From: Eledone cirrhosa | Lineage: Eukaryota | DNA length: 64,000 nt | Direction of reading: 5' to 3' | Assembly: GCA_964016885.1 (NCBI GenBank) | Contig: OZ024763.1 | Coordinates: 23,374,001-23,438,000 of the forward strand | Shown here: in pieces, positions 1 through 64,000 of the stretch | How positions within the stretch are numbered: position 1 is the stretch's first letter | Layout of the letters: each line of letters opens with the position of its first letter | Made by a program: the position numbers and the translations under genes | Notes under the pieces: model-generated | Told to the model about the DNA's origin: nothing | Seen by the model: only the letters and a program-made list of their open reading frames with translations | The model's database searches: none

Positions 1-535
1 TATATATATATAGGTTGAATATATGGCAAAGCATATCGATGTAAGTGGAGTTACTTAAATGAAAATATAGGTGGCCCTTAAAAGGGCCCAAAAGAGGAAC
101 AAGTCAACATCATTGGATACCATCAGGGTTGCAGGTGTTATATCAGAGTTTTCCTTCTCCTAGAAGTCTGCCTTGACAAAGGCTAAGGGGTCATCTCTCC
201 CGGTGATTTTGGATGGCCATTGACTCTTAAGAGCTCCTTTGCCCTTTGACAGGTTTTGCTTTTAGTCCTGCAGGATGTCCAAAGTCACCCTCCTCACCAA
301 GAAACCTTGGTGGGGTTGCCAGTTTAGTCGCCAACGACCTGACCATGAGACAGGTTGTACTTAGATACATGTTACCAGTAGCACCAACTGGTGACCTGAC
401 ATGTATATATACATACATATATATATATATATATAGATATATACATACATACATATACATACATATATATATATATATACATAAATTAATAAAATAATGA
501 ATAAACAAAGAAACAGTTCCTTATATTAAAAAAAT

Positions 536-677
536 TCATAATTTTACGATCGTTTCTAGGATATATATGTGTTAGAGTTGGTATGCATATTCTATAGATC
601 TATGTACAATATTTATACAAACTATCAGAGGGAATATACATACCTACACATATATATGCTGTCTTCAGAAATAATGA
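536..677 (-). ncRNA. Type I hammerhead ribozyme motif with long stem II (Penelope-like/retrozyme type)
   Basis: Minus strand reads TCATTATTT-CTGAAGA-[hairpin ATATATATGTGT..GGTATGTATATTC / GAATATGCATACC..ACACATATATAT]-GAAAC-GATC-GTA-AAATTATGA. It has the conserved core, a palindromic stem III loop, a GUA triplet and a stem I with one mismatch. Confidence 0.7.
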
Positions 678-1133
678 TATTTGTTTATTGAAAAAAAACA
701 AAGATTCAATACAATAGGTCTGTTTGGGAACAGGTTTTGAATTGACCAATAGAGAGATAGTGAGGGTCAAGATAGTAATATAGTAGTAGAAGAACCTTAA
801 ATTATGGGTAGAGGAAGGTAGATTTCAGTTTTGGATGGAAAAGAATATTATGAATGAAGGATTATTTTAGGGAAGAAATAGGTCTTATGCTGACCTCAGA
901 AATAATTTTATTTGTTCATTGAATAAAACCAACAAAGATCTAATATATTCTGTCTGTTTGGTAAGAGGTTTAGAATTAACCAATAGAAAGTTAATAATTT
1001 ATCTTGACTCTGTTTTCCGTTTATTTTTCACCAAAAGTAGTTTTTGAATGCATCTCTTCTTTCCATGATATCCGGATTACATTGAGTTCTTCATACGGAT
1101 TGGACACTACCGTAAACTTTTGGTAGACTTATC

Positions 1134-1170
<37 letters not shown>

Positions 1171-1435
1171 GTTGATGATGATGATACAGAATATAATCAC
1201 AATATATACACTATATATACACAGTATCATGAATTGAACAGATAACCTTATTATAAGCTGAACAGCCACACATCTGTGTCACAAAATGTCATCACATGGT
1301 GATGTCAGCTTATAGACGAGGCTGTGTTTAGGAAACCATACTTGAGGACAGGAAACGGCACTTTTCAGGTCAACACTATATTTTAGACAGCAAGAAATGC
1401 GTCTCACTAATGCATGCACTTAGACAAACACACAC

Positions 1436-1652
1436 CATCATCATCATCATCATCATCACCAATTTTATGTCCGTTCTTCCACAGTAGCATGGATTAGACG
1501 GGTTGTCCTGTTGTGGGCAGTGTCCGGTCGGCTGAACCATGTCTTGCTCATACGGGAACTGATTCTGGCTTGATTTCTACAGCTGGATGCCCTTCCTAAC
1601 ACCAACCTCATTTACAGTGAGTGCTGGGTGGCGCCTACACGTCCACTTTGCA
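1436..1652 (-). mobile_element. 5'-truncated RTE LINE 3' end with (GAT)n tail
   Basis: Reverse complement closely matches the 3' UTR and tail of the intact RTE at 60050-60265. Confidence 0.85.
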
Positions 1653-1654
1653 GT

Positions 1655-1815
1655 GATCCCAGTCCCTATCATCTCATTTCTACAGCTGAGTAAACTGGAG
1701 CAATGTGAAATAAAGTGTCTTGCTCAAGGAAACAACACATCACCCGATCTGAGAATTGAACTCACAACCTTTTGGTTGCAAAGCCAATGCTCTAACCACT
1801 AAGCCATGTGCCTCC
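1655..1815 (-). mobile_element. tRNA-head SINE fragment (second SINE family)
   Basis: CAGCTGAGTAAACTGGAGCA..GTGTCTTGCTCAAGG body plus minus-strand A/B-box-like head; a related copy lies at 44430-45462. Confidence 0.6.
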
Positions 1816-2139
1816 ACACATATATATATATACATTCATATATATACATTCATATATATATATATATATGAATGTATATATATATATGTACATATATGGT
1901 GTTCGTTTAGTCCATTTATAAAAGAGTTCTTTCATATATAAACATATATATACATATACACACAGGGTGTAGACAGAATTGGCGTTCTGTTTAAACAATG
2001 AATAATATATCCTTTTGAAAGCTTTCGTTTCATTTAGTGCTTGGCTTAGAAAAATACAAAGTACACTGAGAAGTGGAAAAGTAGAGGTGCTGGTGTACAC
2101 AGGTTCTGCCAGTATCCATAAAAGGACATTGTTGACAAC

Positions 2140-2984
2140 TTAACCCTTCAGCATTTAAACCGGCTGTATCCAGCCAGAATTCTCTCACCTCTTTCTGTTC
2201 AAACTAGCTGTATCCGGCCAGAATTCTCTCGCCCCTTACTGTTCAAACTGGCTGTAACTGGCCAGAATCCTCTCACCCCTTTCTGTTCAAACTGGCTGTA
2301 ACCGGCCAGAATCCTCTGACCCCTTACTGTTCAAACTGGCTGTAACCGGCCAGAATTCTCTCTTCTCTTTCTGATTGAACTGGCTGTATCCAGCCAGAAT
2401 TATCTAACCTCTTTCTGTTCAAACTGGCTGTATCCAGCCAGAATTCTCTCACCTCTTTCTGTTCAAACTAGCTGTATCCGGCCAGAATTCTCTCACCCCT
2501 TACTGTTCAAACTGGCTGTAACCGGCCAGAATCCTCTGACCCCTTACTGTTCAAACTGGCTGTAACCGGCCAGAATTCTCTCTCCTCTTTCTGATTGAAC
2601 TGGCTGTATCCAGCCAGAATTCTCTCACCTCTTACTGTTCAAACTGGCTGTAACCGGCCAGAATTATCTAACCTCTTTCTGTTCAAACTGGCTGTATCCG
2701 GCCAGAATTCTCTCACCCCTTACTGTTCAAACTGGCTGTAACCGGCCAGAATTCTTTCACCCCTTACTGTTCAAACTGGCTGTGGCCAGCCAAACTTCTC
2801 TCACCTCTTTCTGTTCAAATTGGCTGTAACCAGCTGTTCATACTGATGTTAAGGTATTGTTCTCAAAATAAATAATATCAAAATCTTATAGATTCGATAT
2901 GTGAGATGTTATTTGAGGTAAAACCATTACCGTGAAAATACCATAGTATATATAGAGTACTGTAAATGAATGCTAAAGTGTTTA
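2140..2984. mobile_element. TTAA-type (piggyBac-like) MITE, copy A, with internal 44-bp array
   Basis: Starts TTAA-CCCTTCAGCATTTAAA and ends with a degenerate ATGCTAAAGTGTTTA; the body matches the unexpanded copy at 52606-52883. Confidence 0.8.
2160..2833. repeat. 44-bp minisatellite, ~15 copies
   Basis: Unit CTGTTCAAACTGGCTGTAACCGGCCAGAATTCTCTCACCTCTTT. Confidence 0.95.
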
Positions 2985-3106
2985 TATTTATCTAAAAACC
3001 TTCCATAATTTTATGTAAGAACCTTTAAGTTATGTTCCAAACATCAGCTTAATAATAATGTTTGTTATATTACTAAATCCCTCTAAATTTGTGATTATTT
3101 TATAAA

Positions 3107-3525
3107 TAAACTCATTAGCATTTACATTACACTATATTTACCATTGTATTTTCACAGTAAAGTCTTTACCTCACATAATATCTCACATAACATCTACATT
3201 ACTCTATATTTACTATTGTATTTTCACAGTAAAGGCTTTACTTCACATAATATCTCGCATAACATTTACAAAAATCTATATTTACTATTGTATTTTCACA
3301 GTGAAGTCTTTACCTCACATAATATCTCACATATCATTTACATTACTCTATATTTACTATTGTATTTTCATGATAAAGGCTTTACCTCACATAATATCGA
3401 ATCTATGAGATTTTGTTATTTATTTTGAGAACAATACCTTAACATCAGTATGAGCAGCCAGTTTGAACAGAAAGAGGTGAGCGAATTCTGGTCAGATACG
3501 GATGCTTTAAATGCTAAAGGGTTAA
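3107..3525. mobile_element. TTAA MITE copy B (opposite orientation to A) with ~4 units of the 72-bp repeat
   Basis: Ends TAAATGCTAAAGGG-TTAA; the left TIR is degenerate; internal 72-bp units are present. Confidence 0.8.
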
Positions 3526-3773
3526 GCTATGTTCCATAGACGAGATAAATAATGAGTTAGTTATATTACTAAATCCTTCTAAGTTCTTGATTATTTTCAA
3601 AATGATCTGCAAATAACAGGCTGTAGGTTTTGTTTAGAAATAGGGTAACCAAAGGGTTAAAATAACACTCAAGACAACATACAAATCGAAATACCATTTA
3701 CATGTCTTTTTTTTCCTATTTTTTTTCTGTTTCATGTAAAAAAAATATTCTTACTTTTCTTCACATTCTTCAG

Positions 3774-4736
3774 ATATTGAGCGAGATAAAGAAACTTTTC
3801 CCCAAAATTTGCTATAAGACCATAAAGAATGAGTGGCCAAAAGATGTATCTAATTGTTTTGATAATGAATGTAAGACATTGGTTGTAGCAGATGATTTCC
3901 AAAATGTATCGAAGGGAAATATCGAAGCAGATTTCAACAACTTCTATACAAATCTGCTTGTTTCTGACTACGTTAAACTCATAATGATTATCACTGGACC
4001 ATCAGAAAAGAAGCTTGATCTAGGAATCACACTTCACCTCAAACCACTCCAGGGGTTTGATTCCAACCAACTTTTCCAGCCATATTTACCTGAAAACTTA
4101 ACCTGTTCGGAAGATCTTGTCAATTTATGCTCCACGTTCTGCGACGATGTACCCGGAAGGATTGTGTCGTTGCGTAATAAACTGTTGCAGTGTCCTGCCA
4201 CTACCGACCCTAAAGAGATTTGTGAATTTCTATCGTCCATTTCAGACATCAATAGCTTTCTGCCTGAAAAATTTGCTGAGTCTTTTAAGCAATACCTCAA
4301 ACAGTTTTCCACAGAACAGCAAGAAACCCTTGCTAAACTGAGTTACTTTCCTGGTCAGTTCAGCCTCCATGATATGACAGCTTTGACAAATAATAAAGGA
4401 GGGGAACTGCAGACTAAATTCAATCTATTATATCCGTTAATGAACCAGGGCTTGATCAAGCCTATGGACCAAGCTAATACAGAGTTTGTGTTGCCACATG
4501 TCATACACCAATATTGCAGAAGCCACATGAAGCATGTCCTACATGAAGACAGTACCAAGTTGAAATTCAACCATATTATTGGAGAGGCTTTGATCGAGGC
4601 GGAGAGAATCAAAGAGAAGGGGTTACTCTACGATGTGACGGGAATATTTGAAAATAAGTGGCAGAGTTTCTCGCAGTTGATCAAGGAAGCCATTCACTCA
4701 GCTTCAGATGGAGAAAATTTTCAAATATATTGCAAG
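3774..4736 (+). CDS. Host gene exon a: C-terminal half of an NB-ARC/STAND-like NTPase plus winged-helix domain (gene 5'-incomplete)
   Basis: Acceptor ttcttcag|ATA and donor AAG|gtaggt; 963 nt, phase 0-0. Motifs occur in NB-ARC order: TLVVADD (Walker B), LIMIITG (sensor-1-like), LKPLQGFDSNQLF, FCDDVPGRI (GLPL position), LSYFPGQF, LMNQGLI..FVLPHVIHQY (MHD position). Confidence 0.85.
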
Positions 4737-5175
4737 GTAGGTTGCTATGTCTGTGTGTGTCTACATGTGTATGTGTGTGTGTGGGTATGTACCTGTGTGT
4801 GTGTGTGTGTATGTACCTGTGTGTGTGTGTGTGTATGTACCTGTGTGTGTGTGTAGGTATGTACATGTGTTTGTGTTTGTTGGTGTCTTTGTAGGTATGT
4901 ACGTGTGTGTGTAGATATTTATGGGACAAAACCGCCTAACCCATGCTAGCGTGGAAGATGGATGTTAAACATTGATGATGATGACATATATAAATACATA
5001 TATATATATATAGGAAGGGCATCCAGCCATAGGAAACCTGCCAGAGACACCTCCGTACGAGCGAGACATGATCACCCGACCAATCTTGTCTCAATTGGAA
5101 CAAAACCGTCTAACCCATGCTAGCATGGAAGATGGACATTAAACGTTGATGATGATGATGATATCTCAGTATCTT

Positions 5176-7319
5176 ACACATGCTAGCAACGCACCACACA
5201 TGCTAGCAACGCACCACACATGCTAGCAACGCACTACACATGCTAGCAACGCACCACACATGCTAGCAATGCTCTACACATGCTAGCAACGCACTACACA
5301 TGCTAGCAACGCACTACACATGCTAGCAACGCACCACACATGCTAGCAATGCTCTACACATGCTAGCAATGCACTACACATGCTAGCAACGCACTACACA
5401 TGCTAGCAATGCTCTACACATGCTAGCAACGCACTACACATGCTAGCAACGCACCACACATGCTAGCAAAGCACCACACATGCTAGCAACGCACCACACA
5501 TGCTAGCAACGCACTACACATGCTAGCAACGCACTACACATGCTAGCAAAGCACCACACATGCTAGCAACACACTACACATGGTAGCAACACACTACACA
5601 TGCTAGCAACGCACTACACATGCTAGCAACGCACCACACATGCTAGCAACGCACTACACATGCTAGCAACGCACCACACATGCTAGCAACGCACCACACA
5701 TGCTAGCAACGCACCACACATGCTAGCAATGCACTACATGGTAGCAACGCACTACACATGCTAGCAACGCACCACACATGCTAGCAATGCTCTACACATG
5801 CTAGCAACACACCACACATGCTAGCAACGCACTACACATGGTAGCAACGCACTACACATGCTAGCAATGCACCACACATGCTAGCAACGCACCACACATG
5901 CTAGCAACACACCACACATGCTAGCAACGCACTACACATGCTAGCAACGCACCACACATGCTAGCAATGCTCTACACATGCTAGCAACACACCACACATG
6001 CTAGCAACGCACTACACATGCTAGCAACACACCACACATGCTAGCAACACACCACACATGCTAGCAACACACCACACATGCTAGCAACACACCACACATG
6101 CTAGCAACACACCACACATGCTAGCAACACACCACACATGCTAGCAACGCACCACACATGTTAGCAACACACCACCCATGCTAGCAACGCACCACACATG
6201 TTAGCAACGCACCACACATGTTAGCAACACACCACCCATGCTAGCAACACACCACACATGTTAGCAACACACCACCCATGCTAGCAACACACCACCCATG
6301 CTAGCAACACACCACCCATGCTAGCAACACACCACCCATGCTAGCAACACACCACACATGCTAGCAACACACCACCCATGCTAGCAACACACCACCCATG
6401 CTAGCAACACACCACACATGCTAGCAACACACCACCCATGCTAGCAACGCACCACACATGTTAGCAACACACCACCCATGCTAGCAACACACCACCCATG
6501 CTAGCAACGCACCACACATGTTAGCAACACACCACCCATGCTAGCAACACACCACCCATGCTAGCAACACACCACACATGCTAGCAACACACCACCCATG
6601 CTAGCAACACACCACCCATGCTAGCAACACACCACACATGCTAGCAACACACCACCCATGCTAGCAACGCACCACACATGTTAGCAACACACCACCCATG
6701 CTAGCAACACACCACCCATGCTAGCAACGCACCACACATGTTAGCAACACACCACCCATGCTAGCAACACACCACCCATGCTAGCAACACACCACCCATG
6801 CTAGCAACGCACCACACATGCTAGCAACACACCACCCATGCTAGCAACGCACCACACATGTTAGCAACGCACCACACATGTTAGCAACACACCACCCATG
6901 CTAGCAACACACCACCCATGCTAGCAACGCACCACACATGTTAGCAACGCACCACACATGTTAGCAACACACCACCCATGCTAGCAACACACCACACATG
7001 CTAGCAACGCACCACACATGTTAGCAACGCACCACACATGTTAGCAACACACCACCCATGCTAGCAACACACCACACATGCTAGCAACGCACCACACATG
7101 CTAGCAATGCTCTACACATGCTAGCAACACACCACCCATGCTAGCAACACACCACACATGCTAGCAACGCACCACACATGTTAGCAACGCACCACACATG
7201 TTAGCAACACACCACCCATGCTAGCAACACACCACACATGCTAGCAACACACCACCCATGCTAGCAACACACCACACATGTTAGCAATGCACCACCCATG
7301 CTAGCAACACACCACCCAT
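5176..7319. repeat. 20-bp minisatellite, ~107 copies
   Basis: Unit CACATGCTAGCAACGCACCA with variants. Confidence 0.97.
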
Positions 7320-7419
7320 TTCTTCTTTCCAATTACTTCTGTTTCCCACTCCTTCTTTTGAATTCCTCCAGATTACCAACTTCTCTTGCATTCCTATGTT
7401 TCCTTCTCTTTCTTCTTCT

Positions 7420-7700
7420 TCTTCTTTGCCTTCTTCTTCTTTGCCTTCTTCTTCTTCTTTGCCTTCTTTGCCTTTTTCATGAGATGGCCGTGAAGAACAG
7501 CATCCTCACTGATCTGGCTGGATCCCCAAACAAGGTCAGCCAAGCTAATGGATGTTATCCAACCATCTTACTTGGCGGAGTCTGCCCCTGGGTCTCCTAC
7601 CAGTTGGTTTTGCTCCATAAAATCTGTCCAGTGATTCTTTCCTGAGACATTCTAACCACATGTCCATAGTATCAGAGCTGTGGTCTCTCAATTCGAAGTG
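7420..7700 (-). mobile_element. Degenerate RTE-like LINE 3' remnant with (AAG)n tail
   Basis: Minus-strand peptide GRRPRGRLRQVRWLDNI resembles the RTE C-terminal GRPR..W.D.I motif; a (GAA)n run follows. Confidence 0.5.
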
Positions 7701-8010
7701 CCCTGGGCCCTCCAAAGCATAAGTACTCCCAGGCCCCACAAAGGTCTAAATCAACCCTCCACACTCTAGCAACTTCAACTCAAATGTCAGAGTAGCTGTC
7801 AATTGTTGTTGTTGTTGCTACTGCCATCATCATCATCATCTTCCTATTACAGGTGGCAGTGGAAGCTCGTGACATCATAAGTTTGTTGCTGTTGTTACTA
7901 CTGCCATGAACCACCATCAACACTACCATCCACCACCACCACCACTACCATCCACCACCACCACCACTACCATCACCACCATCATCATCCTCGTTATCTT
8001 CTTATTTCAG

Positions 8011-8167
8011 GTAGCCGTAGAAGCTCGTGACATCATAACAACCTGTTTCCCTAAAGCTGCTAAAGAATTCTTCAAGTCCATTCTTGATGCCTCCAAGAGA
8101 CTTGGTACTGAACAACAGAAGGCTCTGCTCATGGTTTCCTATGGAAAATTCCTATCAGAAAACAACG
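8011..8167 (+). CDS. Host gene exon b
   Basis: Acceptor tatttcag|GTA and donor AACG|gtaaaa; 157 nt, phase 0-1; encodes VAVEARDIITTCFP..YGKFLSENN. Confidence 0.8.
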
Positions 8168-8317
8168 GTAAAACCCCTTTTCTATTGAAAACCCTTCGTT
8201 TCTCTTACCTTTCTGAAACGAACAAAAAAAAAACCCTTTTGTTTTTCAATTCTAATTTTCCCTTCAAGTTCTAATGAGATTTCTTTACAGAAGGTTGTAA
8301 CTTGATCTGTTTGATGT

Positions 8318-8797
8318 TTAACCCTTTAGCATTTAAACCGGCCAGCTTTCTGTTTAAACTGGCTGTAACTGGCCAGCATTCTATCACCTCTTTCTGTTAA
8401 AACTGGCTGTAACTGGCCAGAATTCTATCACCTCTTTCTGTTAAAACTGGCTGTAACTGGCCAGAATTCTATCACCTCTTTCTGTTAAAACTGGCTGTAA
8501 CCGGCCAGAATTCTCTCACCTCTTTCTGTTAAAACTGGCTGTAACCGGCCAGAATTCTCTCACCTCTTTCTGTTAAAACTGGCTGTAACTGGCCAGAATT
8601 CTCTCACCTCTTTCTGTTCAAACTGGCTGCTCATACTGATGTTAAGGTATTGTTCTCAAAATAAATATCAAAATCTTGTAGATTCAATATTATGTGAGAT
8701 AATTATGTGAAATAAAGGGTTTACCATGAAAATATAATAGTAAATACTGTGAAAATGTAATAGTAAATATAGAGTAATATAAATGCTAAAGGGTTAA
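8318..8797. mobile_element. TTAA MITE copy C with ~6 units of the 44-bp repeat
   Basis: TTAA-CCCTTTAGCATTTA ... TAAATGCTAAAGGG-TTAA; it sits in the GTTTAACGTC motif of an RTE tail with the TTAA duplicated. Confidence 0.9.
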
Positions 8798-9080
8798 CGT
8801 CTATCTTCCACGCTAGCATGGGTTAGACGGGTTTGTCCCATTTAGAGGCAAGTTGGAGCAGGTGACCATGTCTTGCTCATATAGGACTGTTTCTGGCTGT
8901 GTTTCTATGGCAAGATGTCCTTCCTAATGCCAACCACATTTACAGTGTGAATATATATATAATATATAAGTATATATATATATATATATGTATGTAAAGG
9001 GTAAACAGAAATAACAACACAATCAGTATAGTATATGGAAGGGATATATTAGGTTAATGCTTGCTATAGCAGGAAGAGGG

Positions 9081-9116
9081 TCTTAACGTTTCGGACGCTA
9101 GTCCTTCATCAGAAGA
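9081..9116 (-). ncRNA. Minimal type I hammerhead ribozyme motif
   Basis: Minus strand reads TCTT-CTGATGA-A-GGAC-TAGC-GTCC-GAAAC-GTT-AAGA. Confidence 0.6.
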
Positions 9117-9328
9117 AAAATTATAAATAAGATAGATTGAGGGGACGAGTGGGTTGGAATATTGTTTCTGGCTGGTTTTCTATGGCTGGATATCCTTCCT
9201 AACACCAACCACATTTACAGTGTGGGCTGGGTGCTTTTTGTTGTGACACGTACATGACCACATTTAAAGTGTGGGCTGCATGTTTTGTGGTTCCAACATA
9301 ACATACATATACACATACATATATCACG

Positions 9329-9517
9329 ATAATTGTTTCTACTTTAGGCACAAGGCCAGCAATTACCCAGTACATTACTGGTACTTTATTTTATCAACTC
9401 CGTAATGATGAAAGGCAAAGTTAACCTCGGCGGGATTTGAACTCAGACTGTAAAAGGCCGTAACTCTGTTTGAAAGCATGGCGTCTGACCCTCTACCGAT
9501 ACTGCCAATTCACCGCC
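9329..9517 (-). mobile_element. tRNA-derived SINE (family 1)
   Basis: Reverse complement of the 39800-39991 copy, with A box TGGCAGTATCGG and B box GAGTTCAAATCC. Confidence 0.85.
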
Positions 9518-9673
9518 GTTACATACATATATATATATATATATATATAATCATCATCATTGTTTAACGACCATCTTCCACGCTAGCATGGGTTAGACGG
9601 TTTTGTTCCACTTGATGTGAGATTGATCGGGAGACCGTGTCTCGCTTGTACGGTACTATTCTAGAATTCTAGA

Positions 9674-9704
<31 letters not shown>

Positions 9705-9883
9705 CTTGTGCGTATATACATAAATCATCATCATCACCACCATTTTACGTCCATTTTCCACGCTAGCATGTGTTAGACAAGTTGCCCTGTTGTGGACAAT
9801 GCTAGGTATTACTTTTTATCCTTCTCTGGAAGAAATCTGCTGTATTTAAACCTAGAGAGAGGAGATAGGCACTGCCAAGTTTC

Positions 9884-10410
9884 ATCATCATCATCATCAT
9901 CATCGTTTAACGTCTAGCTTCCATGCAAGCATGGGTTAGACGGGAATTGTCCCACTTGAGGCAAGATTGGTCAGGTGACTGTGTCTTGCTCGTATAGGAC
10001 TATTTGGCAGGTTTTCTACAGCTGGATGCTCTTCCTAACACCTACCACATTTACAGTGTGGACTGGGAACTTTTTACCGTGTTACCTACATGGCCACATT
10101 ACAGCGTGGACTGTGTGTTTTTTTGTCGTGACACCCCCACAACCTCATTAGTTTAGACTGGATGTTGTGGTACCAACATAACTTTACAGAGAAAGGGTGG
10201 TGTTGGCGGGAGTGGGAGGATGGAGTAGGGGTAGTGGGTTGGGGGTGCATATTTGGTTAAGCGGTGCTTACAAAATGCCCTAGATGTTGTGGTACCAACA
10301 TAACTTTACAGAGAAAGGGTGGTGTTGGCGGGAGTGGGGGGATGGAGTAGGGGTAGTGGGTTGGGGGGTGCATATTTGGTTAAGTGGTGCTTACAAAATG
10401 CCCTAGAAAC
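9884..10410 (-). mobile_element. Truncated RTE 3' UTR copy with internal ~125-bp duplication
   Basis: (CAT)n tail then GTTTAACGTC..CATGGGTTAGACGG; similar to 22255-22620; the segment ~10160-10283 is repeated. Confidence 0.75.
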
Positions 10411-10505
10411 TCCGTATGTCAGTATGGCACCCCTACGGGACCATGCATGAATGCTTCCATGCTTTGTTGTTAGTGTGGCTAAATTTTAATTGTTAATTTT
10501 CACAG

Positions 10506-10653
10506 ACAGCCTCGCTATCAAGGAATCGCAGTGGCACCTGAAATCTGCTTTGGAAGTCCTTGAGGATCATGGGTGTTATTACCAGTGTTTGTGGATCTAC
10601 AACTATATGAGTTTGAACTACTACAGGCAGGGCAAACTGAAGAAGGGCATCAG
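10506..10653 (+). CDS. Host gene exon c (TPR-like helices)
   Basis: Acceptor ttttcacag|AC and donor CAG|gtaagc; 148 nt, phase 1-2; encodes DSLAIKESQWHLKSALEVLEDHGCYYQCLWIYNYMSLNYYRQGKLKKGI. Confidence 0.85.
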
Positions 10654-10829
10654 GTAAGCAACCCTTCCAACAAAACATCATCATCATCATCGTTATCAAC
10701 ATTATCATCATCAACATTATCTCTATCATCATCATTATCTTCAGCATCATCACCACCACAATCAAGTATCATCATCACCATCATCATCACTATCATCATC
10801 ATCAAGTTGATAAATTATATTAAAATATT

Positions 10830-13800
10830 AATAATGATGAAATTATTGTGTACAGTGCTCAGGTGCACTACAACTCATCAAAGGTGCATGTATAGTACAT
10901 AGAATAATGTTCAAATGTCAGTAAAGTAAATCGTGTACGAGTCATGATATACACGTGTGTGTGTGTGTGGAGGGGGAATATTAGGTGTAGTGTTGGTGAA
11001 TCTCAGGAAGCATGGAGGTTTTAAAGAATGCAGTGTCAACAGCTAACAACTGATGCAGGTAGTTTGTTCCATGGAGGTTTTAAAGAATGCAGTGTCTCGA
11101 CCGCTAACAACTGATGCAGGTAGTTTGTTCCATGGAGGTTTTAAAGGATGCAGTGTCTCGACAGCTAACAACTGATGCAGGTAGTTTGTTCCATGGAGAT
11201 TTTAAAGGATGCAGTGTCTCGACTGCTAATAACTGATGCAGGGAGTTTGTTCCATGGAGGTTTTAAAGGATGCAGTGTCTCGACAGCTAACAACTGATGC
11301 AGGTAGTTTGTTCCATGAAGGTTTTAAAGGATGCAGTGTCTCGACTGCTAATAACTGATGCAGGGAGTTTGTTCCATGGAGGTTTTAAAGAATGCAGTGT
11401 CTCGACCGCTAACAACTGATGCAGGTAGTTTGTTCCATGGAGGTTTTAAAGAATGCAGTGTCTCGACAGCTAACAACTGATGCAGGTAGTTTGTTCCATG
11501 GAGATTTTAAAGGATGCAGTGTCTCGACTGCTAATAACTGATGCAGGGAGTTTGTTCCATGGAGGTTTTAAAGGATGCAGTGTCTCGACAGCTAACAACT
11601 GATGCAGGTAGTTTGTTCCATGAAGGTTTTAAAGGATGCAGTGTCTCGACTGCTAATAACTGATGCAGGGAGTTTGTTCCATGGAGGTTTTAAAGGATGC
11701 AGTGTCTCGACTGCTAATAACTGATGCAGGGAGTTTGTTCCATGGAGGTTTTAAAGGATGCAGTGTCTCGACTGCTAATAACTGATGCAGGGAGTTTGTT
11801 CCATGGAGGTTTTAAAGGATGCAGTGTCTCGACTGCTAATAACTGATGCAGGGAGTTTGTTCCATGGAGGTTTTAAAGGATGCAGTGTCTCGACTACTAA
11901 TAACTGATGCAGGGAGTTTGTTCCATGGAGGTTTTAAAGAATGCAGTGTCTCGACCGCTAACAACTGATGTAGGTAATTTGTTCCATGGAGATTTTAAAG
12001 ATGCAGTGTCTCGACTGCTAATAACTGATGCAGGGAGTTTGTTCCATGGAGGTTTTAAAGGATGCAGTGTCTCGACAGCTAACAACTGATGCAGGTAGTT
12101 TGTTCCATGGAGGTTTTAAAGGATGCAGTGTCTCGACAGCTAACAACTGATGCAGGTAGTTTGTTCCATGGAGGTTTTAAAGGATGCAGTGTCTCAAAAG
12201 CTAACAACTGGTGCAGGGAGTTTGTTCCATGGAGGTTTTAAAGGATGCAGTGTCTTGACAGCTAACAACTAATGCAGGTAGTTTGTTCCATGGAGGTTTT
12301 AAAGGTTGCAGTGTCTCGACAGCTAACAACTGATGCAGGTAGTTTGTTCCATGGAAGTTTTAAAGGATGCAGTGTCTCGACAGCTAACAACTGATGCAGG
12401 TAGTTTGTTCCATAGAGGTTTTAAAGGATGCAGTGTCTCGACAGCTAACAACTGATGTAGGTAGTTTGTTCCATGGAGGTTTTAAAGGATGCAGTGTCTC
12501 GACAGCTAACAACTGATGTAGGTAGTTTGTTCCATGGAGGTTTTAAAGGATGCAGTGTCTTGACAGCTAACAACTAATGCAGGTAGTTTGTTCCATGGAG
12601 GTTTTAAAGGTTGCAGTGTCTCAACAGCTAACAACTGATGCACGTAGTTTGTTCCATGGAGGTTTTAAAGGATGCAGTGTCTCAACAGCTAACAACTGAT
12701 GTAGGTAATTTGTTCCATGGAGGTTTTAAAGGATGCAGTGTCTCGACAGCTAACAACTGATGCAGGTAGTTTGTTCCATGGAGGTTTTAAAGGATGCAGT
12801 GTCTCAACAGCTAACAACTGATGCAGGGAGTTTGTTCCATGGAGGTTTTAAAGGATGCAGTGTCTCGACAGCTAACAACTGATGCAGGTAGTTTGTCCCA
12901 TGGAGGTTTTGAAGAATGCAGTGTCTCGACCGCTAACAACTGATGTAGGTAATTTGTTCCATGGAGATTTTAAAGGATGCAGTGTCTTGACAGCTAACAA
13001 CTAATGCAGGTAGTTTGTTCCATGGAGGTTTTAAAGGTTGCAGTGTCTCAACAGCTAACAACTGATGCAGGTAGTTTGTTCCATGGAGGTTTTAAAGGTT
13101 GCAGTGTCTCAACAGCTAACAACTGATGCAGGTAGTTTGTTCCATGGAGGTTTTAAAGGATGCAGTGTCCCGACAGCTAACAACTAATGCAGGTAGTTTG
13201 TTCCATGGAGGTTTTAAAGGTTGCAGTGTCTCGACAGCTAACAACTGATGCAGGTAGTTTGTTCCATGGAAGTTTTAAAGGATGCAGTGTCTCGACAGCT
13301 AACAACTGATGCAGGTAGTTTGTTCCATAGAGGTTTTAAAGGATGCAGTGTCTCGACAGCTAACAACTGATGTAGGTAGTTTGTTCCATGGAGGTTTTAA
13401 AGGATGCAGTGTCTCGACAGCTAACAACTGATGTAGGTAGTTTGTTCCATGGAGGTTTTAAAGGATGCAGTGTCTTGACAGCTAACAACTAATGCAGGTA
13501 GTTTGTTCCATGGAGGTTTTAAAGGTTGCAGTGTCTCAACAGCTAACAACTGATGCACGTAGTTTGTTCCATGGAGGTTTTAAAGGATGCAGTGTCTCAA
13601 CAGCTAACAACTGATGTAGGTAATTTGTTCCATGGAGGTTTTAAAGGATGCAGTGTCTCGACAGCTAACAACTGATGCAGGTAGTTTGTTCCATGGAGGT
13701 TTTAAAGGATGCAGTGTCTCAACAGCTAACAACTGATGCAGGGAGTTTGTTCCATGGAGGTTTTAAAGGATGCAGTGTCTCGACAGCTAACAACTGATGC

Positions 13801-16702
13801 AGGTAGTTTGTCCCATGGAGGTTTTGAAGAATGCAGTGTCTCGACCGCTAACAACTGATGTAGGTAATTTGTTCCATGGAGATTTTAAAGGATGCAGTGT
13901 CTTGACAGCTAACAACTAATGCAGGTAGTTTGTTCCATGGAGGTTTTAAAGGTTGCAGTGTCTCAACAGCTAACAACTGATGCAGGTAGTTTGTTCCATG
14001 GAGGTTTTAAAGGTTGCAGTGTCTCAACAGCTAACAACTGATGCAGGTAGTTTGTTCCATGGAGGTTTTAAAGGATGCAGTGTCCCGACAGCTAAAAACT
14101 GATGTAGGTAGTTTGTTCCATGGAGGTTTTAAAGGATGCAGTGTCTCAACAGCTAACAACTGATGTAGGTAATTTGTTCCATGGAGGTTTTAAAGGATGC
14201 AGTGTCTCGACAGCTAACAACTGATGCAGGTAGTTTGTTCCATGGAGGTTTTAAAGGATGCAGTGTCTCAACAGCTAACAACTGATGCAGGGAGTTTGTT
14301 CCATGGAGGTTTTAAAGGATGCAGTGTCTCGACAGCTAACAACTGATGCAGGTAGTTTGTTCCATGGAGGTTTTGAAGAATGCAGTGTCTCGACCGCTAA
14401 CAACTGATGTAGGTAATTTGTTCCATGGAGATTTTAAAGGATGCAGTGTCTCGACTGCTAATAACTGATGCAGGGAGTTTGTTCCATGGAGGTTTTAAAG
14501 GATGCAGTGTCTCGACAGCTAACAACTGATGCAGGTAGTTTATTCCATGGAGGTTTTAAAGGATGCAGTGTCTCGACAGCTAACAACTGATGCAGGTAGT
14601 TTGTTCCATGGAGGTTTTAAAGGATGCAGTGTCTCAAAAGCTAACAACTGATGTAGGTAGTTTGTTCCATGGATGTTTTAAAGGATGCAGTGTCTCGACA
14701 GCTAACAACTGATGCAGGTAGTTTGTTCCATGGAGGTTTTAAAGGATGCAGTGTCTTGACAGCTAACAACTAATGCAGGTAGTTTGTTCCATGGAGGTTT
14801 TAAAGGTTGCAGTGTCTCAACAGCTAACAACTGATGCACGTAGTTTGTTCCGTGGAGGTTTTAAAGGATGCAGTGTCTCGACAGCTAACAACTGATGCAG
14901 GTAGTTTGTTCCATGGAGGTTTTAAAGGATGCAGTGTCTTGACAGCTAACAACTAATGCAGGTAGTTTGTTCCATGGAGGTTTTAAAGGTTGCAGTGTCT
15001 CAACAGCTAACAACTGATGCACGTAGTTTGTTCCGTGGAGGTTTTAAAGGATGCAGTGTCTCGACAGCTAACAACTGATGCAGGTAGTTTGTTCCATGGA
15101 GGTTTTAAAGGATGCAGTGTCTTGACAGCTAACAACTAATGCAGGTAGTTTGTTCCATGGAGGTTTTAAAGGTTGCAGTGTCTCAATAGCTAACAACTGA
15201 TGCAGGTAGTTTGTTCCATGGAGGTTTTAAAGGATGCAGTGTCCCGACAGCTAACAACTGATGTAGGTAGTTTGTTCCATGGAGGTTTTAAAGGATGCAG
15301 TGTCTCAACAGCTAACAACTGATGCAGGTAGTTTGTTCCATGGAGGTTTTAAAGGATGCAGTGTCTCGACAGCTAATAACTGATGCAGGTAGTTTGTTCC
15401 ATGGAGGTTTTAAAGGATGCAGTGACTCAACAGCTAACAACTGATGCAGGTAGTTTGTTCCATGGAGGTTTTAAAGGATGCAGTGTCTCAACAGCTAATA
15501 ACTGATGCAGGTAGTTTGTTCCATGGAGGTTTTAAAGGATGCAGTGTCTCAACAGCTAACAACTGATGCAGGGAGTTTGTTCCATGGAGGTTTTAAAGGA
15601 TGCAGTGTCTCGACAGCTAACAACTGATGCAGGTAGTTTGTTCCATGGAGGTTTTGAAGAATGCAGTGTCTCGACCGCTAACAACTGATGTAGGTAATTT
15701 GTTCCATGGAGATTTTAAAGGATGCAGTGTCTCGACTGCTAATAACTGATGCAGGGAGTTTGTTCCATGGAGGTTTTAAAGGATGCAGTGTCTCGACAGC
15801 TAACAACTGATGCAGGTAGTTTGTTCCATGGAGGTTTTAAAGGATGCAGTGTCTTGACAGCTAACAACTAATGCAGGTAGTTTGTTCCATGGAGGTTTTA
15901 AAGGTTGCAGTGTCTCAACAACTAACAACTGATGCACGTAGTTTGTTCCGTGGAGGTTTTAAAGGATGCAGTGTCTCAACAGCTAACAACTGATGTAGGT
16001 AATTTGTTCCATGGAGGTTTTAAAGGATGCAGTGTCTCGACAGCTAACAACTGATGCAGGTAGTTTGTTCCATGGAGGTTTTAAAGGATGCAGTGTCTCA
16101 ACAGCTAACAACTGATGTAGGTAGTTTGTTCCATGGAGGTTTTAAAGGATGCAGTGTCTCGACAGCTAACAACTGATGCAGGTAGTTTGTTCCATGGAGG
16201 TTTTAAAGGATGCAGTGTCTTGACAGCTAACAACTGATGCAGGTAGTTTGTTCCATGGAGGTTTTAAAGGATGCAGTGTCCCGACAGCTAACAACTGATG
16301 TAGGTAGTTTGTTCCATGGAGGTTTTAAAGGTTGCAGTGTCTCAACAGCTAACAACTGATGCAGGTAGTTTGTTCCATGGAGGTTTTAAAGGATGCAGTG
16401 ACTCAACAGCTAACAACTGATGCAGGTAGTTTGTTCCATGGAGGTTTTAAAGGATGCAGTGTCTCAACAGCTAATAACTGATGCAGGTAGTTTGTTCCAT
16501 GGAGGTTTTAAAGGATGCAGTGTCTTGACAGCTAACAACTGATGTAGGTAGTTTGTTCCATGCTTTAGCAACTCTCAGCATGAAAAAATGCTTCCAAAAG
16601 TCATGGGAGCTGTACTGTTTTCTGACTTTGTAGGCATGTCCACAGGTGTTAGACACATGGAAATCAAAAAGGTGCTCAGTGTTGTTGGAAAGACGGTTAA
16701 TA
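10830..16702 (-). mobile_element. 5'-truncated CR1-clade LINE 3' end containing the 61-bp satellite
   Basis: Minus strand encodes GHAYKVRKQYSSHDFWKHFFMLRVAKAWNKLPTSVVSCQDTASFK, matching the CR1-type ORF2 C-terminus (RGH..K...FF..RV...WN.LP..VV.....FK). The 3' UTR is shared with the copy at 18095. Confidence 0.75.
11011..16562. repeat. 61-bp satellite, ~91 copies
   Basis: Unit CATGGAGGTTTTAAAGGATGCAGTGTCTCGACAGCTAACAACTGATGCAGGTAGTTTGTTC. Confidence 0.97.
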
Positions 16703-16738
16703 ATTTTCTTTTGTTTTTTTTTTGTATTTTTGCTGAAG

Positions 16739-16848
16739 GTCTGCAGAGAAAGCTCTAGAAACAAATGTGTTTGATAGAAATACAGCTGATGTTGAACATG
16801 CGAAGACCTATTCCTATACATATCTCACACATAATCTTATCTTTGACG
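16739..16848 (+). CDS. Host gene exon d
   Basis: Long poly-T tract then gaag|GTC, and donor GACG|gtcagt; 110 nt, phase 2-1; encodes RSAEKALETNVFDRNTADVEHAKTYSYTYLTHNLIFD. Confidence 0.8.
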
Positions 16849-16894
16849 GTCAGTTTTATATCTTTCCTTACCATATTTCTAATGAAGTAGATTG

Positions 16895-17560
16895 TCACCA
16901 CCATCATCATCATTATCACCACCACTACTATCACCATCATCATCATCATCATCACCACCATCATCATCATCATCACCACCATCATCATCACCATCACCAT
17001 CATCATCAACATCACCAACATCATCATCAACATCACCAACACTACTATCACCATCATCATTATCATCACCAACAACACCACTATCACCATCATCACCACC
17101 ACTAACACTATCACTATCATCATCGTCATCATCACCAACACCACCACTATCACCATCATCATCATCATCACCAACACTGTCACCATCATCAACATCACCA
17201 ACACTATCACCATCATCATTATCATCACCAACACAATCATTATCATCACCACCACTAACACCATCACTATCACCATCATCACCATCATCACCATCATCAT
17301 CATCATCAACATCACCAACACCACCACTATCATCATCACCACTATCACCATCATCATCATCATCACCACCACTAACACCATCACCACTACCATTATCACA
17401 ATCATCCTCATCACCAACACTACCACTATAATCATCATCATCACCACTATCATCATCACTACCATCATCATCACCAACAACACCACTACCACCACCATCC
17501 TCATCATCATCACCAACACCACCACTAACACCATCACCACTACCATTATTACAATCATTA
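16895..17560. repeat. Compound (CAT/CAC/CAA)n microsatellite
   Basis: Direct inspection. Confidence 0.95.
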
Positions 17561-17573
17561 CCCCAGAAACTTA

Positions 17574-17916
17574 CATGTGAGGCCAGCTAAACCTACATAG
17601 GTGTGAGCTGTAACATGACAGGTCTAGAGCCCTTAACACTAAAATACTCAATAAACCACCTTTGAGAAAACCTCATGTGAGGCCAGCTAAACCTACATAG
17701 GTGTGAGCTGTAACAACATGACAGGTCTAGAGCCCTTAACACTAAAATACTCAATAAACCACCCTTGAGATACCTCATGTGAGGCCAGCTAAACCTACAT
17801 AGGTGTGAGCTGTAACAACATGACAGGTCTAGAGCCCTTAACACTAAAATACTCAATAAACCACCTTTGAGATACCTCATGTGAGGCCAGCTAAACCTAC
17901 ATAGGTGTGAGCTGTA
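17574..17916. repeat. ~102-bp tandem repeat, ~3.4 copies
   Basis: CATGTGAGGCCAGCTAAACCTACATAGGTGTGAGCTGTAAC recurs every ~100-102 bp. Confidence 0.9.
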
Positions 17917-17939
17917 AATTTTGTTTTTCTTTTTTTCAG

Positions 17940-18053
17940 GTGACCATTCAAGAGCAGAATCAATTCTGCATACAACACTGTCCAGAGTTGAAGAATCTGG
18001 ACATCCGACTATTGGCTATATGCTTAATAACCTCGGACTTAATATTGAACGGA
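17940..18053 (+). CDS. Host gene exon e (TPR)
   Basis: Acceptor ttttttcag|GT and donor CGGA|gtaaga; 114 nt, phase 1-1; GDHSRAESILHTTLSRVEESGHPTIGYMLNNLGL contains the HP....LNNLG signature of kinesin-light-chain-type TPRs. Confidence 0.85.
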
Positions 18054-18094
18054 GTAAGACTCACAAACGATTTTTTAAAATAAATTTTTTTTTA

Positions 18095-19690
18095 ATAATA
18101 ATGAAAATTACTGTGTACAGTGCTCAGGTGCACTATAACTCATCAAAGGTGCATGTATAGTACATAGAATAATTGTTTCTACTATTGGCACAAGGCCAGC
18201 AATTATCCCAGTGCATTACTGGTACTTTATTTTATCGTCCCCGTAAGGATGAAAGGGAAAGTTAACCTCGGGGGGATTTGAACTCAGATGATAAAGGGCC
18301 GTAACTCTTTGCTGCAAAGCACGTTGTCTGACACTCTACCGATACTGCCAGTACAAATGTCAGGAAAGCGAACAGTATAAGAGTCATGATATACACACAG
18401 ATACATGTGTGTGTGTGTATATTGAGGGAGAATATCGGGTGTAGTGTTGGCGAATTTCAGGAAGCATGGAGGTTTTGAAGGATGCAGTGTCTCGACAGCT
18501 AACAACTGATGCAGGTAGTTTGTTCCATGGAGGTTTTGAAGGATGCAGTGTCTCGACAGCTAACAACTGATGCAGGTAGTTTGTTCCATGGAGGTTTTGA
18601 AGGATGCAGTGTCTCGACAGCTAACAACTGATGCAGGTAGTTTGTTCCATGGAGGTTTTAAATGATGCAGTGTCTCGACAGCTAACAACTGATGCAGGTA
18701 GTTTGTTCCATGGAGGTTTTAAAGGATGCAGTGTCTCGGCAGCTAACAACTGATGCAGGTAGTTTGTTCCATGGAGGTTTTAAAGGATGCAGTGTCTCGA
18801 CAGCTAACAACTGATGCAGGTAGTTTGTTCCATGGAGGTTTTAAAGGATGCAGTGTCTCGGCAGCTAACAACTGATGCAGGTAGTTTGTTCCATGGAAGT
18901 TTTAAAGGATGCAGTGTCTCGACAGCTAACAACTGATGCAGGTAGTTTGTTCCATGGAGGTTTTAAAGGATGCAGTGTCTCGACAGCTAACAACTGATGC
19001 AGGTAGTTTGTTCCATGGAGGTTTTAAAGGATGCAGTGTCTCGACAGCTAACGACTGATGCAGGTAGTTTGTTCCATGGAGGTTTTAAAGGATACAGTGT
19101 CTCGACAGCTAACAACTGATGCAGGGAGTTTGTTCCATGGAGGTTTTAAAGGTTGCAGTGTCTCGACAGCTAACAACTGATGTAGGTAGTTTGTTCCATG
19201 GAGGTTTTAAAGGATGCAGTGTCTCGACAGCTAACAACTGATGCAGGTAGTTTGTTCCATGGAGGTTTTAAAGGATGCAGTGTCTCGACAGCTAACAACT
19301 GATGCAGGTAGTTTGTTCCATGGAGGTTTTAAAGGATGCAGTGTCTCGGCAGCTAACAACTGATGTAGGTAGTTTGTTTCATGGAGGTTTTAAAGGATGC
19401 AGTGTCTCGACAGCTAACAACTGATGCAGGTAGTTTGTTCCATGGAGGTTTTAAAGAATGCAGCGTGAAAAAATATTTCTGAAAGTCATGGGAGCTGTAC
19501 TGTTTTCTGACTTTGTAAGCACGTCCATGAGTGTTGGACATATAGAATTTAAAAATATGCTCAGGGTTCTTGTTGGATAGATGGTTAATAATCTTGCGGG
19601 TGTCAACCAAGTCAGTTGACAGACATCAGAGCTTTAATGTATCCATACCCAGGGAGGTAAGGCGATCAGAGTATGGCAGGTGCCTTTCAT
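18095..19690 (-). mobile_element. Second CR1-clade 3' fragment with ~16 copies of the 61-bp unit and a nested SINE (18168-18350)
   Basis: Same 3' UTR as 10830-11010; minus-strand peptides HLPYSDRLTSLGMDTL..DLVDTRKIINHL..HGRAYKVRKQ; array at ~18466-19460. Confidence 0.75.
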
Positions 19691-19931
19691 GGCCACATCT
19701 CTTATGAAATACTCTTCATTTTAATTAATTAATGAAGAATTTTGAGGGATTTACTTAAACTATTATTTCATTACTAAGATAACTTAATGTAAGGTTCTTA
19801 TATAAAATTATGTTGGAAGATTTAACTTAAATTGGAAACCTTTAAAATGAGTGACTTTATTTCATAGAACCAGAGCTGGTTTCGATGTTATGTGAGATAT
19901 TATGTGAGATAAAGCCTTTACCATGAAAATA

Positions 19932-21225
19932 CGAGGGGGGGGGGGAATCAAAAAGTTCGCGAAATTTTTCAGAAAATATGATTTACCTTCAATTTATTTT
20001 TATACATAGTTGCCATCCAGGTCAATACACTTCACAAGGCAATGCTTCCAGCTTCGTAAGCCGTCTCTAAAGAAAGTTGAAGGCCTTGTTCGAAGCCATG
20101 TGTTGGCAGTGTTTTTAGCTTCTTCAACACCACTAAAACGGGTTCCTTTTAGCATTTCTTTGAGTTTTGGAAAGAGGAAAAAGTCTGATGGGGCTAAATC
20201 TGGACTATAAGGCGGGTGAGGAAGCACTTCCCATCAAAATTCTCGAAGAACTTCTTTTGCAACCCGCGCAGAATGCGCTGGTGCATTATCATGGTCAAAC
20301 AAGATCCCACCATGAAGTTTCCCTTTTCGTTTCTTGACTAATGCCTCTTTCAGCTTCCTTAAAACATTTGCATAGTAAGCTCCTGTCACAGTTCTTTGAC
20401 CTTCAAGATAATCTATTAGTATCACCCCATCTGAATCCCAGAAAATGGTGGCCATCACTTTTTGATCTGACTTTTGAGATTTGAACTTGATTGGCCCCGA
20501 TGATCCACGTGGAAGCCACTGTTTTGACTGCTGTTTGGATTCAGGATCATACTGGTAGATCCAGGTTTCATCTCCGGTGATGATTCTGGTCAGGAAATGC
20601 TCTTCATAAACTTCAATTTTGTTTAATATCGCCAAAGACAGATCACTTCGAAGAATCAGCTGATCAGGGTGCAACGCTTTTGGGACCCATCGCGCTGAAA
20701 GCTTGCTTAGTCCCAAATTATTGTGCAGAATTGAATTTGCCGAACCATATGAAATGTCTAGGGACTTAGCTAACTGATTAACTGTTATTCTTCGATCTTC
20801 TTCAATAAAAGTCTGAGCAGCCTCAACGTTTGGTCATTTTTTTATGTTCCTGGTCTTCCACTGCGATGGTCGTCCTCAAGGTCGTCTCTCCCTTGTTTGA
20901 ATCGCTGAATCCACTTGTAGACAGCAGTTTTCTTTGGAGCAGTAGTACCGTCAACTTTAACTAAAGCCTCCATAATCTGTGTCCCTTTCCATTTGAGTTT
21001 CACCAGAAACTTGATATTCGATCTTATCTCAAAATAACTATTTTCCATTGTTCCAAAAAGAGGTTTTTTAAGGAGTGTCAGTACTGTACAATAGTCCATG
21101 CATAACTGACTGCAAGTGACTGCAAGGTAAATACCCAGTGACAATGTTCTGACATGTTTAATATTGTTTTAACCTATTTTTTTCTTACTACGATAAAATT
21201 CCGCGAACTTTTTGATCCCCCCTCG
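19932..21225 (-). mobile_element. Tc1/mariner (DD34D mariner-type) DNA transposon, ~1.29 kb
   Basis: TIRs CGAGGGGGG..ATCAAAAAGTTCGCG / CGCGAACTTTTTGATCCCCCCTCG; TA duplication at 19930-31 and 21226-27 inside a 72-bp unit. Confidence 0.95.
20000..21048 (-). pseudogene. Mariner transposase pseudogene
   Basis: MENSYFEIR..W..RFKQG (HTH), WVPKAL, TGDETW, HDNAPAH and HPPYSPDLAPSDFFLF are present. It is broken by a stop/frameshift near 20842 and an in-frame TGA at 20234. Confidence 0.93.
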
Positions 21226-22254
21226 TACAATAGTATATATAAAGTAATGTAAATATTATGTGAGATATTATGTGAGATAAAGCCTTTACCATGAAAATAC
21301 AATAGTATATATAGAGTAATGTAAATGTTGTGAGATATTATGTGAGATAAAGCCTTTACCATGAAAATACAATAGTATATATAGAGTAATGTAGATGTTA
21401 GGTGAGGTAAAGCCTTTACTATGAAAATACAATAGTATATATAGTGATGTAAATGTTATGTGAGGTAAAGCCTTTACTGTGAAAATACAATAGTATATAT
21501 AAAGTAATGTAAATGTTAGGTGAGATATTATGTGAGGTAAGGCCTTTACTGTGAAAATACAATAGTAGATATAGAGTAATGTAAATGTTGTGAGATATTA
21601 TGTGAGATAAAGCCTTTACCATGAAAATACAATAGTATATATAGAGTAATGTAAATGTTGTGAGATATTATGTGAGATAAAGCCTTTACCATGAAAATAC
21701 AATAGTATATATAGAGTAATGTAGATGTTAGGTGAGGTAAAGCCTTTACTATGAAAATACAATAGTATATATAGTGATGTAAATGTTATGTGAGGTAAAG
21801 CCTTTACTGTGAAAATACAATAGTATATATAAAGTAATGTAAATGTTAGGTGAGATATTATGTGAGGTAAAGCCATTACTATGAAAATACAATAGTATAT
21901 ATAGAGTGATGTAAATGGTATGTGAGATATGTGAAGTAAAGCCTTTACTGTGAAAATGTAATAGTATATATAGAGTAATGTAGATATTATGTGAGGTAAA
22001 GCCTTTATGAAAATACAGTAGTACATATAGAGTAATGTAAATGGTATGTGAGATATGTGAAGTAAAGCCTTTACTGTGAAAATACAATAGTATATATAGA
22101 GTAATGTAAATGTTATGTGAAGTAAAGCCTTTACTGTGAAAATACAATAGTATATATAAAGTAATGTACACGTTAGGTGAGATATTATGTGAGGTAAAGC
22201 CATTACTATGATAATACAATAGTATATATAGAGTAATGTAATTGGTATGTGAGA

Positions 22255-22898
22255 TCATCATCATCATCATCGTTTAACGTCCATATTCCACGCTTGCATG
22301 GGTTTGGATGAGAGTTTTCCCACTTGAGGCAAGAGTGGTTGTCTTGCTCACATAGGACTGTCTGGCGGGTTTTCTACGGCTGGGTGCCCTTCCTAACACC
22401 AACCACATTTACAGTGTGGACTGTGAGGTTTATACCGTGTTACCTACACGGCCACATTACAGCGTGGACTGTGTGTTTTTTTGTCGTGACACCTACACGA
22501 CCTCATTTGTTTCGGGCTGGATGTTGTGGTACCAACATAACTTCACATTGAAAGGGGTGGTGTGGATGGGGTGGGGGTAGTGGGACGGGGGTGTATTTTG
22601 TTAGAGGTGCCTACTGACTGTAGTAGGTTTTACTTTACACTTAGGTAAGGCGGGTCTTCTCTATTACTGTGTAGCGCCAAAGATCTCGGTCCAGTGACAT
22701 TGTCTTGGAGAGGTGTAAGTGTGTGAGGTCTGAATTTATCAAGTCGTCCCAGGTTTTTCTGGGTCTGTCTACTCCGTAGCTACCGTCTATTTTTATTGCC
22801 CTGCACTTTTTTATACAGCTGTCGTCTTTCATGCACATCACGTGACCATACCAACGTAGTCTTCTCTCGAGAAAACAACATCTGATCCCTCTTATTTC
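22255..22898 (-). mobile_element. 5'-truncated RTE LINE (ORF C-terminus, 3' UTR and (GAT)n tail)
   Basis: Encodes RLRWYGHVMCMKDDSCIKKCRAIKIDG..RPRKTWDD, homologous to the C-terminus of ORF 56847-59966; inserted within a satellite unit. Confidence 0.9.
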
Positions 22899-24016
22899 TG
22901 ATATGTGAAGTAAAGCTTTTACTGTGAAAATAGAATAGTATATATAGAGTAATGTAAATGTTATGTGAGGTAAAGACTTTACTGTGAAAATACAATAGTA
23001 TATATAAAGTAATGTAAATGTTATATGAGATATTATGTGAGGTAAAGACTTTACTTTATATATACTATTGCGTTTTCACAGTAATGTAAATGTTATGTGA
23101 GATATTATGTGAGGTAAAGCCTTTACTATGAAAATACAATAGTATATATATAGAGTAATGTAGAGGTTATGTGAGATATTATGTGAGGTAAAGCCTTTAC
23201 TATGAAAATACAATAGTACATATAGAGTAATGTAAATGGTATGTGAGATATGTGAAGTAAAGCCTTTACTGTGAAAATACAATAGTATATATAGAGTAAT
23301 GTAAATGTTATGTGAGATATGTGAGGTAAAGCCTTTACTGTGAAAATACAATAATATATATAGAGTAATGTAAATGTTATGTGAGGTAATTCCTTTACTG
23401 TGAAAATACAATAGTATATATAGAGTAATGTAAATGTTATGAGATATTATGTGAGGTAAAGCCTTTACTGTGAAAATACAATAGTATATATAGAGTAATG
23501 TAAATGTTATGAGATATTATGTGAGGTAAAGCCTTTACTGTGAAAATACAATAGTATATATAGAGTAATGTAAATGGTATGTGAGATATGTGAAGTAAAG
23601 CCTTTACTGTGAAAATACAATAGTATATATAGAGTAATGTAAATGTTATGTGAGATATTATGTGAGGTAAAGCCTTTACTGTGAAAATACAATAGTATAT
23701 ATAGAGTAATGTAAATGTTATGTGAGATATTATGTGAGGTAAAGCCTTTACTGTGAAAATACAATAGTATATATAGAGTGGTTTCTTTATTTGCCACTAG
23801 GGCACAAAAGGTAGGGACAGATACAAGGGGGGAAGTTTACATATAATTAACGAGTACAAAAATATAACAATGAAATAACAACAACAAACGAAGTCCTCAA
23901 TAGGGAGGGGGCATTAACATGGGTCGCACACACCCCGGAAAAAATGTGTAACCCTTCTCCTCAGGAGCACAAAGAGTAGGTGCTTCCCTCGTCTCCGCTT
24001 TTTCCTCTTCTTTCAC

Positions 24017-27000
24017 CTACAGGCTGATATAGAGAGAAGACCCATTCACTCTGGCCATTCTCCCTACTTTCACCCACCTTTCATAAAACTTGCTGGGGTA
24101 GAGCACCTCTCTCTCCATTCTGATCCTTCTTTTAAAATGGTATTTGAAAAAGGGGACCAGTTGTTGGCCGGAGAGAAAGGTGTCTGACCTCAGCCCTTTC
24201 AGCCTCGTCCACCATACAACTTCTTTAGCCATGGCTACCACACAGAGAAAAACCGCCTCTCCTTCGTTTTTGAAAGGGGGAGGCGGTTTGATCGTGACAA
24301 TGGACTCGGTGGTCAACCGGATTGGTCCCACCCTCGACAGTAGTCGTTCCACATAGCCCCACAGGTCAGCAATGCCTGGGCAGTGTACGAATGCGTGCGC
24401 AACGGTTTCGTCATCATGCACGCATCTCGGACAGATCTTATTCAAAGGATCTCTACCCAGGCTCCCATGCCTGTGGAGCTTGTCTCGAACGGGTAGAGCC
24501 CCTCGGTAGCACTGCCAAGCCAGGGACTTTTGGAAGTTGTCCATCGGTCCAGGGCCAAACGTCCTACCGAACAGACTGGCCAGTTCATCTTCCTCCATGC
24601 CTAGAGCTTCTCCGAGAGCATCGTCGCACCTGCTGCGTACCAACCCTCTATAGAATGTCGAGGTGGAGTCTCCACTGATTGCCGGGTCCGCTTTCCAGAG
24701 GGCCGTGAGCGCCTGGGCACATTCAATGTGCCAGTCGCCCACTTTTCTCGGTCTTTGCTTGACCCAGGTTTGCAGCTCGGTGAGCGAGACGAGTCTGGGA
24801 AAGGCTCGCCTCACAAACGGGGCCCACACCGGTTGACCGGTGAGGAATACCTGGAGGTGCCGTAGCCTTAATGCGTGTTTACGCATCTGTAGCCACGGCA
24901 TCCCCAGCCCTCCTTTCGAAGGGTGTTGACAGCAGATGGATCTCCTCACCAAAGGGGTCCGCTTGTTCCAAAGAAATTGGAACAGCGCGCACTCCATTTT
25001 GGCGAGTCTTTTCACTGGGCAAGGCACGACGGTCAAGCGGTAGTAGATGACGGATGCTATATAAGTATTCGCCACCTCCGCTCGACCTTTCAGGGATAGT
25101 TTGCACTGGGCCCACTTCTGGGTGAGTGCAAACACCCTGGCCGTTACCTCGTTCCAGTTTTTCTCCACCTGGAGGTCTGGTCCGAACCAGACCCCAAGCA
25201 GCTTCACCGGGCCCTCCGTCCAGCGTCCGACGACGTCGTTGGAGGGCATCGGTTTGCCTCTCCATGTTCCGAGTTGCAAACCGACGGACTTGTCCCGGTT
25301 CAGCTTGGCTCCTGTAAACCTTTCATATTCCTCCAGTAAGGTGCCGATCTCACCGATTTGCGAGGTTTTCGACACCATTACTGTCACGTCATCGGCGTAG
25401 GCCGACGCCGCTTTCTGCAATCCCGGTTCCAAAGGGATGCCCTGCAACCGCTCCAACTTCCGCAGTAGTGGCTCAAGAGCCAGCACATACAGTAGGGAGG
25501 AGAGAGGGCATCCCTGTCGGATGGATCGCATGATTTGGAACGGCTCCGAGAGGTGGCCGTTCACCTTGACCCTTGAGCAGACGTTGCTGCTGTGCATCGC
25601 AGCAATCCAACCCCTGGAAACGGGTCCGAAGCCTGCCGCCGCGAGCACCGCATCCAGGTAACGATGGTCAACCCTATCGAAAGCTTTAGATTGATCCAAG
25701 TTGATCAGGGCCCCACCAAAGCCGGGTTCATTCCCTACCCTCTCTATGATGTATCGCATAAGGTGGAGATTGTCGTGAATGGACCTGGACGGGATTGCGC
25801 ATGTCTGCGCTTCTCCCACCAGGTTTCCAACGACAAGCGCCAACCTCTTCGCTAACACCTTGGCCAAAATCTTTAACTCTGTATTTAGCAGAGTTATGGG
25901 CCTGAAGTTACTTATGTCATCCCCCTTGTTCTCATCCTTCCTCACCAGCGTAACTACGCCCTTGGTCACAGAACTGGGAATTCTCCCGTTCTGCTGCCAG
26001 TTGCAGTAGACCGCTTCGAGGATATCGGAGAACAAGTCCGGCATCGCTACATATAGCTCGTATGGTAGACCATCGAGACCCGGGGATTTGCGTTTGCCGC
26101 ATTGGCTCAGCGCCGCCCCTATCTCAGCAGCTGAAATCGTCCTTTCGCAGGACTTCGCCTCCGCGTCCGAGAGGCGCGGCAGACCGTCGAGGTATGGATT
26201 GAAATCCATAGTCTCACCCGGCGCGCCGCCCCTCTCGAACAGTCGTGCAAAGTGCCGCTGAAAGGCCGCACACATCTGCCCAGGTTCAAGGATCACACGC
26301 CCATCCTGGTCCTTCAAAGACCGAATCGTGGACTTGTTCCCACTTTTTGCCTCTGTCACTCGGGCCCAGCTCACAGCTTTGGCTCCCTCATTACCCAGAG
26401 CACGTATTTTACTCCTGACAACGCAGCCTTCATGCTTCACCTCAAAGAACTGGTCTAAGGCCATTCTTGATGCCAGCACGCCGGCTACATTGCCACTCCT
26501 AATCGCCTCTTCTACTCTATCTACTAATTCCCTTTCCGTCTTGTTCCTATCCCTTGCTAATTTCTGACTAAAACCTATCGATTCTATTCTAATTGCTCTC
26601 TTAAGAGAGCTCCACCACCTGTTGTTGACAATTGCCCCTGTCAAACTCTGCTTAACTAACGTGCTAATCCGTTTACTGTAAGCTTTGCTTCTCGGTAAGG
26701 ACAAGTTCAGCTTCCAGTAACCGGGTCCCTGTCTATGGGTTCTATCAAGGTTGGCTATGCAGGTCACTAACTTGTGATCCGAATAGTCAACCATGAACAT
26801 TTTTGGACAGCTAAATGTGTCCCTATCGTTCTCTCTAACTAGGACCCTATCTAGGTACGACCTAGATGTTCCACTGCGATTGGTCCACGTCCATAGTGGT
26901 ACAGTCGGAAAATCTAGTCGATATCTATCGGCCAGGTCAAATCGGCCGATTAACCTTTTGAGGCTTTTACACCCCCCTCTATTGGCACATGCCCCTACAT

Positions 27001-27454
27001 AGTCCCAACGTGCATCCAGGATACCATTCCAGTCCCCCACTAAAAGCAAGGAGCGGGACGTTCCCAGAAAAGTTTCCAGACGTTGGAAGTATTCCGGCCG
27101 CGCTGCCCAAAAAGGGGCGTACACAGCTATTAGTCTAAGGGCTCCACTTTCACTACTGCCGACGTCTAAAACCACCAGTCGACCCTCCGGGTCCAGGTGC
27201 ACCTTCTGTATGGCGAGGCCCAGGTGTTTTCGCAGCAGAACGACAACTCCACCCCCACCCCCCGGTTGACAGAGAGATGCGAAGATCTCAAAGTCGTCGA
27301 AGAGGGGCGCCAGTTGGTGCTCGCTGCTGATCCTGGACTCGCAAATAGCCATTACATCCATTCTATGCGACCTGAGATCGTTTAAAAGTTTGCCTTGTTT
27401 CCAAGACAGTCCCAGGCCACGTACATTCAGACACCCAACTCTTATATCAGCCAT
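24017..27454 (-). CDS. ORF2: APE endonuclease, reverse transcriptase and C-terminal zinc finger (1145 aa)
   Basis: LNVRGL, ICESR, GDWN, YLDRVL, SDH (APE); KSPGLDG, FRPITLLN, DQSKAFDRV, QGCPLS, YADD (RT); CPRC..ETVAHAFVHC. Confidence 0.97.
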   Translation of the reverse strand: MADIRVGCLNVRGLGLSWKQGKLLNDLRSHRMDVMAICESRISSEHQLAPLFDDFEIFASLCQPGGGGGVVVLLRKHLGLAIQKVHLDPEGRLVVLDVGSSESGALRLIAVYAPFWAARPEYFQRLETFLGTSRSLLLVGDWNGILDARWDYVGACANRGGCKSLKRLIGRFDLADRYRLDFPTVPLWTWTNRSGTSRSYLDRVLVRENDRDTFSCPKMFMVDYSDHKLVTCIANLDRTHRQGPGYWKLNLSLPRSKAYSKRISTLVKQSLTGAIVNNRWWSSLKRAIRIESIGFSQKLARDRNKTERELVDRVEEAIRSGNVAGVLASRMALDQFFEVKHEGCVVRSKIRALGNEGAKAVSWARVTEAKSGNKSTIRSLKDQDGRVILEPGQMCAAFQRHFARLFERGGAPGETMDFNPYLDGLPRLSDAEAKSCERTISAAEIGAALSQCGKRKSPGLDGLPYELYVAMPDLFSDILEAVYCNWQQNGRIPSSVTKGVVTLVRKDENKGDDISNFRPITLLNTELKILAKVLAKRLALVVGNLVGEAQTCAIPSRSIHDNLHLMRYIIERVGNEPGFGGALINLDQSKAFDRVDHRYLDAVLAAAGFGPVSRGWIAAMHSSNVCSRVKVNGHLSEPFQIMRSIRQGCPLSSLLYVLALEPLLRKLERLQGIPLEPGLQKAASAYADDVTVMVSKTSQIGEIGTLLEEYERFTGAKLNRDKSVGLQLGTWRGKPMPSNDVVGRWTEGPVKLLGVWFGPDLQVEKNWNEVTARVFALTQKWAQCKLSLKGRAEVANTYIASVIYYRLTVVPCPVKRLAKMECALFQFLWNKRTPLVRRSICCQHPSKGGLGMPWLQMRKHALRLRHLQVFLTGQPVWAPFVRRAFPRLVSLTELQTWVKQRPRKVGDWHIECAQALTALWKADPAISGDSTSTFYRGLVRSRCDDALGEALGMEEDELASLFGRTFGPGPMDNFQKSLAWQCYRGALPVRDKLHRHGSLGRDPLNKICPRCVHDDETVAHAFVHCPGIADLWGYVERLLSRVGPIRLTTESIVTIKPPPPFKNEGEAVFLCVVAMAKEVVWWTRLKGLRSDTFLSGQQLVPFFKYHFKRRIRMEREVLYPSKFYERWVKVGRMARVNGSSLYISL

Positions 27455-27475
27455 GTTGGTTAAAAGAGGAAGGAC

Positions 27476-29218
27476 CTACCTGTTCGGCTCCTGAGGAGCA
27501 GGTTGCACAATATCCATGGGCGTATTGGAGGGGTTGTTTGGTGGGGTGTTGTTCTGTGGTGGAGTGGGGGTGTTTGGTGAGGTGTGGGTGGGGAAACGTT
27601 TCAAGAGGACGCGGTTATAGGGTCGAGTACATGTTTTCCCCACGTCCTCAGGAAAGTTCTCTCTTAGTTTTGCATAGGTGTCCATTGGGAGTCTTATCAT
27701 TTTTAAATGCGGTTTGTTGGCCGCGCTTGCAAAGAATTGTCCTTCAGTTTCCACCAAAGGGTCTTTGTGTATTGTTTTTACTAGTTCTTTGTTATTTGTG
27801 TTAATGTATGTATACTGTTTTATTTGTGTTGTGTTTGTTTGTTGTTCTTGTGTGTGCTTACGTTTTGTTGTATGTGTTATGTTTTGGGGTGGGGCGGATT
27901 TTGTTTGTTCTGTTTGTTTTGTTTTTGTTGGTGGTTGTGTGTTTGTTTCGTTTATGTTCGAGTGGTGCTTTCTTTTTTTCCTTTTTACAGGTTGGAAGGG
28001 TTCCTCCTCTTCGTCACTAGGTGCCGTTTCCGCTGGGTCCTCGTCCGTGCTGTCGGGTAGTGGTGTATTTTGGGGTTTTGTTGTATTTGTGTGTGTTTTG
28101 GGAGTTGTTTTGGGTGGGGCCGTGTCTTGTGTTATTTTTCCCTGTTGTTTTTGTTGTTGTTGTGGTGGTGGTGGTGGAGGTGGTGGTGGTGGTGGTGGTG
28201 GCGGTGGTGGTGTGTGGGGTGTAGGCAAAAGAGCCTTTTTTTTTGTCAATTGAGGACAAGCAGCCCTTAGATGACCCCTGCTTGAACAGTAGTAACATAT
28301 GGGCCTCCTACCCTCGGCTGAAATATATATAAATGTTTCTCCATCGAGGGACACCCTCTGTGGTATTCTAGCGATTCGTTCTGGTCTCATTTGGACCAGA
28401 ACCTCCACGCTCAAACCGCCGAAAACGTCTGTGGTGACTTCTCCTACTGAGAGGATTCCGTCCTCGTCTTCTAAAAACCCTGTTAGTACCCAGGAAATGC
28501 ATGCATTTGGCCGGATTCCGGAGACCCTTATCTTCTGCGTTCTTTTCCCTAAATATGTGGGGAAAAATGTATGTAGCTTGGAAACAATTGGTGCCACAGA
28601 GTATTTCCTGGCCGTCAATTGATCCTTCATTAGGACCGTTATATTCCCATAGAGTGGCCCTTTTTGTATGAACGATATATCACTCCACACATTTTTTAGG
28701 ACCAGCTCAATCTCTTTTTGGGATAATTGAGTTGGTTTCCTTGTTATGTTGGAAATTGTTCTGAAAGATATCGTTCTTAGCGTCGTGTCTCTTTTGATTT
28801 CTTGTGGGGAGGTGATTGTGAAGTCTCCTCCTTCTTTGAAAGTTACATACTGTTTCGCTTCCTTCATCTTTTCTCTCAGAGTTGTAATGTCCAGTTGCTT
28901 GCAGGTTTGTGTTTTCCGGACCGCCTGTGCAAAGGAGGTACCAGTAGTGGGTTCGCTTTGTTTGGTGTTATCGTTATTTTTTCCTTGGTTGGTGTTGTGA
29001 CTATTGCTGTTATTGTCGTTGTTGTTTTTGTCTGCGTTTATGTGACTTTCTGGGTTTTCACCCATTTTTTCAAATTTTTCTTTTAATTCCGTGTTCCATG
29101 TTTCTTTTGCAGAAGTCAGGAGGGAAGACTTAGAGCCTTGTGCTTCTAGCTTCTCTGTATCACCTTTCTTAGGGGGCGTGGCTTTCACGTTAGGATGAGA
29201 TGTGAAAATTCCGTCCAT
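27476..29218 (-). CDS. ORF1: gag-like nucleic-acid-binding protein with CCHC knuckle (580 aa from first ATG)
   Basis: CYYCSSRGHLRAAC = CX2CX4HX4C; SFAQAV motif; poly-Pro tract; basic KRKKRK. Confidence 0.9.
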   Translation of the reverse strand: MDGIFTSHPNVKATPPKKGDTEKLEAQGSKSSLLTSAKETWNTELKEKFEKMGENPESHINADKNNNDNNSNSHNTNQGKNNDNTKQSEPTTGTSFAQAVRKTQTCKQLDITTLREKMKEAKQYVTFKEGGDFTITSPQEIKRDTTLRTISFRTISNITRKPTQLSQKEIELVLKNVWSDISFIQKGPLYGNITVLMKDQLTARKYSVAPIVSKLHTFFPTYLGKRTQKIRVSGIRPNACISWVLTGFLEDEDGILSVGEVTTDVFGGLSVEVLVQMRPERIARIPQRVSLDGETFIYISAEGRRPICYYCSSRGHLRAACPQLTKKKALLPTPHTPPPPPPPPPPPPPPPPQQQQKQQGKITQDTAPPKTTPKTHTNTTKPQNTPLPDSTDEDPAETAPSDEEEEPFQPVKRKKRKHHSNINETNTQPPTKTKQTEQTKSAPPQNITHTTKRKHTQEQQTNTTQIKQYTYINTNNKELVKTIHKDPLVETEGQFFASAANKPHLKMIRLPMDTYAKLRENFPEDVGKTCTRPYNRVLLKRFPTHTSPNTPTPPQNNTPPNNPSNTPMDIVQPAPQEPNR

Positions 29219-30725
29219 TTCTATTAGTTTGCCGTAATAAATTTTTAACTGGAAAATTCGCCCCAAAAAGGGGCGAAAATAAATAAACTCAAAGTTTGAC
29301 GACCAAGGCAAGGGGTTAACGTATATTACAGTATAAAAAAATTAATCAAAACTCACTTTTTGAGTAAGTAAATCCGACTCGGTAGCCGAGCTTGTTCACA
29401 CACGTCAACACACGTCTCTCGTATACGAGATGTTATGTGAGATATTATGTGAGGTAAAGCCTTTACTGTGAAAATACAATAGTATATATAGAGTAATGTA
29501 AATGTTATGTGAGATATTATGTGAGGTACAGCCTTTACTGTGAAAATACAATAGTATATATAGAGTAATGTGAATGTTATGTGAGGTAAAGCCTTTACTG
29601 TGAAAATACAATAGTATATATAGAGTAATGTAAATGTTATGTGAGATATTATGTGAGGTAAAGCCTTTACTGTGAAAATACAATAGTATATATAGAGTAA
29701 TGTAAATGTTATGTGAGATATTATGTGAGGTAAAGCCTTTACTGTGAAAATACAATAGTATATATAGAGTAATGTAAATGTTATGTGAGATATTATGTGA
29801 GGTAAAGCCTTTACTGTGAAAATACAATAGTATATATAGAGTAATGTAAATGTTATGTGAGATATTATGTGAAGTAATTCCTTTACTGTGAAAATACAAT
29901 AGTATATATACAGTAATGTAAATGTTATGTGAGATATTATGTGAGGTAAAGCCTTTACTGTGAAAATACAATAGTATATATAGAGTAATGTGAATGTTAT
30001 GTGAGATATTATGTGAGGTAAAGCCTTTACTGTGAAAATACAATAGTATATATAGAGTAATGTGAATGTTATGTGAGATATTATGTGAGGTAAAGCCTTT
30101 ACTGTGAAAATACAATAGTACATATAGAGTAATGTGAATGTTATGTGAGATATTATGTGAGGTAAAGCCTTTACTGTGAAAATACAATAGTATATATAGA
30201 GTAATGTGAATGTTATGTGAGATATTATGTGAGGTAAAGCCTTTACTGTGAAAATACAATAGTATATATAGAGTAATGTGAATGTTATGAGATATTATGT
30301 GAGGTAAAGCCTTTACTGTGAAAATACAATAGTATATATAGAGTAATGTGAATGTTATGTGAGATATTATGTGAGGTAAAGCCTTTACTGTGAAAATACA
30401 ATAGTATATATAGAGTAATGTGAATGTTATGTGAGATATTATGTGAGGTAAAGCCTTTACTGTGAAAATACAATAGTATATATAGAGTGGTTTCTTTATT
30501 TGCCACTAGGGCACAAAAGGTAGGGACAGATACAAGGGGGGAAGTTTACATATAATTAACGAGTACAAAAATATAACAATGAAATAACAACAACAAACGA
30601 AGTCCTCAATAGGGAGGGGGCATTAACATGGGTCGCACACACCCCGGAAAAAATGTGTAACCCTTCTCCTCAGGAGCACAAAGAGTAGGTGCTTCCCTCG
30701 TCTCCTCTTTTTCCTCTTCTTTCAC

Positions 30726-33700
30726 CTACAGGCTGATATAGAGAGAAGACCCATTCACTCTGGCCATTCTCCCTACTTTCACCCACCTTTCATAAAACTT
30801 GCTGGGGTAGAGCACCTCTCTCTCCATTCTGATCCTTCTTTTAAAATGGTATTTGAAAAAGGGGACCAGTTGTTGGCCGGAGAGAAAGGTGTCTGACCTC
30901 AGCCCTTTCAGCCTCGTCCACCATACAACTTCTTTAGCCATGGCTATCACACAGAGAAAAACCGCCTCTCCTTCGTTTTTGAAAGGGGGAGGCGGTTTGA
31001 TCGTGACAATGGACTCGGTGGTCAACCGGATTGGTCCCACCCTCGACAGTAGTCGTTCCACATAGCCCCACAGGTCAGCAATGCCTGGGCAGTGTACGAA
31101 TGCGTGCGCAACGGTTTCGTCATCATGCACGCATCTCGGACAGATCTTATTCAAAGGATCTCTACCCAGGCTCCCATGCCTGTGGAGCTTGTCTCGAACG
31201 GGTAGAGCCCCTCGGTAGCACTGCCAAGCCAGGGACTTTTGGAAGTTGTCCATCGGTCCAGGGCCAAACGTCCTACCGAACAGACTGGCCAGTTCATCTT
31301 CCTCCATGCCTAGAGCTTCTCCGAGAGCATCGTCGCACCTGCTGCGTACCAACCCTCTATAGAATGTCGAGGTGGAGTCTCCACTGATTGCCGGGTCCGC
31401 TTTCCAGAGGGCCGTGAGCGCCTGGGCACATTCAATGTGCCAGTCGCCCACTTTTCTCGGTCTTTGCTTGACCCAGGATTGCAGCTCGGTGAGCGAGACG
31501 AGTCTGGGAAAGGCTCGCCTCACAAACGGGGCCCACACCGGTTGACCGGTGAGGAATACCTGGAGGTGCCGTAGCCTTAATGCGTGTTTACGCATCTGTA
31601 GCCACGGCATCCCCAGCCCTCCTTTCGAAGGGTGTTGACAGCAGATGGATCTCCTCACCAAAGGGGTCCGCTTGTTCCAAAGAAATTGGAACAGCGCGCA
31701 CTCCATTTTGGCGAGTCTTTTCACTGGGCAAGGCACGACGGTCAAGCGGTAGTAGATGACGGATGCTATATAAGTATTCGCCACCTCCGCTCGACCTTTC
31801 AGGGATAGTTTGCACTGGGCCCACTTCTGGGTGAGTGCAAACACCCTGGCCGTTACCTCGTTCCAGTTTTTCTCCACCTGGAGGTCTGGTCCGAACCAGA
31901 CCCCAAGCAGCTTCACCGGGCCCTCCGTCCAGCGTCCGACGACGTCGTTGGAGGGCATCGGTTTGCCTCTCCATGTTCCGAGTTGCAAACCGACGGACTT
32001 GTCCCGGTTCAGCTTGGCTCCTGTAAACCTTTCATATTCCTCCAGTAAGGTGCCGATCTCACCGATTTGCGAGGTTTTCGACACCATTACTGTCACGTCA
32101 TCGGCGTAGGCCGACGCCGCTTTCTGCAATCCCGGTTCCAAAGGGATGCCCTGCAACCGCTCCAACTTCCGCAGTAGTGGCTCAAGAGCCAGCACATACA
32201 GTAGGGAGGAGAGAGGGCATCCCTGTCGGATGGATCGCATGATTTGGAACGGCTCCGAGAGGTGGCCGTTCACCTTGACCCTTGAGCAGACGTTGCTGCT
32301 GTGCATCGCAGCAATCCAACCCCTGAAAACGGGTCCGAAGCCTGCCGCCGCGAGCACCGCATCCAGGTAACGATGGTCAACCCTATCGAAAGCTTTAGAT
32401 TGATCCAAGTTGATCAGGGCCCCACCAAAGCCGGGTTCATTCCCTACCCTCTCTATGATGTATCGCATAAGGTGGAGATTGTCGTGAATGGACCTGGATG
32501 GGATTGCGCATGTCTGCGCTTCTCCCACCAGGTTTCCAACGACAAGCGCCAACCTCTTCGCTAACACCTTGGCCAAAATCTTTAACTCTGTATTTAGCAG
32601 AGTTATGGGCCTGAAGTTACTTATGTCATCCCCCTTGTTCTCATCCTTCCTCACCAGCGTAACTACGCCCTTGGTCACAGAACTGGGAATTCTCCCGTTC
32701 TGCTGCCAGTTGCAGTAGACCGCTTCGAGGATATCGGAGAACAAGTCCGGCATCGCTACATATAGCTCGTATGGTAGACCATCGAGACCCGGGGATTTGC
32801 GTTTGCCGCATTGGCTCAGCGCCGCCCCTATCTCAGCAGCTGAAATCGTCCTTTCGCAGGACTTCGCCTCCGCGTCCGAGAGGCGCGGCAGACCGTCGAG
32901 GTATGGATTGAAATCCATAGTCTCACCCGGCGCGCCGCCCCTCTCGAACAGTCGTGCAAAGTGCCGCTGAAAGGCCGCACACATCTGCCCAGGTTCAAGG
33001 ATCACACGCCCATCCTGGTCCTTCAAAGACCGAATCGTGGACTTGTTCCCACTTTTTGCCTCTGTCACTCGGGCCCAGCTTACAGCTTTGGCTCCCTCAT
33101 TACCCAGAGCACGTATTTTACTCCTGACAACGCAGCCTTCATGCTTCACCTCAAAGAACTGGTCTAAGGCCATTCTTGATGCCAGCACGCCGGCTACATT
33201 GCCACTCCTAATCGCCTCTTCTACTCTATCTACTAATTCCCTTTCCGTCTTGTTCCTATCCCTTGCTAATTCCTGACTAAAACCTATCGATTCTATTCTA
33301 ATTGCTCTCTTAAGAGAGCTCCACCACCTGTTGTTGACAATTGCCCCTGTCAAACTCTGCTTGACTAACGTGCTAATCCGTTTACTGTAAGCTTTGCTTC
33401 TCGGTAAGGACAAGTTCAGCTTCCAGTAACCGGGTCCCTGTCTATGGGTTCTATCAAGGTTGGCTATGCAGGTCACTAACTTGTGATCCGAATAGTCAAC
33501 CATGAACATTTTTGGACAGCTAAATGTGTCCCTATCGTTCTCTCTAACTAGGACCCTATCTAGGTACGACCTAGATGTTCCACTGCGATTGGTCCACGTC
33601 CATAGTGGTACAGTCGGAAAATCTAGTCGATATCTATCGGCCAGGTCAAATCGGCCGATTAACCTTTTGAGGCTTTTACACCCCCCTCTATTGGCACATG

Positions 33701-34163
33701 CCCCTACATAGTCCCAACGTGCATCCAGGATACCATTCCAGTCCCCCACTAAAAGCAAGGAGCGGGACGTTCCCAGAAAAGTTTCCAGACGTTGGAAGTA
33801 TTCCGGCCGCGCTGCCCAAAAAGGGGCGTACACAGCTATTAGTCTAAGGGCTCCACTTTCACTACTGCCGACGTCTAAAACCACCAGTCGACCCTCCGGG
33901 TCCAGGTGCACCTTCTGTATGGCGAGGCCCAGGTGTTTTCGCAGCAGAACGACAACTCCACCCCCACCCCCCGGTTGACAGAGAGATGCGAAGATCTCAA
34001 AGTCGTCGAAGAGGGGCGCCAGTTGGTGCTCGCTGCTGATCCTGGACTCGCAAATAGCCATTACATCCATTCTATGCGACCTGAGATCGTTTAAAAGTTT
34101 GCCTTGTTTCCAAGACAGTCCCAGGCCACGTACATTCAGACACCCAACTCTTATATCAGCCAT
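30726..34163 (-). CDS. ORF2 of copy 2 (APE, RT, zinc finger; 1145 aa)
   Basis: Same motifs as copy 1; 4 amino-acid differences seen (K/E, S/F, T/S, V/I). Confidence 0.97.
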   Translation of the reverse strand: MADIRVGCLNVRGLGLSWKQGKLLNDLRSHRMDVMAICESRISSEHQLAPLFDDFEIFASLCQPGGGGGVVVLLRKHLGLAIQKVHLDPEGRLVVLDVGSSESGALRLIAVYAPFWAARPEYFQRLETFLGTSRSLLLVGDWNGILDARWDYVGACANRGGCKSLKRLIGRFDLADRYRLDFPTVPLWTWTNRSGTSRSYLDRVLVRENDRDTFSCPKMFMVDYSDHKLVTCIANLDRTHRQGPGYWKLNLSLPRSKAYSKRISTLVKQSLTGAIVNNRWWSSLKRAIRIESIGFSQELARDRNKTERELVDRVEEAIRSGNVAGVLASRMALDQFFEVKHEGCVVRSKIRALGNEGAKAVSWARVTEAKSGNKSTIRSLKDQDGRVILEPGQMCAAFQRHFARLFERGGAPGETMDFNPYLDGLPRLSDAEAKSCERTISAAEIGAALSQCGKRKSPGLDGLPYELYVAMPDLFSDILEAVYCNWQQNGRIPSSVTKGVVTLVRKDENKGDDISNFRPITLLNTELKILAKVLAKRLALVVGNLVGEAQTCAIPSRSIHDNLHLMRYIIERVGNEPGFGGALINLDQSKAFDRVDHRYLDAVLAAAGFGPVFRGWIAAMHSSNVCSRVKVNGHLSEPFQIMRSIRQGCPLSSLLYVLALEPLLRKLERLQGIPLEPGLQKAASAYADDVTVMVSKTSQIGEIGTLLEEYERFTGAKLNRDKSVGLQLGTWRGKPMPSNDVVGRWTEGPVKLLGVWFGPDLQVEKNWNEVTARVFALTQKWAQCKLSLKGRAEVANTYIASVIYYRLTVVPCPVKRLAKMECALFQFLWNKRTPLVRRSICCQHPSKGGLGMPWLQMRKHALRLRHLQVFLTGQPVWAPFVRRAFPRLVSLTELQSWVKQRPRKVGDWHIECAQALTALWKADPAISGDSTSTFYRGLVRSRCDDALGEALGMEEDELASLFGRTFGPGPMDNFQKSLAWQCYRGALPVRDKLHRHGSLGRDPLNKICPRCVHDDETVAHAFVHCPGIADLWGYVERLLSRVGPIRLTTESIVTIKPPPPFKNEGEAVFLCVIAMAKEVVWWTRLKGLRSDTFLSGQQLVPFFKYHFKRRIRMEREVLYPSKFYERWVKVGRMARVNGSSLYISL

Positions 34164-34184
34164 GTTGGTTAAAAGAGGAAGGAC

Positions 34185-35918
34185 CTACCTGTTCGGCTCC
34201 TGAGGAGCAGGTTGCACAATATCCATGGGCGTATTGGAGGGGTTGTTTGGTGGGGTGTTGTTCTGTGGTGGAGTGGGGGTGTTTGGTGAGGTGTGGGTGG
34301 GGAAACGTTTCAAGAGGACGCGGTTATAGGGTCGAGTACATGTTTTCCCCACGTCCTCAGGAAAGTTCTCTCTTAGTTTTGCATAGGTGTCCATTGGGAG
34401 TCTTATCATTTTTAAATGCGGTTTGTTGGCCGCGCTTGCAAAGAATTGTCCTTCAGTTTCCACCAAAGGGTCTTTGTGTATTGTTTTTACTAGTTCTTTG
34501 TTATTTGTGTTAATGTATGTATACTGTTTTATTTGTGTTGTGTTTGTTTGTTGTTCTTGTGTGTGCTTACGTTTTGTTGTATGTGTTATGTTTTGGGGTG
34601 GGGCGGATTTTGTTTGTTCTGTTTGTTTTGTTTTTGTTGGTGGTTGTGTGTTTGTTTCGTTTATGTTCGAGTGGTGCTTTCTTTTTTTCCTTTTTACAGG
34701 TTGGAAGGGTTCCCCCTCTTCGTCACTAGGTGCCGTTTCCGCTGGGTCCTCGTCCGTGCTGTCGGGTAGTGGTGTATTTTGGGGTTTTGTTGTATTTGTG
34801 TGTGTTTTGGGAGTTGTTTTGGGTGGGGCCGTGTCTTGTGTTATTTTTCCCTGTTGTTTTTGTTGTTGTTGTGGTGGTGGTGGTGGAGGTGGTGGTGGTG
34901 GCGGTGGTGGTGTGTGGAGTGTAGGCAAAAGAGCCTTTTTTTTTGTCAATTGAGGACAAGCAGCCCTTAGATGACCCCTGCTTGAACAGTAGTAACATAT
35001 GGGCCTCCTACCCTCGGCTGAAATATATATAAATGTTTCTCCATCGAGGGACACCCTCTGTGGTATTCTAGCGATTCGTTCTGGTCTCATTTGGACCAGA
35101 ACCTCCACGCTCAAACCGCCGAAAACGTCTGTGGTGACTTCTCCTACTGAGAGGATTCCGTCCTCGTCTTCTAAAAACCCTGTTAGTACCCAGGAAATGC
35201 ATGCATTTGGCCGGATTCCGGAGACCCTTATCTTCTGCGTTCTTTTCCCTAAATATGTGGGGAAAAATGTATGTAGCTTGGAAACAATTGGTGCCACAGA
35301 GTATTTCCTGGCCGTCAATTGATCCTTCATTAGGACCGTTATATTCCCATAGAGTGGCCCTTTTTGTATGAACGATATATCACTCCACACATTTTTTAGG
35401 ACCAGCTCAATCTCTTTTTGGGATAATTGAGTTGGTTTCCTTGTTATGTTGGAAATTGTTCTGAAAGATATCGTTCTTAGCGTCGTGTCTCTTTTGATTT
35501 CTTGTGGGGAGGTGATTGTGAAGTCTCCTCCTTCTTTGAAAGTTACATACTGTTTCGCTTCCTTCATCTTTTCTCTCAGAGTTGTAATGTCCAGTTGCTT
35601 GCAGGTTTGTGTTTTCCGGACCGCCTGTGCAAAGGAGGTACCAGTAGTGGGTTCGCTTTGTTTGGTGTTATCGTTATTTTTTCCTTGGTTGGTGTTGTGA
35701 CTATTGCTGTTATTGTCGTTGTTGTTTTTGTCTGCGTTTATGTGACTTTCTGGGTTTTCACCCATTTTTTCAAATTTTTCTTTTAATTCCGTGTTCCATG
35801 TTTCTTTTGCAGAAGTCAGGAGGGAAGACTTAGAGCCTTGTGCTTCTAGCTTCTCTGTATCACCTTTCTTAGGGGGCGTGGCTTTCACGTTAGGATGAGA
35901 TGTGAAAATTCCGTCCAT
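34185..35918 (-). CDS. ORF1 of copy 2 (577 aa from first ATG)
   Basis: CCHC knuckle; differs from copy 1 by P/L, E/G and three prolines. Confidence 0.9.
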   Translation of the reverse strand: MDGIFTSHPNVKATPPKKGDTEKLEAQGSKSSLLTSAKETWNTELKEKFEKMGENPESHINADKNNNDNNSNSHNTNQGKNNDNTKQSEPTTGTSFAQAVRKTQTCKQLDITTLREKMKEAKQYVTFKEGGDFTITSPQEIKRDTTLRTISFRTISNITRKPTQLSQKEIELVLKNVWSDISFIQKGPLYGNITVLMKDQLTARKYSVAPIVSKLHTFFPTYLGKRTQKIRVSGIRPNACISWVLTGFLEDEDGILSVGEVTTDVFGGLSVEVLVQMRPERIARIPQRVSLDGETFIYISAEGRRPICYYCSSRGHLRAACPQLTKKKALLPTLHTPPPPPPPPPPPPPQQQQKQQGKITQDTAPPKTTPKTHTNTTKPQNTPLPDSTDEDPAETAPSDEEGEPFQPVKRKKRKHHSNINETNTQPPTKTKQTEQTKSAPPQNITHTTKRKHTQEQQTNTTQIKQYTYINTNNKELVKTIHKDPLVETEGQFFASAANKPHLKMIRLPMDTYAKLRENFPEDVGKTCTRPYNRVLLKRFPTHTSPNTPTPPQNNTPPNNPSNTPMDIVQPAPQEPNR

Positions 35919-37116
35919 TTCTATTAGTTTGCCGTAATAAATTTTTAACTGGAAAATTCGCCCCAAAAAGGGGCGAAAATAAATAAACTCAAAGTTTGAC
36001 GACCAAGGCAAGGGGTTAACGTATATTACAGTATAAAAAAATTAATCAAAACTCACTTTTTGAGTAAGTAAATCCGACTCGGTAGCCGAGCTTGTTCACA
36101 CACGTCAACACACGTCTCTCGTATACGAGATGTTATGTGAGATATTATGTGAGGTAAAGTCTTTACTGTGAAAATATAATAGTATATATAGAGTAATGTG
36201 AATGTTATGTGAGATATTATGTGAGGTAAAGCCTTTACTGTGAAAATACAATAGTATATATAGAGTAATGTAAATGTTATGTGAGATATTATGTGAGGTA
36301 AAGACTTTACTGTGAAAATACAATAGTATATATAGAGTAATGTAAATGTTATGTGAGATATTATGTGAGGTAAAGACTTTACTGTGAAAATACAATAGTA
36401 TATATAGAGTAATGTAAATGTTATGTGAGATATTATGTGAAGTAAAGTCTTTACTGTGAAAACAGTATATATAGAGTAATGTAAATGTTATGTGAGATAG
36501 TATGTGAGGTAAAGACTTTACTGTGAAAATACAATAGTATATATAGAGTAATGTAAATGTTATGTGAGGTAAAGCCTTTACTGTGAAAATACAATAGTAT
36601 ATATAGAGTAATGTAAATGTTATGTGAGATATTATGTGAGGTAAAGCCTTTACTGTGAAAATACAATAGTATATATAGAGTAATGTAAATGTTATGTGAG
36701 ATATTATGTGAGGTAAAGCCTTTACTGTGAAAATACAATAGTATATATAGAGTAATGTAAATGTTATGTGAGATATTATGTGAAGTAATTCCTTTACTGT
36801 GAAAATACAATAGTATATATAGAGTAATGTAAATGTTATGTGAGATATTATGTGAAGTAATTCCTTTACTGTGAAAATACAATAGTATATATAGAGTAAT
36901 GTAAATGTTATGTGAGATATTATGTGAAGTAATTCCTTTACTGTGAAAATACAATAGTATATATAGAGTAATGTAAATGTTATGTGAGATATTATGTGAG
37001 GTAAAGCCTTTACTGTGAAAATACAATAGTATATATAGAGTAATGTAAATGCTAAAGGTTTATGGTAGAGTTTTAAAACTATGGTAATGAATATGTTTTT
37101 CTACTAACGTTTCTAG

Positions 37117-37260
37117 GGGGTGGTTCACCAGAGTTGGCGTTGAAGTACTATCTATCTTCGTTGTGTCGGAAAAGAACTGTAGCCTGTATCCATGAACACA
37201 TCTTGGTACCAACGTTGTGTAATGTCGCTGGTCAGTTTTCCAAGCACAAGCTTCGACACG
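37117..37260 (+). CDS. Host gene exon f (TPR)
   Basis: Branch point TACTAAC near 37102, acceptor ttctag|GG and donor CACG|gtaagg; 144 nt, phase 1-1; encodes RGGSPELALKYYLSSLCRKRTVACIHEHILVPTLCNVAGQFSKHKLRH. Confidence 0.85.
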
Positions 37261-37409
37261 GTAAGGTTACAGCTGATGACTAGTTGACACTATTTGAACC
37301 TTTTACACACACCACATACATCAAATGCACATCACGGCATGGCACTGCACACCACCAATAACTACAGGGCTTGTTTTGGTTGGTTTAATACATTTCTCTA
37401 TCCCTCTCT

Positions 37410-37443
37410 AACTATCTTTCTCTCTCTCTGTCTTTCTCTCTTA

Positions 37444-37479
<36 letters not shown>

Positions 37480-37800
37480 TCTCTCTTTCTGTCTCTGTTT
37501 CTCTAATCCCTCTCCCTCTGTCTCTCTGCCTCACTCTCTTTCTCTCATCTCTCTCACTCTCTCTCTTACACACTCTCTCTCTCTTCTACTCTTTCTCTCT
37601 CTCTTACACCTCTCTCTCACTCTCTTCCACTCTCTCTCTCTCTCTTACACACCCTCTCACTCTCTTCCACACCCTCTCTCTCTCTCTCACATCTCTCTCT
37701 CACATCTCTCTCACTCTCTCCCACTACACACTCTCTCTCTCACTCTCTCCCACAACACACTCTCTCTCTCTTCCACTCACTCACTCATTCTCTCTGTCTC
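37410..37800. repeat. (CT)n/(CA)n microsatellite serving as polypyrimidine tract
   Basis: Direct inspection; it ends at the exon g acceptor. Confidence 0.9.
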
Positions 37801-37805
37801 TCCAG

Positions 37806-37917
37806 ATTTGGCCTTAAAGTTCTTGTGGGAAGCTAAAGAGATACGGAAGCGCTGTGGCTGGGTGCATTCCTACACTGCACTGGTTCTGTGGAACATTGGA
37901 ATGGTTACCATGAGAAT
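37806..37917 (+). CDS. Host gene exon g (TPR)
   Basis: Acceptor ctccag|AT and donor AAT|gtaaga; 112 nt, phase 1-2; encodes DLALKFLWEAKEIRKRCGWVHSYTALVLWNIGMVTMR. Confidence 0.85.
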
Positions 37918-37939
37918 GTAAGACATTGTTGTTGTTTAC

Positions 37940-38930
37940 AGTGATGATGATGACAGTGGTGGTGGTACTGTTGTGGTGGTGGTGGTGATGGTAATGGTAG
38001 TGATGGTGGTAGTGGTAATAGTGGCGATAGTGGTAGTGGTAGTGGTAATAGTGCTAATGGTGGTGGTACTGTTGTGGTGGTGGTGGTAATGGTAGTGATG
38101 GTGGCGGTGGTGGTAGTGGTAATAGTGGTGGTAATGGTAGTGGTGGTGATAGTGGTAATGGTGGTGGTAGTGGTGGTGATGGTAATGGTAGTGATGGTGG
38201 TAATGGTAGTGATGGTGGTAGTGGTAATAGTGGCGGTAGTGGTGGTGGTAGTGGTAATAGTGGTAATGGTGGTGGTAGTGGTGGTGGTAATGGTAGTGAT
38301 GGTGGTAGTGGTAATAGTGGCGGTGGTGGTAGTGGTAATAGTGGTGGTAATGGTAGTGGTGGTAATAGTGGTAATGGTGGTGGTAGTGGTGGTACTGTTG
38401 TGGTGGTGGTGGTGGTGGTAATGGTAGTGATGGTGGTAGTTGTAATAGTGGCGGTGGTGGTGGTAGTGGTAATAGTGGTAATGGTGGTGGTAGTGGTGGT
38501 ACTGTTGTGGTGGTGGTGGTGGTGGTAATGGTAGTGATGGTGGTAGTGGTAATAGTGGCGGTGGTGGTAGTGGTAATAGTGGTGGTAATGGTAGTGGTAA
38601 TAGTGGTAATGGTGGTGGTAGTGGTGGTACTGTTGTGGTGGTAATGGTGGTGGTGGTGGTAATGGTGGTGGTGGTGGTAATAGTGGTGGTAGTGGTAATA
38701 GTGGTGGTGGTGGTAATGATAGTGGTAATAGTGGTGGTATTGTTGTGGTGGTAATGGTGGTGGTGGTAGTGGTGGTACTGTTGTGGTTGGTGGTACTGTT
38801 GTTGGTGGTGGAAGTGGTAATAGTGGTGGTGGTGGATGCTGTTGTTGGTAGTGGTAATAGTGTTGGTGGTGGTGGAAGTGGTAGTCGTGGTTATGGTAGT
38901 GGTGGTGGTGGTAGTAGTGGTAATGGTAGT
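37940..38930. repeat. Compound (GGT/AGT/AAT)n microsatellite
   Basis: Direct inspection. Confidence 0.95.
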
Positions 38931-38949
38931 GCTCAAACTAGACTAGAAA

Positions 38950-39600
38950 GTATACAGTGTACTGGGGGATGTATTTTATCATGACACCAGCACTGCCACT
39001 TTACTGAGTGTACTGGGTGTATTTTATGACACCAGCACTACCACCTTACAGAGTGGACTTGGTGTATTATATCATGACACCAACACTACTAATTTACAGA
39101 GTGTACTGGGTGTATTTTATCATGACACCAGCACTACCACGTTACAGAGTGTACTGGGTGTATTTTATCATGACACCAGCACTACCTCCTTACAGAGTGG
39201 ACTTGGTGTATTATATCATGACACCAACACTACTAATTTACAGAGTGTACTGGGTGTATTTTATCATGACACCAGCACTACCACTTTACAGAGTGTACTG
39301 GGTGTATTTTATCATGACACCAACACTACTACTTTACAGAGTGTACTGGGTGTATTTTATCATGAAATCAACACTACTACTTTACAGAGTGTACTGGGTG
39401 TATTTTATCATGACACCAGCACTACTACTTTACAGAGTGTACTGGGTGTATTTTATCATTTCCCCCAACACTACCACCTTACAGAGTGTACTGGGTGTAT
39501 TATATCATGACACCAAGACGACCACTTTACAGAGTGGACTGGGTGTATTATATCATGACACCAGCACAACTACTTTACAGGGTGTACTGGGTGTATTATA
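38950..39600. repeat. 48-bp minisatellite, ~13 copies
   Basis: Unit TTACAGAGTGTACTGGGTGTATTTTATCATGACACCAGCACTACCACT. Confidence 0.92.
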
Positions 39601-39614
39601 GCTTTATACATGTT

Positions 39615-39991
39615 GGTAGATTGGCAGTATCGGTGAAAGGTCGGACATGCTTTCCAGCATAGTTACGTCCCTTTACGATCTGAGTTCAAATCCCGCCGAG
39701 GTTGACTTTGCCTTTCATCCTTACGGGGTCGATAAAATAAAGTCCCAGTAATGTACTGGGTAATTGCTGGCCTTGTGCCAAAAGTAGGAACAATTATAAG
39801 GGCGGTAGATTGGCAGTATCGGTAGAGGGTCGGACGCCATGCTTTGACGCATAGAGTTACGGCCCTTGCTATTCTGAGTTCAAATCCCGCCGAGGTTAAC
39901 TTTGCCTTTCATCCTTATGGGGTCGATAAAATAAAGTACCAGTAATACACTGGGTAATTGCTGGCCTTGTGCCAAAAGTAGAAACAATTAT
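39615..39991 (+). mobile_element. Two head-to-tail tRNA-derived SINEs (family 1): ~39615-39797 and 39800-39991
   Basis: Each has A box TGGCAGTATCGG, B box GAGTTCAAATCC and 3' end CTGGCCTTGTGCCAAAAGTAGAAACAATTAT. Further copies lie at 40366-40526 (+) and 42061-42252 (-). Confidence 0.88.
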
Positions 39992-40062
39992 ATCTTTATA
40001 CTGTGATTAATTAATTCTGTATGATTAATGGCGGATTTCATTTACCCTGTTTCACATTGTAG

Positions 40063-40324
40063 GGGTTGCCCTGCGAAAGCCCTTCCCGATCTCTGCGAAG
40101 CTGTCACAATGTACAACCGGGTGAATCCTAAACACTATGTTAATGCCGAGGTAAGGATCTGGTTGGCACACTGTGCCCATGTGGTGGGGGACACTGCAAG
40201 AATGCAGGGGCTTCTATTAGAAGTCTTGGAAAACAAGGATGACTTTATGCAGTTGCGACCCCTCAGTGAAGCAGTCAGCTGCATTTTGGAGCACTTCGTC
40301 AGATTCAGTACGGAAAACCCTGTG
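40063..40324 (+). CDS. Host gene exon h (TPR-like/helical)
   Basis: Acceptor attgtag|G and donor GTG|gtaagc; 262 nt, phase 2-0; encodes MGCPAKALPDLCEAVTMYNRVNPKH..RFSTENPV. A competing in-frame donor exists after 40150. Confidence 0.75.
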
Positions 40325-40878
40325 GTAAGCTTCTTAACTTTTATTTCATTGACCTATTGTCATTAATCGGTAGAGCGTCAGACGCCATGCTTCGCAGCTT
40401 GGAGTTACAGCCCTTTATGTTCAAATTCTGTCGAGGTTAACTTTGCCTTTCATCCTTACGGGGTCGATAAAATAAAGTACACTGAGGTAATTGCTGGCCT
40501 TGTGCCTAAAGTAGAAACAAGTATTATTGGGTTGTGGAGTGTTGGTATTGGTAGATACCGGACAACATGCTTTGCGGCATATGATTATTTAAAGCCTAAC
40601 AGTGTTGTCCAACGCCAGAAGAAAAACAACATATATATATATATAGTTCCCAGTTCCACACTGTAAATGTAGTTGATGTTAAGAAGGGCATCCAGCCATA
40701 GAAAGCCTGCCAGATACAGTCCTATATGAGCGAGACACGGTCACGCGACCAACCTTGCCTCAAGTGGCACAACTCCCGTCTAACCCATGCTAGCGTGGAA
40801 GATGGACGTTAAACGATGATGATGATGATATATACAATGATATTAAATAAATGGAAACTATATTTATAAAACCATATT

Positions 40879-40939
40879 TATTCTATTATATATATTTCAA
40901 GGGTACCAAAACATTGGTACGCTTTCATCAGATAAAATA
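40879..40939 (-). ncRNA. Minimal type I hammerhead ribozyme motif
   Basis: Minus strand reads TATTTTAT-CTGATGA-AAGCGTACCAA-TGTT-TTGGTACCCTT-GAAAT-ATAT-ATA-ATAGAATA. Confidence 0.72.
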
Positions 40940-41708
40940 CAAAGTTTGTTTTATAAATTTTGACATAACCAAGAAAAAGATACCTTAACGGTTCAAGTTT
41001 TCCTTGGATAGTGAAGGGATAAGAGAAGAAAAGTCAGATATTTCAAATTTTTAAGATGAGTATGCAAATGAGGTTGAAGTATAGGGCTGAAAAAAAACGT
41101 TATTTTAGACGCTATGCAGAATTTAAATAATTAGGATATATGTATGTATGAGTAGGAAGAAGAGCTTGTATTTACGTTAATTTAAAAGGAAAACTTGTCG
41201 AGTGCTCTGAATCAGTTATAACCATTTATATTTGTTGAATTACCAACAAATTGAATATCCCTTGTGCTTATATATATATATATATATATATAAACATCAT
41301 ACATATATATATATATATATATATATAAATATAAGTATGTACACGTACATACATATATGTATACAGACGTACAGTAGTTTGTATATTTATATACATAGAT
41401 GCACACATATATATATATGTACGTATGGATTCACCGAACATTTATTATAATGCTCGGTGTGTTTGTAAACAAACATCCCGTATTAAGCCGTAGTGTCTAG
41501 CAACCATCGTTGCTCGTTTGTTCAACACTGACAAAGGAACGCTATACTAGTTTCAAGCTTATTAGTTATCGTCTCTATTGTATGTATTATGTGTTTTCCT
41601 CATGTTTTCAATATTAAGGTATATAAATATTGGATTTTGTCATATATTACTCACTACCATGACTGAATCTTAACCATCTACTATGTCAGGGTAAGTCATG
41701 CATCATCT

Positions 41709-41775
41709 TATTTTATCTGATGAGGACGTACTGTTGAAGTTAACTCAGAACCTCTGAAATATGTATAATAAAATA
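41709..41775 (+). ncRNA. Hammerhead ribozyme motif with degenerate stem II
   Basis: TATTTTAT-CTGATGA-[32 nt]-GAAAT-ATGT-ATA-ATAAAATA; the 8-bp stem I is perfect. Confidence 0.55.
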
Positions 41776-41908
41776 TACTTGATCACAAGAATATCTATTT
41801 TGTTAATATTTTGAATTAATATTAATAACTCTGGAAAACCATTGCTGTTGAGTACTTCCAATCTATTGTAAAACTCATTCTTTGATGTATTCATTGAACC
41901 TTGTTTAA

Positions 41909-41947
<39 letters not shown>

Positions 41948-42032
41948 TTTCTTTAAAACCAATTGTAAGTACAAGACAGTTTAGAATAAAAAAAAAATAT
42001 TTTAGTACTGAGTTTTCATGCAATGTAAGCCC

Positions 42033-43360
42033 TTAACCCTTTAGTATTTACATTACCTTATAATAATTGTTTCTACTTTTGGCACAAGGCCAGCAATTAC
42101 CCAGTGAATCACTGGTACTTTATTTTATCGACCCTATAAGGATGAAAGGTAAAGTTAACCTCGGCAGGATTTGAACTCAGAATGGCAAGGGTCGTAACTC
42201 TATGCGTCAAAGCATGACGTCCGACCGTCTACCGATACTGCCAATCCACCAGCCCCTTTAATAATATTACCTTATCATAATATCTCACATAACATTTACA
42301 TTACTCTATATATACTATTGTACTTTCACAGTAAAGGCTTTACCTCACATAATATCTCACATAACATTTACATTACTCTATATATACTATTGTATTTTCA
42401 CAGTAAAGGCTTTACCTCACATAATATCTCACATAACATTTACATTACTCTATATATACTATTGTATTTTCACAGTAAAGGCTTTACCTCACATAATATC
42501 TCAAATAACATTTACATTACTCTATATATACTATTGTATTTTCACAGTAAAGGCTTTACTTCACATAATATCTCACATAACATTTACATTACTCTATATA
42601 TACTATTGTACTTTCACAGTAAAGGCTTTACCTCACATAATATCTCACATAACATTTACATTACTCTATATATACTATTGTATTTTCACAGTAAAGGCTT
42701 TACTTCACATAATATCTCACATAACATTTACATTACTCTATATATACTATTATATTTTCACAGTAAAGGCTTTACCTCACATAATATCTCACATAACATT
42801 TACATTACTCTATATATACTATTGTATTTTCACAGTAAAGGCTTTACCTCACATAATATCTCACATAACATTTACATTACTCTATATATACTATTGTATT
42901 TTCACAGTAAACGCTTTACCTCACATAATATCTCACATAACATTTACATTACTCTATATATACTATTATATTTTCACAGTAAAGGCTTTACCTCACATAA
43001 TATCTCACATAACATTTACATTACTCTATATATACTATTGTATTTTCGCAGTAAAGGCTTTACCTCACATAATATCTCACATAACATTTACATTACCCTA
43101 TATATACTATTGTACTTTCACAGTAAACGCTTTACCTCACATAATATCTCAAATAACATTTACATTACTCTCTATATACTATTGTATTTTCACGGTAAAG
43201 TCTTTATCTCACATTATATTGAGTCCATGAAATGTTGATACTATTTATTGTGAGAACAATACCTTAATGTCAGCATGAGTGGCCAGTTACAGCCAGTTTG
43301 AACAGATAGAGGTGAGAGAATTCTGGCCGGATACGTCTGGTTTAAATGCTAAAGGGTTAA
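42033..43360. mobile_element. TTAA MITE copy E with ~13 units of the 72-bp repeat and a nested SINE
   Basis: TTAA-CCCTTTAGTATTTA ... TAAATGCTAAAGGG-TTAA; the SINE at 42061-42252 is flanked by ATTACCTTAT direct repeats. Confidence 0.9.
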
Positions 43361-43454
43361 GATACTTTGAGTAATTTAATCTGGCCTAACCTATTCGTTG
43401 ACATCATCATCATCATCATCATGTCTCAGTATATAATGTATATATATATCATCT

Positions 43455-44180
43455 CATTTTACATTCGCTTTTCCCTGCTTGCAAGGGTGGGACAGGTCCT
43501 ATTCAGCACAGCATCTCTCTACTTGTCACGGTCCTTCATCATCTTCTCCGTGAGCCTCAGTGATCTGAGGTCTGCTCTCACCACCTCCACCTATGTTTTT
43601 CGTGGTCTTCCTCTACTGCGTCTTCCTCTATTGGGATTTCTTGGCACTTCTTCACCCAGCGGTCATCCTCCATGCGCATCACATGTCCATACCAACGCAG
43701 TCTTCTCTCCCACACACCACAACTTATCCCTCTTACACACAGTTTCTTTCTCAACACATCCATGCTCGGTTGTTCACGTACATTGACATTGCACATCCAA
43801 CGGAGCATACTTGCTTCATTTTTATCCAGCCGTCGCATATCCTGTGCAGTTGCTGGCCATGTCTCATTTCGCACATCTCACACAGGCATCATATAACCGT
43901 CCTTTCGTACACAGGGAGAAACCCTTCTTTGTCAACAGAAGAAGCAGCTCCCTAAATATCTTCCAACTCGACCTTATTCTGGATACTATGGCCTCGGAAC
44001 ATCCTCCTCCCTTGCTAATCTGATCACCTAGGTACCGGAAGCTATCAACCACTCCTATAGAACCCACCTGCATTTGAAAAATGTGTCTATCACTGCGATT
44101 ACTACTATCACATTTCCCTGTACATCTACTGCATACGTAGTTTTCCCTACCTGTTAGTTACCTGCTATCCCACTACATCT
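43455..44180 (-). mobile_element. Degenerate RTE LINE 3' fragment (diverged subfamily)
   Basis: Frameshifted peptides VDSFRYLGDQISKGGGCSEAI and NEASMLRWMCNV..ERRLRWYGHVMRM are homologous to ORF 56847-59966. Confidence 0.88.
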
Positions 44181-44730
44181 CTAATAAAAGATACTTGCTC
44201 ACTGATTCATATTTGAAGAGTTCTACTATGTATATGCAAACCTGCCAACCTTTAAAAACGCAAACGGGGAGTACAATGAAAAAAAGTGCCCCAGAATGGG
44301 GAGAAATGAGGCAAAATTGGGGAGATTTTACATAATGAAAGCTATATCTGAGAAGACATCACTCACCCGACCGAAAGTGGCTGAGAGATGTCCCCGTCAG
44401 ATTCGGAGGTCTGTATATGTCTTAAGTCTAAAGTCTGTCTTTAGCCATTTAAGCTTCATTCGTCCAGTGCTTATCCCAGTTTCATGACGTGAAGCGACTG
44501 AGAGTACAAGGCTTCTCCTGGACAGGACACCAGTCCATCACAGGGTTGAAGTCTATATCAAGCCAGAAGTTCTCGTCAGGCCATTGCTTATCCTGGTTTC
44601 ATGGTGTGAAGTGACTGAGAGTACAAGACTTACCCTGGACAGGACGCCAGTCGATCAGTTACATTTCCAGCTAATGCTGGTAGTCATTTTCAGCTGAGTA
44701 TACTGGAGCAGTGTATTAATGAAGTGTTTT

Positions 44731-45364
44731 AATGAGGGATCAGATGTTTACTCGAGAGAAGACTACGTTGGTACGGTCACGTGATGCGCATGAAAGACGA
44801 CAGCTGTATAAAAAAGTGCAGGGCAATAAAAATAGACGGTAGCCACGGAGTAGGCAGACCCAGAAAAACCTGGGACAACTTAATAAATTCCGACCTCACA
44901 CACTTACACCTCTCCAAGACAATGTCACTAGACCGAGATCTTTGGCGCTACACAGTAATACAGAAGACCCGCCTTGCCTAAGTACAAAGCGAAACCTACA
45001 GTCAGTAGGCACCTCTTAACAAAAATACACCCCCGTCCCACTACCCCCACCCCATCCACACCACCCCTTTCAATGTAATGTTATGTTGGTACCACAACAT
45101 CCAGTCCGAAACAAATGAGGTCGTGTAGGTGTCACGACAAAAAAAACACACAGTCCACGCTGTAATGTGGCCGTGTAGGTAACACGGTAAAAACCTCCCA
45201 GCCCCACTGTAAATGTGGTTGGTGTTAGGAAGGGCATCCAACCGTAGAAAACCCACCAGACAGTCCTATGCGAGCAGGACAACCACTCTTGCCTCAAGTG
45301 GGAAAACTCCCGTCCAAACCCATGCAAGCGTGGAAGATGGACGTTAAATGATGATGATGATGAT
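44731..45364 (+). mobile_element. 5'-truncated RTE inserted into a minus-strand SINE (44430-45462)
   Basis: Encodes MRMKDDSCIKKCRAIKIDG and ends in a (GAT)n tail; the SINE motif GAAGTGTTT|TGCTCAAG is split across it. Confidence 0.88.
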
Positions 45365-45519
45365 GTTTTGCTCAAGAACACATCAAACCCAGTCTAGGAA
45401 TCAAACCTGTGACATTATGATGGGAAGCCGAACGCCCCTTACCACTAGGCCATATGCCTCCTCCACATACCATGTATATGTGGTGTGGTAAATAAATATA
45501 TATATCAGGACTGAACCAC

Positions 45520-46415
45520 CAGCATCACCATCAGCAACATCATCATCATCACCACCAGCCGCATCACCTTCAGCAGCACCACTATAACCATGCTCACCAC
45601 TATCACCACCAGCAGCAGCACCACTATAACCATGCTCACCACTATCACCACCAGCAGCAGCATCGCTATAACCATGGTCACCACCATCACCACCAGCAGC
45701 AGCATCGCTATAACCATGGTCACCACCATCACCACCAGCAGCAGCATCGCTATAACCATGCTCACCACCATCACCACCAGCAGCATCGCTATAACCATGC
45801 TCACCACCATCACCACCAACAGCAGTATCGCTATAACCATGCTCACCACCATCACCACCAACAGCAGTATCGCTATAACCATGCTCACCACCATCACCAC
45901 CAGCAGCATCGCTATAACCATGGTCACCACCATCACCACCAACAGCAGTATCGCTATAACCATGCTCACCACCATCACCACCAGCAGCATCGCTATAACC
46001 ATGCTCACCACCATCACCACCAGCAGCATCGCTATAACCATGGTCACCACCATCATTAGCGGCATCAGCAACAGGAGTATCACCACTGCCATCACCACCA
46101 CTACAGCAATCATCACCACTACCACCACCCTTACCAACATCACAGCCATCATCACCACCACCACACCACACCATCACACCACACCACCACTGCAGCCATC
46201 ATCACCACCACCCTTACCACCACCCTTACCACCACAACCACCACCACCATCATCCACCCTCACCACCATCATCCCCCCTCACCACCACCACCACTACCAC
46301 CCTTACCACCACTACAGATCACCACCACCACTATCACCTCCACCACCCTTAGCACGACTACAGCCACCACCACCACAACCACCACTACTACAACCATCAT
46401 CACCATCATCATCAG
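45520..46415. repeat. 39/42-bp minisatellite grading into (CAC/CAT)n microsatellite
   Basis: Unit GCTATAACCATGCTCACCACCATCACCACCAGCAGCATC, ~12 copies. Confidence 0.9.
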
Positions 46416-46501
46416 TATTGCTTTAAAAATAAAATAATAATTTGAACTAACAGCCAAAAAAAACAAAAAACATATATATATCTTTTATTTATTTTACCCA
46501 G

Positions 46502-49500
46502 AAACGCCTTCACTATTTGACACTTCTTATCTCTGAACTAAAGAGGTTGAGCGCCCATCCGTTGGTCTCCAGTGAAAAGCAGGACAGTTACAAACAGTTC
46601 TGTGATTGGTATGGAAAAGTGATGAATAATCTGGAAAGAAACTCCTTGTCTAAGGTTCATCTCCTGGAACTTCCCTTCACCTGTCTTCCATGTCGAGAAA
46701 TCGTCAAGTTTAAAATATGTGACGAAGATATCTATGTCAAAAGTCTCTGCAACATTTATTCCCAGAGAGTTTCTAGACAGCATGCGATTTTGTTTGACTC
46801 TGTTTCTCAGAAAGTTTACGAAGAGCAGGCCACACAGCTACAACATGGGTTACCTCCCCTTGCTGCTCCTTTTTCCGAGAGAGTTTGCAAAGAGCAGGAA
46901 ATTCAGCTACAGCATGGATTACCTCCCCCTCGGTGTGTTTCCGAGAGAGTTTACAAAGACCAGGCAATGCAGCTACATCATAAGTTATCTCCCCCTGCTT
47001 CTGTTTCCGAGAGAGTTTACAAAGGACAGGAAATTCAGCTACAACATGGATTACCTCCCTCTCGTGTTTCCGAGAGAGTTTACCAAGAGCAGGCCATACA
47101 GTTACATGAGTTATCTCCCCCTGCTTCTACTTCTCAGAGATTTTACAGAGACCAGGCAATGCAGCTACATGGTTTATCTTCTGTTTACCAAGAGCAAGCC
47201 ACACTGCTACAACATGGATTACCTCCCCCTGCCGCTCCTGTTTCCGAGGGAATTTACAAAGAACAGGAAATTCAGCTACAACATGGGTTATCTCCCTTTG
47301 CTGCTCCTGTTTTCGAGAGAGTTTACAAAGAGCAGACAACACATGGGTTATCTCCCCCTGCTTCTGTTTCTCAGAGAGTTTACTACAAAGAAGAGGAAAT
47401 TCAGCTACAACATGGATTACCTCCCTCTCATGTTTCCGAGAGAGTTTACCAAGAGCAGGCCATACAGTTACAACATGAGTTATCTCCCCCTGCTTCTACT
47501 TCTCAGAGATTTTACAGAGACCAGGCAATGCAGCTACATGGGTTATCTTCTCCTGTTTCCCAGAAAGTTTACCAAGAGCAAGCCACACTGCTACAACATG
47601 GGTTACCTCCTGCTGCCGCTCCTGTTTCAGAGAGATTTTACAAAGACCAGGCAATGCAGCTACATGAGTTATCTTCTCCTGTTTCTGAGAAAGTTCACCA
47701 AGAGCAGGAAATGCTGTTACCACATGGCTTACTTCCCTCTGCTTCTGTTTCCGAGAGAGTTTACAAAGGAGAGGAAATTCAGCTACAACATGGATTACCT
47801 CCCTCTCGTGTTTCCGAGAGAGTTTACCAAGAGCAGGCCATACAGTTACAACATGAGTTATCTCCCCCTGCTTCTACTTCTCAGAGATTTTACAGAGACC
47901 AGGCAATGCAGCTACATGGTTTATCTTCTGTTTACCAAGAGCAAGCCACACTGCTACAACATGGCTTACCTCCCCCTGCCGCTCCTGTTTCCGAGGGAAT
48001 TTACAAAGACCAGGCAATGCAGCTACATGTGTTATCTTCTCCTGTTTCTGAGAAAGTTCACCAAGAGCAGGAAATGCTGTTACCACATGGCTTACTTCCC
48101 TCTGCTGTTTCCGAGAGAGTTTACAAAGGACAGGAAATTCACCTACAACATGGATTACCTCCCTCTCGTGTTTCCGAGAGAGTTTACCAAGAGCAGGCCA
48201 TACAGTTACAACATGAGTTATCTCCCCCTGCTTCTACTTCTCAGAAATTTTACAGAGACCAGGCAATGCAGCTACATGGTTTATCTTCTCCTGTTTCCCA
48301 GAAAGTTTACCAAGAGCAAGCCACACTGCTACAACATGGGTTACCTCCCGCTTCCGCTCCTGTTTCCGAGGGAATTTACAAAGACCAGGCAATGCAGCTA
48401 CATGTGTTATCTTCTCCTGTTTCTGAGAAAGTTCACCAAGAGCAGGAAATGCTGTTACCACATGGCTTACTTCCCTCTGCTTCTGTTTCCGAGAGAGTTT
48501 ACAAAGGACAGGAAATTCAGCTACAACATGGATTACCTCCCTCTCGTGTTTCCGAGAGAGTTTACCAAGAGCAGGCCATACAGTTACATCAGTTATCTCC
48601 CCCTGCTTCTACTTCTCAGAGATTTTACAGAGACCAGGCAATGCAGCTACATGGGTTATCTTCTCCTGTTTCCCAGAAAGTTTACCAAGAGCAAGCCACA
48701 CTGCTACAACATGGGTTACCTCCTGCTGCCGCTCCTGTTTCAGAGAGATTTTACAAAGACCAGGCAATGCAGCTACATGAGTTATCTTCTCCTGTTTCTG
48801 AGAAAGTTCACCAAGAGCAGGAAATGCTGTTACCACATGGCTTACTTCCCTCTGCTTCTGTTTCCGAGAGAGTTTACAAAGGAGAGGAAATTCAGCTACA
48901 ACATGGATTACCTCCCTCTCGTGTTTCCGAGAGAGTTTACCAAGAGCAGGCCATACAGTTACAACATGAGTTATCTCCCCCTGCTTCTACTTCTCAGAGA
49001 TTTTACAGAGACCAGGCAATGCAGCTACATGGTTTATCTTCTGTTTACCAAGAGCAAGCCACACTGCTACAACATGGCTTACCTCCCCCTGCCGCTCCTG
49101 TTTCCGAGGGAATTTACAAAGACCAGGCAATGCAGCTACATGTGTTATCTTCTCCTGTTTCTGAGAAAGTTCACCAAGAGCAGGAAATGCTGTTACCACA
49201 TGGCTTACTTCCCTCTGCTGTTTCCGAGAGAGTTTACAAAGGACAGGAAATTCACCTACAACATGGATTACCTCCCTCTCGTGTTTCCGAGAGAGTTTAC
49301 CAAGAGCAGGCCATACAGTTACAACATGAGTTATCTCCCCCTGCTTCTACTTCTCAGAAATTTTACAGAGACCAGGCAATGCAGCTACATGGTTTATCTT
49401 CTCCTGTTTCCCAGAAAGTTTACCAAGAGCAAGCCACACTGCTACAACATGGGTTACCTCCCGCTTCCGCTCCTGTTTCCGAGGGAATTTACAAAGACCA

Positions 49501-51871
49501 GGCAATGCAGCTACATGTGTTATCTTCTCCTGTTTCTGAGAAAGTTCACCAAGAGCAGGAAATGCTGTTACCACATGGCTTACTTCCCTCTGCTTCTGTT
49601 TCCGAGAGAGTTTACAAAGGACAGGAAATTCAGCTACAACATGGATTACCTCCCTCTCGTGTTTCCGAGAGAGTTTACCAAGAGCAGGCCATACAGTTAC
49701 ATCAGTTATCTCCCCCTGCTTCTACTTCTCAGAGATTTTACAGAGACCAGGCAATGCAGCTACATGGGTTATCTTCTCCTGTTTCCCAGAAAGTTTACCA
49801 AGAGCAAGCCACACTGCTACAACATGGGTTACCTCCTGCTGCCGCTCCTGTTTCAGAGAGATTTTACAAAGACCAGGCAATGCAGCTACATGAGTTATCT
49901 TCTCCTGTTTCTGAGAAAGTTCACCAAGAGCAGGAAATTCTGTTACCACATGGCTTACTTCCCTCTGCTTCTGTTTCCGAGAGAGTTTACAAAGGACAGG
50001 AAATTCAGCTACAACATGGATTACCTCCCTCTCGTGTTTCCGAGAGAGTTTACCAAGAGCAGGCCATACAGTTACAACATGAGTTATCTCCCCCTGCTTC
50101 TACTTCTCAGAGATTTTACAGAGACCAGGCAATGCAGCTACATGGTTTATCTTCTGTTTACCAAGAGCAAGCCACACTGCTACAACATGGGTTACCTCCC
50201 CCTGCCGCTCCTGTTTCCGAGGGAATTTACAAAGACCAGGCAATGCAGCTACATGTGTTATCTTCTCCTGTTTCTGAGAAAGTTCACCAAGAGCAGGAAA
50301 TGCTGTTACCACATGGCTTACTTCCCTCTGCTGTTTCCGAGAGAGTTTACAAAGGACAGGAAATTCACCTACAACATGGATTACCTCCCTCTCGTGTTTC
50401 CGAGAGAGTTTACCAAGAGCAGGCCATACAGTTACAACATGAGTTATCTCCCCCTGCTTCTACTTCTCAGAAATTTTACAGAGACCAGGCAATGCAGCTA
50501 CATGGGTTATCTTCTCCTGTTTCCCAGAAAGTTTACCAAGAGCAAGCCACACTGCTACAACATGGGTTACCTCCCGCTTCCGCTCCTGTTTCCGAGGGAA
50601 TTTACAAAGACCAGGCAATGCAGCTACATGTGTTATCTTCTCCTGTTTCTGAGAAAGTTCACCAAGAGCAGGAAATGCTGTTACCACATGGCTTACTTCC
50701 CTCTGCTTCTGTTTCCGAGAGAGTTTACAAAGGACAGGAAATTCAGCTACAACATGGATTACCTCCCTCTCGTGTTTCCGAGAGAGTTTACCAAGAGCAG
50801 GCCATACAGTTGCAACATGGGTTACTTCCTTCTCGTGTTCCTGAGAAAGTTTACCAAGAACAGGAAATGCAACTACATCATAACTTACCTCCTGTTTCCG
50901 AGAGAAGGGCAATGCAGGCAAAACATAAGTTATCTTCCCCTGTTCCTCCTTCTCAGAGACTTTTCAAAGAACAGGCAATGCAGCTACAATATGGGTTATC
51001 TTCTGTTTCCCAGAAAGTTGACAATGAACAGGCCATACAGTTACAACATGAGTTATATCCCCCTGCTTCTGTTTCTCAGCGAGTTTACAATGAACAGGCA
51101 ATGCAGTTACAACATGGGTTATCTCCCTTTTCCGCTCCTGTTCCTGAGAGAGTTTACAAAGTGCAGGCAATGCAGACAAAACATGGGTTACCTCCCCCTG
51201 ATTCTCCTGTTTCTCACAGAGAGGCAATGCAATTCCGCCATGGATTATCTCCTTCTGTCTACCATAAATTTCAGTCTCAATGTCTTCCGGCTAACATCAG
51301 CTACATGAATGATGATTTCACAAACATTGCTTCCAATGTTTCCATAGGACATGAGTTGTCTCTACCCAATATCTCACTCTTGAAAAATGATGTCAATGTT
51401 GGGAGTTTTTCTAAAAGTAAAAGTGAAGCCGGAATGAATTCTAACGTGCAACCATTTAGTAATTTTGAGGAAACAAAAATGGAAAAATATGTACTAGTTC
51501 CCAATTTTGATAAAGACAAAATTCTTCCAACAAACGAAAATCTAAAGAATTCAGACATCGTGCCTTTTCCATCCACACTAAACGATAAATCTGACTATTC
51601 TAACTTCTATCCCACTGCCTGCAAAACCCCCAAAAGTGATCATATAATGTCTTTTACCAGCCTTGAGAAAAAACCCATTGCTGGATTTGGTGCTTTGCAT
51701 GAAGGGGAAGTCCCTAGTTTTTCGTTTCCTGAAGTGTCTGATCAATATTCCTTAGAGGCTCTTTTAGCATTGTCTTGTTCAGGTCAATACTCTGGAGATT
51801 TCCAAACAGATGAAAGACGTTCTGGAGAGTTCCAGTCACTCAGGGGACAACCGATTGAACATAATGATTGA
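46502..51871 (+). CDS. Host gene terminal exon i: ~100 aa unique, ~1490 aa tandem repeat, ~200 aa tail
   Basis: Acceptor ttttacccag|AAA in phase 0, in frame with ORF 46517-51871; encodes KRLHYLTLLISELKRL...; stop TGA; AATAAA at 51961 and ~53030-53046. Confidence 0.8.
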   Translation, partial: KRLHYLTLLISELKRLSAHPLVSSEKQDSYKQFCDWYGKVMNNLERNSLSKVHLLELPFTCLPCREIVKFKICDEDIYVKSLCNIYSQRVSRQHAILFDSVSQKVYEEQATQLQHGLPPLAAPFSERVCKEQEIQLQHGLPPPRCVSERVYKDQAMQLHHKLSPPASVSERVYKGQEIQLQHGLPPSRVSERVYQEQAIQLHELSPPASTSQRFYRDQAMQLHGLSSVYQEQATLLQHGLPPPAAPVSEGIYKEQEIQLQHGLSPFAAPVFERVYKEQTTHGLSPPASVSQRVYYKEEEIQLQHGLPPSHVSERVYQEQAIQLQHELSPPASTSQRFYRDQAMQLHGLSSPVSQKVYQEQATLLQHGLPPAAAPVSERFYKDQAMQLHELSSPVSEKVHQEQEMLLPHGLLPSASVSERVYKGEEIQLQHGLPPSRVSERVYQEQAIQLQHELSPPASTSQRFYRDQAMQLHGLSSVYQEQATLLQHGLPPPAAPVSEGIYKDQAMQLHVLSSPVSEKVHQEQEMLLPHGLLPSAVSERVYKGQEIHLQHGLPPSRVSERVYQEQAIQLQHELSPPASTSQKFYRDQAMQLHGLSSPVSQKVYQEQATLLQHGLPPASAPVSEGIYKDQAMQLHVLSSPVSEKVHQEQEMLLPHGLLPSASVSERVYKGQEIQLQHGLPPSRVSERVYQEQAIQLHQLSPPASTSQRFYRDQAMQLHGLSSPVSQKVYQEQATLLQHGLPPAAAPVSERFYKDQAMQLHELSSPVSEKVHQEQEMLLPHGLLPSASVSERVYKGEEIQLQHGLPPSRVSERVYQEQAIQLQHELSPPASTSQRFYRDQAMQLHGLSSVYQEQATLLQHGLPPPAAPVSEGIYKDQAMQLHVLSSPVSEKVHQEQEMLLPHGLLPSAVSERVYKGQEIHLQHGLPPSRVSERVYQEQAIQLQHELSPPASTSQKFYRDQAMQLHGLSSPVSQKVYQEQATLLQHGLPPASAPVSEGIYKDQAMQLHVLSSPVSEKVHQEQEMLLPHGLLPSASVSERVYKGQEIQLQHGLPPSRVSERVYQEQAIQLHQLSPPASTSQRFYRDQAMQLHGLSSPVSQKVYQEQATLLQHGLPPAAAPVSERFYKDQAMQLHELSSPVSEKVHQEQEILLPHGLLPSASVSERVYKGQEIQLQHGLPPSRVSERVYQEQAIQLQHELSPPASTSQRFYRDQAMQLHGLSSVYQEQATLLQHGLPPPAAPVSEGIYKDQAMQLHVLSSPVSEKVHQEQEMLLPHGLLPSAVSERVYKGQEIHLQHGLPPSRVSERVYQEQAIQLQHELSPPASTSQKFYRDQAMQLHGLSSPVSQKVYQEQATLLQHGLPPASAPVSEGIYKDQAMQLHVLSSPVSEKVHQEQEMLLPHGLLPSASVSERVYKGQEIQLQHGLPPSRVSERVYQEQAIQLQHGLLPSRVPEKVYQEQEMQLHHNLPPVSERRAMQAKHKLSSPVPPSQRLFKEQAMQLQYGLSSVSQKVDNEQAIQLQHELYPPASVSQRVYNEQAMQLQHGLSPFSAPVPERVYKVQAMQTKHGLPPPDSPVSHREAMQFRHGLSPSVYHKFQSQCLPANISYMNDDFTNIASNVSIGHELSLPNISLLKNDVNVGSFSKSKSEAGMNSNVQPFSNFEETKMEKYVLVPNFDKDKILPTNENLKNSDIVPFPSTLNDKSDYSNFYPTACKTPKSDHIMSFTSLEKKPIAGFGALHEGEVPSFSFPEVSDQYSLEALLALSCSGQYSGDFQTDERRSGEFQSLRGQPIEHND
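46800..51260 (+). repeat. Coding tandem repeat: 19-23-aa units, 6-unit blocks (360-378 bp), 1113-bp higher-order repeat x~3
   Basis: Antisense ORF landmarks recur at exact 1113-bp offsets (47496/48609/49722; 47874/48987/50100; 48234/49347/50460). Confidence 0.95.
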
Positions 51872-52605
51872 CTAACTGAACAGAAAACTTACTCTGTCTT
51901 GAGAAAGTCAGGCTAGATATTGAAGTCTATTGCAGGTTATTCTATTGTTGGGTGATTTGTAATAAAGAGGACCCAATTCTGACATAACCTCAGTTCAACT
52001 AGTTTTAGAGAAACTGATAAATACAGGGGAACTTCATTTCACGAACTTAATTTATTCTTGAGAGAGAAATACAGATAGATATCACCACAATAACTAACTG
52101 CACAGCAAATGACGCTTTACTCCAAGCTTGTTGCCAACCTCTGTAGCCAGCTTGTGTGTTCTTTACTCGAGACTCCATTCGTCAATTGAGACAGTTTATG
52201 TTCGGAAAAATTGTTCTTGAGGAGAGGTGTTTGTGAACTGAGGTTCCAATGTACTAGGTTTTACTGTAGGGAAAAATTACTTGAAAGAGATTACCTTTGT
52301 CTCCAGAAAAAAATCATTTCTCAAACAAGATAACCTTTTATATTCCAATGTCATATATTGAACCAAGCTCAACTTGAACCTTGAACTATACAACTGTGAA
52401 CCCACTCTTTCAAGCCAAAATCAATTTGAATTTTATACAACTCTGAACTATCTTCTATATATTAATGTCATATATTTGAATCTCAAACTGGAGAACAGTG
52501 AACCTCTTCTCTATGTTACATATTTGCACCAAGCTCAACTTGAACCTCGAACTATACAACTGTGAGCCATCATCTATATTTCTCTGTCATCTATTTGAGC
52601 CAAGT

Positions 52606-52883
52606 TTAACCCTTTAGCATTCATATATATTTACTATATATATACTATATATTTACTATTATATATATATATATTTACTATATATATATACTATATATTT
52701 ACTATTGTATTTTTACAGAAATGGCTTTATCTCACATAATATTGAATATATGAGATTTTGTCGTTATTTATTTTGAGAACAATACCTTAACGTCGGTATG
52801 AGCAGCCGGTTATGACCGGTTTGAGCTTAAAGAGGTGAGAGAATTCTGACTGGATATAGCCGGTTTAAATGCTAAAGGGTTAA
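52606..52883. mobile_element. TTAA MITE copy F, unexpanded ~270-bp form
   Basis: TTAA-CCCTTTAGCATT ... AATGCTAAAGGG-TTAA; it splits a local CAAG(C/T)T(C/T)AACTTGA repeat unit, which supports a TTAA duplication. Confidence 0.9.
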
Positions 52884-53079
52884 CTTGAGCTTCAAGCTTA
52901 CACATCTATGAACCATCTTCTCAAGTTCATCATCTATTTGAATCAAACCTTCCTGCTCTATCACTAATTCCTTAACCCCCACCCCCTCCTAACATAAATT
53001 CACAAATCATTCATATTATTTACAATGTAAATAAAAACAAAATAAAGAATCATAATAAAAGCTTTATAAATTGAAATAT

Positions 53080-53505
53080 GACTTCCTGTGTGGTCTAAAA
53101 GTAAAGCTCTTCTGCTACTGGAGGTAATGTCAGTAATGTACCTTCCTTTTTCCTGTGAAATATGAACATGGAGCACTCTTGCTACTCAAGAAAGAATCAA
53201 CACAGCAACTTCCTGTGTGATCTAAAAATGGAGCTCTCTTGCTACTGGAGCTAGAGTTAATGCTGCCTTCCACTTCCTGTGTGTTTTAAAATGTATCTCT
53301 CTTGGTACTGAAGGTAGAGTTAATGCTGCCTTCCACTTACTGTGTGTTTTAAAAGGGAGCTCTCTTGCTACTGAAGGTAGAATCAACACATCTTCCACTT
53401 CCTGTGTGTTTTAAAATGGAGCTCTCTTGCTACTGAAGGTAGTCAACACTGTACTTTCATCTTACTGTGTGGTCAGAAAATGGAGTTCTCTTTTTACTGG
53501 TTGTC
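53080..53505. repeat. Diverged ~60-bp tandem repeat
   Basis: Recurrent CTTCCTGTGTG..TAAAATGGAGCTCTCTTGCTACTG. Confidence 0.75.
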
Positions 53506-53599
53506 ATATCAAAACTACCTGTGAAAATAGAGTTCTGCTAGTGAAGATAGTGTTAATACTCACTTGCTTCAACGCATTTAGAACATAAGCTGGCGACAT

Positions 53600-53955
53600 C
53601 TGCCTTTGAGAGAAATATATGCCGGCCTCCCACGCATATCTGTTGTTGTACGTAAAAGGAGAGTAAGATTTGCTGGCCACTGCCATCGTACCACTTATGA
53701 GGCTGTGTCCCCATTAGTGCTTTGGAAACCACAAGCAGTCACTAATAACAGAGGGTGCAAGCTCTCCTATCCTGATTTGCTGGCAAGTGCCATCGTACCA
53801 CCAATGAGGCTGTGTCCCCATTAGTGCTTTGGAAACCACAGCAGTCACTAATAACAGGAACCACAAGCTCTCCTATCCTGATGTCATCTCCAGAGATTCT
53901 GGTATATGGAGATCAATTGTTGAGACCATTTTAGCTGAAGCTGCCGGATGATGAC
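53600..53955 (+). mobile_element. Degenerate RTE-like 3' remnant with internal duplication
   Basis: VRKRRVRFAGHCHR..LVLWKP resembles the RTE C-terminal RRLR.AGH motif; it ends GATGATGA. Confidence 0.55.
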
Positions 53956-54198
53956 AATAAATTTAAATTTTAAATAAACAACTCATTGGGTATCGGTTCT
54001 CGCGGGCCAGGCAAAATCCCTTCGTGGGCTGGAGGTTGCTGACTCCTGTATTATAGTGTTGAGCATGCCATAGACACCTGAACTTTTAACAAAATTCTCG
54101 GGGAGATTCAGCTTGACTGACCCTTTGTATTTCAGCAAACCTTCAACCGTCAAGGTTGTTTTTTTACGGGTCTATCAACATTTATAAAACATATTTTG

Positions 54199-54263
54199 TA
54201 TTTTATCTGATGAAAGCGCACCAAAATTGCCTTGGTTGCCCTTGAAATATATATAATAAAATA
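54199..54263 (+). ncRNA. Minimal type I hammerhead ribozyme motif
   Basis: TATTTTAT-CTGATGA-AAGCGCACCAA-AATTGCC-TTGGTTGCCCTT-GAAAT-ATAT-ATA-ATAAAATA; paralogous to 40879-40939. Confidence 0.68.
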
Positions 54264-56607
54264 TTGAAGAGATAAGACACTTTCCCATTCTTCTCTGCTA
54301 AAATGTATCACTAGAGTTGATTCCAATTTTTCCAGCCATCCATCTAATCTACGAAGGTATTTTAGCCTACATATTGTCGTTAATATTATGATGTTCCCTG
54401 CTGTATTAGCGTTAAATTTTCCCTGCTGTATTAGCGATAAATTTTCGAGGGTTTCTCTTAGTAGTTTTTCATGACGTTATTATTGTTAATTTTACTGATG
54501 TAGTATTAACTTGGATATTTACCATGCGGTATTCTAATCCTATTGTATCTCTCTCAGTTATTTACCATGCGACCCTCAGTTCCTACCCCCCTCTCTATGC
54601 ACTTCTTTAAGGCTTACTACCCTGTCTTTAACCTAATTCATTCAATCTGAAAATATTGAAGAGATAAGACACTTTCCCATTCTTCTCTGCTAAAATGTAT
54701 CACTAGAGTTGATTCCAATTTTTCCAGCCATCCATCTAATCTACGAAGGTATTTTAGCCTACATATTGTCGTTAATATTATGATGTTCCCTGCTGTATTA
54801 GCGTTAAATTTTCCCTGCTGTATTAGCGATAAATTTTCAAGGGTTTCTCTTAGTAGTTTTTCATGACGTTATTATTGTTAATTTTACTGATGTAGTATTA
54901 ACTTGGATATTTACCATGCGGTATTCTAATCCTATTGTATCTCTCTCAGTTATTTACCATGCGACCCTCAGTTCCTACCCCCCCTCTCTATGCACTTCTT
55001 TAAGGCTTACTACCTTGTCTTTAACCTAATTCATTCAATCTGAAAATATTGAAGAGATAAGACACTTTCCCATTCTTCTCTGCTAAAATGTATCACTAGA
55101 GTTGATTCCAATTTTTCCAGCCATCCATCTAATCTACGAAGGTATTTTAGCCTACATATTGTCGTTAATATTATGATGTTCCCTGCTGTATTAGCGTTAA
55201 ATTTTCCCTGCTGTATTAGCGATAAATTTTCGAGGGTTTCTCTTAGTAGTTTTTCATGACGTTATTATTGTTAATTTTACTGATGTAGTATTAGCGTTAA
55301 ATTTTCCCTGCTGTATTAGCGATAAATTTTCGAGGGTTTCTCTTAGTAGTTTTTCATGACGTTATTGTTAATTTTACTGATGTAGTATTAACTTGGATAT
55401 TTACCATGCGGTATTCTAATCCTATTGTATCTCTCTCAGTTATTTACCATGCGACCCTCAGTTCCTACCCCCCCCTCTCTATGCACTTCTTTAAGGCTTA
55501 CTACCCTGTCTTTAACCTAATTCATTCAATCTGAAAATATTGAAGAGATAAGACACTTTCCCATTCTTCTCTGCTAAAATGTATCACTAGAGTTGATTCC
55601 AATTTTTCCAGCCATCCATCTAATCTACGAAGGTATTTTAGCCTACATATTGTCGTTAATATTATGATGTTCCCTGCTGTATTAGCGTTAAATTTTCCCT
55701 GCTGTATTAGCGATAAATTTTCGAGGGTTTCTCTTAGTAGTTTTTCATGACGTTATTATTGTTAATTTTACTGATGTAGTATTAACTTGGATATTTACCA
55801 TGCGGTATTCTAATCCTATTGTATCTCTCTCAGTTATTTACCATGCGACCCTCAGTTCCTACCCCCCCTCTCTATGCACTTCTTTAAGGCTTACTACCCT
55901 GTCTTTAACCTAATTCATTCAATCTGAAAATATTGAAGAGATAAGACACTTTCCCATTCTTCTCTGCTAAAATGTATCACTAGAGTTGATTCCAATTTTT
56001 CCAGCCATCCATCTAATCTACGAAGGTATTTTAGCCTACATATTGTCGTTAATATTATGATGTTCCCTGCTGTATTAGCGTTAAATTTTCCCTGCTGTAT
56101 TAGCGATAAATTTTCGAGGGTTTCTCTTAGTAGTTTTTCATGACGTTATTATTGTTAATTTTACTGATGTAGTATTAACTTGGATATTTACCATGCGGTA
56201 TTCTAATCCTATTGTATCTCTCTCAGTTATTTACCATGCGACCCTCAGTTCCTACCCCCCCTCTCTATGCACTTCTTTAAGGCTTACTACCCTGTCTTTA
56301 ACCTAATTCATTCAATCTGAAAATATTGAAGAGATAAGACACTTTCCCATTCTTCTCTGCTAAAATGTATCACTAGAGTTGATTCCAATTTTTCCAGCCA
56401 TCCATCTAATCTACGAAGGTATTTTAGCCTACATATTGTCGTTAATATTATGATGTTCCCTGCTGTATTAGCGTTAAATTTTCCCTGCTGTATTAGCGAT
56501 AAATTTTCGAGGGTTTCTCTTAGTAGTTTTTCATGACGTTATTATTGTTAATTTTACTGATGTAGTATTAACTTGGATATTTACCATGCGACCCTCAGTT
56601 CCTACCT
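54258..56607. repeat. ~393-bp tandem repeat, 5 full copies plus 1 partial
   Basis: ATATTGAAGAGATAAGAC occurs at 54261, 54653, 55046, 55537, 55930 and 56323; the third copy has an internal ~98-bp duplication. Confidence 0.95.
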
Positions 56608-59600
56608 CACAATTTCCCTCCCCCCCACCCCCACACACCACCATAGTCTATTCGACCAATCAAACCTAGCATGCCATTTCCACTGCTGCTGCTACTACCT
56701 GCCTAACTAACTCTCTCCTCCTCTGGCGCATCCCAACACACCCTGCCATTACCCCACCACCACTGTTCTTCTAGCTCTCAATTTTCCCACCGTTATGGAT
56801 GGATGAGCTGGGAATACACGAGCAACTCTGAATCAATAGATGAAATATGAATCTGCGAGCTACCAAGCACCCACGTGAAGCGCCAACCCAGAGACCCTCC
56901 CCTGCGAGTGTCGACAAATGCCCAAAACTCCGAGTTGGTACCATCAATGTAGGCTCAATGAAAGGAAGAGCAGGAGAAATCGTAGAAATGCTAGAGCGAA
57001 AGGAAGTTGATGTATGCTGTGTGCAAGAGACTAGATGGAGAGGAGGGTCTGCTAGAGTCCTTGTAGGAAAAAGCCAGTGCTACAAATTTTTCTGGGTGGG
57101 AAATGACGATGGGATGGGTGGTGTAGGTATACCATTAGCTGACAAGTGGGTAGATAAAGTAATCTCAGTGTACAGGGTAAATGCAAGAATCATTAAACTC
57201 AGACTAGTCCTGAATAAGACAATTACCACAATAATATCAGCTTACGCACCCCAATCGGGGCTGCCAGACGAACTTAAGGATAGGTTTTACGAGTCCCTAA
57301 TACACACTACTGCTCTAACAGACGACAAGGACTTCCTAATCATTGCAGGAGATTTTAACGGACACGTAGGTAAACACTGCGACGGCTTCAATAGAGTACA
57401 TGGAGGCCATGAAGTTGGCACAAGGAATGAGGAAGGATTCAGACTTCTAGAATTCTGCGACGCCAATGACATGTCGATATGTAACACAAACTTTAAAAAA
57501 CCCGACAACCACCTGATCACCTATAGATCAGGGGAGCACTCTAGTCAGTTAGATTTTATCCTCATCAGAGGACGTGACAGATGGACGGTCGTAAACACAA
57601 AAGCCTTCCCTAGTGAGGAATGTACATCCCAACATAGCTTAGTTGTCAGCGACCTCACGGTCAGAACTAGACGAGCCCTGAAACAGAGGCCAACCTGGAG
57701 AAGAAAGATCTGGAAGCTGAAAGTCCTCTCAACCAGTAACAGATTTAAAGATATTTTACTCAACGCCTACGACAGTAAAGAAGAACAGATAGAGACATTT
57801 AACGTAGAAGAGAACTGGGAGTTCCTAAAAAATAACTTACTAGAGGCGACGGATGAGGTTTGTGGCTGGAGTAAGACCTCAAGCAGGAGGAGAGTGACTT
57901 GGTGGTGGAACAATAAGGTAGATGAAGCAGTCAAGGCCAAGAGACAGGCATGGAAAGAATGGAAGAACGGGGGGAGCAGGGTACATTACATAGAGACCAA
58001 GAGGGAAGCTAGGCGACAAGTATACTTAGCTAGGAGGGAAGCAGAGGATAGAAAATTCAAGCATGTTTTACAACGTGAGGACCAGAAACAGGAGGTATTC
58101 AAGATTGCGAGGCAGTGTGTCAGAGATAGTTGTGATGTCATTGGAGAGAAGTGTATCCGGAATGATAAAGGTGAGCTTGCCCTCACAAGTGCTGAGAAGA
58201 AAGATGCATGGAAGAGTCATTATGATAGATTACTAAATGAGGAGAATGCATGGGAAGAAGAGACCCTACCCCACGTAGACCCTATAGAGGGACCAGCAGT
58301 ACAAGTCAGCGGCAGCGTAGTAAGTAAGGCAATCAGAGATATGAAGATAGGGAAGGCAACCGGTCCATCGGGTATAGCTGCCGAGATGCTGAAGGCATCT
58401 GGGTCTGTAGGTCACACTATAACCACACGTATCGTTAACCAGGTAATACTAGAGGGGGCCATACCAAAAGATTGGTGCAGTAGCATCATTGTCAACTGCT
58501 ACAAAGGTAAAGGCGATGCACTAGATAGAGGAAACTATAGAGGTATAAAGTTGATGGACCAGGTCATGAAAGTAACAGAAAGAGTTATAGCACAGCTGAT
58601 TAGGGACCGGGTGAATATAGACGAGATGCAATTTGGGTTTGTACCAGGGAAAGGCACCACTGATGCCCTCTTCCTTGTGAGGCAATTACAGGAAAAGTAC
58701 CTGACTAAAAGTAAGCCACTCTACTTGGCATTTGTCGACCTTGAGAAAGCCTTTGACAGAGTTCCACGTGCAGTAATCTGGTGGGCTCTTAGAAAACTAG
58801 GAGTAGATGAATGGCTTGTGAAAGCGGTACAAGCCATGTATAGGGGAGCAGTCAGCAAAGTTAGGATTGGCAATGAGTATAGCGAGGAATTTAGCGTACA
58901 GGTTGGGGTCCACCAGGGCTCTGTTCTTAGCCCTCTCCTGTTCATCATAGTCCTGCAGGCAATAACGGAGGAGTTTAAGACCGGATGCCCATGGGAACTC
59001 CTGTATGCTGATGACCTCGCACTCATAGCTGAATCTATGGTAGAACTAGAGAATAAATTCCAAACCTGGAAGCAGGGACTAGAGAGAAAGGGCCTCAAAG
59101 TCAACATGACAAAGACTAAGGTCCTTATAAGTAGACGAGAAAACAGAACCCAGATCCCCTCAGGGAAATGGCCTTGCTCAGTATGTAGGAAAGGTGTAGG
59201 TAGGAACTCCATTCTCTGCCCCAAATGCAAACAATGGGTACACAAGAGATGTAGCGGGATCTCAGGAAGCTTAATTAAGAATGTAGGATTCACATGCAGC
59301 AGCTGTGCTGAAACAGCAAGCAAACAGCCACAGGAAACAAGTACCACCAATCTCTGGGAGGGCTCTGTAGAAACAGTAGACAGCTTCTGCTACCTAGGTG
59401 ACCGAATTAGCAACGGAGGTGGGTGCTCAGAAAGTACAATAACTAGGGTAAGAACGGGATGGAAGAAGTTTAGGGAACTACTACCACTGCTAGCTGCAAA
59501 AGGCTTCTCCCTCAGAATGAAAGGCAGACTGTATGATGCGTGTATCCGAACAGCGATGTTGCATGGTAGTGAGACCTGGGCGCTGAAGGTGGAAGACTTA

Positions 59601-60265
59601 CGTAGATTAGAGAGAAACGAAGCCTGCATGCTCCGATGGATGTGTAACAGTAATATACGTGAACGACAAAGCATAAAGGAATTGAGAGAGAGACTGAGCA
59701 TAAGAGGAATCAAATGCTGCGTGCAGGAGAGGCGGTTACGCTGGTATGGACATGTGATGCGTATGAAGGATGACAGCTGCATAAAAAGGTGCAGAGCACT
59801 AGAAGTTGATGGAAACCGCGGAGTGGGGAGACCCAAGATGACTTGGGATGAGGTGATAAAAGCCGACCTTACCCAACTACACCTCTCAAAGTCAATGACA
59901 CACGACCGTGACTTCTGGCGTCACGCAGTAATACAGGGTACCCGACCTCCCATGGGTACATGCTGAAGCATATAAACAATATGCCCCCCCCCCCCCACCG
60001 CAAGGTGGTCGTGGAGGTGCCACGGCAAAAAAGCACCCAGCCCACACTGTAAAGTGGACGTGTAGGCGCCACGAAAAAGCACCCAGCACTCACTGTAAAT
60101 GAGGTTGGTGTTAGGAAGGGCATCCAGCTGTAGAAATCAAGCCAGATCAGTTCCTGTATGAGCAAGGCATGGTCAGCCGACCAGACACTGCCCACAACAG
60201 GACAACCCGTCTAACCCATGCTAGCGTGGAAGAACGGACGTAAAACGGTGATGATGATGATGATG
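54264..60265 (+). mobile_element. Apparently full-length RTE-clade LINE; 5' boundary inferred to include the 393-bp array
   Basis: Single intact ORF, 3' UTR and (GAT)n tail ending ~60265; the two flanks rejoin into the contiguous sequence seen at 40840-40940 (-). Confidence 0.75.
56847..59966 (+). CDS. RTE ORF: APE endonuclease, RT and PHD-like finger (1039 aa)
   Basis: GTINVGSM, CVQETRW, SAYAPQ, GDFNGHVG, LDFIL, SQH; YRGIKL, QFGF, FVDLEKAFD, QGSVLSP, LYADD; C4HC3 finger; RRLRWYGHV. Confidence 0.97.
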   Translation: MNLRATKHPREAPTQRPSPASVDKCPKLRVGTINVGSMKGRAGEIVEMLERKEVDVCCVQETRWRGGSARVLVGKSQCYKFFWVGNDDGMGGVGIPLADKWVDKVISVYRVNARIIKLRLVLNKTITTIISAYAPQSGLPDELKDRFYESLIHTTALTDDKDFLIIAGDFNGHVGKHCDGFNRVHGGHEVGTRNEEGFRLLEFCDANDMSICNTNFKKPDNHLITYRSGEHSSQLDFILIRGRDRWTVVNTKAFPSEECTSQHSLVVSDLTVRTRRALKQRPTWRRKIWKLKVLSTSNRFKDILLNAYDSKEEQIETFNVEENWEFLKNNLLEATDEVCGWSKTSSRRRVTWWWNNKVDEAVKAKRQAWKEWKNGGSRVHYIETKREARRQVYLARREAEDRKFKHVLQREDQKQEVFKIARQCVRDSCDVIGEKCIRNDKGELALTSAEKKDAWKSHYDRLLNEENAWEEETLPHVDPIEGPAVQVSGSVVSKAIRDMKIGKATGPSGIAAEMLKASGSVGHTITTRIVNQVILEGAIPKDWCSSIIVNCYKGKGDALDRGNYRGIKLMDQVMKVTERVIAQLIRDRVNIDEMQFGFVPGKGTTDALFLVRQLQEKYLTKSKPLYLAFVDLEKAFDRVPRAVIWWALRKLGVDEWLVKAVQAMYRGAVSKVRIGNEYSEEFSVQVGVHQGSVLSPLLFIIVLQAITEEFKTGCPWELLYADDLALIAESMVELENKFQTWKQGLERKGLKVNMTKTKVLISRRENRTQIPSGKWPCSVCRKGVGRNSILCPKCKQWVHKRCSGISGSLIKNVGFTCSSCAETASKQPQETSTTNLWEGSVETVDSFCYLGDRISNGGGCSESTITRVRTGWKKFRELLPLLAAKGFSLRMKGRLYDACIRTAMLHGSETWALKVEDLRRLERNEACMLRWMCNSNIRERQSIKELRERLSIRGIKCCVQERRLRWYGHVMRMKDDSCIKRCRALEVDGNRGVGRPKMTWDEVIKADLTQLHLSKSMTHDRDFWRHAVIQGTRPPMGTC

Positions 60266-60396
60266 AATTATGGTTTTATAAATATAGTTTCCATTTATTA
60301 ATATATTGAATATTTACCCCAGTAAGCTGTTGAGTGCTTTATATCAGTTATAAAACTTTTAAGCTTGTTGAATCCCAACAAATTAAATATAACCTC

Positions 60397-60441
<45 letters not shown>

Positions 60442-60534
60442 CTATCTATCTGTCTGTCTATACGTGAGTTGTATGCAACAATAACAAAGAATTTCCTTAC
60501 ACAAGGTGTATATAAGTTTCAATGAGAAAGAATG

Positions 60535-60792
60535 TTTGTGTGTGTGTGTATAGGTGTTTGTGAACTTCTGTGTGTGTGGTTGTGTACATCTATGTATATA
60601 TGTGTGTGTGTTTGTGTGTACATCTGTCTGTGTGTGTCTATGTATGTGTGTGTGTCTATATGTATTTGTGTGTGTCTATATATATGTATGTGTGCGTGTG
60701 TGTCTATATATGTATGTGTGTCTATATGTGTGTGTCTATATATATATGTATGTGTGCGTGTGTGTCTATATATGTATGTATGTGTGTGTGTG

Positions 60793-60825
<33 letters not shown>

Positions 60826-60835
60826 CTATATATCT
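60535..60835. repeat. (TG)/(TA) compound microsatellite
   Basis: Direct inspection. Confidence 0.95.
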
Positions 60836-61621
60836 AATATATATTTGTGAAATGGACGGTGGTTGAAATTCAGATGTGCACGGTTAAATGGTAGTAGACG
60901 TGGTCAGACTGACATGAAAATTTACACACCTATGTAAAAAGTGCCAAGGAAGCAAATAGACTAGGTTTCAAATCTCTAACTTGAAAAATGTGAGTTATTC
61001 CCCCTGTTCTAATACTTTTGTCTTACAGTAAATAAAGGATTATGTTTCGTCACTATATATATATATATAATATGAAAACGCTTTAATAAAAAAAAATATC
61101 AACTGTAATGTATGTATGCATGTATTTATGTGTTTATATGAGCGGGGATATGCAAGTAATTCTTACTTTGTGGACAGCTTATCCTTAGCATAATAGTCAT
61201 GCTAGAACAGCATATATTTGAAAGTTTTCAGGGAGTTGAATTACTGATTTTGGATCGGCAGCTTTAGCTTTGAAAAAATGAAATGTGCAGTGTAAACATT
61301 TTTTATTATTCCTCCGGGGATGAATCTTCTTTGCATTTTTCTATCTCTTTCTTTCTCTCTGGAAGAAATCAGCCGTAGTAAGACCTAAAAATATGGTTAG
61401 ATACACCATGACGCACCGTGCATCACGGTGGAGTTGAAAAGCAGACTCAGAACATGGCGTTGTGTGGGGGTGGCTCACAGCCCAATGTTCCAGGGGGAGC
61501 AAAAGAAGAAGTGAGTTAGAGTCCTATCAAATATGTAGGTTGTGTCTTAAATTGAAGGTTTAGTAGAAACAATTCATGTATAGTTTTGTACTTTTCTTTT
61601 TGTCATTCATATATAAACAAA

Positions 61622-62834
<1,213 letters not shown>

Positions 62835-62984
62835 CTATATGTGTGTGTATATATATATATATGTGTGTGTATGTGTGACAAAGCAGATTGCTGTTCTATA
62901 GAAGGTGTCTTGCTCTAATAACTGCTATTTACTTCTTCCAGTTTTGCTGCTACAGACATAGTTGTGACTGCATACCTATACTGT

Positions 62985-63260
62985 CACCACTACTACTACT
63001 GTCACTACTACTACTACTGTTACCCCTATTACTACTGTCACTACTACTACTGTTACCACTACTACTGTCACTACTACTGTCAATACTACTACTACTGTCA
63101 ATACTACTACTACTACTGTCACTACTACTACTGTTACCACTACTACTACTGTCACTACTACTACTACTACTGTTACCACTACTACTACTACTGGCACTAC
63201 TACTACTACTGTCACCATTACTACTACTGCCACCACTACTACTGCCTTTACTACCGTCAC
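62985..63260. repeat. (TAC)n-based compound microsatellite
   Basis: Direct inspection. Confidence 0.95.
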
Positions 63261-63529
63261 CCCCCCCCCCTCCATCACCATCATTGCTTCATTAGTCACC
63301 ACATGCCTCTGCCTTCTACCTGAAACCCTCGCCTTCACCCTCCTACTCTCCCAATTAACTGACCACCACCACCACCACCACCATCGTCACCACCACCAAC
63401 AACAAAACTTTGTTTTCTTACTACAATGACTGTTGCTTGCTTCCATTTTGTCAAATATATTCATTCTATTTTTGTTGTACCTGATTTATCTCACTTGCAT
63501 ATACAGGTGACACAAACTGGCTCAAACTG

Positions 63530-63842
63530 AACCCCTTTTGTTACTATATTTCTAAAACACTGTCTATGTCATTAACCCTTTCATTACCATATTTCTAATG
63601 AAAGACACTGTCTATGTCATTAACCCTTTCATTACCATATTTCTAATGAAAGACACTGTCTATGTCTTTAACCCTTTCATTACCATATTTCTAATGAAAG
63701 ACACTGTCTATGTCTTTAACCCTTTCATTACCATATTTCTAATGAAAGACAGTGTCTTTGTCTTTAACCCTTTCATTACCATATTTCTAATGAAAGACAC
63801 TGTCTATGTCTTTAACCCTTTCATTACCATATTTCTAATGAT
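63530..63842. repeat. 48-bp tandem repeat of a TTAA-CCCTTT MITE-like terminus, ~6.5 copies
   Basis: Unit TTAACCCTTTCATTACCATATTTCTAATGAAAGACACTGTCTATGTCT; it resembles the reverse complement of 3632-3660. Confidence 0.88.
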
Positions 63843-64000
63843 GGAAGGTTTTTAGCTAAATATGAACATTTAACATTTTACTAATCGTATATGGATTTTA
63901 AAGAGGGTGCTGAGATATTGGTTGTAGGGAAAGAAGGGGTCAGTGTGGAGAGTTGTAGGGATATTTTCGTGGTATTGGAAAAAGGGATTTCGGAGACGAG

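Follow-up and report, generated by a model that had tools for sequence, protein, structure and literature searches.

The locus analysed here raises the question of whether nine exons in a 64,000-nucleotide stretch of Eledone cirrhosa DNA (the window) encode one intracellular receptor and, if so, by which part of the protein it would signal. The locus is almost certainly a STAND-TPR gene. The preferred reading, to which a rough probability of 0.45 is given, is a sensor that would oligomerise and recruit TRAF6 towards NF-kB through its C-terminal tip, with a giant repeat as a tolerated spacer.

Joining of the nine exons (window 3774-51871, + strand; Table 1) gave a single frame of 2,459 aa with one terminal stop. 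The canonical splice sites and matching phases claimed in the preliminary description were reproduced, with AG at 9/9 acceptors, GT at 8/8 donors and exon end phases of 0, 1, 2, 1, 1, 1, 2 and 0. The orthologue from Octopus sinensis (LOC115224678, XP_036369719.1; P0001 in the family numbering) matched all nine exons in order in tblastn (E 1e-11 to 1e-112), and in blastp 476 of 777 positions, spanning all eight junctions, were identical to the window model; therefore, the exon model is not due to chance. The h-i junction was included in the core match to the orthologues of both O. sinensis and Argonauta. Moreover, run X1, for which the library type is not on record, provided a single 2,660-nt contig, of which positions 128-1094 align to 3774-4740 without a mismatch; the four bases beyond 4736, GTAG, are common to the intron start and exon b. 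In runs X2-X4 no coverage of exon a was listed, but as a filter removes records from these tables the absence carries no weight. The length of the X1 contig is the sum of 127 nt, exons a-h and 523 nt of exon i; exactly at this point (window 47024, the first repeat branch) the spliced model first branches at k=31, whereas leaving out any single exon among b-h would give 2,398-2,550 nt. The junctions after exon a were therefore inferred from length and not read, and in this form the proposed test of spliced RNA linking the exons, especially 40324 to 46502, was passed.

Table 1. Features of the gene and their positions in the window
Feature	Position	Strand
Exon a, 321 aa: NBD from after Walker A, helical domain 1, winged helix (~aa 165-257), arm start	3774..4736	+
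Walker B, VVADD, both acids present	3882..3896	+
Sensor-1 strand IMIITGP, without arginine	3981..4001	+
GxP/GLPL-equivalent DVPGR: Asp for Gly, Pro kept	4146..4160	+
MHD-equivalent FVLPH: Pro in His column	4485..4499	+
Exon b, arm/TPR	8011..8167	+
Exon c, TPR	10506..10653	+
Exon d, TPR	16739..16848	+
Exon e, TPR	17940..18053	+
Exon f, TPR	37117..37260	+
Exon g, TPR	37806..37917	+
Exon h, TPR	40063..40324	+
Exon i, 1,789 aa + stop: helical solenoid end, CxxC cap, repeat, tail motifs	46502..51871	+
CxxC (CLPC) of cap after TPRs; putative Zn site	46682..46693	+
In-frame tandem array, ~68 units	46802..51199	+
AGFGAL	51680..51697	+
PIEHND, terminal PxExxD, putative TRAF6-type motif	51851..51868	+

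The predicted structure of exon a (AF2; pLDDT 81.9, pTM 0.78, with only pLDDT 38-67 in the first 50 residues) has NBD-HD1 fused to a winged helix and followed by the arm, the NBD being its least confident part. With this model each of the 32 Foldseek rows listed as far as rank 36 was a STAND/NLR chain (best NRC2, E 4.9e-4), at TM-scores of only 0.22-0.42. In VIA-align, where helical models can attain such Z through a common arrangement, it resembled the wheat G10 resistosome (Z 12.3, rmsd 5.4, 245 aligned), CED-4 (Z 12.0, rmsd 4.4, 241 aligned), MalT (Z 11.7, rmsd 2.5, 120 aligned) and PH0952 (Z 11.4, rmsd 3.1, 125 aligned), and its fold was also similar to that of APAF-1. The family profile matched AfsR (E 8e-17, positions 9-336) and Sr35 (E 2.5e-13). 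The winged helix claimed for exon a, for which a P-loop/WHD fold had been named as the test, agrees with these matches, so that this test was passed too, and an NB-ARC/AP-ATPase-type STAND fold is predicted.

Pfam gave no P-loop for exon a on its own, the Walker A pattern G-x4-GK[TS] is absent from the window in all six frames, and no exon for it was found within 1-3773. Walker A is intact in the O. sinensis orthologue (GQPSVGKT), and its Lys is present in 46/46 family rows with a residue at that column (7/53 being gapped). Of the upstream exons expected in the preliminary description, the one for Walker A is inferred, at 40 aa, from the orthologue together with the length of the contig, whereas an effector exon is unlikely: all four O. 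sinensis isoforms start two residues ahead of the NB domain, and the X1 contig has just 127 nt upstream of exon a, about 40 codons being required for the Walker A exon. Among family rows with a complete NB start, the NB lies within 60 aa of the start in 38/43, which leaves no room for an N-terminal effector, and within 37 aa in all ten other cephalopod-clade rows (P0001, P0007, P0008, P0187-P0193). A conventional tripartite receptor with its effector encoded upstream of the window would be compatible with the remaining 5/43 rows, which have >100 aa ahead of the NB, and with the fact that the 5' end of the gene is beyond the window and a contig start is not a transcript start; against the cephalopod starts and the short upstream sequence, it is very improbable. 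In MalT, too, the NOD comes first and the output is C-terminal.

GxP in HD1 is a motif of NB-ARC-type STAND NTPases, and sensor-1 Arg and MHD His are motifs of canonical switching NB-ARC proteins such as APAF-1 and plant NLRs. The Walker B of the window fits hhhhDD, with DN in the orthologues. The Pro of GxP is invariant (53/53 family rows), and its Gly, which is Asp in the window, is present in 11/12 other cephalopod rows and changed in 2/3 orthologues. Neither the MHD His nor the sensor-1 Arg is in its column in any of the 15 cephalopod-clade rows, so the protein falls outside the canonical switching NB-ARC, which has both; the His is retained in 9/16 sister-clade rows. The loss of these two residues suggests that nucleotide is bound with a weaker ADP clamp and is hydrolysed little, if at all. 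The changed MHD, sensor-1 and GxP columns also fit a dead scaffold. In a prediction of self-association, the NOD of the paralogue P0008 (18-345, three copies) scored 0.33 against 0.03 for the best control, with contact agreement of at least 68% and pLDDT of at least 73. The mark used was reached by 21/30 solved pairs and 0/23 single chains from microbes, and by 17/29 solved pairs (animals 7/16) and 0/30 single chains from eukaryotes; the prediction passes by a narrow margin and may reflect solved STAND rings that the predictor had memorised.

The claim that TPRs follow the STAND core was confirmed through the relatives. No single window exon alone gave a Pfam TPR match, but TPR_12 was found in the O. 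sinensis orthologue (E 2e-12), to which the window aligns at 61% over the TPR part. The orthologue-core structure, poor at pLDDT 50 (3-row alignment) and used for the TPR part only, has helical hairpins at 352-737 that match TPR folds, and these form a solenoid after the arm. A CxxC in the cap behind it recurs in the orthologues and in Octopus paralogues. The TPRs were closest to those of kinesin light chain and LGN/Pins, and ESM Atlas matches had a generic NTPase-TPR look only.

Over a core of 730-770 aa, identity to the window was 62% for O. sinensis and 54% for Argonauta hians (Ahia01_000496900), values not calibrated against other genes. The three sequences formed one clade (SH-aLRT 100, LG+G4 quick tree) with one copy per species, so the gene appears single-copy, which looks unlike a diversifying receptor; the sister clade is multiplied in Octopus. 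The search for orthologues in other molluscs that had been proposed gave relatives across Mollusca, and among 25 family members Pfam (E<=0.01) found NB-ARC in 11 and TPR_12 in 24. The protein is a member of a mollusc-wide, uncharacterised family of NB-ARC-type STAND-TPR proteins. Both orthologues are database-only 'uncharacterized' proteins, and no description of the family was found in the open-access papers searched (members may appear in tables in PMC10959488 and PMC9646362). Other relatives are labelled 'nephrocystin-3-like' or 'kinesin light chain'. Together with the TPR likeness, the degenerate MHD, sensor-1 and GxP columns and the single copy per species, these labels could point to a non-immune scaffold, i.e., a pseudo-ATPase STAND-TPR protein used like nephrocystin-3 or kinesin light chain, with TPRs binding a partner in trafficking or development. 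However, the labels derive solely from the TPR part, the Lys of Walker A does not vary among family members, the sister clade has multiplied and core identity among the orthologues is low by the uncalibrated figures above. Such a scaffold is therefore regarded as unlikely, and an intracellular (cytosolic) sensor as on balance probable.

The protein is neither an NLR (NACHT + LRR) nor APAF-1. NACHT and LRR were found neither among the Pfam matches listed for P0001 nor in the 25 most frequent families of the 25 members, and CARD and WD40 had no match in the O. sinensis orthologue, the window's own 5' end lying outside the window. The TPR-sensor STANDs PH0952, MalT and AfsR, described as an old and widespread design, have the order NBD-HD-WHD-arm-TPR in common with the window protein (PMC6468293); however, their effectors are folded DNA-binding domains, whereas no folded effector was found in the window protein and its tail is predicted to be disordered. 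APAF-1, CED-4 and Dark share the NB-ARC-type NOD fold, but the window protein has TPR instead of WD40, no MHD His and probably no CARD; Apaf-1 is given as not detected in molluscs in PMC10959488. As in the window protein, a STAND core is joined to a repeat sensor in animal NLRs and in molluscan and cnidarian NACHT- and NB-ARC-TPR proteins, with TPR variants reported from pearl oyster (NACHT) and corals. However, the window protein is of NB-ARC and not NACHT type, has no LRR, and probably lacks the N-terminal death-fold/HEPN effectors of those reports (PMC3879445, PMC9646362, PMC11359984).

Both orthologues have the same cap, AGFGAL and terminal PxExx[DE] as the window protein. AGFGAL is the only 6-mer common to the three tails, and any 6-mer was shared in 0/1,000 shuffles. 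PxExx[DE] occurs as PIEHND in the window and as PTEHED and PSEHEE in the other two, at -6, -17 and -8 from the end; its chance of occurring in the last 30 aa is about 2% each by shuffling, for a motif that is short and was noticed post hoc, in orthologues that are not independent. Over the whole window tail it is not enriched (1 seen against 1.86 expected), and among other tailed family members it occurs in only 5/22, never within the last 30 aa. The consensus PxExx(aromatic/acidic) in an unstructured tail, as given in PMC7733315, is present. In the account of ray-finned fish STING in the same source, PxExxD likewise stands at the extreme C-terminus of the unstructured tail of a clustering receptor, and TRAF6 recruitment requires motif clustering; STING is, however, an unrelated receptor, in which TRAF6 binding is known from a crystal structure, whereas in the window protein it is putative from the motif. 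TRAF6 is listed in the haemocyte transcriptome of O. vulgaris (PMC4199593).

A TRAF6 output is proposed tentatively, at less than even odds. Following STAND biology, binding of a ligand to the TPRs would open the predicted nucleotide-binding switch, and the protein would oligomerise; in the oligomer the conserved PxExxD motifs of the C-termini would come together and might then recruit TRAF6 towards NF-kB. TRAF6 as the partner, an immune role and the identity of the ligand are hypotheses only. Of the STAND/TPR sensor proposed in the preliminary description, the core and TPRs are thus borne out by fold and profile matches, and the sensor role is no more than likely. The same sensor could also have another output, with AGFGAL or the CxxC cap binding a different adaptor, or with the protein nucleating an effector-bearing STAND as in NAIP/NLRC4, and PxExxD would then be incidental. 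AGFGAL is invariant in 3/3 tails; in one family row (P0053) the NB is preceded by a death effector domain (E 1.4e-8), just under the cut-off (35.2 against 35.9 bits); and 11/12 cluster-type paralogues of Octopus and Argonauta, which end shortly after the cap, have no PxExx motif, which means that some family members must use another signalling route. On the other hand, PxExx[DE] keeps the C-terminal tip in an otherwise unalignable tail remodelled by separate repeat gains, and for the tailed gene another output is considered somewhat unlikely.

To our knowledge, described animal STAND receptors signal via folded N-terminal domains. If the TRAF6 reading is true, a mollusc-wide effector-less NB-ARC-TPR family with an octopod TRAF6-type tail motif would be a new output mode, and would offer concrete sensor candidates for cephalopods, in which little is known about sensing in the cytosol. 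If TRAF6 binding fails, the locus would be an ordinary, if unannotated, STAND-TPR gene that contains a coding minisatellite. A bolder and improbable extension is that molluscs, lacking Apaf-1, possess a so far unrecognised innate-immune system built on effector-less NB-ARC-TPR receptors, in which a multiplied set of octopod tail-less paralogues would be variable sensors and the single-copy tailed gene a co-oligomerising helper signalling via PxExxD and AGFGAL on a lineage-rebuilt repeat spacer, i.e., an animal NLR-like sensor/helper network with a STING-style tail replacing the death/TIR domain.

The repeat of ~1500 aa reported after the TPRs is present, as residues 771-2236 (some 1,466 aa, encoded at about 46800-51200 of the window), but it is not a module of the architecture, as the orthologues carry unrelated repeats elsewhere in the tail. 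Its units, mostly of 14-23 aa and Q/L/S/P/E-rich, form 6-unit blocks of ~375 nt, and a super-repeat of 1,113 nt occurs about three times. Each of the top 25 periods in the DNA autocorrelation is divisible by 3, and frame keeping is judged from these, since unit lengths cut from the translation are multiples of 3 by construction. Among units pN/pS was ~0.75. Pfam matches of exon i (DUF538, VCX_VCY) were rejected as composition artefacts (0 passing stretches). Dual coding in a second stop-free frame (46626-51305) was also rejected, because only 1/2,961 synonymous single main-frame changes would create a stop there. The orthologous arrays are shorter (about 420 and 250 aa), consist of other units (27/30 aa in O. 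sinensis, 32 aa in Argonauta) and lie after AGFGAL, whereas that of the window lies before it. Monomer profiles of each array detected no array in the other two orthologues, with matches only at the equivalent single position at non-significant E (0.16-2). This suggests that each array arose locally; judged by sequence, the giant repeat is a lineage-specific expansion absent from the orthologues.

The array length could be inflated by the assembly, or represent a long allele of a variable-number repeat, as a 1,349-nt stretch recurs 1,113 nt away with no mismatch. However, the third super-repeat copy differs at several sites, and with 30 distinct DNA units the array would still be long minus one 371-aa block, so that this is not a likely explanation. 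The repeat, of 1,470 aa in round terms, is quite probably mainly a spacer. Long repeats were gained by 3/3 orthologues, and this speaks for a long tail being favoured and not merely tolerated. From these separately gained Q/S/E/H/Y-rich arrays, and from the frame kept in 25/25 periods against off-frame units in 4/5 non-coding satellites, it could be proposed that the tail itself is the output, a multivalent low-complexity region condensing or acting as bait once the cores oligomerise, with composition and length mattering but not sequence. This appears doubtful, because units, lengths and positions differ, pN/pS is ~0.75, array length varies among O. sinensis isoform models (1,519-1,720 aa) and frame keeping is already accounted for by the downstream motifs. 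The three orthologues, with their three unrelated in-frame arrays set between fixed anchors, provide a clear example of one exon in which repeats were gained repeatedly. The satellites in the window are non-coding arrays of a 72-bp unit.

The gene is real. Nine exons (a-i) with canonical splice sites and matching phases had been proposed in the preliminary description, and they held at the positions implied, with AG/GT throughout and end phases of 0, 1, 2, 1, 1, 1, 2 and 0. When joined, they encoded 2,459 aa in one frame with a single stop at the end. The surroundings were repeat-rich animal DNA and the closest proteins were octopod. The O. sinensis orthologue (LOC115224678, P0001) matched all nine exons collinearly, with 476 of 777 identities in an alignment that reaches 95 residues into exon i, and the Argonauta orthologue (Ahia01_000496900, P0002) had 390 of 729; the 12 additional residues at the d-e junction of the O. 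sinensis model were absent from the window and Argonauta. Exon a was present in four public sequencing runs (library type on record for none). In run X1, one 2,660-nt contig matched 3774-4740 with 0 mismatches from contig position 128 and left 80 intron bases upstream of exon a without cover. By these bounds it enters at the acceptor and exits at the donor, the 4 surplus bases being common to intron and exon b. Read as a spliced chain, the contig would take in 523 nt of exon i and end at 47024, exactly the first branch point of a k=31 assembly graph built from the spliced model, which branches there because the 30-mer ending at this position reappears from 47768 onward. Omission of any single exon b-h predicted 2,398-2,550 nt. 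The length of this contig, whose sequence is known on exon a only, supports every junction including h-i and suggests that the run also contains repeat copies from further into the array. The start of exon b has a partial copy at 7853-7880, 158 nt before the true acceptor; this copy is preceded by a separate pyrimidine tract and AG and is a possible decoy splice site.

Features located in the window (exons from splice sites and joined frame)
Feature	Position	Strand	Remarks
Exon a	3774-4736	+
Exon b	8011-8167	+
Exon c	10506-10653	+
Exon d	16739-16848	+
Exon e	17940-18053	+
Exon f	37117-37260	+
Exon g	37806-37917	+
Exon h	40063-40324	+
Exon i	46502-51871	+
61-bp satellite	11011-16562		91 copies; intron c-d; 94-97% matches
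61-bp satellite	18465-19463		16 copies; intron e-f; 94-97% matches
Broken mariner-type transposase	20237-21168	-	intron e-f; Transposase_1, E 3e-22
Non-LTR retrotransposon	23780-29429	-	intron e-f; 99.6% identical to next
Non-LTR retrotransposon	30489-36129	-	intron e-f
RTE-like element	56844-59963	+	1,040-codon ORF; endonuclease, reverse transcriptase

An NB-ARC-like domain, winged helix and TPRs had also been described, and fold comparison bore this out. Exon a alone gave no P-loop match against Pfam, since Walker A lies outside the window; in the O. sinensis orthologue GQPSVGKT occupies residues 28-35 and the protein starts two residues ahead of the nucleotide-binding domain. With the exon a model (56 rows, pLDDT 81.9), Foldseek returned only STAND/NLR chains among the 32 rows listed, down to rank 36, and in VIA-align the wheat resistosome, CED-4, MalT, PH0952, NRC1 and APAF-1 scored best (Z 12.3-10.0), above plain winged-helix proteins (Z <=9.3). 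The family profile matched AfsR over its first 336 positions and Sr35 over its first 281. The order NBD-HD1-WHD-arm-TPR therefore follows from fold searches and profile matches, with a CxxC cap after the TPRs. In a 53-row alignment, the Walker A Lys was conserved in all 46 rows having a residue there. The columns that we take to be sensor-1 Arg and MHD His were altered in 15 of 15 cephalopod-clade rows, and the latter was retained in 9 of 16 sister-clade rows. The exon a model, which lacks the P-loop, superposed at an rmsd of about 4-7 on active resistosome and CED-4 chains versus 10-18 on resting NRC2/APAF-1, a weak sign of some interest next to the lost MHD His. This domain order is the design described for TPR-sensor STANDs (PMC6468293), and by predicted fold and order the protein is one. 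It is neither a bona fide NLR, which PMC3879445 defines by NACHT and LRR, nor APAF-1, which has CARD and WD40: none of these four domains was among the Pfam matches listed for the O. sinensis orthologue. Apaf-1 was reported as not detected in molluscs (PMC10959488).

The family, gathered by profile search of 1.84 billion proteins and look-ups of members, included limpets, abalones, Batillaria, Biomphalaria, Solemya, scallops, Mercenaria, Pinctada and octopods; of 20 members looked up, all 15 with a species name were molluscs. No description of it was found in the main texts of openly available papers. An unseen N-terminal effector is very unlikely: the nucleotide-binding domain begins <=60 residues from the start in 38 of 43 family rows, one exception having a death effector domain. 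Such effectors are reported for pearl oyster NACHT-TPR and coral NB-ARC/NACHT-TPR proteins (PMC9646362, PMC11359984). Database labels of family members read uncharacterised, nephrocystin-3-like or kinesin light chain. A non-immune scaffold is rather doubtful. The window protein and both orthologues formed one clade in a quick tree (SH-aLRT 100). A related clade was expanded in Octopus (P0187-P0207: O. sinensis LOC115223560, LOC115223561, LOC115223652, LOC115223659, LOC118767588 and relatives), with five O. sinensis loci apparently on one chromosome and eight O. vulgaris entries apparently together on another sequence, suggesting a tandem cluster. These Octopus/Argonauta paralogues are tail-less, ending soon after the cap (PxExx in 1 of 12), and are candidates for a diversifying sensor set.

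The repeat of ~1500 aa, previously regarded as an architectural module, did not prove to be one. It spans residues 771-2236 in about 68 units, mostly of 14-23 aa (30 distinct at the DNA level; nested periods of 375 and 1,113 nt), while the O. sinensis array has 27/30-aa and the Argonauta array 32-aa units. Monomer profiles run against the other two orthologues matched no other species' array, and the array precedes AGFGAL in the window and follows it in the other two. AGFGAL is the sole 6-mer common to the three tails (shuffles 0/1,000), and PxExx[DE] closes all three (PIEHND at the stop, PTEHED at -17, PSEHEE at -8). The giant repeat therefore appears to be recent local growth within a tail predicted to be disordered, of which the two short motifs are the fixed points. 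A perfect 1,349-nt duplication reflects either a recent last expansion or one block in assembly excess. That the array itself is a functional condensate or bait is improbable. Its frame is maintained (the 25 strongest periods are all divisible by 3; non-coding 72-bp arrays had off-frame units in 4 of 5), while its units are weakly constrained (pN/pS about 0.75; 68 non-independent pairs). A second stop-free frame over the array (46626-51305, +; 1,560 codons) was rejected as a by-product of main-frame codons. Two distant gastropod-clade proteins (P0021, P0043) have REPxExxE in their last 80 aa, which resembles the Argonauta motif and may be due to chance.

In STANDs, ligand on the TPRs relieves autoinhibition and the NOD oligomerises (PMC6468293), and by analogy the same could occur here. 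For paralogue P0008, a three-copy prediction of the NOD reached 0.33 versus 0.03 for the best control (contact agreement at least 68%, pLDDT at least 73), a marginal pass of a mark attained by 21/30 solved pairs and 0/23 single chains in microbes and 17/29 and 0/30 in eukaryotes; the predictor may simply have memorised solved rings. As no folded effector was found, output would have to pass through the tail or a partner. Fish STING recruits TRAF6 via PxExxD at its extreme C-terminus, for which motif clustering is required (PMC7733315), and O. vulgaris haemocytes express TRAF6 (PMC4199593). Based on these points, we favour, at a probability of roughly 45% for the chain as a whole, a sensor whose oligomer would cluster C-terminal PxExxD and signal through TRAF6 to NF-kB, the array serving as spacer. 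However, the motif is short, was noticed post hoc, is not enriched across the tail and is present in just 5 of the 22 other members that have a tail, and the switch motifs are degenerate. Output via another adaptor or a partner STAND is a less probable alternative, and a sensor/helper acting with TRAF6 is unlikely.

In both non-LTR elements ORF1 (621 and 618 codons between stops) and ORF2 (1,152 codons; endonuclease, RVT_1, zf-RVT) are open, and both elements abut a 72-bp satellite unit at the identical point. This points either to an L1/Tx1-like element that targets the satellite or to the element and satellite having been duplicated together in tandem. The RTE-like ORF has a PHD-finger match within its RT region (E 4e-6), and further arrays of 20, 44, 48, 72, 102 and 392 bp occupy introns and the 3' flank.

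Follow-up and report, generated by a model that had tools for sequence, protein, structure and literature searches.

A young Tx1-like LINE family of the octopod Eledone cirrhosa probably inserts sequence-specifically, at one base of a 72-bp repeat that lies inside a piggyBac-like MITE. The window, that is, the whole stretch of 64,000 nucleotides analysed here, holds two full-length copies of this LINE, both on the minus strand and both embedded in the 72-bp satellite (Table 1). A preliminary description of this DNA had reported two intact LINEs at the identical nucleotide of the satellite unit, and the coordinates and the intact reading frames bear this out.

No stop codon or frameshift interrupts ORF1 or ORF2 in either copy. 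ORF2 is in frame with ORF1, starts 21 nt past the TAG of ORF1 and contains the Pfam domains Exo_endo_phos, RVT_1 and zf-RVT, while a Pfam search with ORF1 gave no match. In both copies the left junction joins ...ATATAGAGT to GGTTTCTTTATT, and the right junction joins ...GTATACGAG(A) to TGTTATGTG. Compared with the empty satellite unit, 7 bp are absent at the insertion, or 8 bp if the shared A is counted as element, because the A at 29430 and 36130 fits element or target. The same comparison revealed neither a TSD nor a poly(A) tail at either copy. A 7-bp loss of target is the simpler reading of these junctions, one that in a 72-bp array is formally indistinguishable from a 65-bp duplication. 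The identical junctions, the loss of 7-8 bp and the lack of a TSD had all been noted in the preliminary description and agree with the empty unit. That description had also counted at least 10 substitutions, six of them non-synonymous, and a 9-bp indel. Global alignment gives exactly 10 substitutions (0.18% divergence), of which six are non-synonymous, three are synonymous and one lies in the non-coding 3' UTR; the single 9-bp indel falls in the GGT/poly-Pro run of ORF1. The 6:3 ratio of non-synonymous to synonymous changes looks neutral-like. For two random insertions already within the satellite, the chance of matching in phase and strand is 1/144. No Rfam family matched across 19400-44500, and the 5' UTR, the 3' end and the ORF junction folded alone no better than shuffles (5' UTR z -1.6).

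Table 1. Positions of the two LINE copies, their reading frames, the flanking satellite arrays and the host MITEs in the window.
Feature	Position	Strand	Remarks
Tx1-like LINE copy 1	23780..29429	-	5650 bp, full length, without poly(A) tail; 3' end at 23780
Tx1-like LINE copy 2	30489..36129	-	5641 bp, full length; 10 substitutions and a 9-bp indel relative to copy 1
ORF1 copy 1	27476..29218	-	580 aa; single CX2CX4HX4C knuckle at aa 308-321
ORF2 copy 1	24017..27454	-	1145 aa; APE endonuclease, RT, zf-RVT
ORF1 copy 2	34185..35918	-	577 aa
ORF2 copy 2	30726..34163	-	1145 aa
Perfect 14-bp palindrome, 5' end of element	29417..29430 (copy 1), 36117-36130 (copy 2)	.	
72-bp satellite array A	22902..23779	+	3' flank of copy 1
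72-bp satellite array B	29430..30488	+	between the copies; last 7 units with a rare A>G variant
72-bp satellite array C	36130..37051	+	first full unit with the same A>G variant as array B
Degenerate right TIR of host piggyBac-like MITE	37046..37063	+	2/18 mismatches relative to TIR plus TTAA; terminates array C
Empty host MITE	42033..43360	-	TTAA, TIR, short 44-bp-type unit, 13x 72-bp repeat, inserted SINE-like piece, TIR, TTAA
Second complete host MITE	8318..8797	+	44-bp repeat expanded instead
Third complete host MITE, short	52606..52883	-	

On sequence grounds, the 72-bp satellite can be traced to the inside of a piggyBac-like MITE, of which it forms the internal repeat: complete elements with TTAA and TIRs hold the 72-bp unit, and array C ends in a TIR. 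The three complete elements of the window (8318-8797, 42033-43360 and 52606-52883) have TTAA and a 14-bp TIR beginning CCCTTT at both ends, and the MITE origin that had been proposed for the satellite is thereby borne out. According to published criteria, a piggyBac element is bounded by TTAA on either side and has a TIR of 12-19 bp whose first bases are C[C/A/T][C/A/T][T/G/A][T/A/G][T/G/A] (PMC5381638), and the three complete copies of the host MITE conform to this definition. The internal units of the host MITE are of 44 bp and 72 bp, and either one can be expanded. Several arrays in the window are built of the 72-bp unit, with 58 exact empty sites. A left TIR matching the right TIR of array C was not found; the left side of the LINE-bearing array is broken by other insertions.

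Insertion at this site may be pictured as follows. The APE endonuclease would nick the plus strand of the window between T and A, at ...TATAGAGT^AATGT, and reverse transcription would be primed from the 3' end thus freed. The second strand would then be cleaved, or trimmed back, at a distance of 7-8 bp on the side of the 5' flank, leaving a target truncation and no TSD. Truncation of the target site has been described before (PMC4494074). More speculatively, transcripts that start and end in satellite might bear target sequence at both ends, and these RNA ends might anneal to a new unit, through which both junctions and the missing bases would be copied exactly. The missing poly(A) tail fits an RNA that carries satellite sequence, without proving one. 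R2 elements whose RNA carries target sequence are described as giving uniform 5' junctions in independent insertions; the proposal for R2, annealing of the RNA-borne target at the site of insertion, would likewise allow independent insertions of the octopod LINE to share identical junctions (PMC3774820). The abundant 72-bp repeat would offer such an element a harmless landing site.

Membership of the octopod LINE in the Tx1 clade is well indicated by comparisons of its RT region. Against all four TX1-named fish proteins, whose names are automatic labels, this region scored 174-215 bits, about twice the score against human L1 ORF2p (101-103 bits). The scores were 58-82 bits with R2 proteins, 45-85 bits with plant L1-like proteins and 43 bits with the other RT within the window. 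The Tx1 label of the preliminary description is sustained by the scores against TX1-named proteins, L1 and R2. In an RT tree of 27 rows, all of which were kept, the LINE clusters with those named TX1 (86/88, unstarred) and away from the plant L1-like rows; this grouping does not amount to proof by monophyly, because the tree contained neither Tx1L nor vertebrate L1 rows. The layout is also of the Tx1 type, with two ORFs and an ORF2 composed of an APE endonuclease, an RT and a C-terminal zinc finger. A CCHC knuckle in ORF1 is a feature of the Tx1 clade, and the CX2CX4HX4C knuckle (aa 308-321) was the sole notable match of ORF1 to a fish homolog (E 0.004). The closest named relative is a protein of Argonauta hians with 67% identity over the RT region, a match that suggests an octopod host. 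SINEs are also found in the window, and we take them to resemble octopus SINEs. The four ORF proteins of the window were absent by exact sequence from the protein collection, in which six close clusters were nameless, and the ESM Atlas yielded nothing but generic RT/APE clusters. Related metagenome loci numbered 71; they were distant (mostly 23-35% identity) and taught nothing about the target, and a 24-nt pattern of the LINE 3' end had no match among the metagenome contigs.

Evidence on the family beyond the window came from public sequencing runs, of which four out of 13 (X1, X2, X5 and X11) were compared with 23747-29501. Contig 8 of X1, corresponding to 28857-29459 (three differences, no gap, depth 10.2), and contig 16 of X2, corresponding to 28910-29459 (three differences, depth 4.64), both cross the 5' junction and continue 30 bp into satellite. 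At the other end, contig 1 of X1 (23758-24095, depth 12.2) crosses the 3' junction 22 bp into satellite, and the corresponding contig of X2 ends at 23782, 2 bp before this junction. The 3' junction is thus shared by both window copies and by one pooled contig with a 22-bp overlap. The satellite overlaps of these contigs (22-30 bp) are shorter than the 31-letter threshold for bridging, and X1 and X2 are low-depth runs of one study that may represent cross-contamination. The listed records that cross a junction between LINE and satellite all come from X1 and X2, none from X5 or X11.

The depth of the LINE family was about 10 in X1 and about 4 in X2. In X5 the ORF1 contigs reached depths of 1959-2244, values that are no direct copy number. 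In X11, 36,969 reads (0.6% of pairs) begin at a single ORF1 site, and the alleles are mixed, with G at 28325 in 16160 of 36958. The depth in X5 together with the read starts and mixed alleles in X11 indicates a multi-copy family with many near-full-length copies. The ratio of satellite to LINE depth was 316-422 in X1, 146-309 in X2 and 819-2200 in X5. Because this ratio is of the same order in X1 and X2 as in X5 despite the low depth, we infer that X1 and X2 represent the genome type of the window at low dilution, with contigs that pool many copies. The same junctions in pooled contigs would therefore be a property of many copies and no local accident. The LINE/satellite junction looks family-wide, since pooled contigs crossing it would be unlikely if few of the many copies had it. 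The listing comprised 24 of the 3613 loose ends, 15 of the 358 joints and 24 of the 43,484 pieces. Neither a 5'-truncated copy with a satellite flank nor a non-satellite flank at either LINE end appeared among the loose ends and joints listed, where random single-copy flanks are possibly missing. A joint from 24536 to 23782 in X11 was set aside, being supported by one start only.

The pooled junction contigs would be accounted for equally well if one ancestral insertion in the MITE repeat, not necessarily targeted, had been multiplied as DNA, either within a composite MITE mobilized by a piggyBac transposase or, in the form of a LINE+satellite unit of ~6.7 kb, through unequal exchange. Such hitchhiking would agree with the identical junctions, the 7-8 bp loss, the 14-bp palindrome and the full length of all observed copies, and the host is a TIR element. 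The neutral-looking dN/dS pattern also suits it, whereas the intact state of both ORFs in both copies and the in-register mismatch of the satellite flanks speak against it. In addition, the two LINEs share one array, the left part of which is broken by insertions and lacks a detectable left TIR, and the MITE copy at the window pair is therefore immobile as a unit. A comparable proposal failed for the crocodilian SINEU-3, in which 77 of 88 truncated copies were on target, a result that settled the choice between targeting and hitchhiking for that family (PMC4494074). Multiplication as DNA is regarded as rather unlikely for the octopod LINE, and sequence-specific insertion is preferred.

Whether the two copies in the window are independent insertions or a duplicated pair is a question apart from the targeting of the family. 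The preliminary description had offered a LINE that targets the satellite and a duplicated 6.7-kb unit as alternatives, and had leaned to the latter on the ground of the identical deletion. Both alternatives stand, but the argument from the deletion was rejected: the same junctions occur in pooled contigs of other samples, the flanks of the two copies are mismatched, and R2 elements whose RNA carries target sequence are described as giving uniform 5' junctions from independent insertions (PMC3774820).

A recent duplication of ~6.7 kb would make array B equal to the left part of array C plus the right part of array A. The in-register flank units of the two copies are unlike at 7/7 positions on the 3' side and 8/8 on the 5' side, which argues against a clean recent duplication; the differing flanking satellite variants were already recognized in the preliminary description. 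Over the closest 288 bp of flank, seven mismatches were observed against 0.5 expected at the rate of the LINE. This excess has a P of 1e-6 if the mismatches are independent and of 0.002 if only four are counted as events, several of the seven being recurring array variants and so not independent. Turnover of satellite units can outpace point mutation. A rare A>G run spans copy 2, with seven units to the left in B and one to the right in C, and this is the pattern left by insertion into a pre-existing array. Copy 1 is flanked by A on both sides at the A>G site, and one G unit lies in B near copy 1. Possible relics of duplication are also present, in that B and C each show a 60-bp unit followed by consensus units and then an AATTCC variant, and A and B agree in the order of their 70-bp and T>C variants. 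The two copies share alleles at six of the seven listed ORF1 sites where contigs of X5 and X1 depart from copy 1, and the two are therefore close kin. On balance, with a modest lean, the copies are probably separate hits in one array and not the products of local duplication. A local duplication of a targeted copy would also be compatible with sequence-specific insertion by the family.

The tandem arrangement in like orientation, the 0.18% divergence, the private alleles in common and the partly similar unit order of B and C could all be expected of a family without target preference in which a single insertion was doubled by an unequal crossover, whether of sisters or of homologues, and the satellite then turned over. 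This reading is very unlikely: it leaves unexplained that in two runs the same junctions are crossed by low-depth contigs in which a multi-copy family is pooled. Divergence of 0.18% falls within the range of allelic difference, and the pair could in principle be two haplotypes of a single insertion that the assembly wrote in tandem. Allelic arrays would then need to differ at 15/15 of the adjacent unit positions compared; an artefact of this kind is highly improbable and, even if true, would remove the local pair only, leaving the family-wide junction in place.

A separate observation concerns the 3' UTR. Its segment 23945-23987 (minus strand) is reverse-complementary to the ORF1 stop and the adjoining spacer at 27468-27509, with 79% over 43 bp. 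No region of the element pairs better with the 3' UTR than that of the ORF1 stop, with which each of the top five of 534 windows overlaps. The best pairing reached -79 kcal/mol, the mean being -43 (SD 8); none of 500 shuffles equalled it, and it would be strengthened by the allele at 23949 that is in the majority in X1, X5 and X11. The pairing is not conserved in 30 distant relatives (those of the 71 metagenome loci with a long ORF and a 3' flank, in which ORF starts are uncertain); two of the 30, L021 and L044, fell in the top 5%, close to chance. Part of the pairing segment is a self-complementary 11-mer, and the complementarity could derive from an inverted duplication of some age. As regards ORF2 translation, the pairing is no more than a lead. 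A fuller scheme, in which the octopod Tx1 independently evolved the strategy of Tx1L, obtains exact junctions through satellite read-through RNA and controls ORF2 translation by pairing of the 3' UTR with the ORF1 stop, is decidedly unlikely as a whole.

If the preferred reading is true, transposon-targeting Tx1 elements are extended to cephalopods. It bears on how frequently target-specificity has re-evolved in the Tx1 clade and on the origin of precise target truncations, and the young intact pair makes the endonuclease directly testable on a defined 72-bp target. In the repeat annotation of Octopus vulgaris, active piggyBac families have been reported along with 13 L1-Tx1 families of recent activity, which account for 421 insertions (PMC13282606); the octopod LINE family may be one of the 13. 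The main text of that annotation uses none of the words 'target', 'nested' and 'satellite' (PMC13282606). The literature searched gave no account of an octopus Tx1 family with target specificity; Repbase and most subscription papers lay outside this search, and the family is possibly already catalogued there.

The habit of targeting transposons is already known from frog and crocodilian relatives of this LINE. The site of Tx1L is an internal tandem repeat of Tx1D, and its insertion yields a TSD of about 23 bp, in contrast to the octopod LINE, which truncates its target by 7-8 bp. In Xenopus laevis, the insertion target of Tx1L is Tx1D, which belongs to the non-autonomous piggyBac elements (PMC4494074, PMC6719617), and nicking by its endonuclease is almost confined to its own target (PMC1950540). 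Both Tx1L and the octopod LINE are LINEs of the Tx1 type with two ORFs and an APE endonuclease that occupy one site of a non-autonomous piggyBac element, but the latter has a mollusc host and an unrelated target, and the bases that follow its presumed nick are AATG, as against AGTT in Tx1L (PMC1950540). The EN hairpin loop of the octopod LINE is shorter than that of Tx1L and L1-like in length, and its RT lies in a separate octopod-containing branch of the tree, from which Tx1L itself was absent.

In crocodilians, Tx1-Mar, Tx1-9_AMi and SINEU prefer non-autonomous DNA transposons, and both tandem sequential insertions and target site truncation have been described for Tx1 families of these animals (PMC4494074). 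Their targets are Mariner and Harbinger elements and the families are old (PMC4494074), whereas the octopod copies are 0.18% apart. R2 elements with upstream-cleaving ribozymes, through their uniform 5' junctions, provide a model for the identical junctions of the octopod LINE (PMC3774820). R2 differs from it in having a restriction-like endonuclease and an rDNA target. The octopod LINE and its satellite would form a system of the kind known from Tx1L and the crocodilian families, here in a mollusc host, with another target sequence and with a truncation in place of a TSD.

Contigs from public sequencing runs were compared with the ORF2 region (23939–27394) of the two Tx1-like LINEs, which interrupt the 72-bp satellite of the host MITE at the same base. 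Among the matches listed were related families whose ORF2 is 85–95% identical at the DNA level to that of the pair. Their depth, which is not copy number, was 10–100 times that of the pair's family, and, among the same matches, they lacked the pair's ORF1 and terminal 3' UTR. The alignments suggest that these ORF2-related sequences form a swarm of Tx1 families, whose targets possibly differ from one family to another.

In copy 1, positions 23945–23987 of the 3' UTR are reverse-complementary to 27468–27509, which covers the ORF1 stop and the spacer, and copy 2 has the same arrangement. Both copies have 21 nt between the ORF1 TAG and the ORF2 ATG, in frame. Long-range RNA pairing of the 3' UTR with the ORF1 stop and spacer is possible, judging by sequence. 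The 5' junction of each copy is spanned by a perfect 14-bp palindrome without a loop (29417–29430 and 36117–36130).

Other features in the window, with positions
Feature	Position	Details
Element in 72-bp satellite	19930–21225	phase other than that of Tx1-like LINEs; inverted ends ~28 bp; TA flanks
LINE 3' fragment	22256–22891	family other than the Tx1-like pair's; breaks satellite array
Host-MITE composite	2140–3525	copies in opposite orientations
Exon-like ORF	3702–4856	terminates at GT
Open frame	46622–51871	1749 aa; across 63/126/375-bp higher-order tandem repeat
APE-RT ORF	56847–59966	intact; 1039 aa; PHD finger match

The satellite is also interrupted by an element that we take to be mariner-like and by a LINE fragment, which is 94% identical to 44734–45365 and akin to the 3' end of the APE-RT element, itself presumably RTE-like. 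Within the composite, one MITE copy has the 44-bp repeat expanded and the other the 72-bp repeat. A Pfam search with the exon-like ORF returned no match; this ORF is probably a portion of a host gene. An additional long frame (46734–51308) is open over the same tandem repeat as the 1749-aa frame, which is possibly a real repetitive exon.

Follow-up and report, generated by a model that had tools for sequence, protein, structure and literature searches.

A coding tandem repeat in the terminal exon of a predicted octopod STAND-like ATPase gene, with 55 YxxQ motifs likely descended from one founder unit

STAND proteins form multimers, with effector domains placed at one end or the other, and the GxP motif together with the winged-helix histidine are among the motifs described for them in the available part of PMC6468293. 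A bona fide animal NLR combines a NACHT domain with leucine-rich repeats, as defined in the accessible text of PMC3879445. PH0952 (PDB 6MFV), MalT, Apaf-1 and plant NLRs have the same P-loop, helical domain, winged helix and arm as are predicted for the protein described here, with TPRs as the sensor in PH0952 and MalT. In cytokine signalling, gp130 is a JAK-bound membrane receptor with four distal STAT sites (PMC13203501, in part), while fly Domeless contains a YXXQ that "may represent" a STAT92E site, in the words of the portion of PMC4751595 consulted. The tails of gp130 and Drosophila Domeless present YxxQ in a cytoplasmic, probably disordered chain, as does the present protein. MUC1-type protein-coding VNTRs, as far as the sources available in part describe them, consist of in-frame head-to-tail units within one large exon, as is also observed here.

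The window analysed in this study is a stretch of 64,000 nucleotides from Eledone cirrhosa (contig OZ024763.1, positions 23,374,001 to 23,438,000, forward strand), and all positions given below are counted from its first letter. The host gene is likely an octopod gene of ten exons, predicted from sequence to encode a 2,498-aa STAND-like ATPase with TPR repeats; orthologues place nine of the exons inside the window and one upstream of it. The last exon contains a long array of YxxQ-bearing repeats, which the initial annotation had read as a candidate multivalent STAT/SH2 scaffold. We assign a probability of about 0.68 to a different reading, namely that the array is a coding tandem repeat in which the 55 YxxQ motifs likely come from one founder unit and are not kept for STAT binding. 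The features of the gene are as follows.

Coding exon 1, L002:2130-2246, upstream of the window: carries the ATG and the Walker A motif GQPSVGKT.
Coding exon 2, 3774..4736, plus strand: Walker B region (LVVADD), predicted helical domain, winged helix and arm.
Coding exon 3, 8011..8167, plus strand: arm/TPR, mapped by orthologue.
Coding exon 4, 10506..10653, plus strand: TPR, mapped by orthologue.
Coding exon 5, 16739..16848, plus strand: TPR, mapped by orthologue.
Coding exon 6, 17940..18053, plus strand: TPR, mapped by orthologue.
Coding exon 7, 37117..37260, plus strand: TPR, mapped by orthologue.
Coding exon 8, 37806..37917, plus strand: TPR, mapped by orthologue.
Coding exon 9, 40063..40324, plus strand: TPR, mapped by orthologue.
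Last coding exon, 46502..51871, plus strand: 5,370 nt, a single open frame of 1,789 codons and a stop.
CxxC motif, 46682..46693, plus strand: end of the folded core, placed by alignment.
Coding minisatellite, 46814..51260, plus strand: 71 units of 42-69 nt (14-23 residues) and a degenerate last unit.
Higher-order core of the array, units 10-65, 47378..50848, plus strand: a six-unit repeat of ~375 bp, itself part of an 18-unit repeat of 1,113 bp.
AGFGAL motif, 51680..51697, plus strand: in frame 3' of the array, common to both octopod orthologues.
C-terminal RGQPIEHND and stop, 51842..51871, plus strand: matches the orthologue ends RRQPTEHED and RREPSEHEE.

Two full-length orthologues, as proteins only, were used for comparison: Octopus sinensis LOC115224678 (XP_036369719.1), 57% identical over exon 2 by tblastn, and Argonauta hians GAB1602180.1, 55% identical over the same exon. 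The O. sinensis orthologue, which is matched by exons 3-10, contains TPR_12 (E 2e-12) and gives weak P-loop matches to AAA_16/ATPase_2 that stay below the Pfam cut-offs. The domain fold of the exon 2 region was taken from a model of the core of this orthologue (first 828 residues, pLDDT 88.8), in which helical and winged-helix domains of the NOD fold are predicted. With this core, Foldseek returned PH0952 (6mfv_A) as the best match (E 1.1e-9, TM-score 0.30/0.37), followed by plant NB-ARC resistosomes and Apaf-1; the domains are arranged differently from those of known STANDs, hence the low TM-scores. A sequence search of the PDB with an O. sinensis isoform gave no match.

Motifs of the nucleotide-binding core appear degenerate in the window protein. 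The GxP motif reads GVP in O. sinensis, GLP in many relatives and DVP here. At a site which we take to be the sensor-1 arginine position, the window protein has IITGP and no arginine, whereas many relatives have TSR or TSQ, and LPHV stands instead of the winged-helix histidine motif. Neither NACHT nor LRR was matched in the two orthologues and 13 relatives, and so the window protein, judged by its domains, is not a bona fide NLR. The description "NLR-like sensor" in the initial annotation holds in a loose sense, for a STAND-like ATPase with TPRs. A folded effector domain was found at neither end, and all four O. sinensis isoforms begin at the ATPase; one more coding exon may lie further upstream.

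A few observations on the surroundings of the gene may be recorded here. In the Octopus vulgaris gene model P0007, exon 1 runs straight into exon 3 and the ATPase exon of 963 nt is left out; the model stops after exon 8 and is either an isoform or an annotation error. Intron 6 contains on the minus strand two near-identical LINE copies (24017-29341 and 30726-36041), presumably L1/Tx1-like. Each has an open ORF1 of 620 aa, in which a CCHC knuckle is seen by eye, and an ORF2 of 1,152 aa that codes for an endonuclease-reverse transcriptase. The junction with a 72-bp satellite falls at the same sequence in both copies, and the pair reflects either a tandem duplication of 6.7 kb or the insertion of a site-specific element. 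Further elements lie at 20234-20833 (minus strand), a fragment we take to be of a mariner-like transposase, and at 56844-59966 (plus strand), an ORF of 1,040 aa presumably from an RTE-like LINE.

The eight in-window exons that precede the last exon join without any stop, and the plus-strand frame around the last exon is open from 46451 to 51871. In run X2 (88 million letters), the match of a 2,660-nt contig begins at 46501, one base before the last exon, and 2,137 letters of that contig precede 46502, as compared to 2,127 nt of summed upstream coding exons; contigs of runs X1 and X3 begin to match at 46497. Since the X2 contig starts to match at the acceptor and its upstream length approximates that of the upstream coding exons, the last exon is probably spliced into a transcript that reaches the first few array units. 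Reading through beyond the array is suggested by the uninterrupted frame and by the C-terminal motifs shared with the orthologues. Most of the aligned family members long enough to cover it, from cephalopods to bivalves, retain the CxxC that directly follows the TPRs, a possible metal or redox site.

The units of the array were defined by cutting at the motif, which yields 70 units and one without its first residues. Among these 71 units, 55 carry YxxQ, 9 HxxQ and 3 YxxE (two YKGE, one YKEE), while CxxQ, FxxQ and DxxQ occur once each and one unit has no motif. The YxxQ kinds are YQEQ (22), YKDQ (10), YRDQ (10), YKGQ (8), YKEQ (2) and one each of YEEQ, YNEQ and YKVQ; the first lies at 46817 and the last at 51155, and between 46800 and 51260 they take up 55 of the 61 tyrosines. 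The earlier by-eye count of about 50 motifs in about 70 units was thus correct in number and kinds. The accompanying figure of one HQEQ in six units agrees with the higher-order core, where HQEQ occupies one entire slot of the six-unit repeat; overall, the proportion is 1 in 8.

The repeat order reveals how these copies arose. Only 33 of the units are distinct at the nucleotide level. Units compared at lag 6 have a mean identity of 97.8%; at lag 18 the mean rises to 99.7%, with no difference at all in 31 of 37 units, and at an offset of 1113, 1000 of 1000 bases match. A single unit of 57-69 nt gave rise to six types. Copying of the six-unit block followed, and that of an 18-unit block came last and very recently; the independent information in the array amounts to six unit types and 15 flanking units. 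All 23 genome matches to a piece of the array fell inside the array itself (one candidate region was scored). Residue shuffling gives an expectation of 8.5 YxxQ, and none of 2000 shuffles reached 55; this significance is invalid because the units are copies of one another and hence non-independent. A founder unit of the array's composition would contain YxxQ by chance in ~12% of cases.

The Pfam matches on the last exon (DUF538, VCX_VCY, Zincin_2, Avr2) were rejected as repeat artefacts, as no stretch passes alone, and no credible Pfam domain was found in the tail. A single-sequence model of a 248-residue tail piece gave pLDDT 44.8, and taken with the composition this weak model suggests that the tail is probably disordered. 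As a source of the unit, a single-copy YGLPPS segment of O. sinensis was considered and set aside: it gives the top profile score, but this score is reached by 27 of 300 shuffles and Argonauta has no such segment, so that a YGLPPS origin may serve as a lead only.

Selection appears to act on the reading frame of the array, which has been kept along with the absence of stops while the residues drift. Unit lengths are 42, 54, 57, 63, 66 and 69 nt only, all whole codons, and the probability of meeting no stop after ~100 point changes is 0.004. The 14 other minisatellites in the window served for comparison: seven vary in length by steps other than multiples of three, two by multiples of three only and four not at all, and one was unreadable with the anchor used. 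On the plus strand a second frame is also open from 46626 to 51308 (1,560 codons). A founder unit would be open in this frame 86% of the time, the probability of its staying open is 0.049, and it was rejected as a hidden gene, its openness being probably inherited from the founder.

The residues themselves were examined by codon tests on 19 columns of 31-33 short related units, omitting the variable part between the prolines. Tyrosine is kept in 26 of 32 distinct units and the glutamine at +3 in 30 of 33, but L+11 (33/33), H+9 (32/33), L+7 (30/32), S-4 (29/32) and V-5 (26/32) are retained to a similar or greater degree. According to the initial annotation, the middle residues vary and Y and Q persist, which holds against positions +1 and +2 (8 and 6 events, compared with 4 at Y and 2 at Q) and does not hold against L+11, H+9, L+7 and S-4. 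On a tree of 31 units, parsimony counts 69 nonsynonymous and 24 synonymous events, with an omega of 1.19 (p 0.50 vs neutrality); dN/dS between units ranges from 0.76 to 1.19, pairwise pN/pS is 0.196/0.258, and a tree-free count gives 1.11 derived alleles per non-degenerate site and 1.00 per fourfold site. The events at Y (4 vs 3.8 expected) and Q (2 vs 3.4), jointly 6 vs 7.1 expected (p 0.43), show no excess conservation beyond the neighbouring positions, in tests of low power; this is an outcome that the initial annotation had itself named as refuting its scaffold. Event counts across columns are not overdispersed (p 0.34). Tyrosine has been replaced in four separate ways, by H, C, F and D, with the His form amplified to nine copies. 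Residues between units thus change at the neutral rate.

Neutral simulation equals the observed retention of Y in 30% of runs and of Q in 21%. Its median of 35 YxxQ in 71 units lies below the 55 seen, a number reached in 12% of runs (p 0.12); this shortfall leans to retention of Y and Q and is not significant. The best-kept columns are H+9 (p 0.022) and L+11 (p 0.050), both uncorrected over 19 columns.

Comparison with the orthologues places the array in its family context. The octopod orthologues match the window gene exon by exon and have the same CxxC, AGFGAL and C-terminal motifs, but their arrays consist of other units (~27-32 residues) located 3' of AGFGAL, whereas the window array lies 5' of it. 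Neither has an array between CxxC and AGFGAL, and in this segment one of 8 tyrosines in O. sinensis and none of 5 in Argonauta lie in YxxQ; the motifs are accordingly not conserved in place. After AGFGAL, 12 of 40 O. sinensis tyrosines are in YxxQ (4.9 expected, p 0.001, although these are repeat copies), as are 6 of 31 in Argonauta (2.5 expected, p 0.034), and the young Argonauta array has 2 of 19 (1.7 expected). The O. sinensis and Argonauta arrays have in common an older subunit of ~10 residues, so that the YxxQ motifs of the orthologues can come by descent. At the Q-3 position of this subunit, Octopus has Y in 18 of 29 cases, many then with H rather than Q, and Argonauta has D in 7 of 20 and Y in 4 of 20.

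Beyond the octopods, a wider family of uncharacterised NB-ARC-like proteins with TPRs extends to gastropods and bivalves (Patella, Haliotis, Lottia, Pecten, Batillaria), and these molluscan members are without a YxxQ array. Out of 46 other aligned rows, 21 have tails of at least 60 residues, the Argonauta row included, and many homologues have a short tail or none. In the 21 tails, 14 of 182 tyrosines lie in YxxQ (10.9 expected), and without Argonauta the remaining 20 give 8 of 146 (8.4 expected). All three octopod tails hold at least 6 YxxQ, compared with 0-2 in the 20 others. Regarding the opposite end, the N-terminus of P0017 (Lottia gigantea) has by eye a VQIG segment that we presume to be RHIM-like, though Pfam gives no RHIM match, and P0037 begins with what we take to be a death-fold-like start; some relatives may have N-terminal effectors missing from the octopod proteins.

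The array has the form of a coding minisatellite, with in-frame head-to-tail units in what is apparently a spliced exon. Common descent of the units, which the initial annotation had allowed as an alternative, explains the data through six- and 18-unit copying and neutral residues. Unequal crossing-over or slippage would have copied the units, with selection acting only for reading through to the conserved C-terminal motifs, and the repeat would be a disordered spacer whose length is tolerated. With PH0952, MalT and Apaf-1 as models, one would expect the folded core to act as an ADP/ATP switch, staying ADP-bound until the TPRs sense a ligand and then oligomerising and carrying the tail along. 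Against descent from a founder as the whole account, a multivalent array could tolerate motif loss in single units.

It is possible, although unlikely, that composition rather than motif is the functional property, such that a long chain of aromatic and histidine stickers with Q/S/P spacers condenses upon oligomerisation of the core and the exact motif is interchangeable. In all three octopod orthologues the same exon contains expanded arrays rich in Tyr, His, Gln and Ser, located at two different positions, and this reading would also accommodate the kept frame with drifting residues, the place of H+9 and L+11 as best-kept columns and the failure to find a folded effector. It fits poorly with the many homologues that have little or no tail, and L+11 is encoded by TTA in 33 of 33 units, so that the invariance of its synonymous third base points to descent.

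The scaffold idea of the initial annotation, worked out as a core that oligomerises, clustered tails that are phosphorylated by a tyrosine kinase and STAT docking at pYxxQ with an output that scales with copy number, is considered improbable. In its favour, the 55 motifs are mostly spaced 19-23 residues apart on what is probably a disordered chain, an acidic residue precedes 36 of the tyrosines by no more than three positions, STANDs multimerise with effectors at either end, and the Domeless YXXQ offers an invertebrate candidate site. Its best remaining point is the higher count of YxxQ in all three octopod tails than in the 20 others, from which it could be argued that in octopod STAND-TPR proteins a C-terminal phosphotyrosine tail is the effector, kept by motif turnover in independently expanded arrays; this too we regard as improbable. 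If true, an oligomerised NLR-like sensor would recruit STAT directly without a cytokine receptor. Y and Q without extra conservation, the missing array at the same place in the orthologues, the near-chance YxxQ content of the young Argonauta array and the D-rich Q-3 position of its older subunit all stand against the scaffold.

The candidate partner was also sought in the genome. A STAT_bind profile search gave no match, and the STAT_linker profile then located one STAT gene, a count that is a lower bound.

STAT gene, L010, L012 and L013, on G000:C8 at ~40.14-40.17 Mb, minus strand: located by the STAT_linker profile.

The best matches of its two SH2 exons are STAT5A/B and STAT6, an assignment in line with the available part of PMC13203501. 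The SH2 pocket was mapped by eye on section 3.2 of PMC6895964, the portion consulted. Six pocket positions are of STAT5 type (betaC3 I, betaD3 W, betaD4 N, betaD5 L, BC1 L, BC3 Y) and two of STAT3 type, namely a basic residue at betaC7 and Tyr at DB'1, the latter pair favouring the scaffold. STAT5 prefers a hydrophobic pY+3 according to PMC3670284, as far as its available text goes, and no array site has one; on the other side stands the YXXQ of fly Domeless. The evidence from the putative partner leans against pYxxQ docking. At the STAT locus, two candidate GY-containing exon pieces lie downstream. With mostly STAT5-type pocket positions, no extra conservation of Y and Q, and no array in place in the orthologues, the STAT-amplifier reading is improbable.

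That the array is a non-coding satellite or an assembly-inflated stretch outside the protein is highly improbable, for although minisatellites abound in the genome, the 1,113-bp blocks match each other exactly over 1,000 bases, a second frame is open too and RNA cover is seen only for the start of the last exon, one open frame leads from the conserved TPR end through the array to the conserved C-terminal motifs, its indels are whole codons only, and the 2,660-nt X2 contig begins to match at the splice acceptor with an upstream length that fits the coding exons. The copy number in the assembly could be off by whole blocks.

Overall, we present a molluscan STAND-TPR gene, as yet uncharacterised, in whose last exon tandem arrays have arisen more than once among octopods. 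The array is also a clear example of how copying alone can make a short motif look conserved. Should the tail dock STAT after all, it would connect an NLR-like sensor to JAK/STAT without a receptor and with a valency that can be tuned. In titles and abstract starts, with subscription papers outside the search, no such connection was seen, nor any work dealing with this family or with a STAND protein that bears a YxxQ array. As compared to PH0952, MalT and Apaf-1, the window protein continues after its TPRs into a low-complexity tail of 1,700 residues, with no folded effector found. As compared to gp130, the tail has 55 tandem-duplicated copies that are not conserved in place and have no known kinase link, and the STAT of the same species is STAT5/6-like, unlike the STAT3 docking of gp130. 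As compared to MUC1, the array has a nested six- and 18-unit order and is carried on a likely intracellular STAND-like protein.
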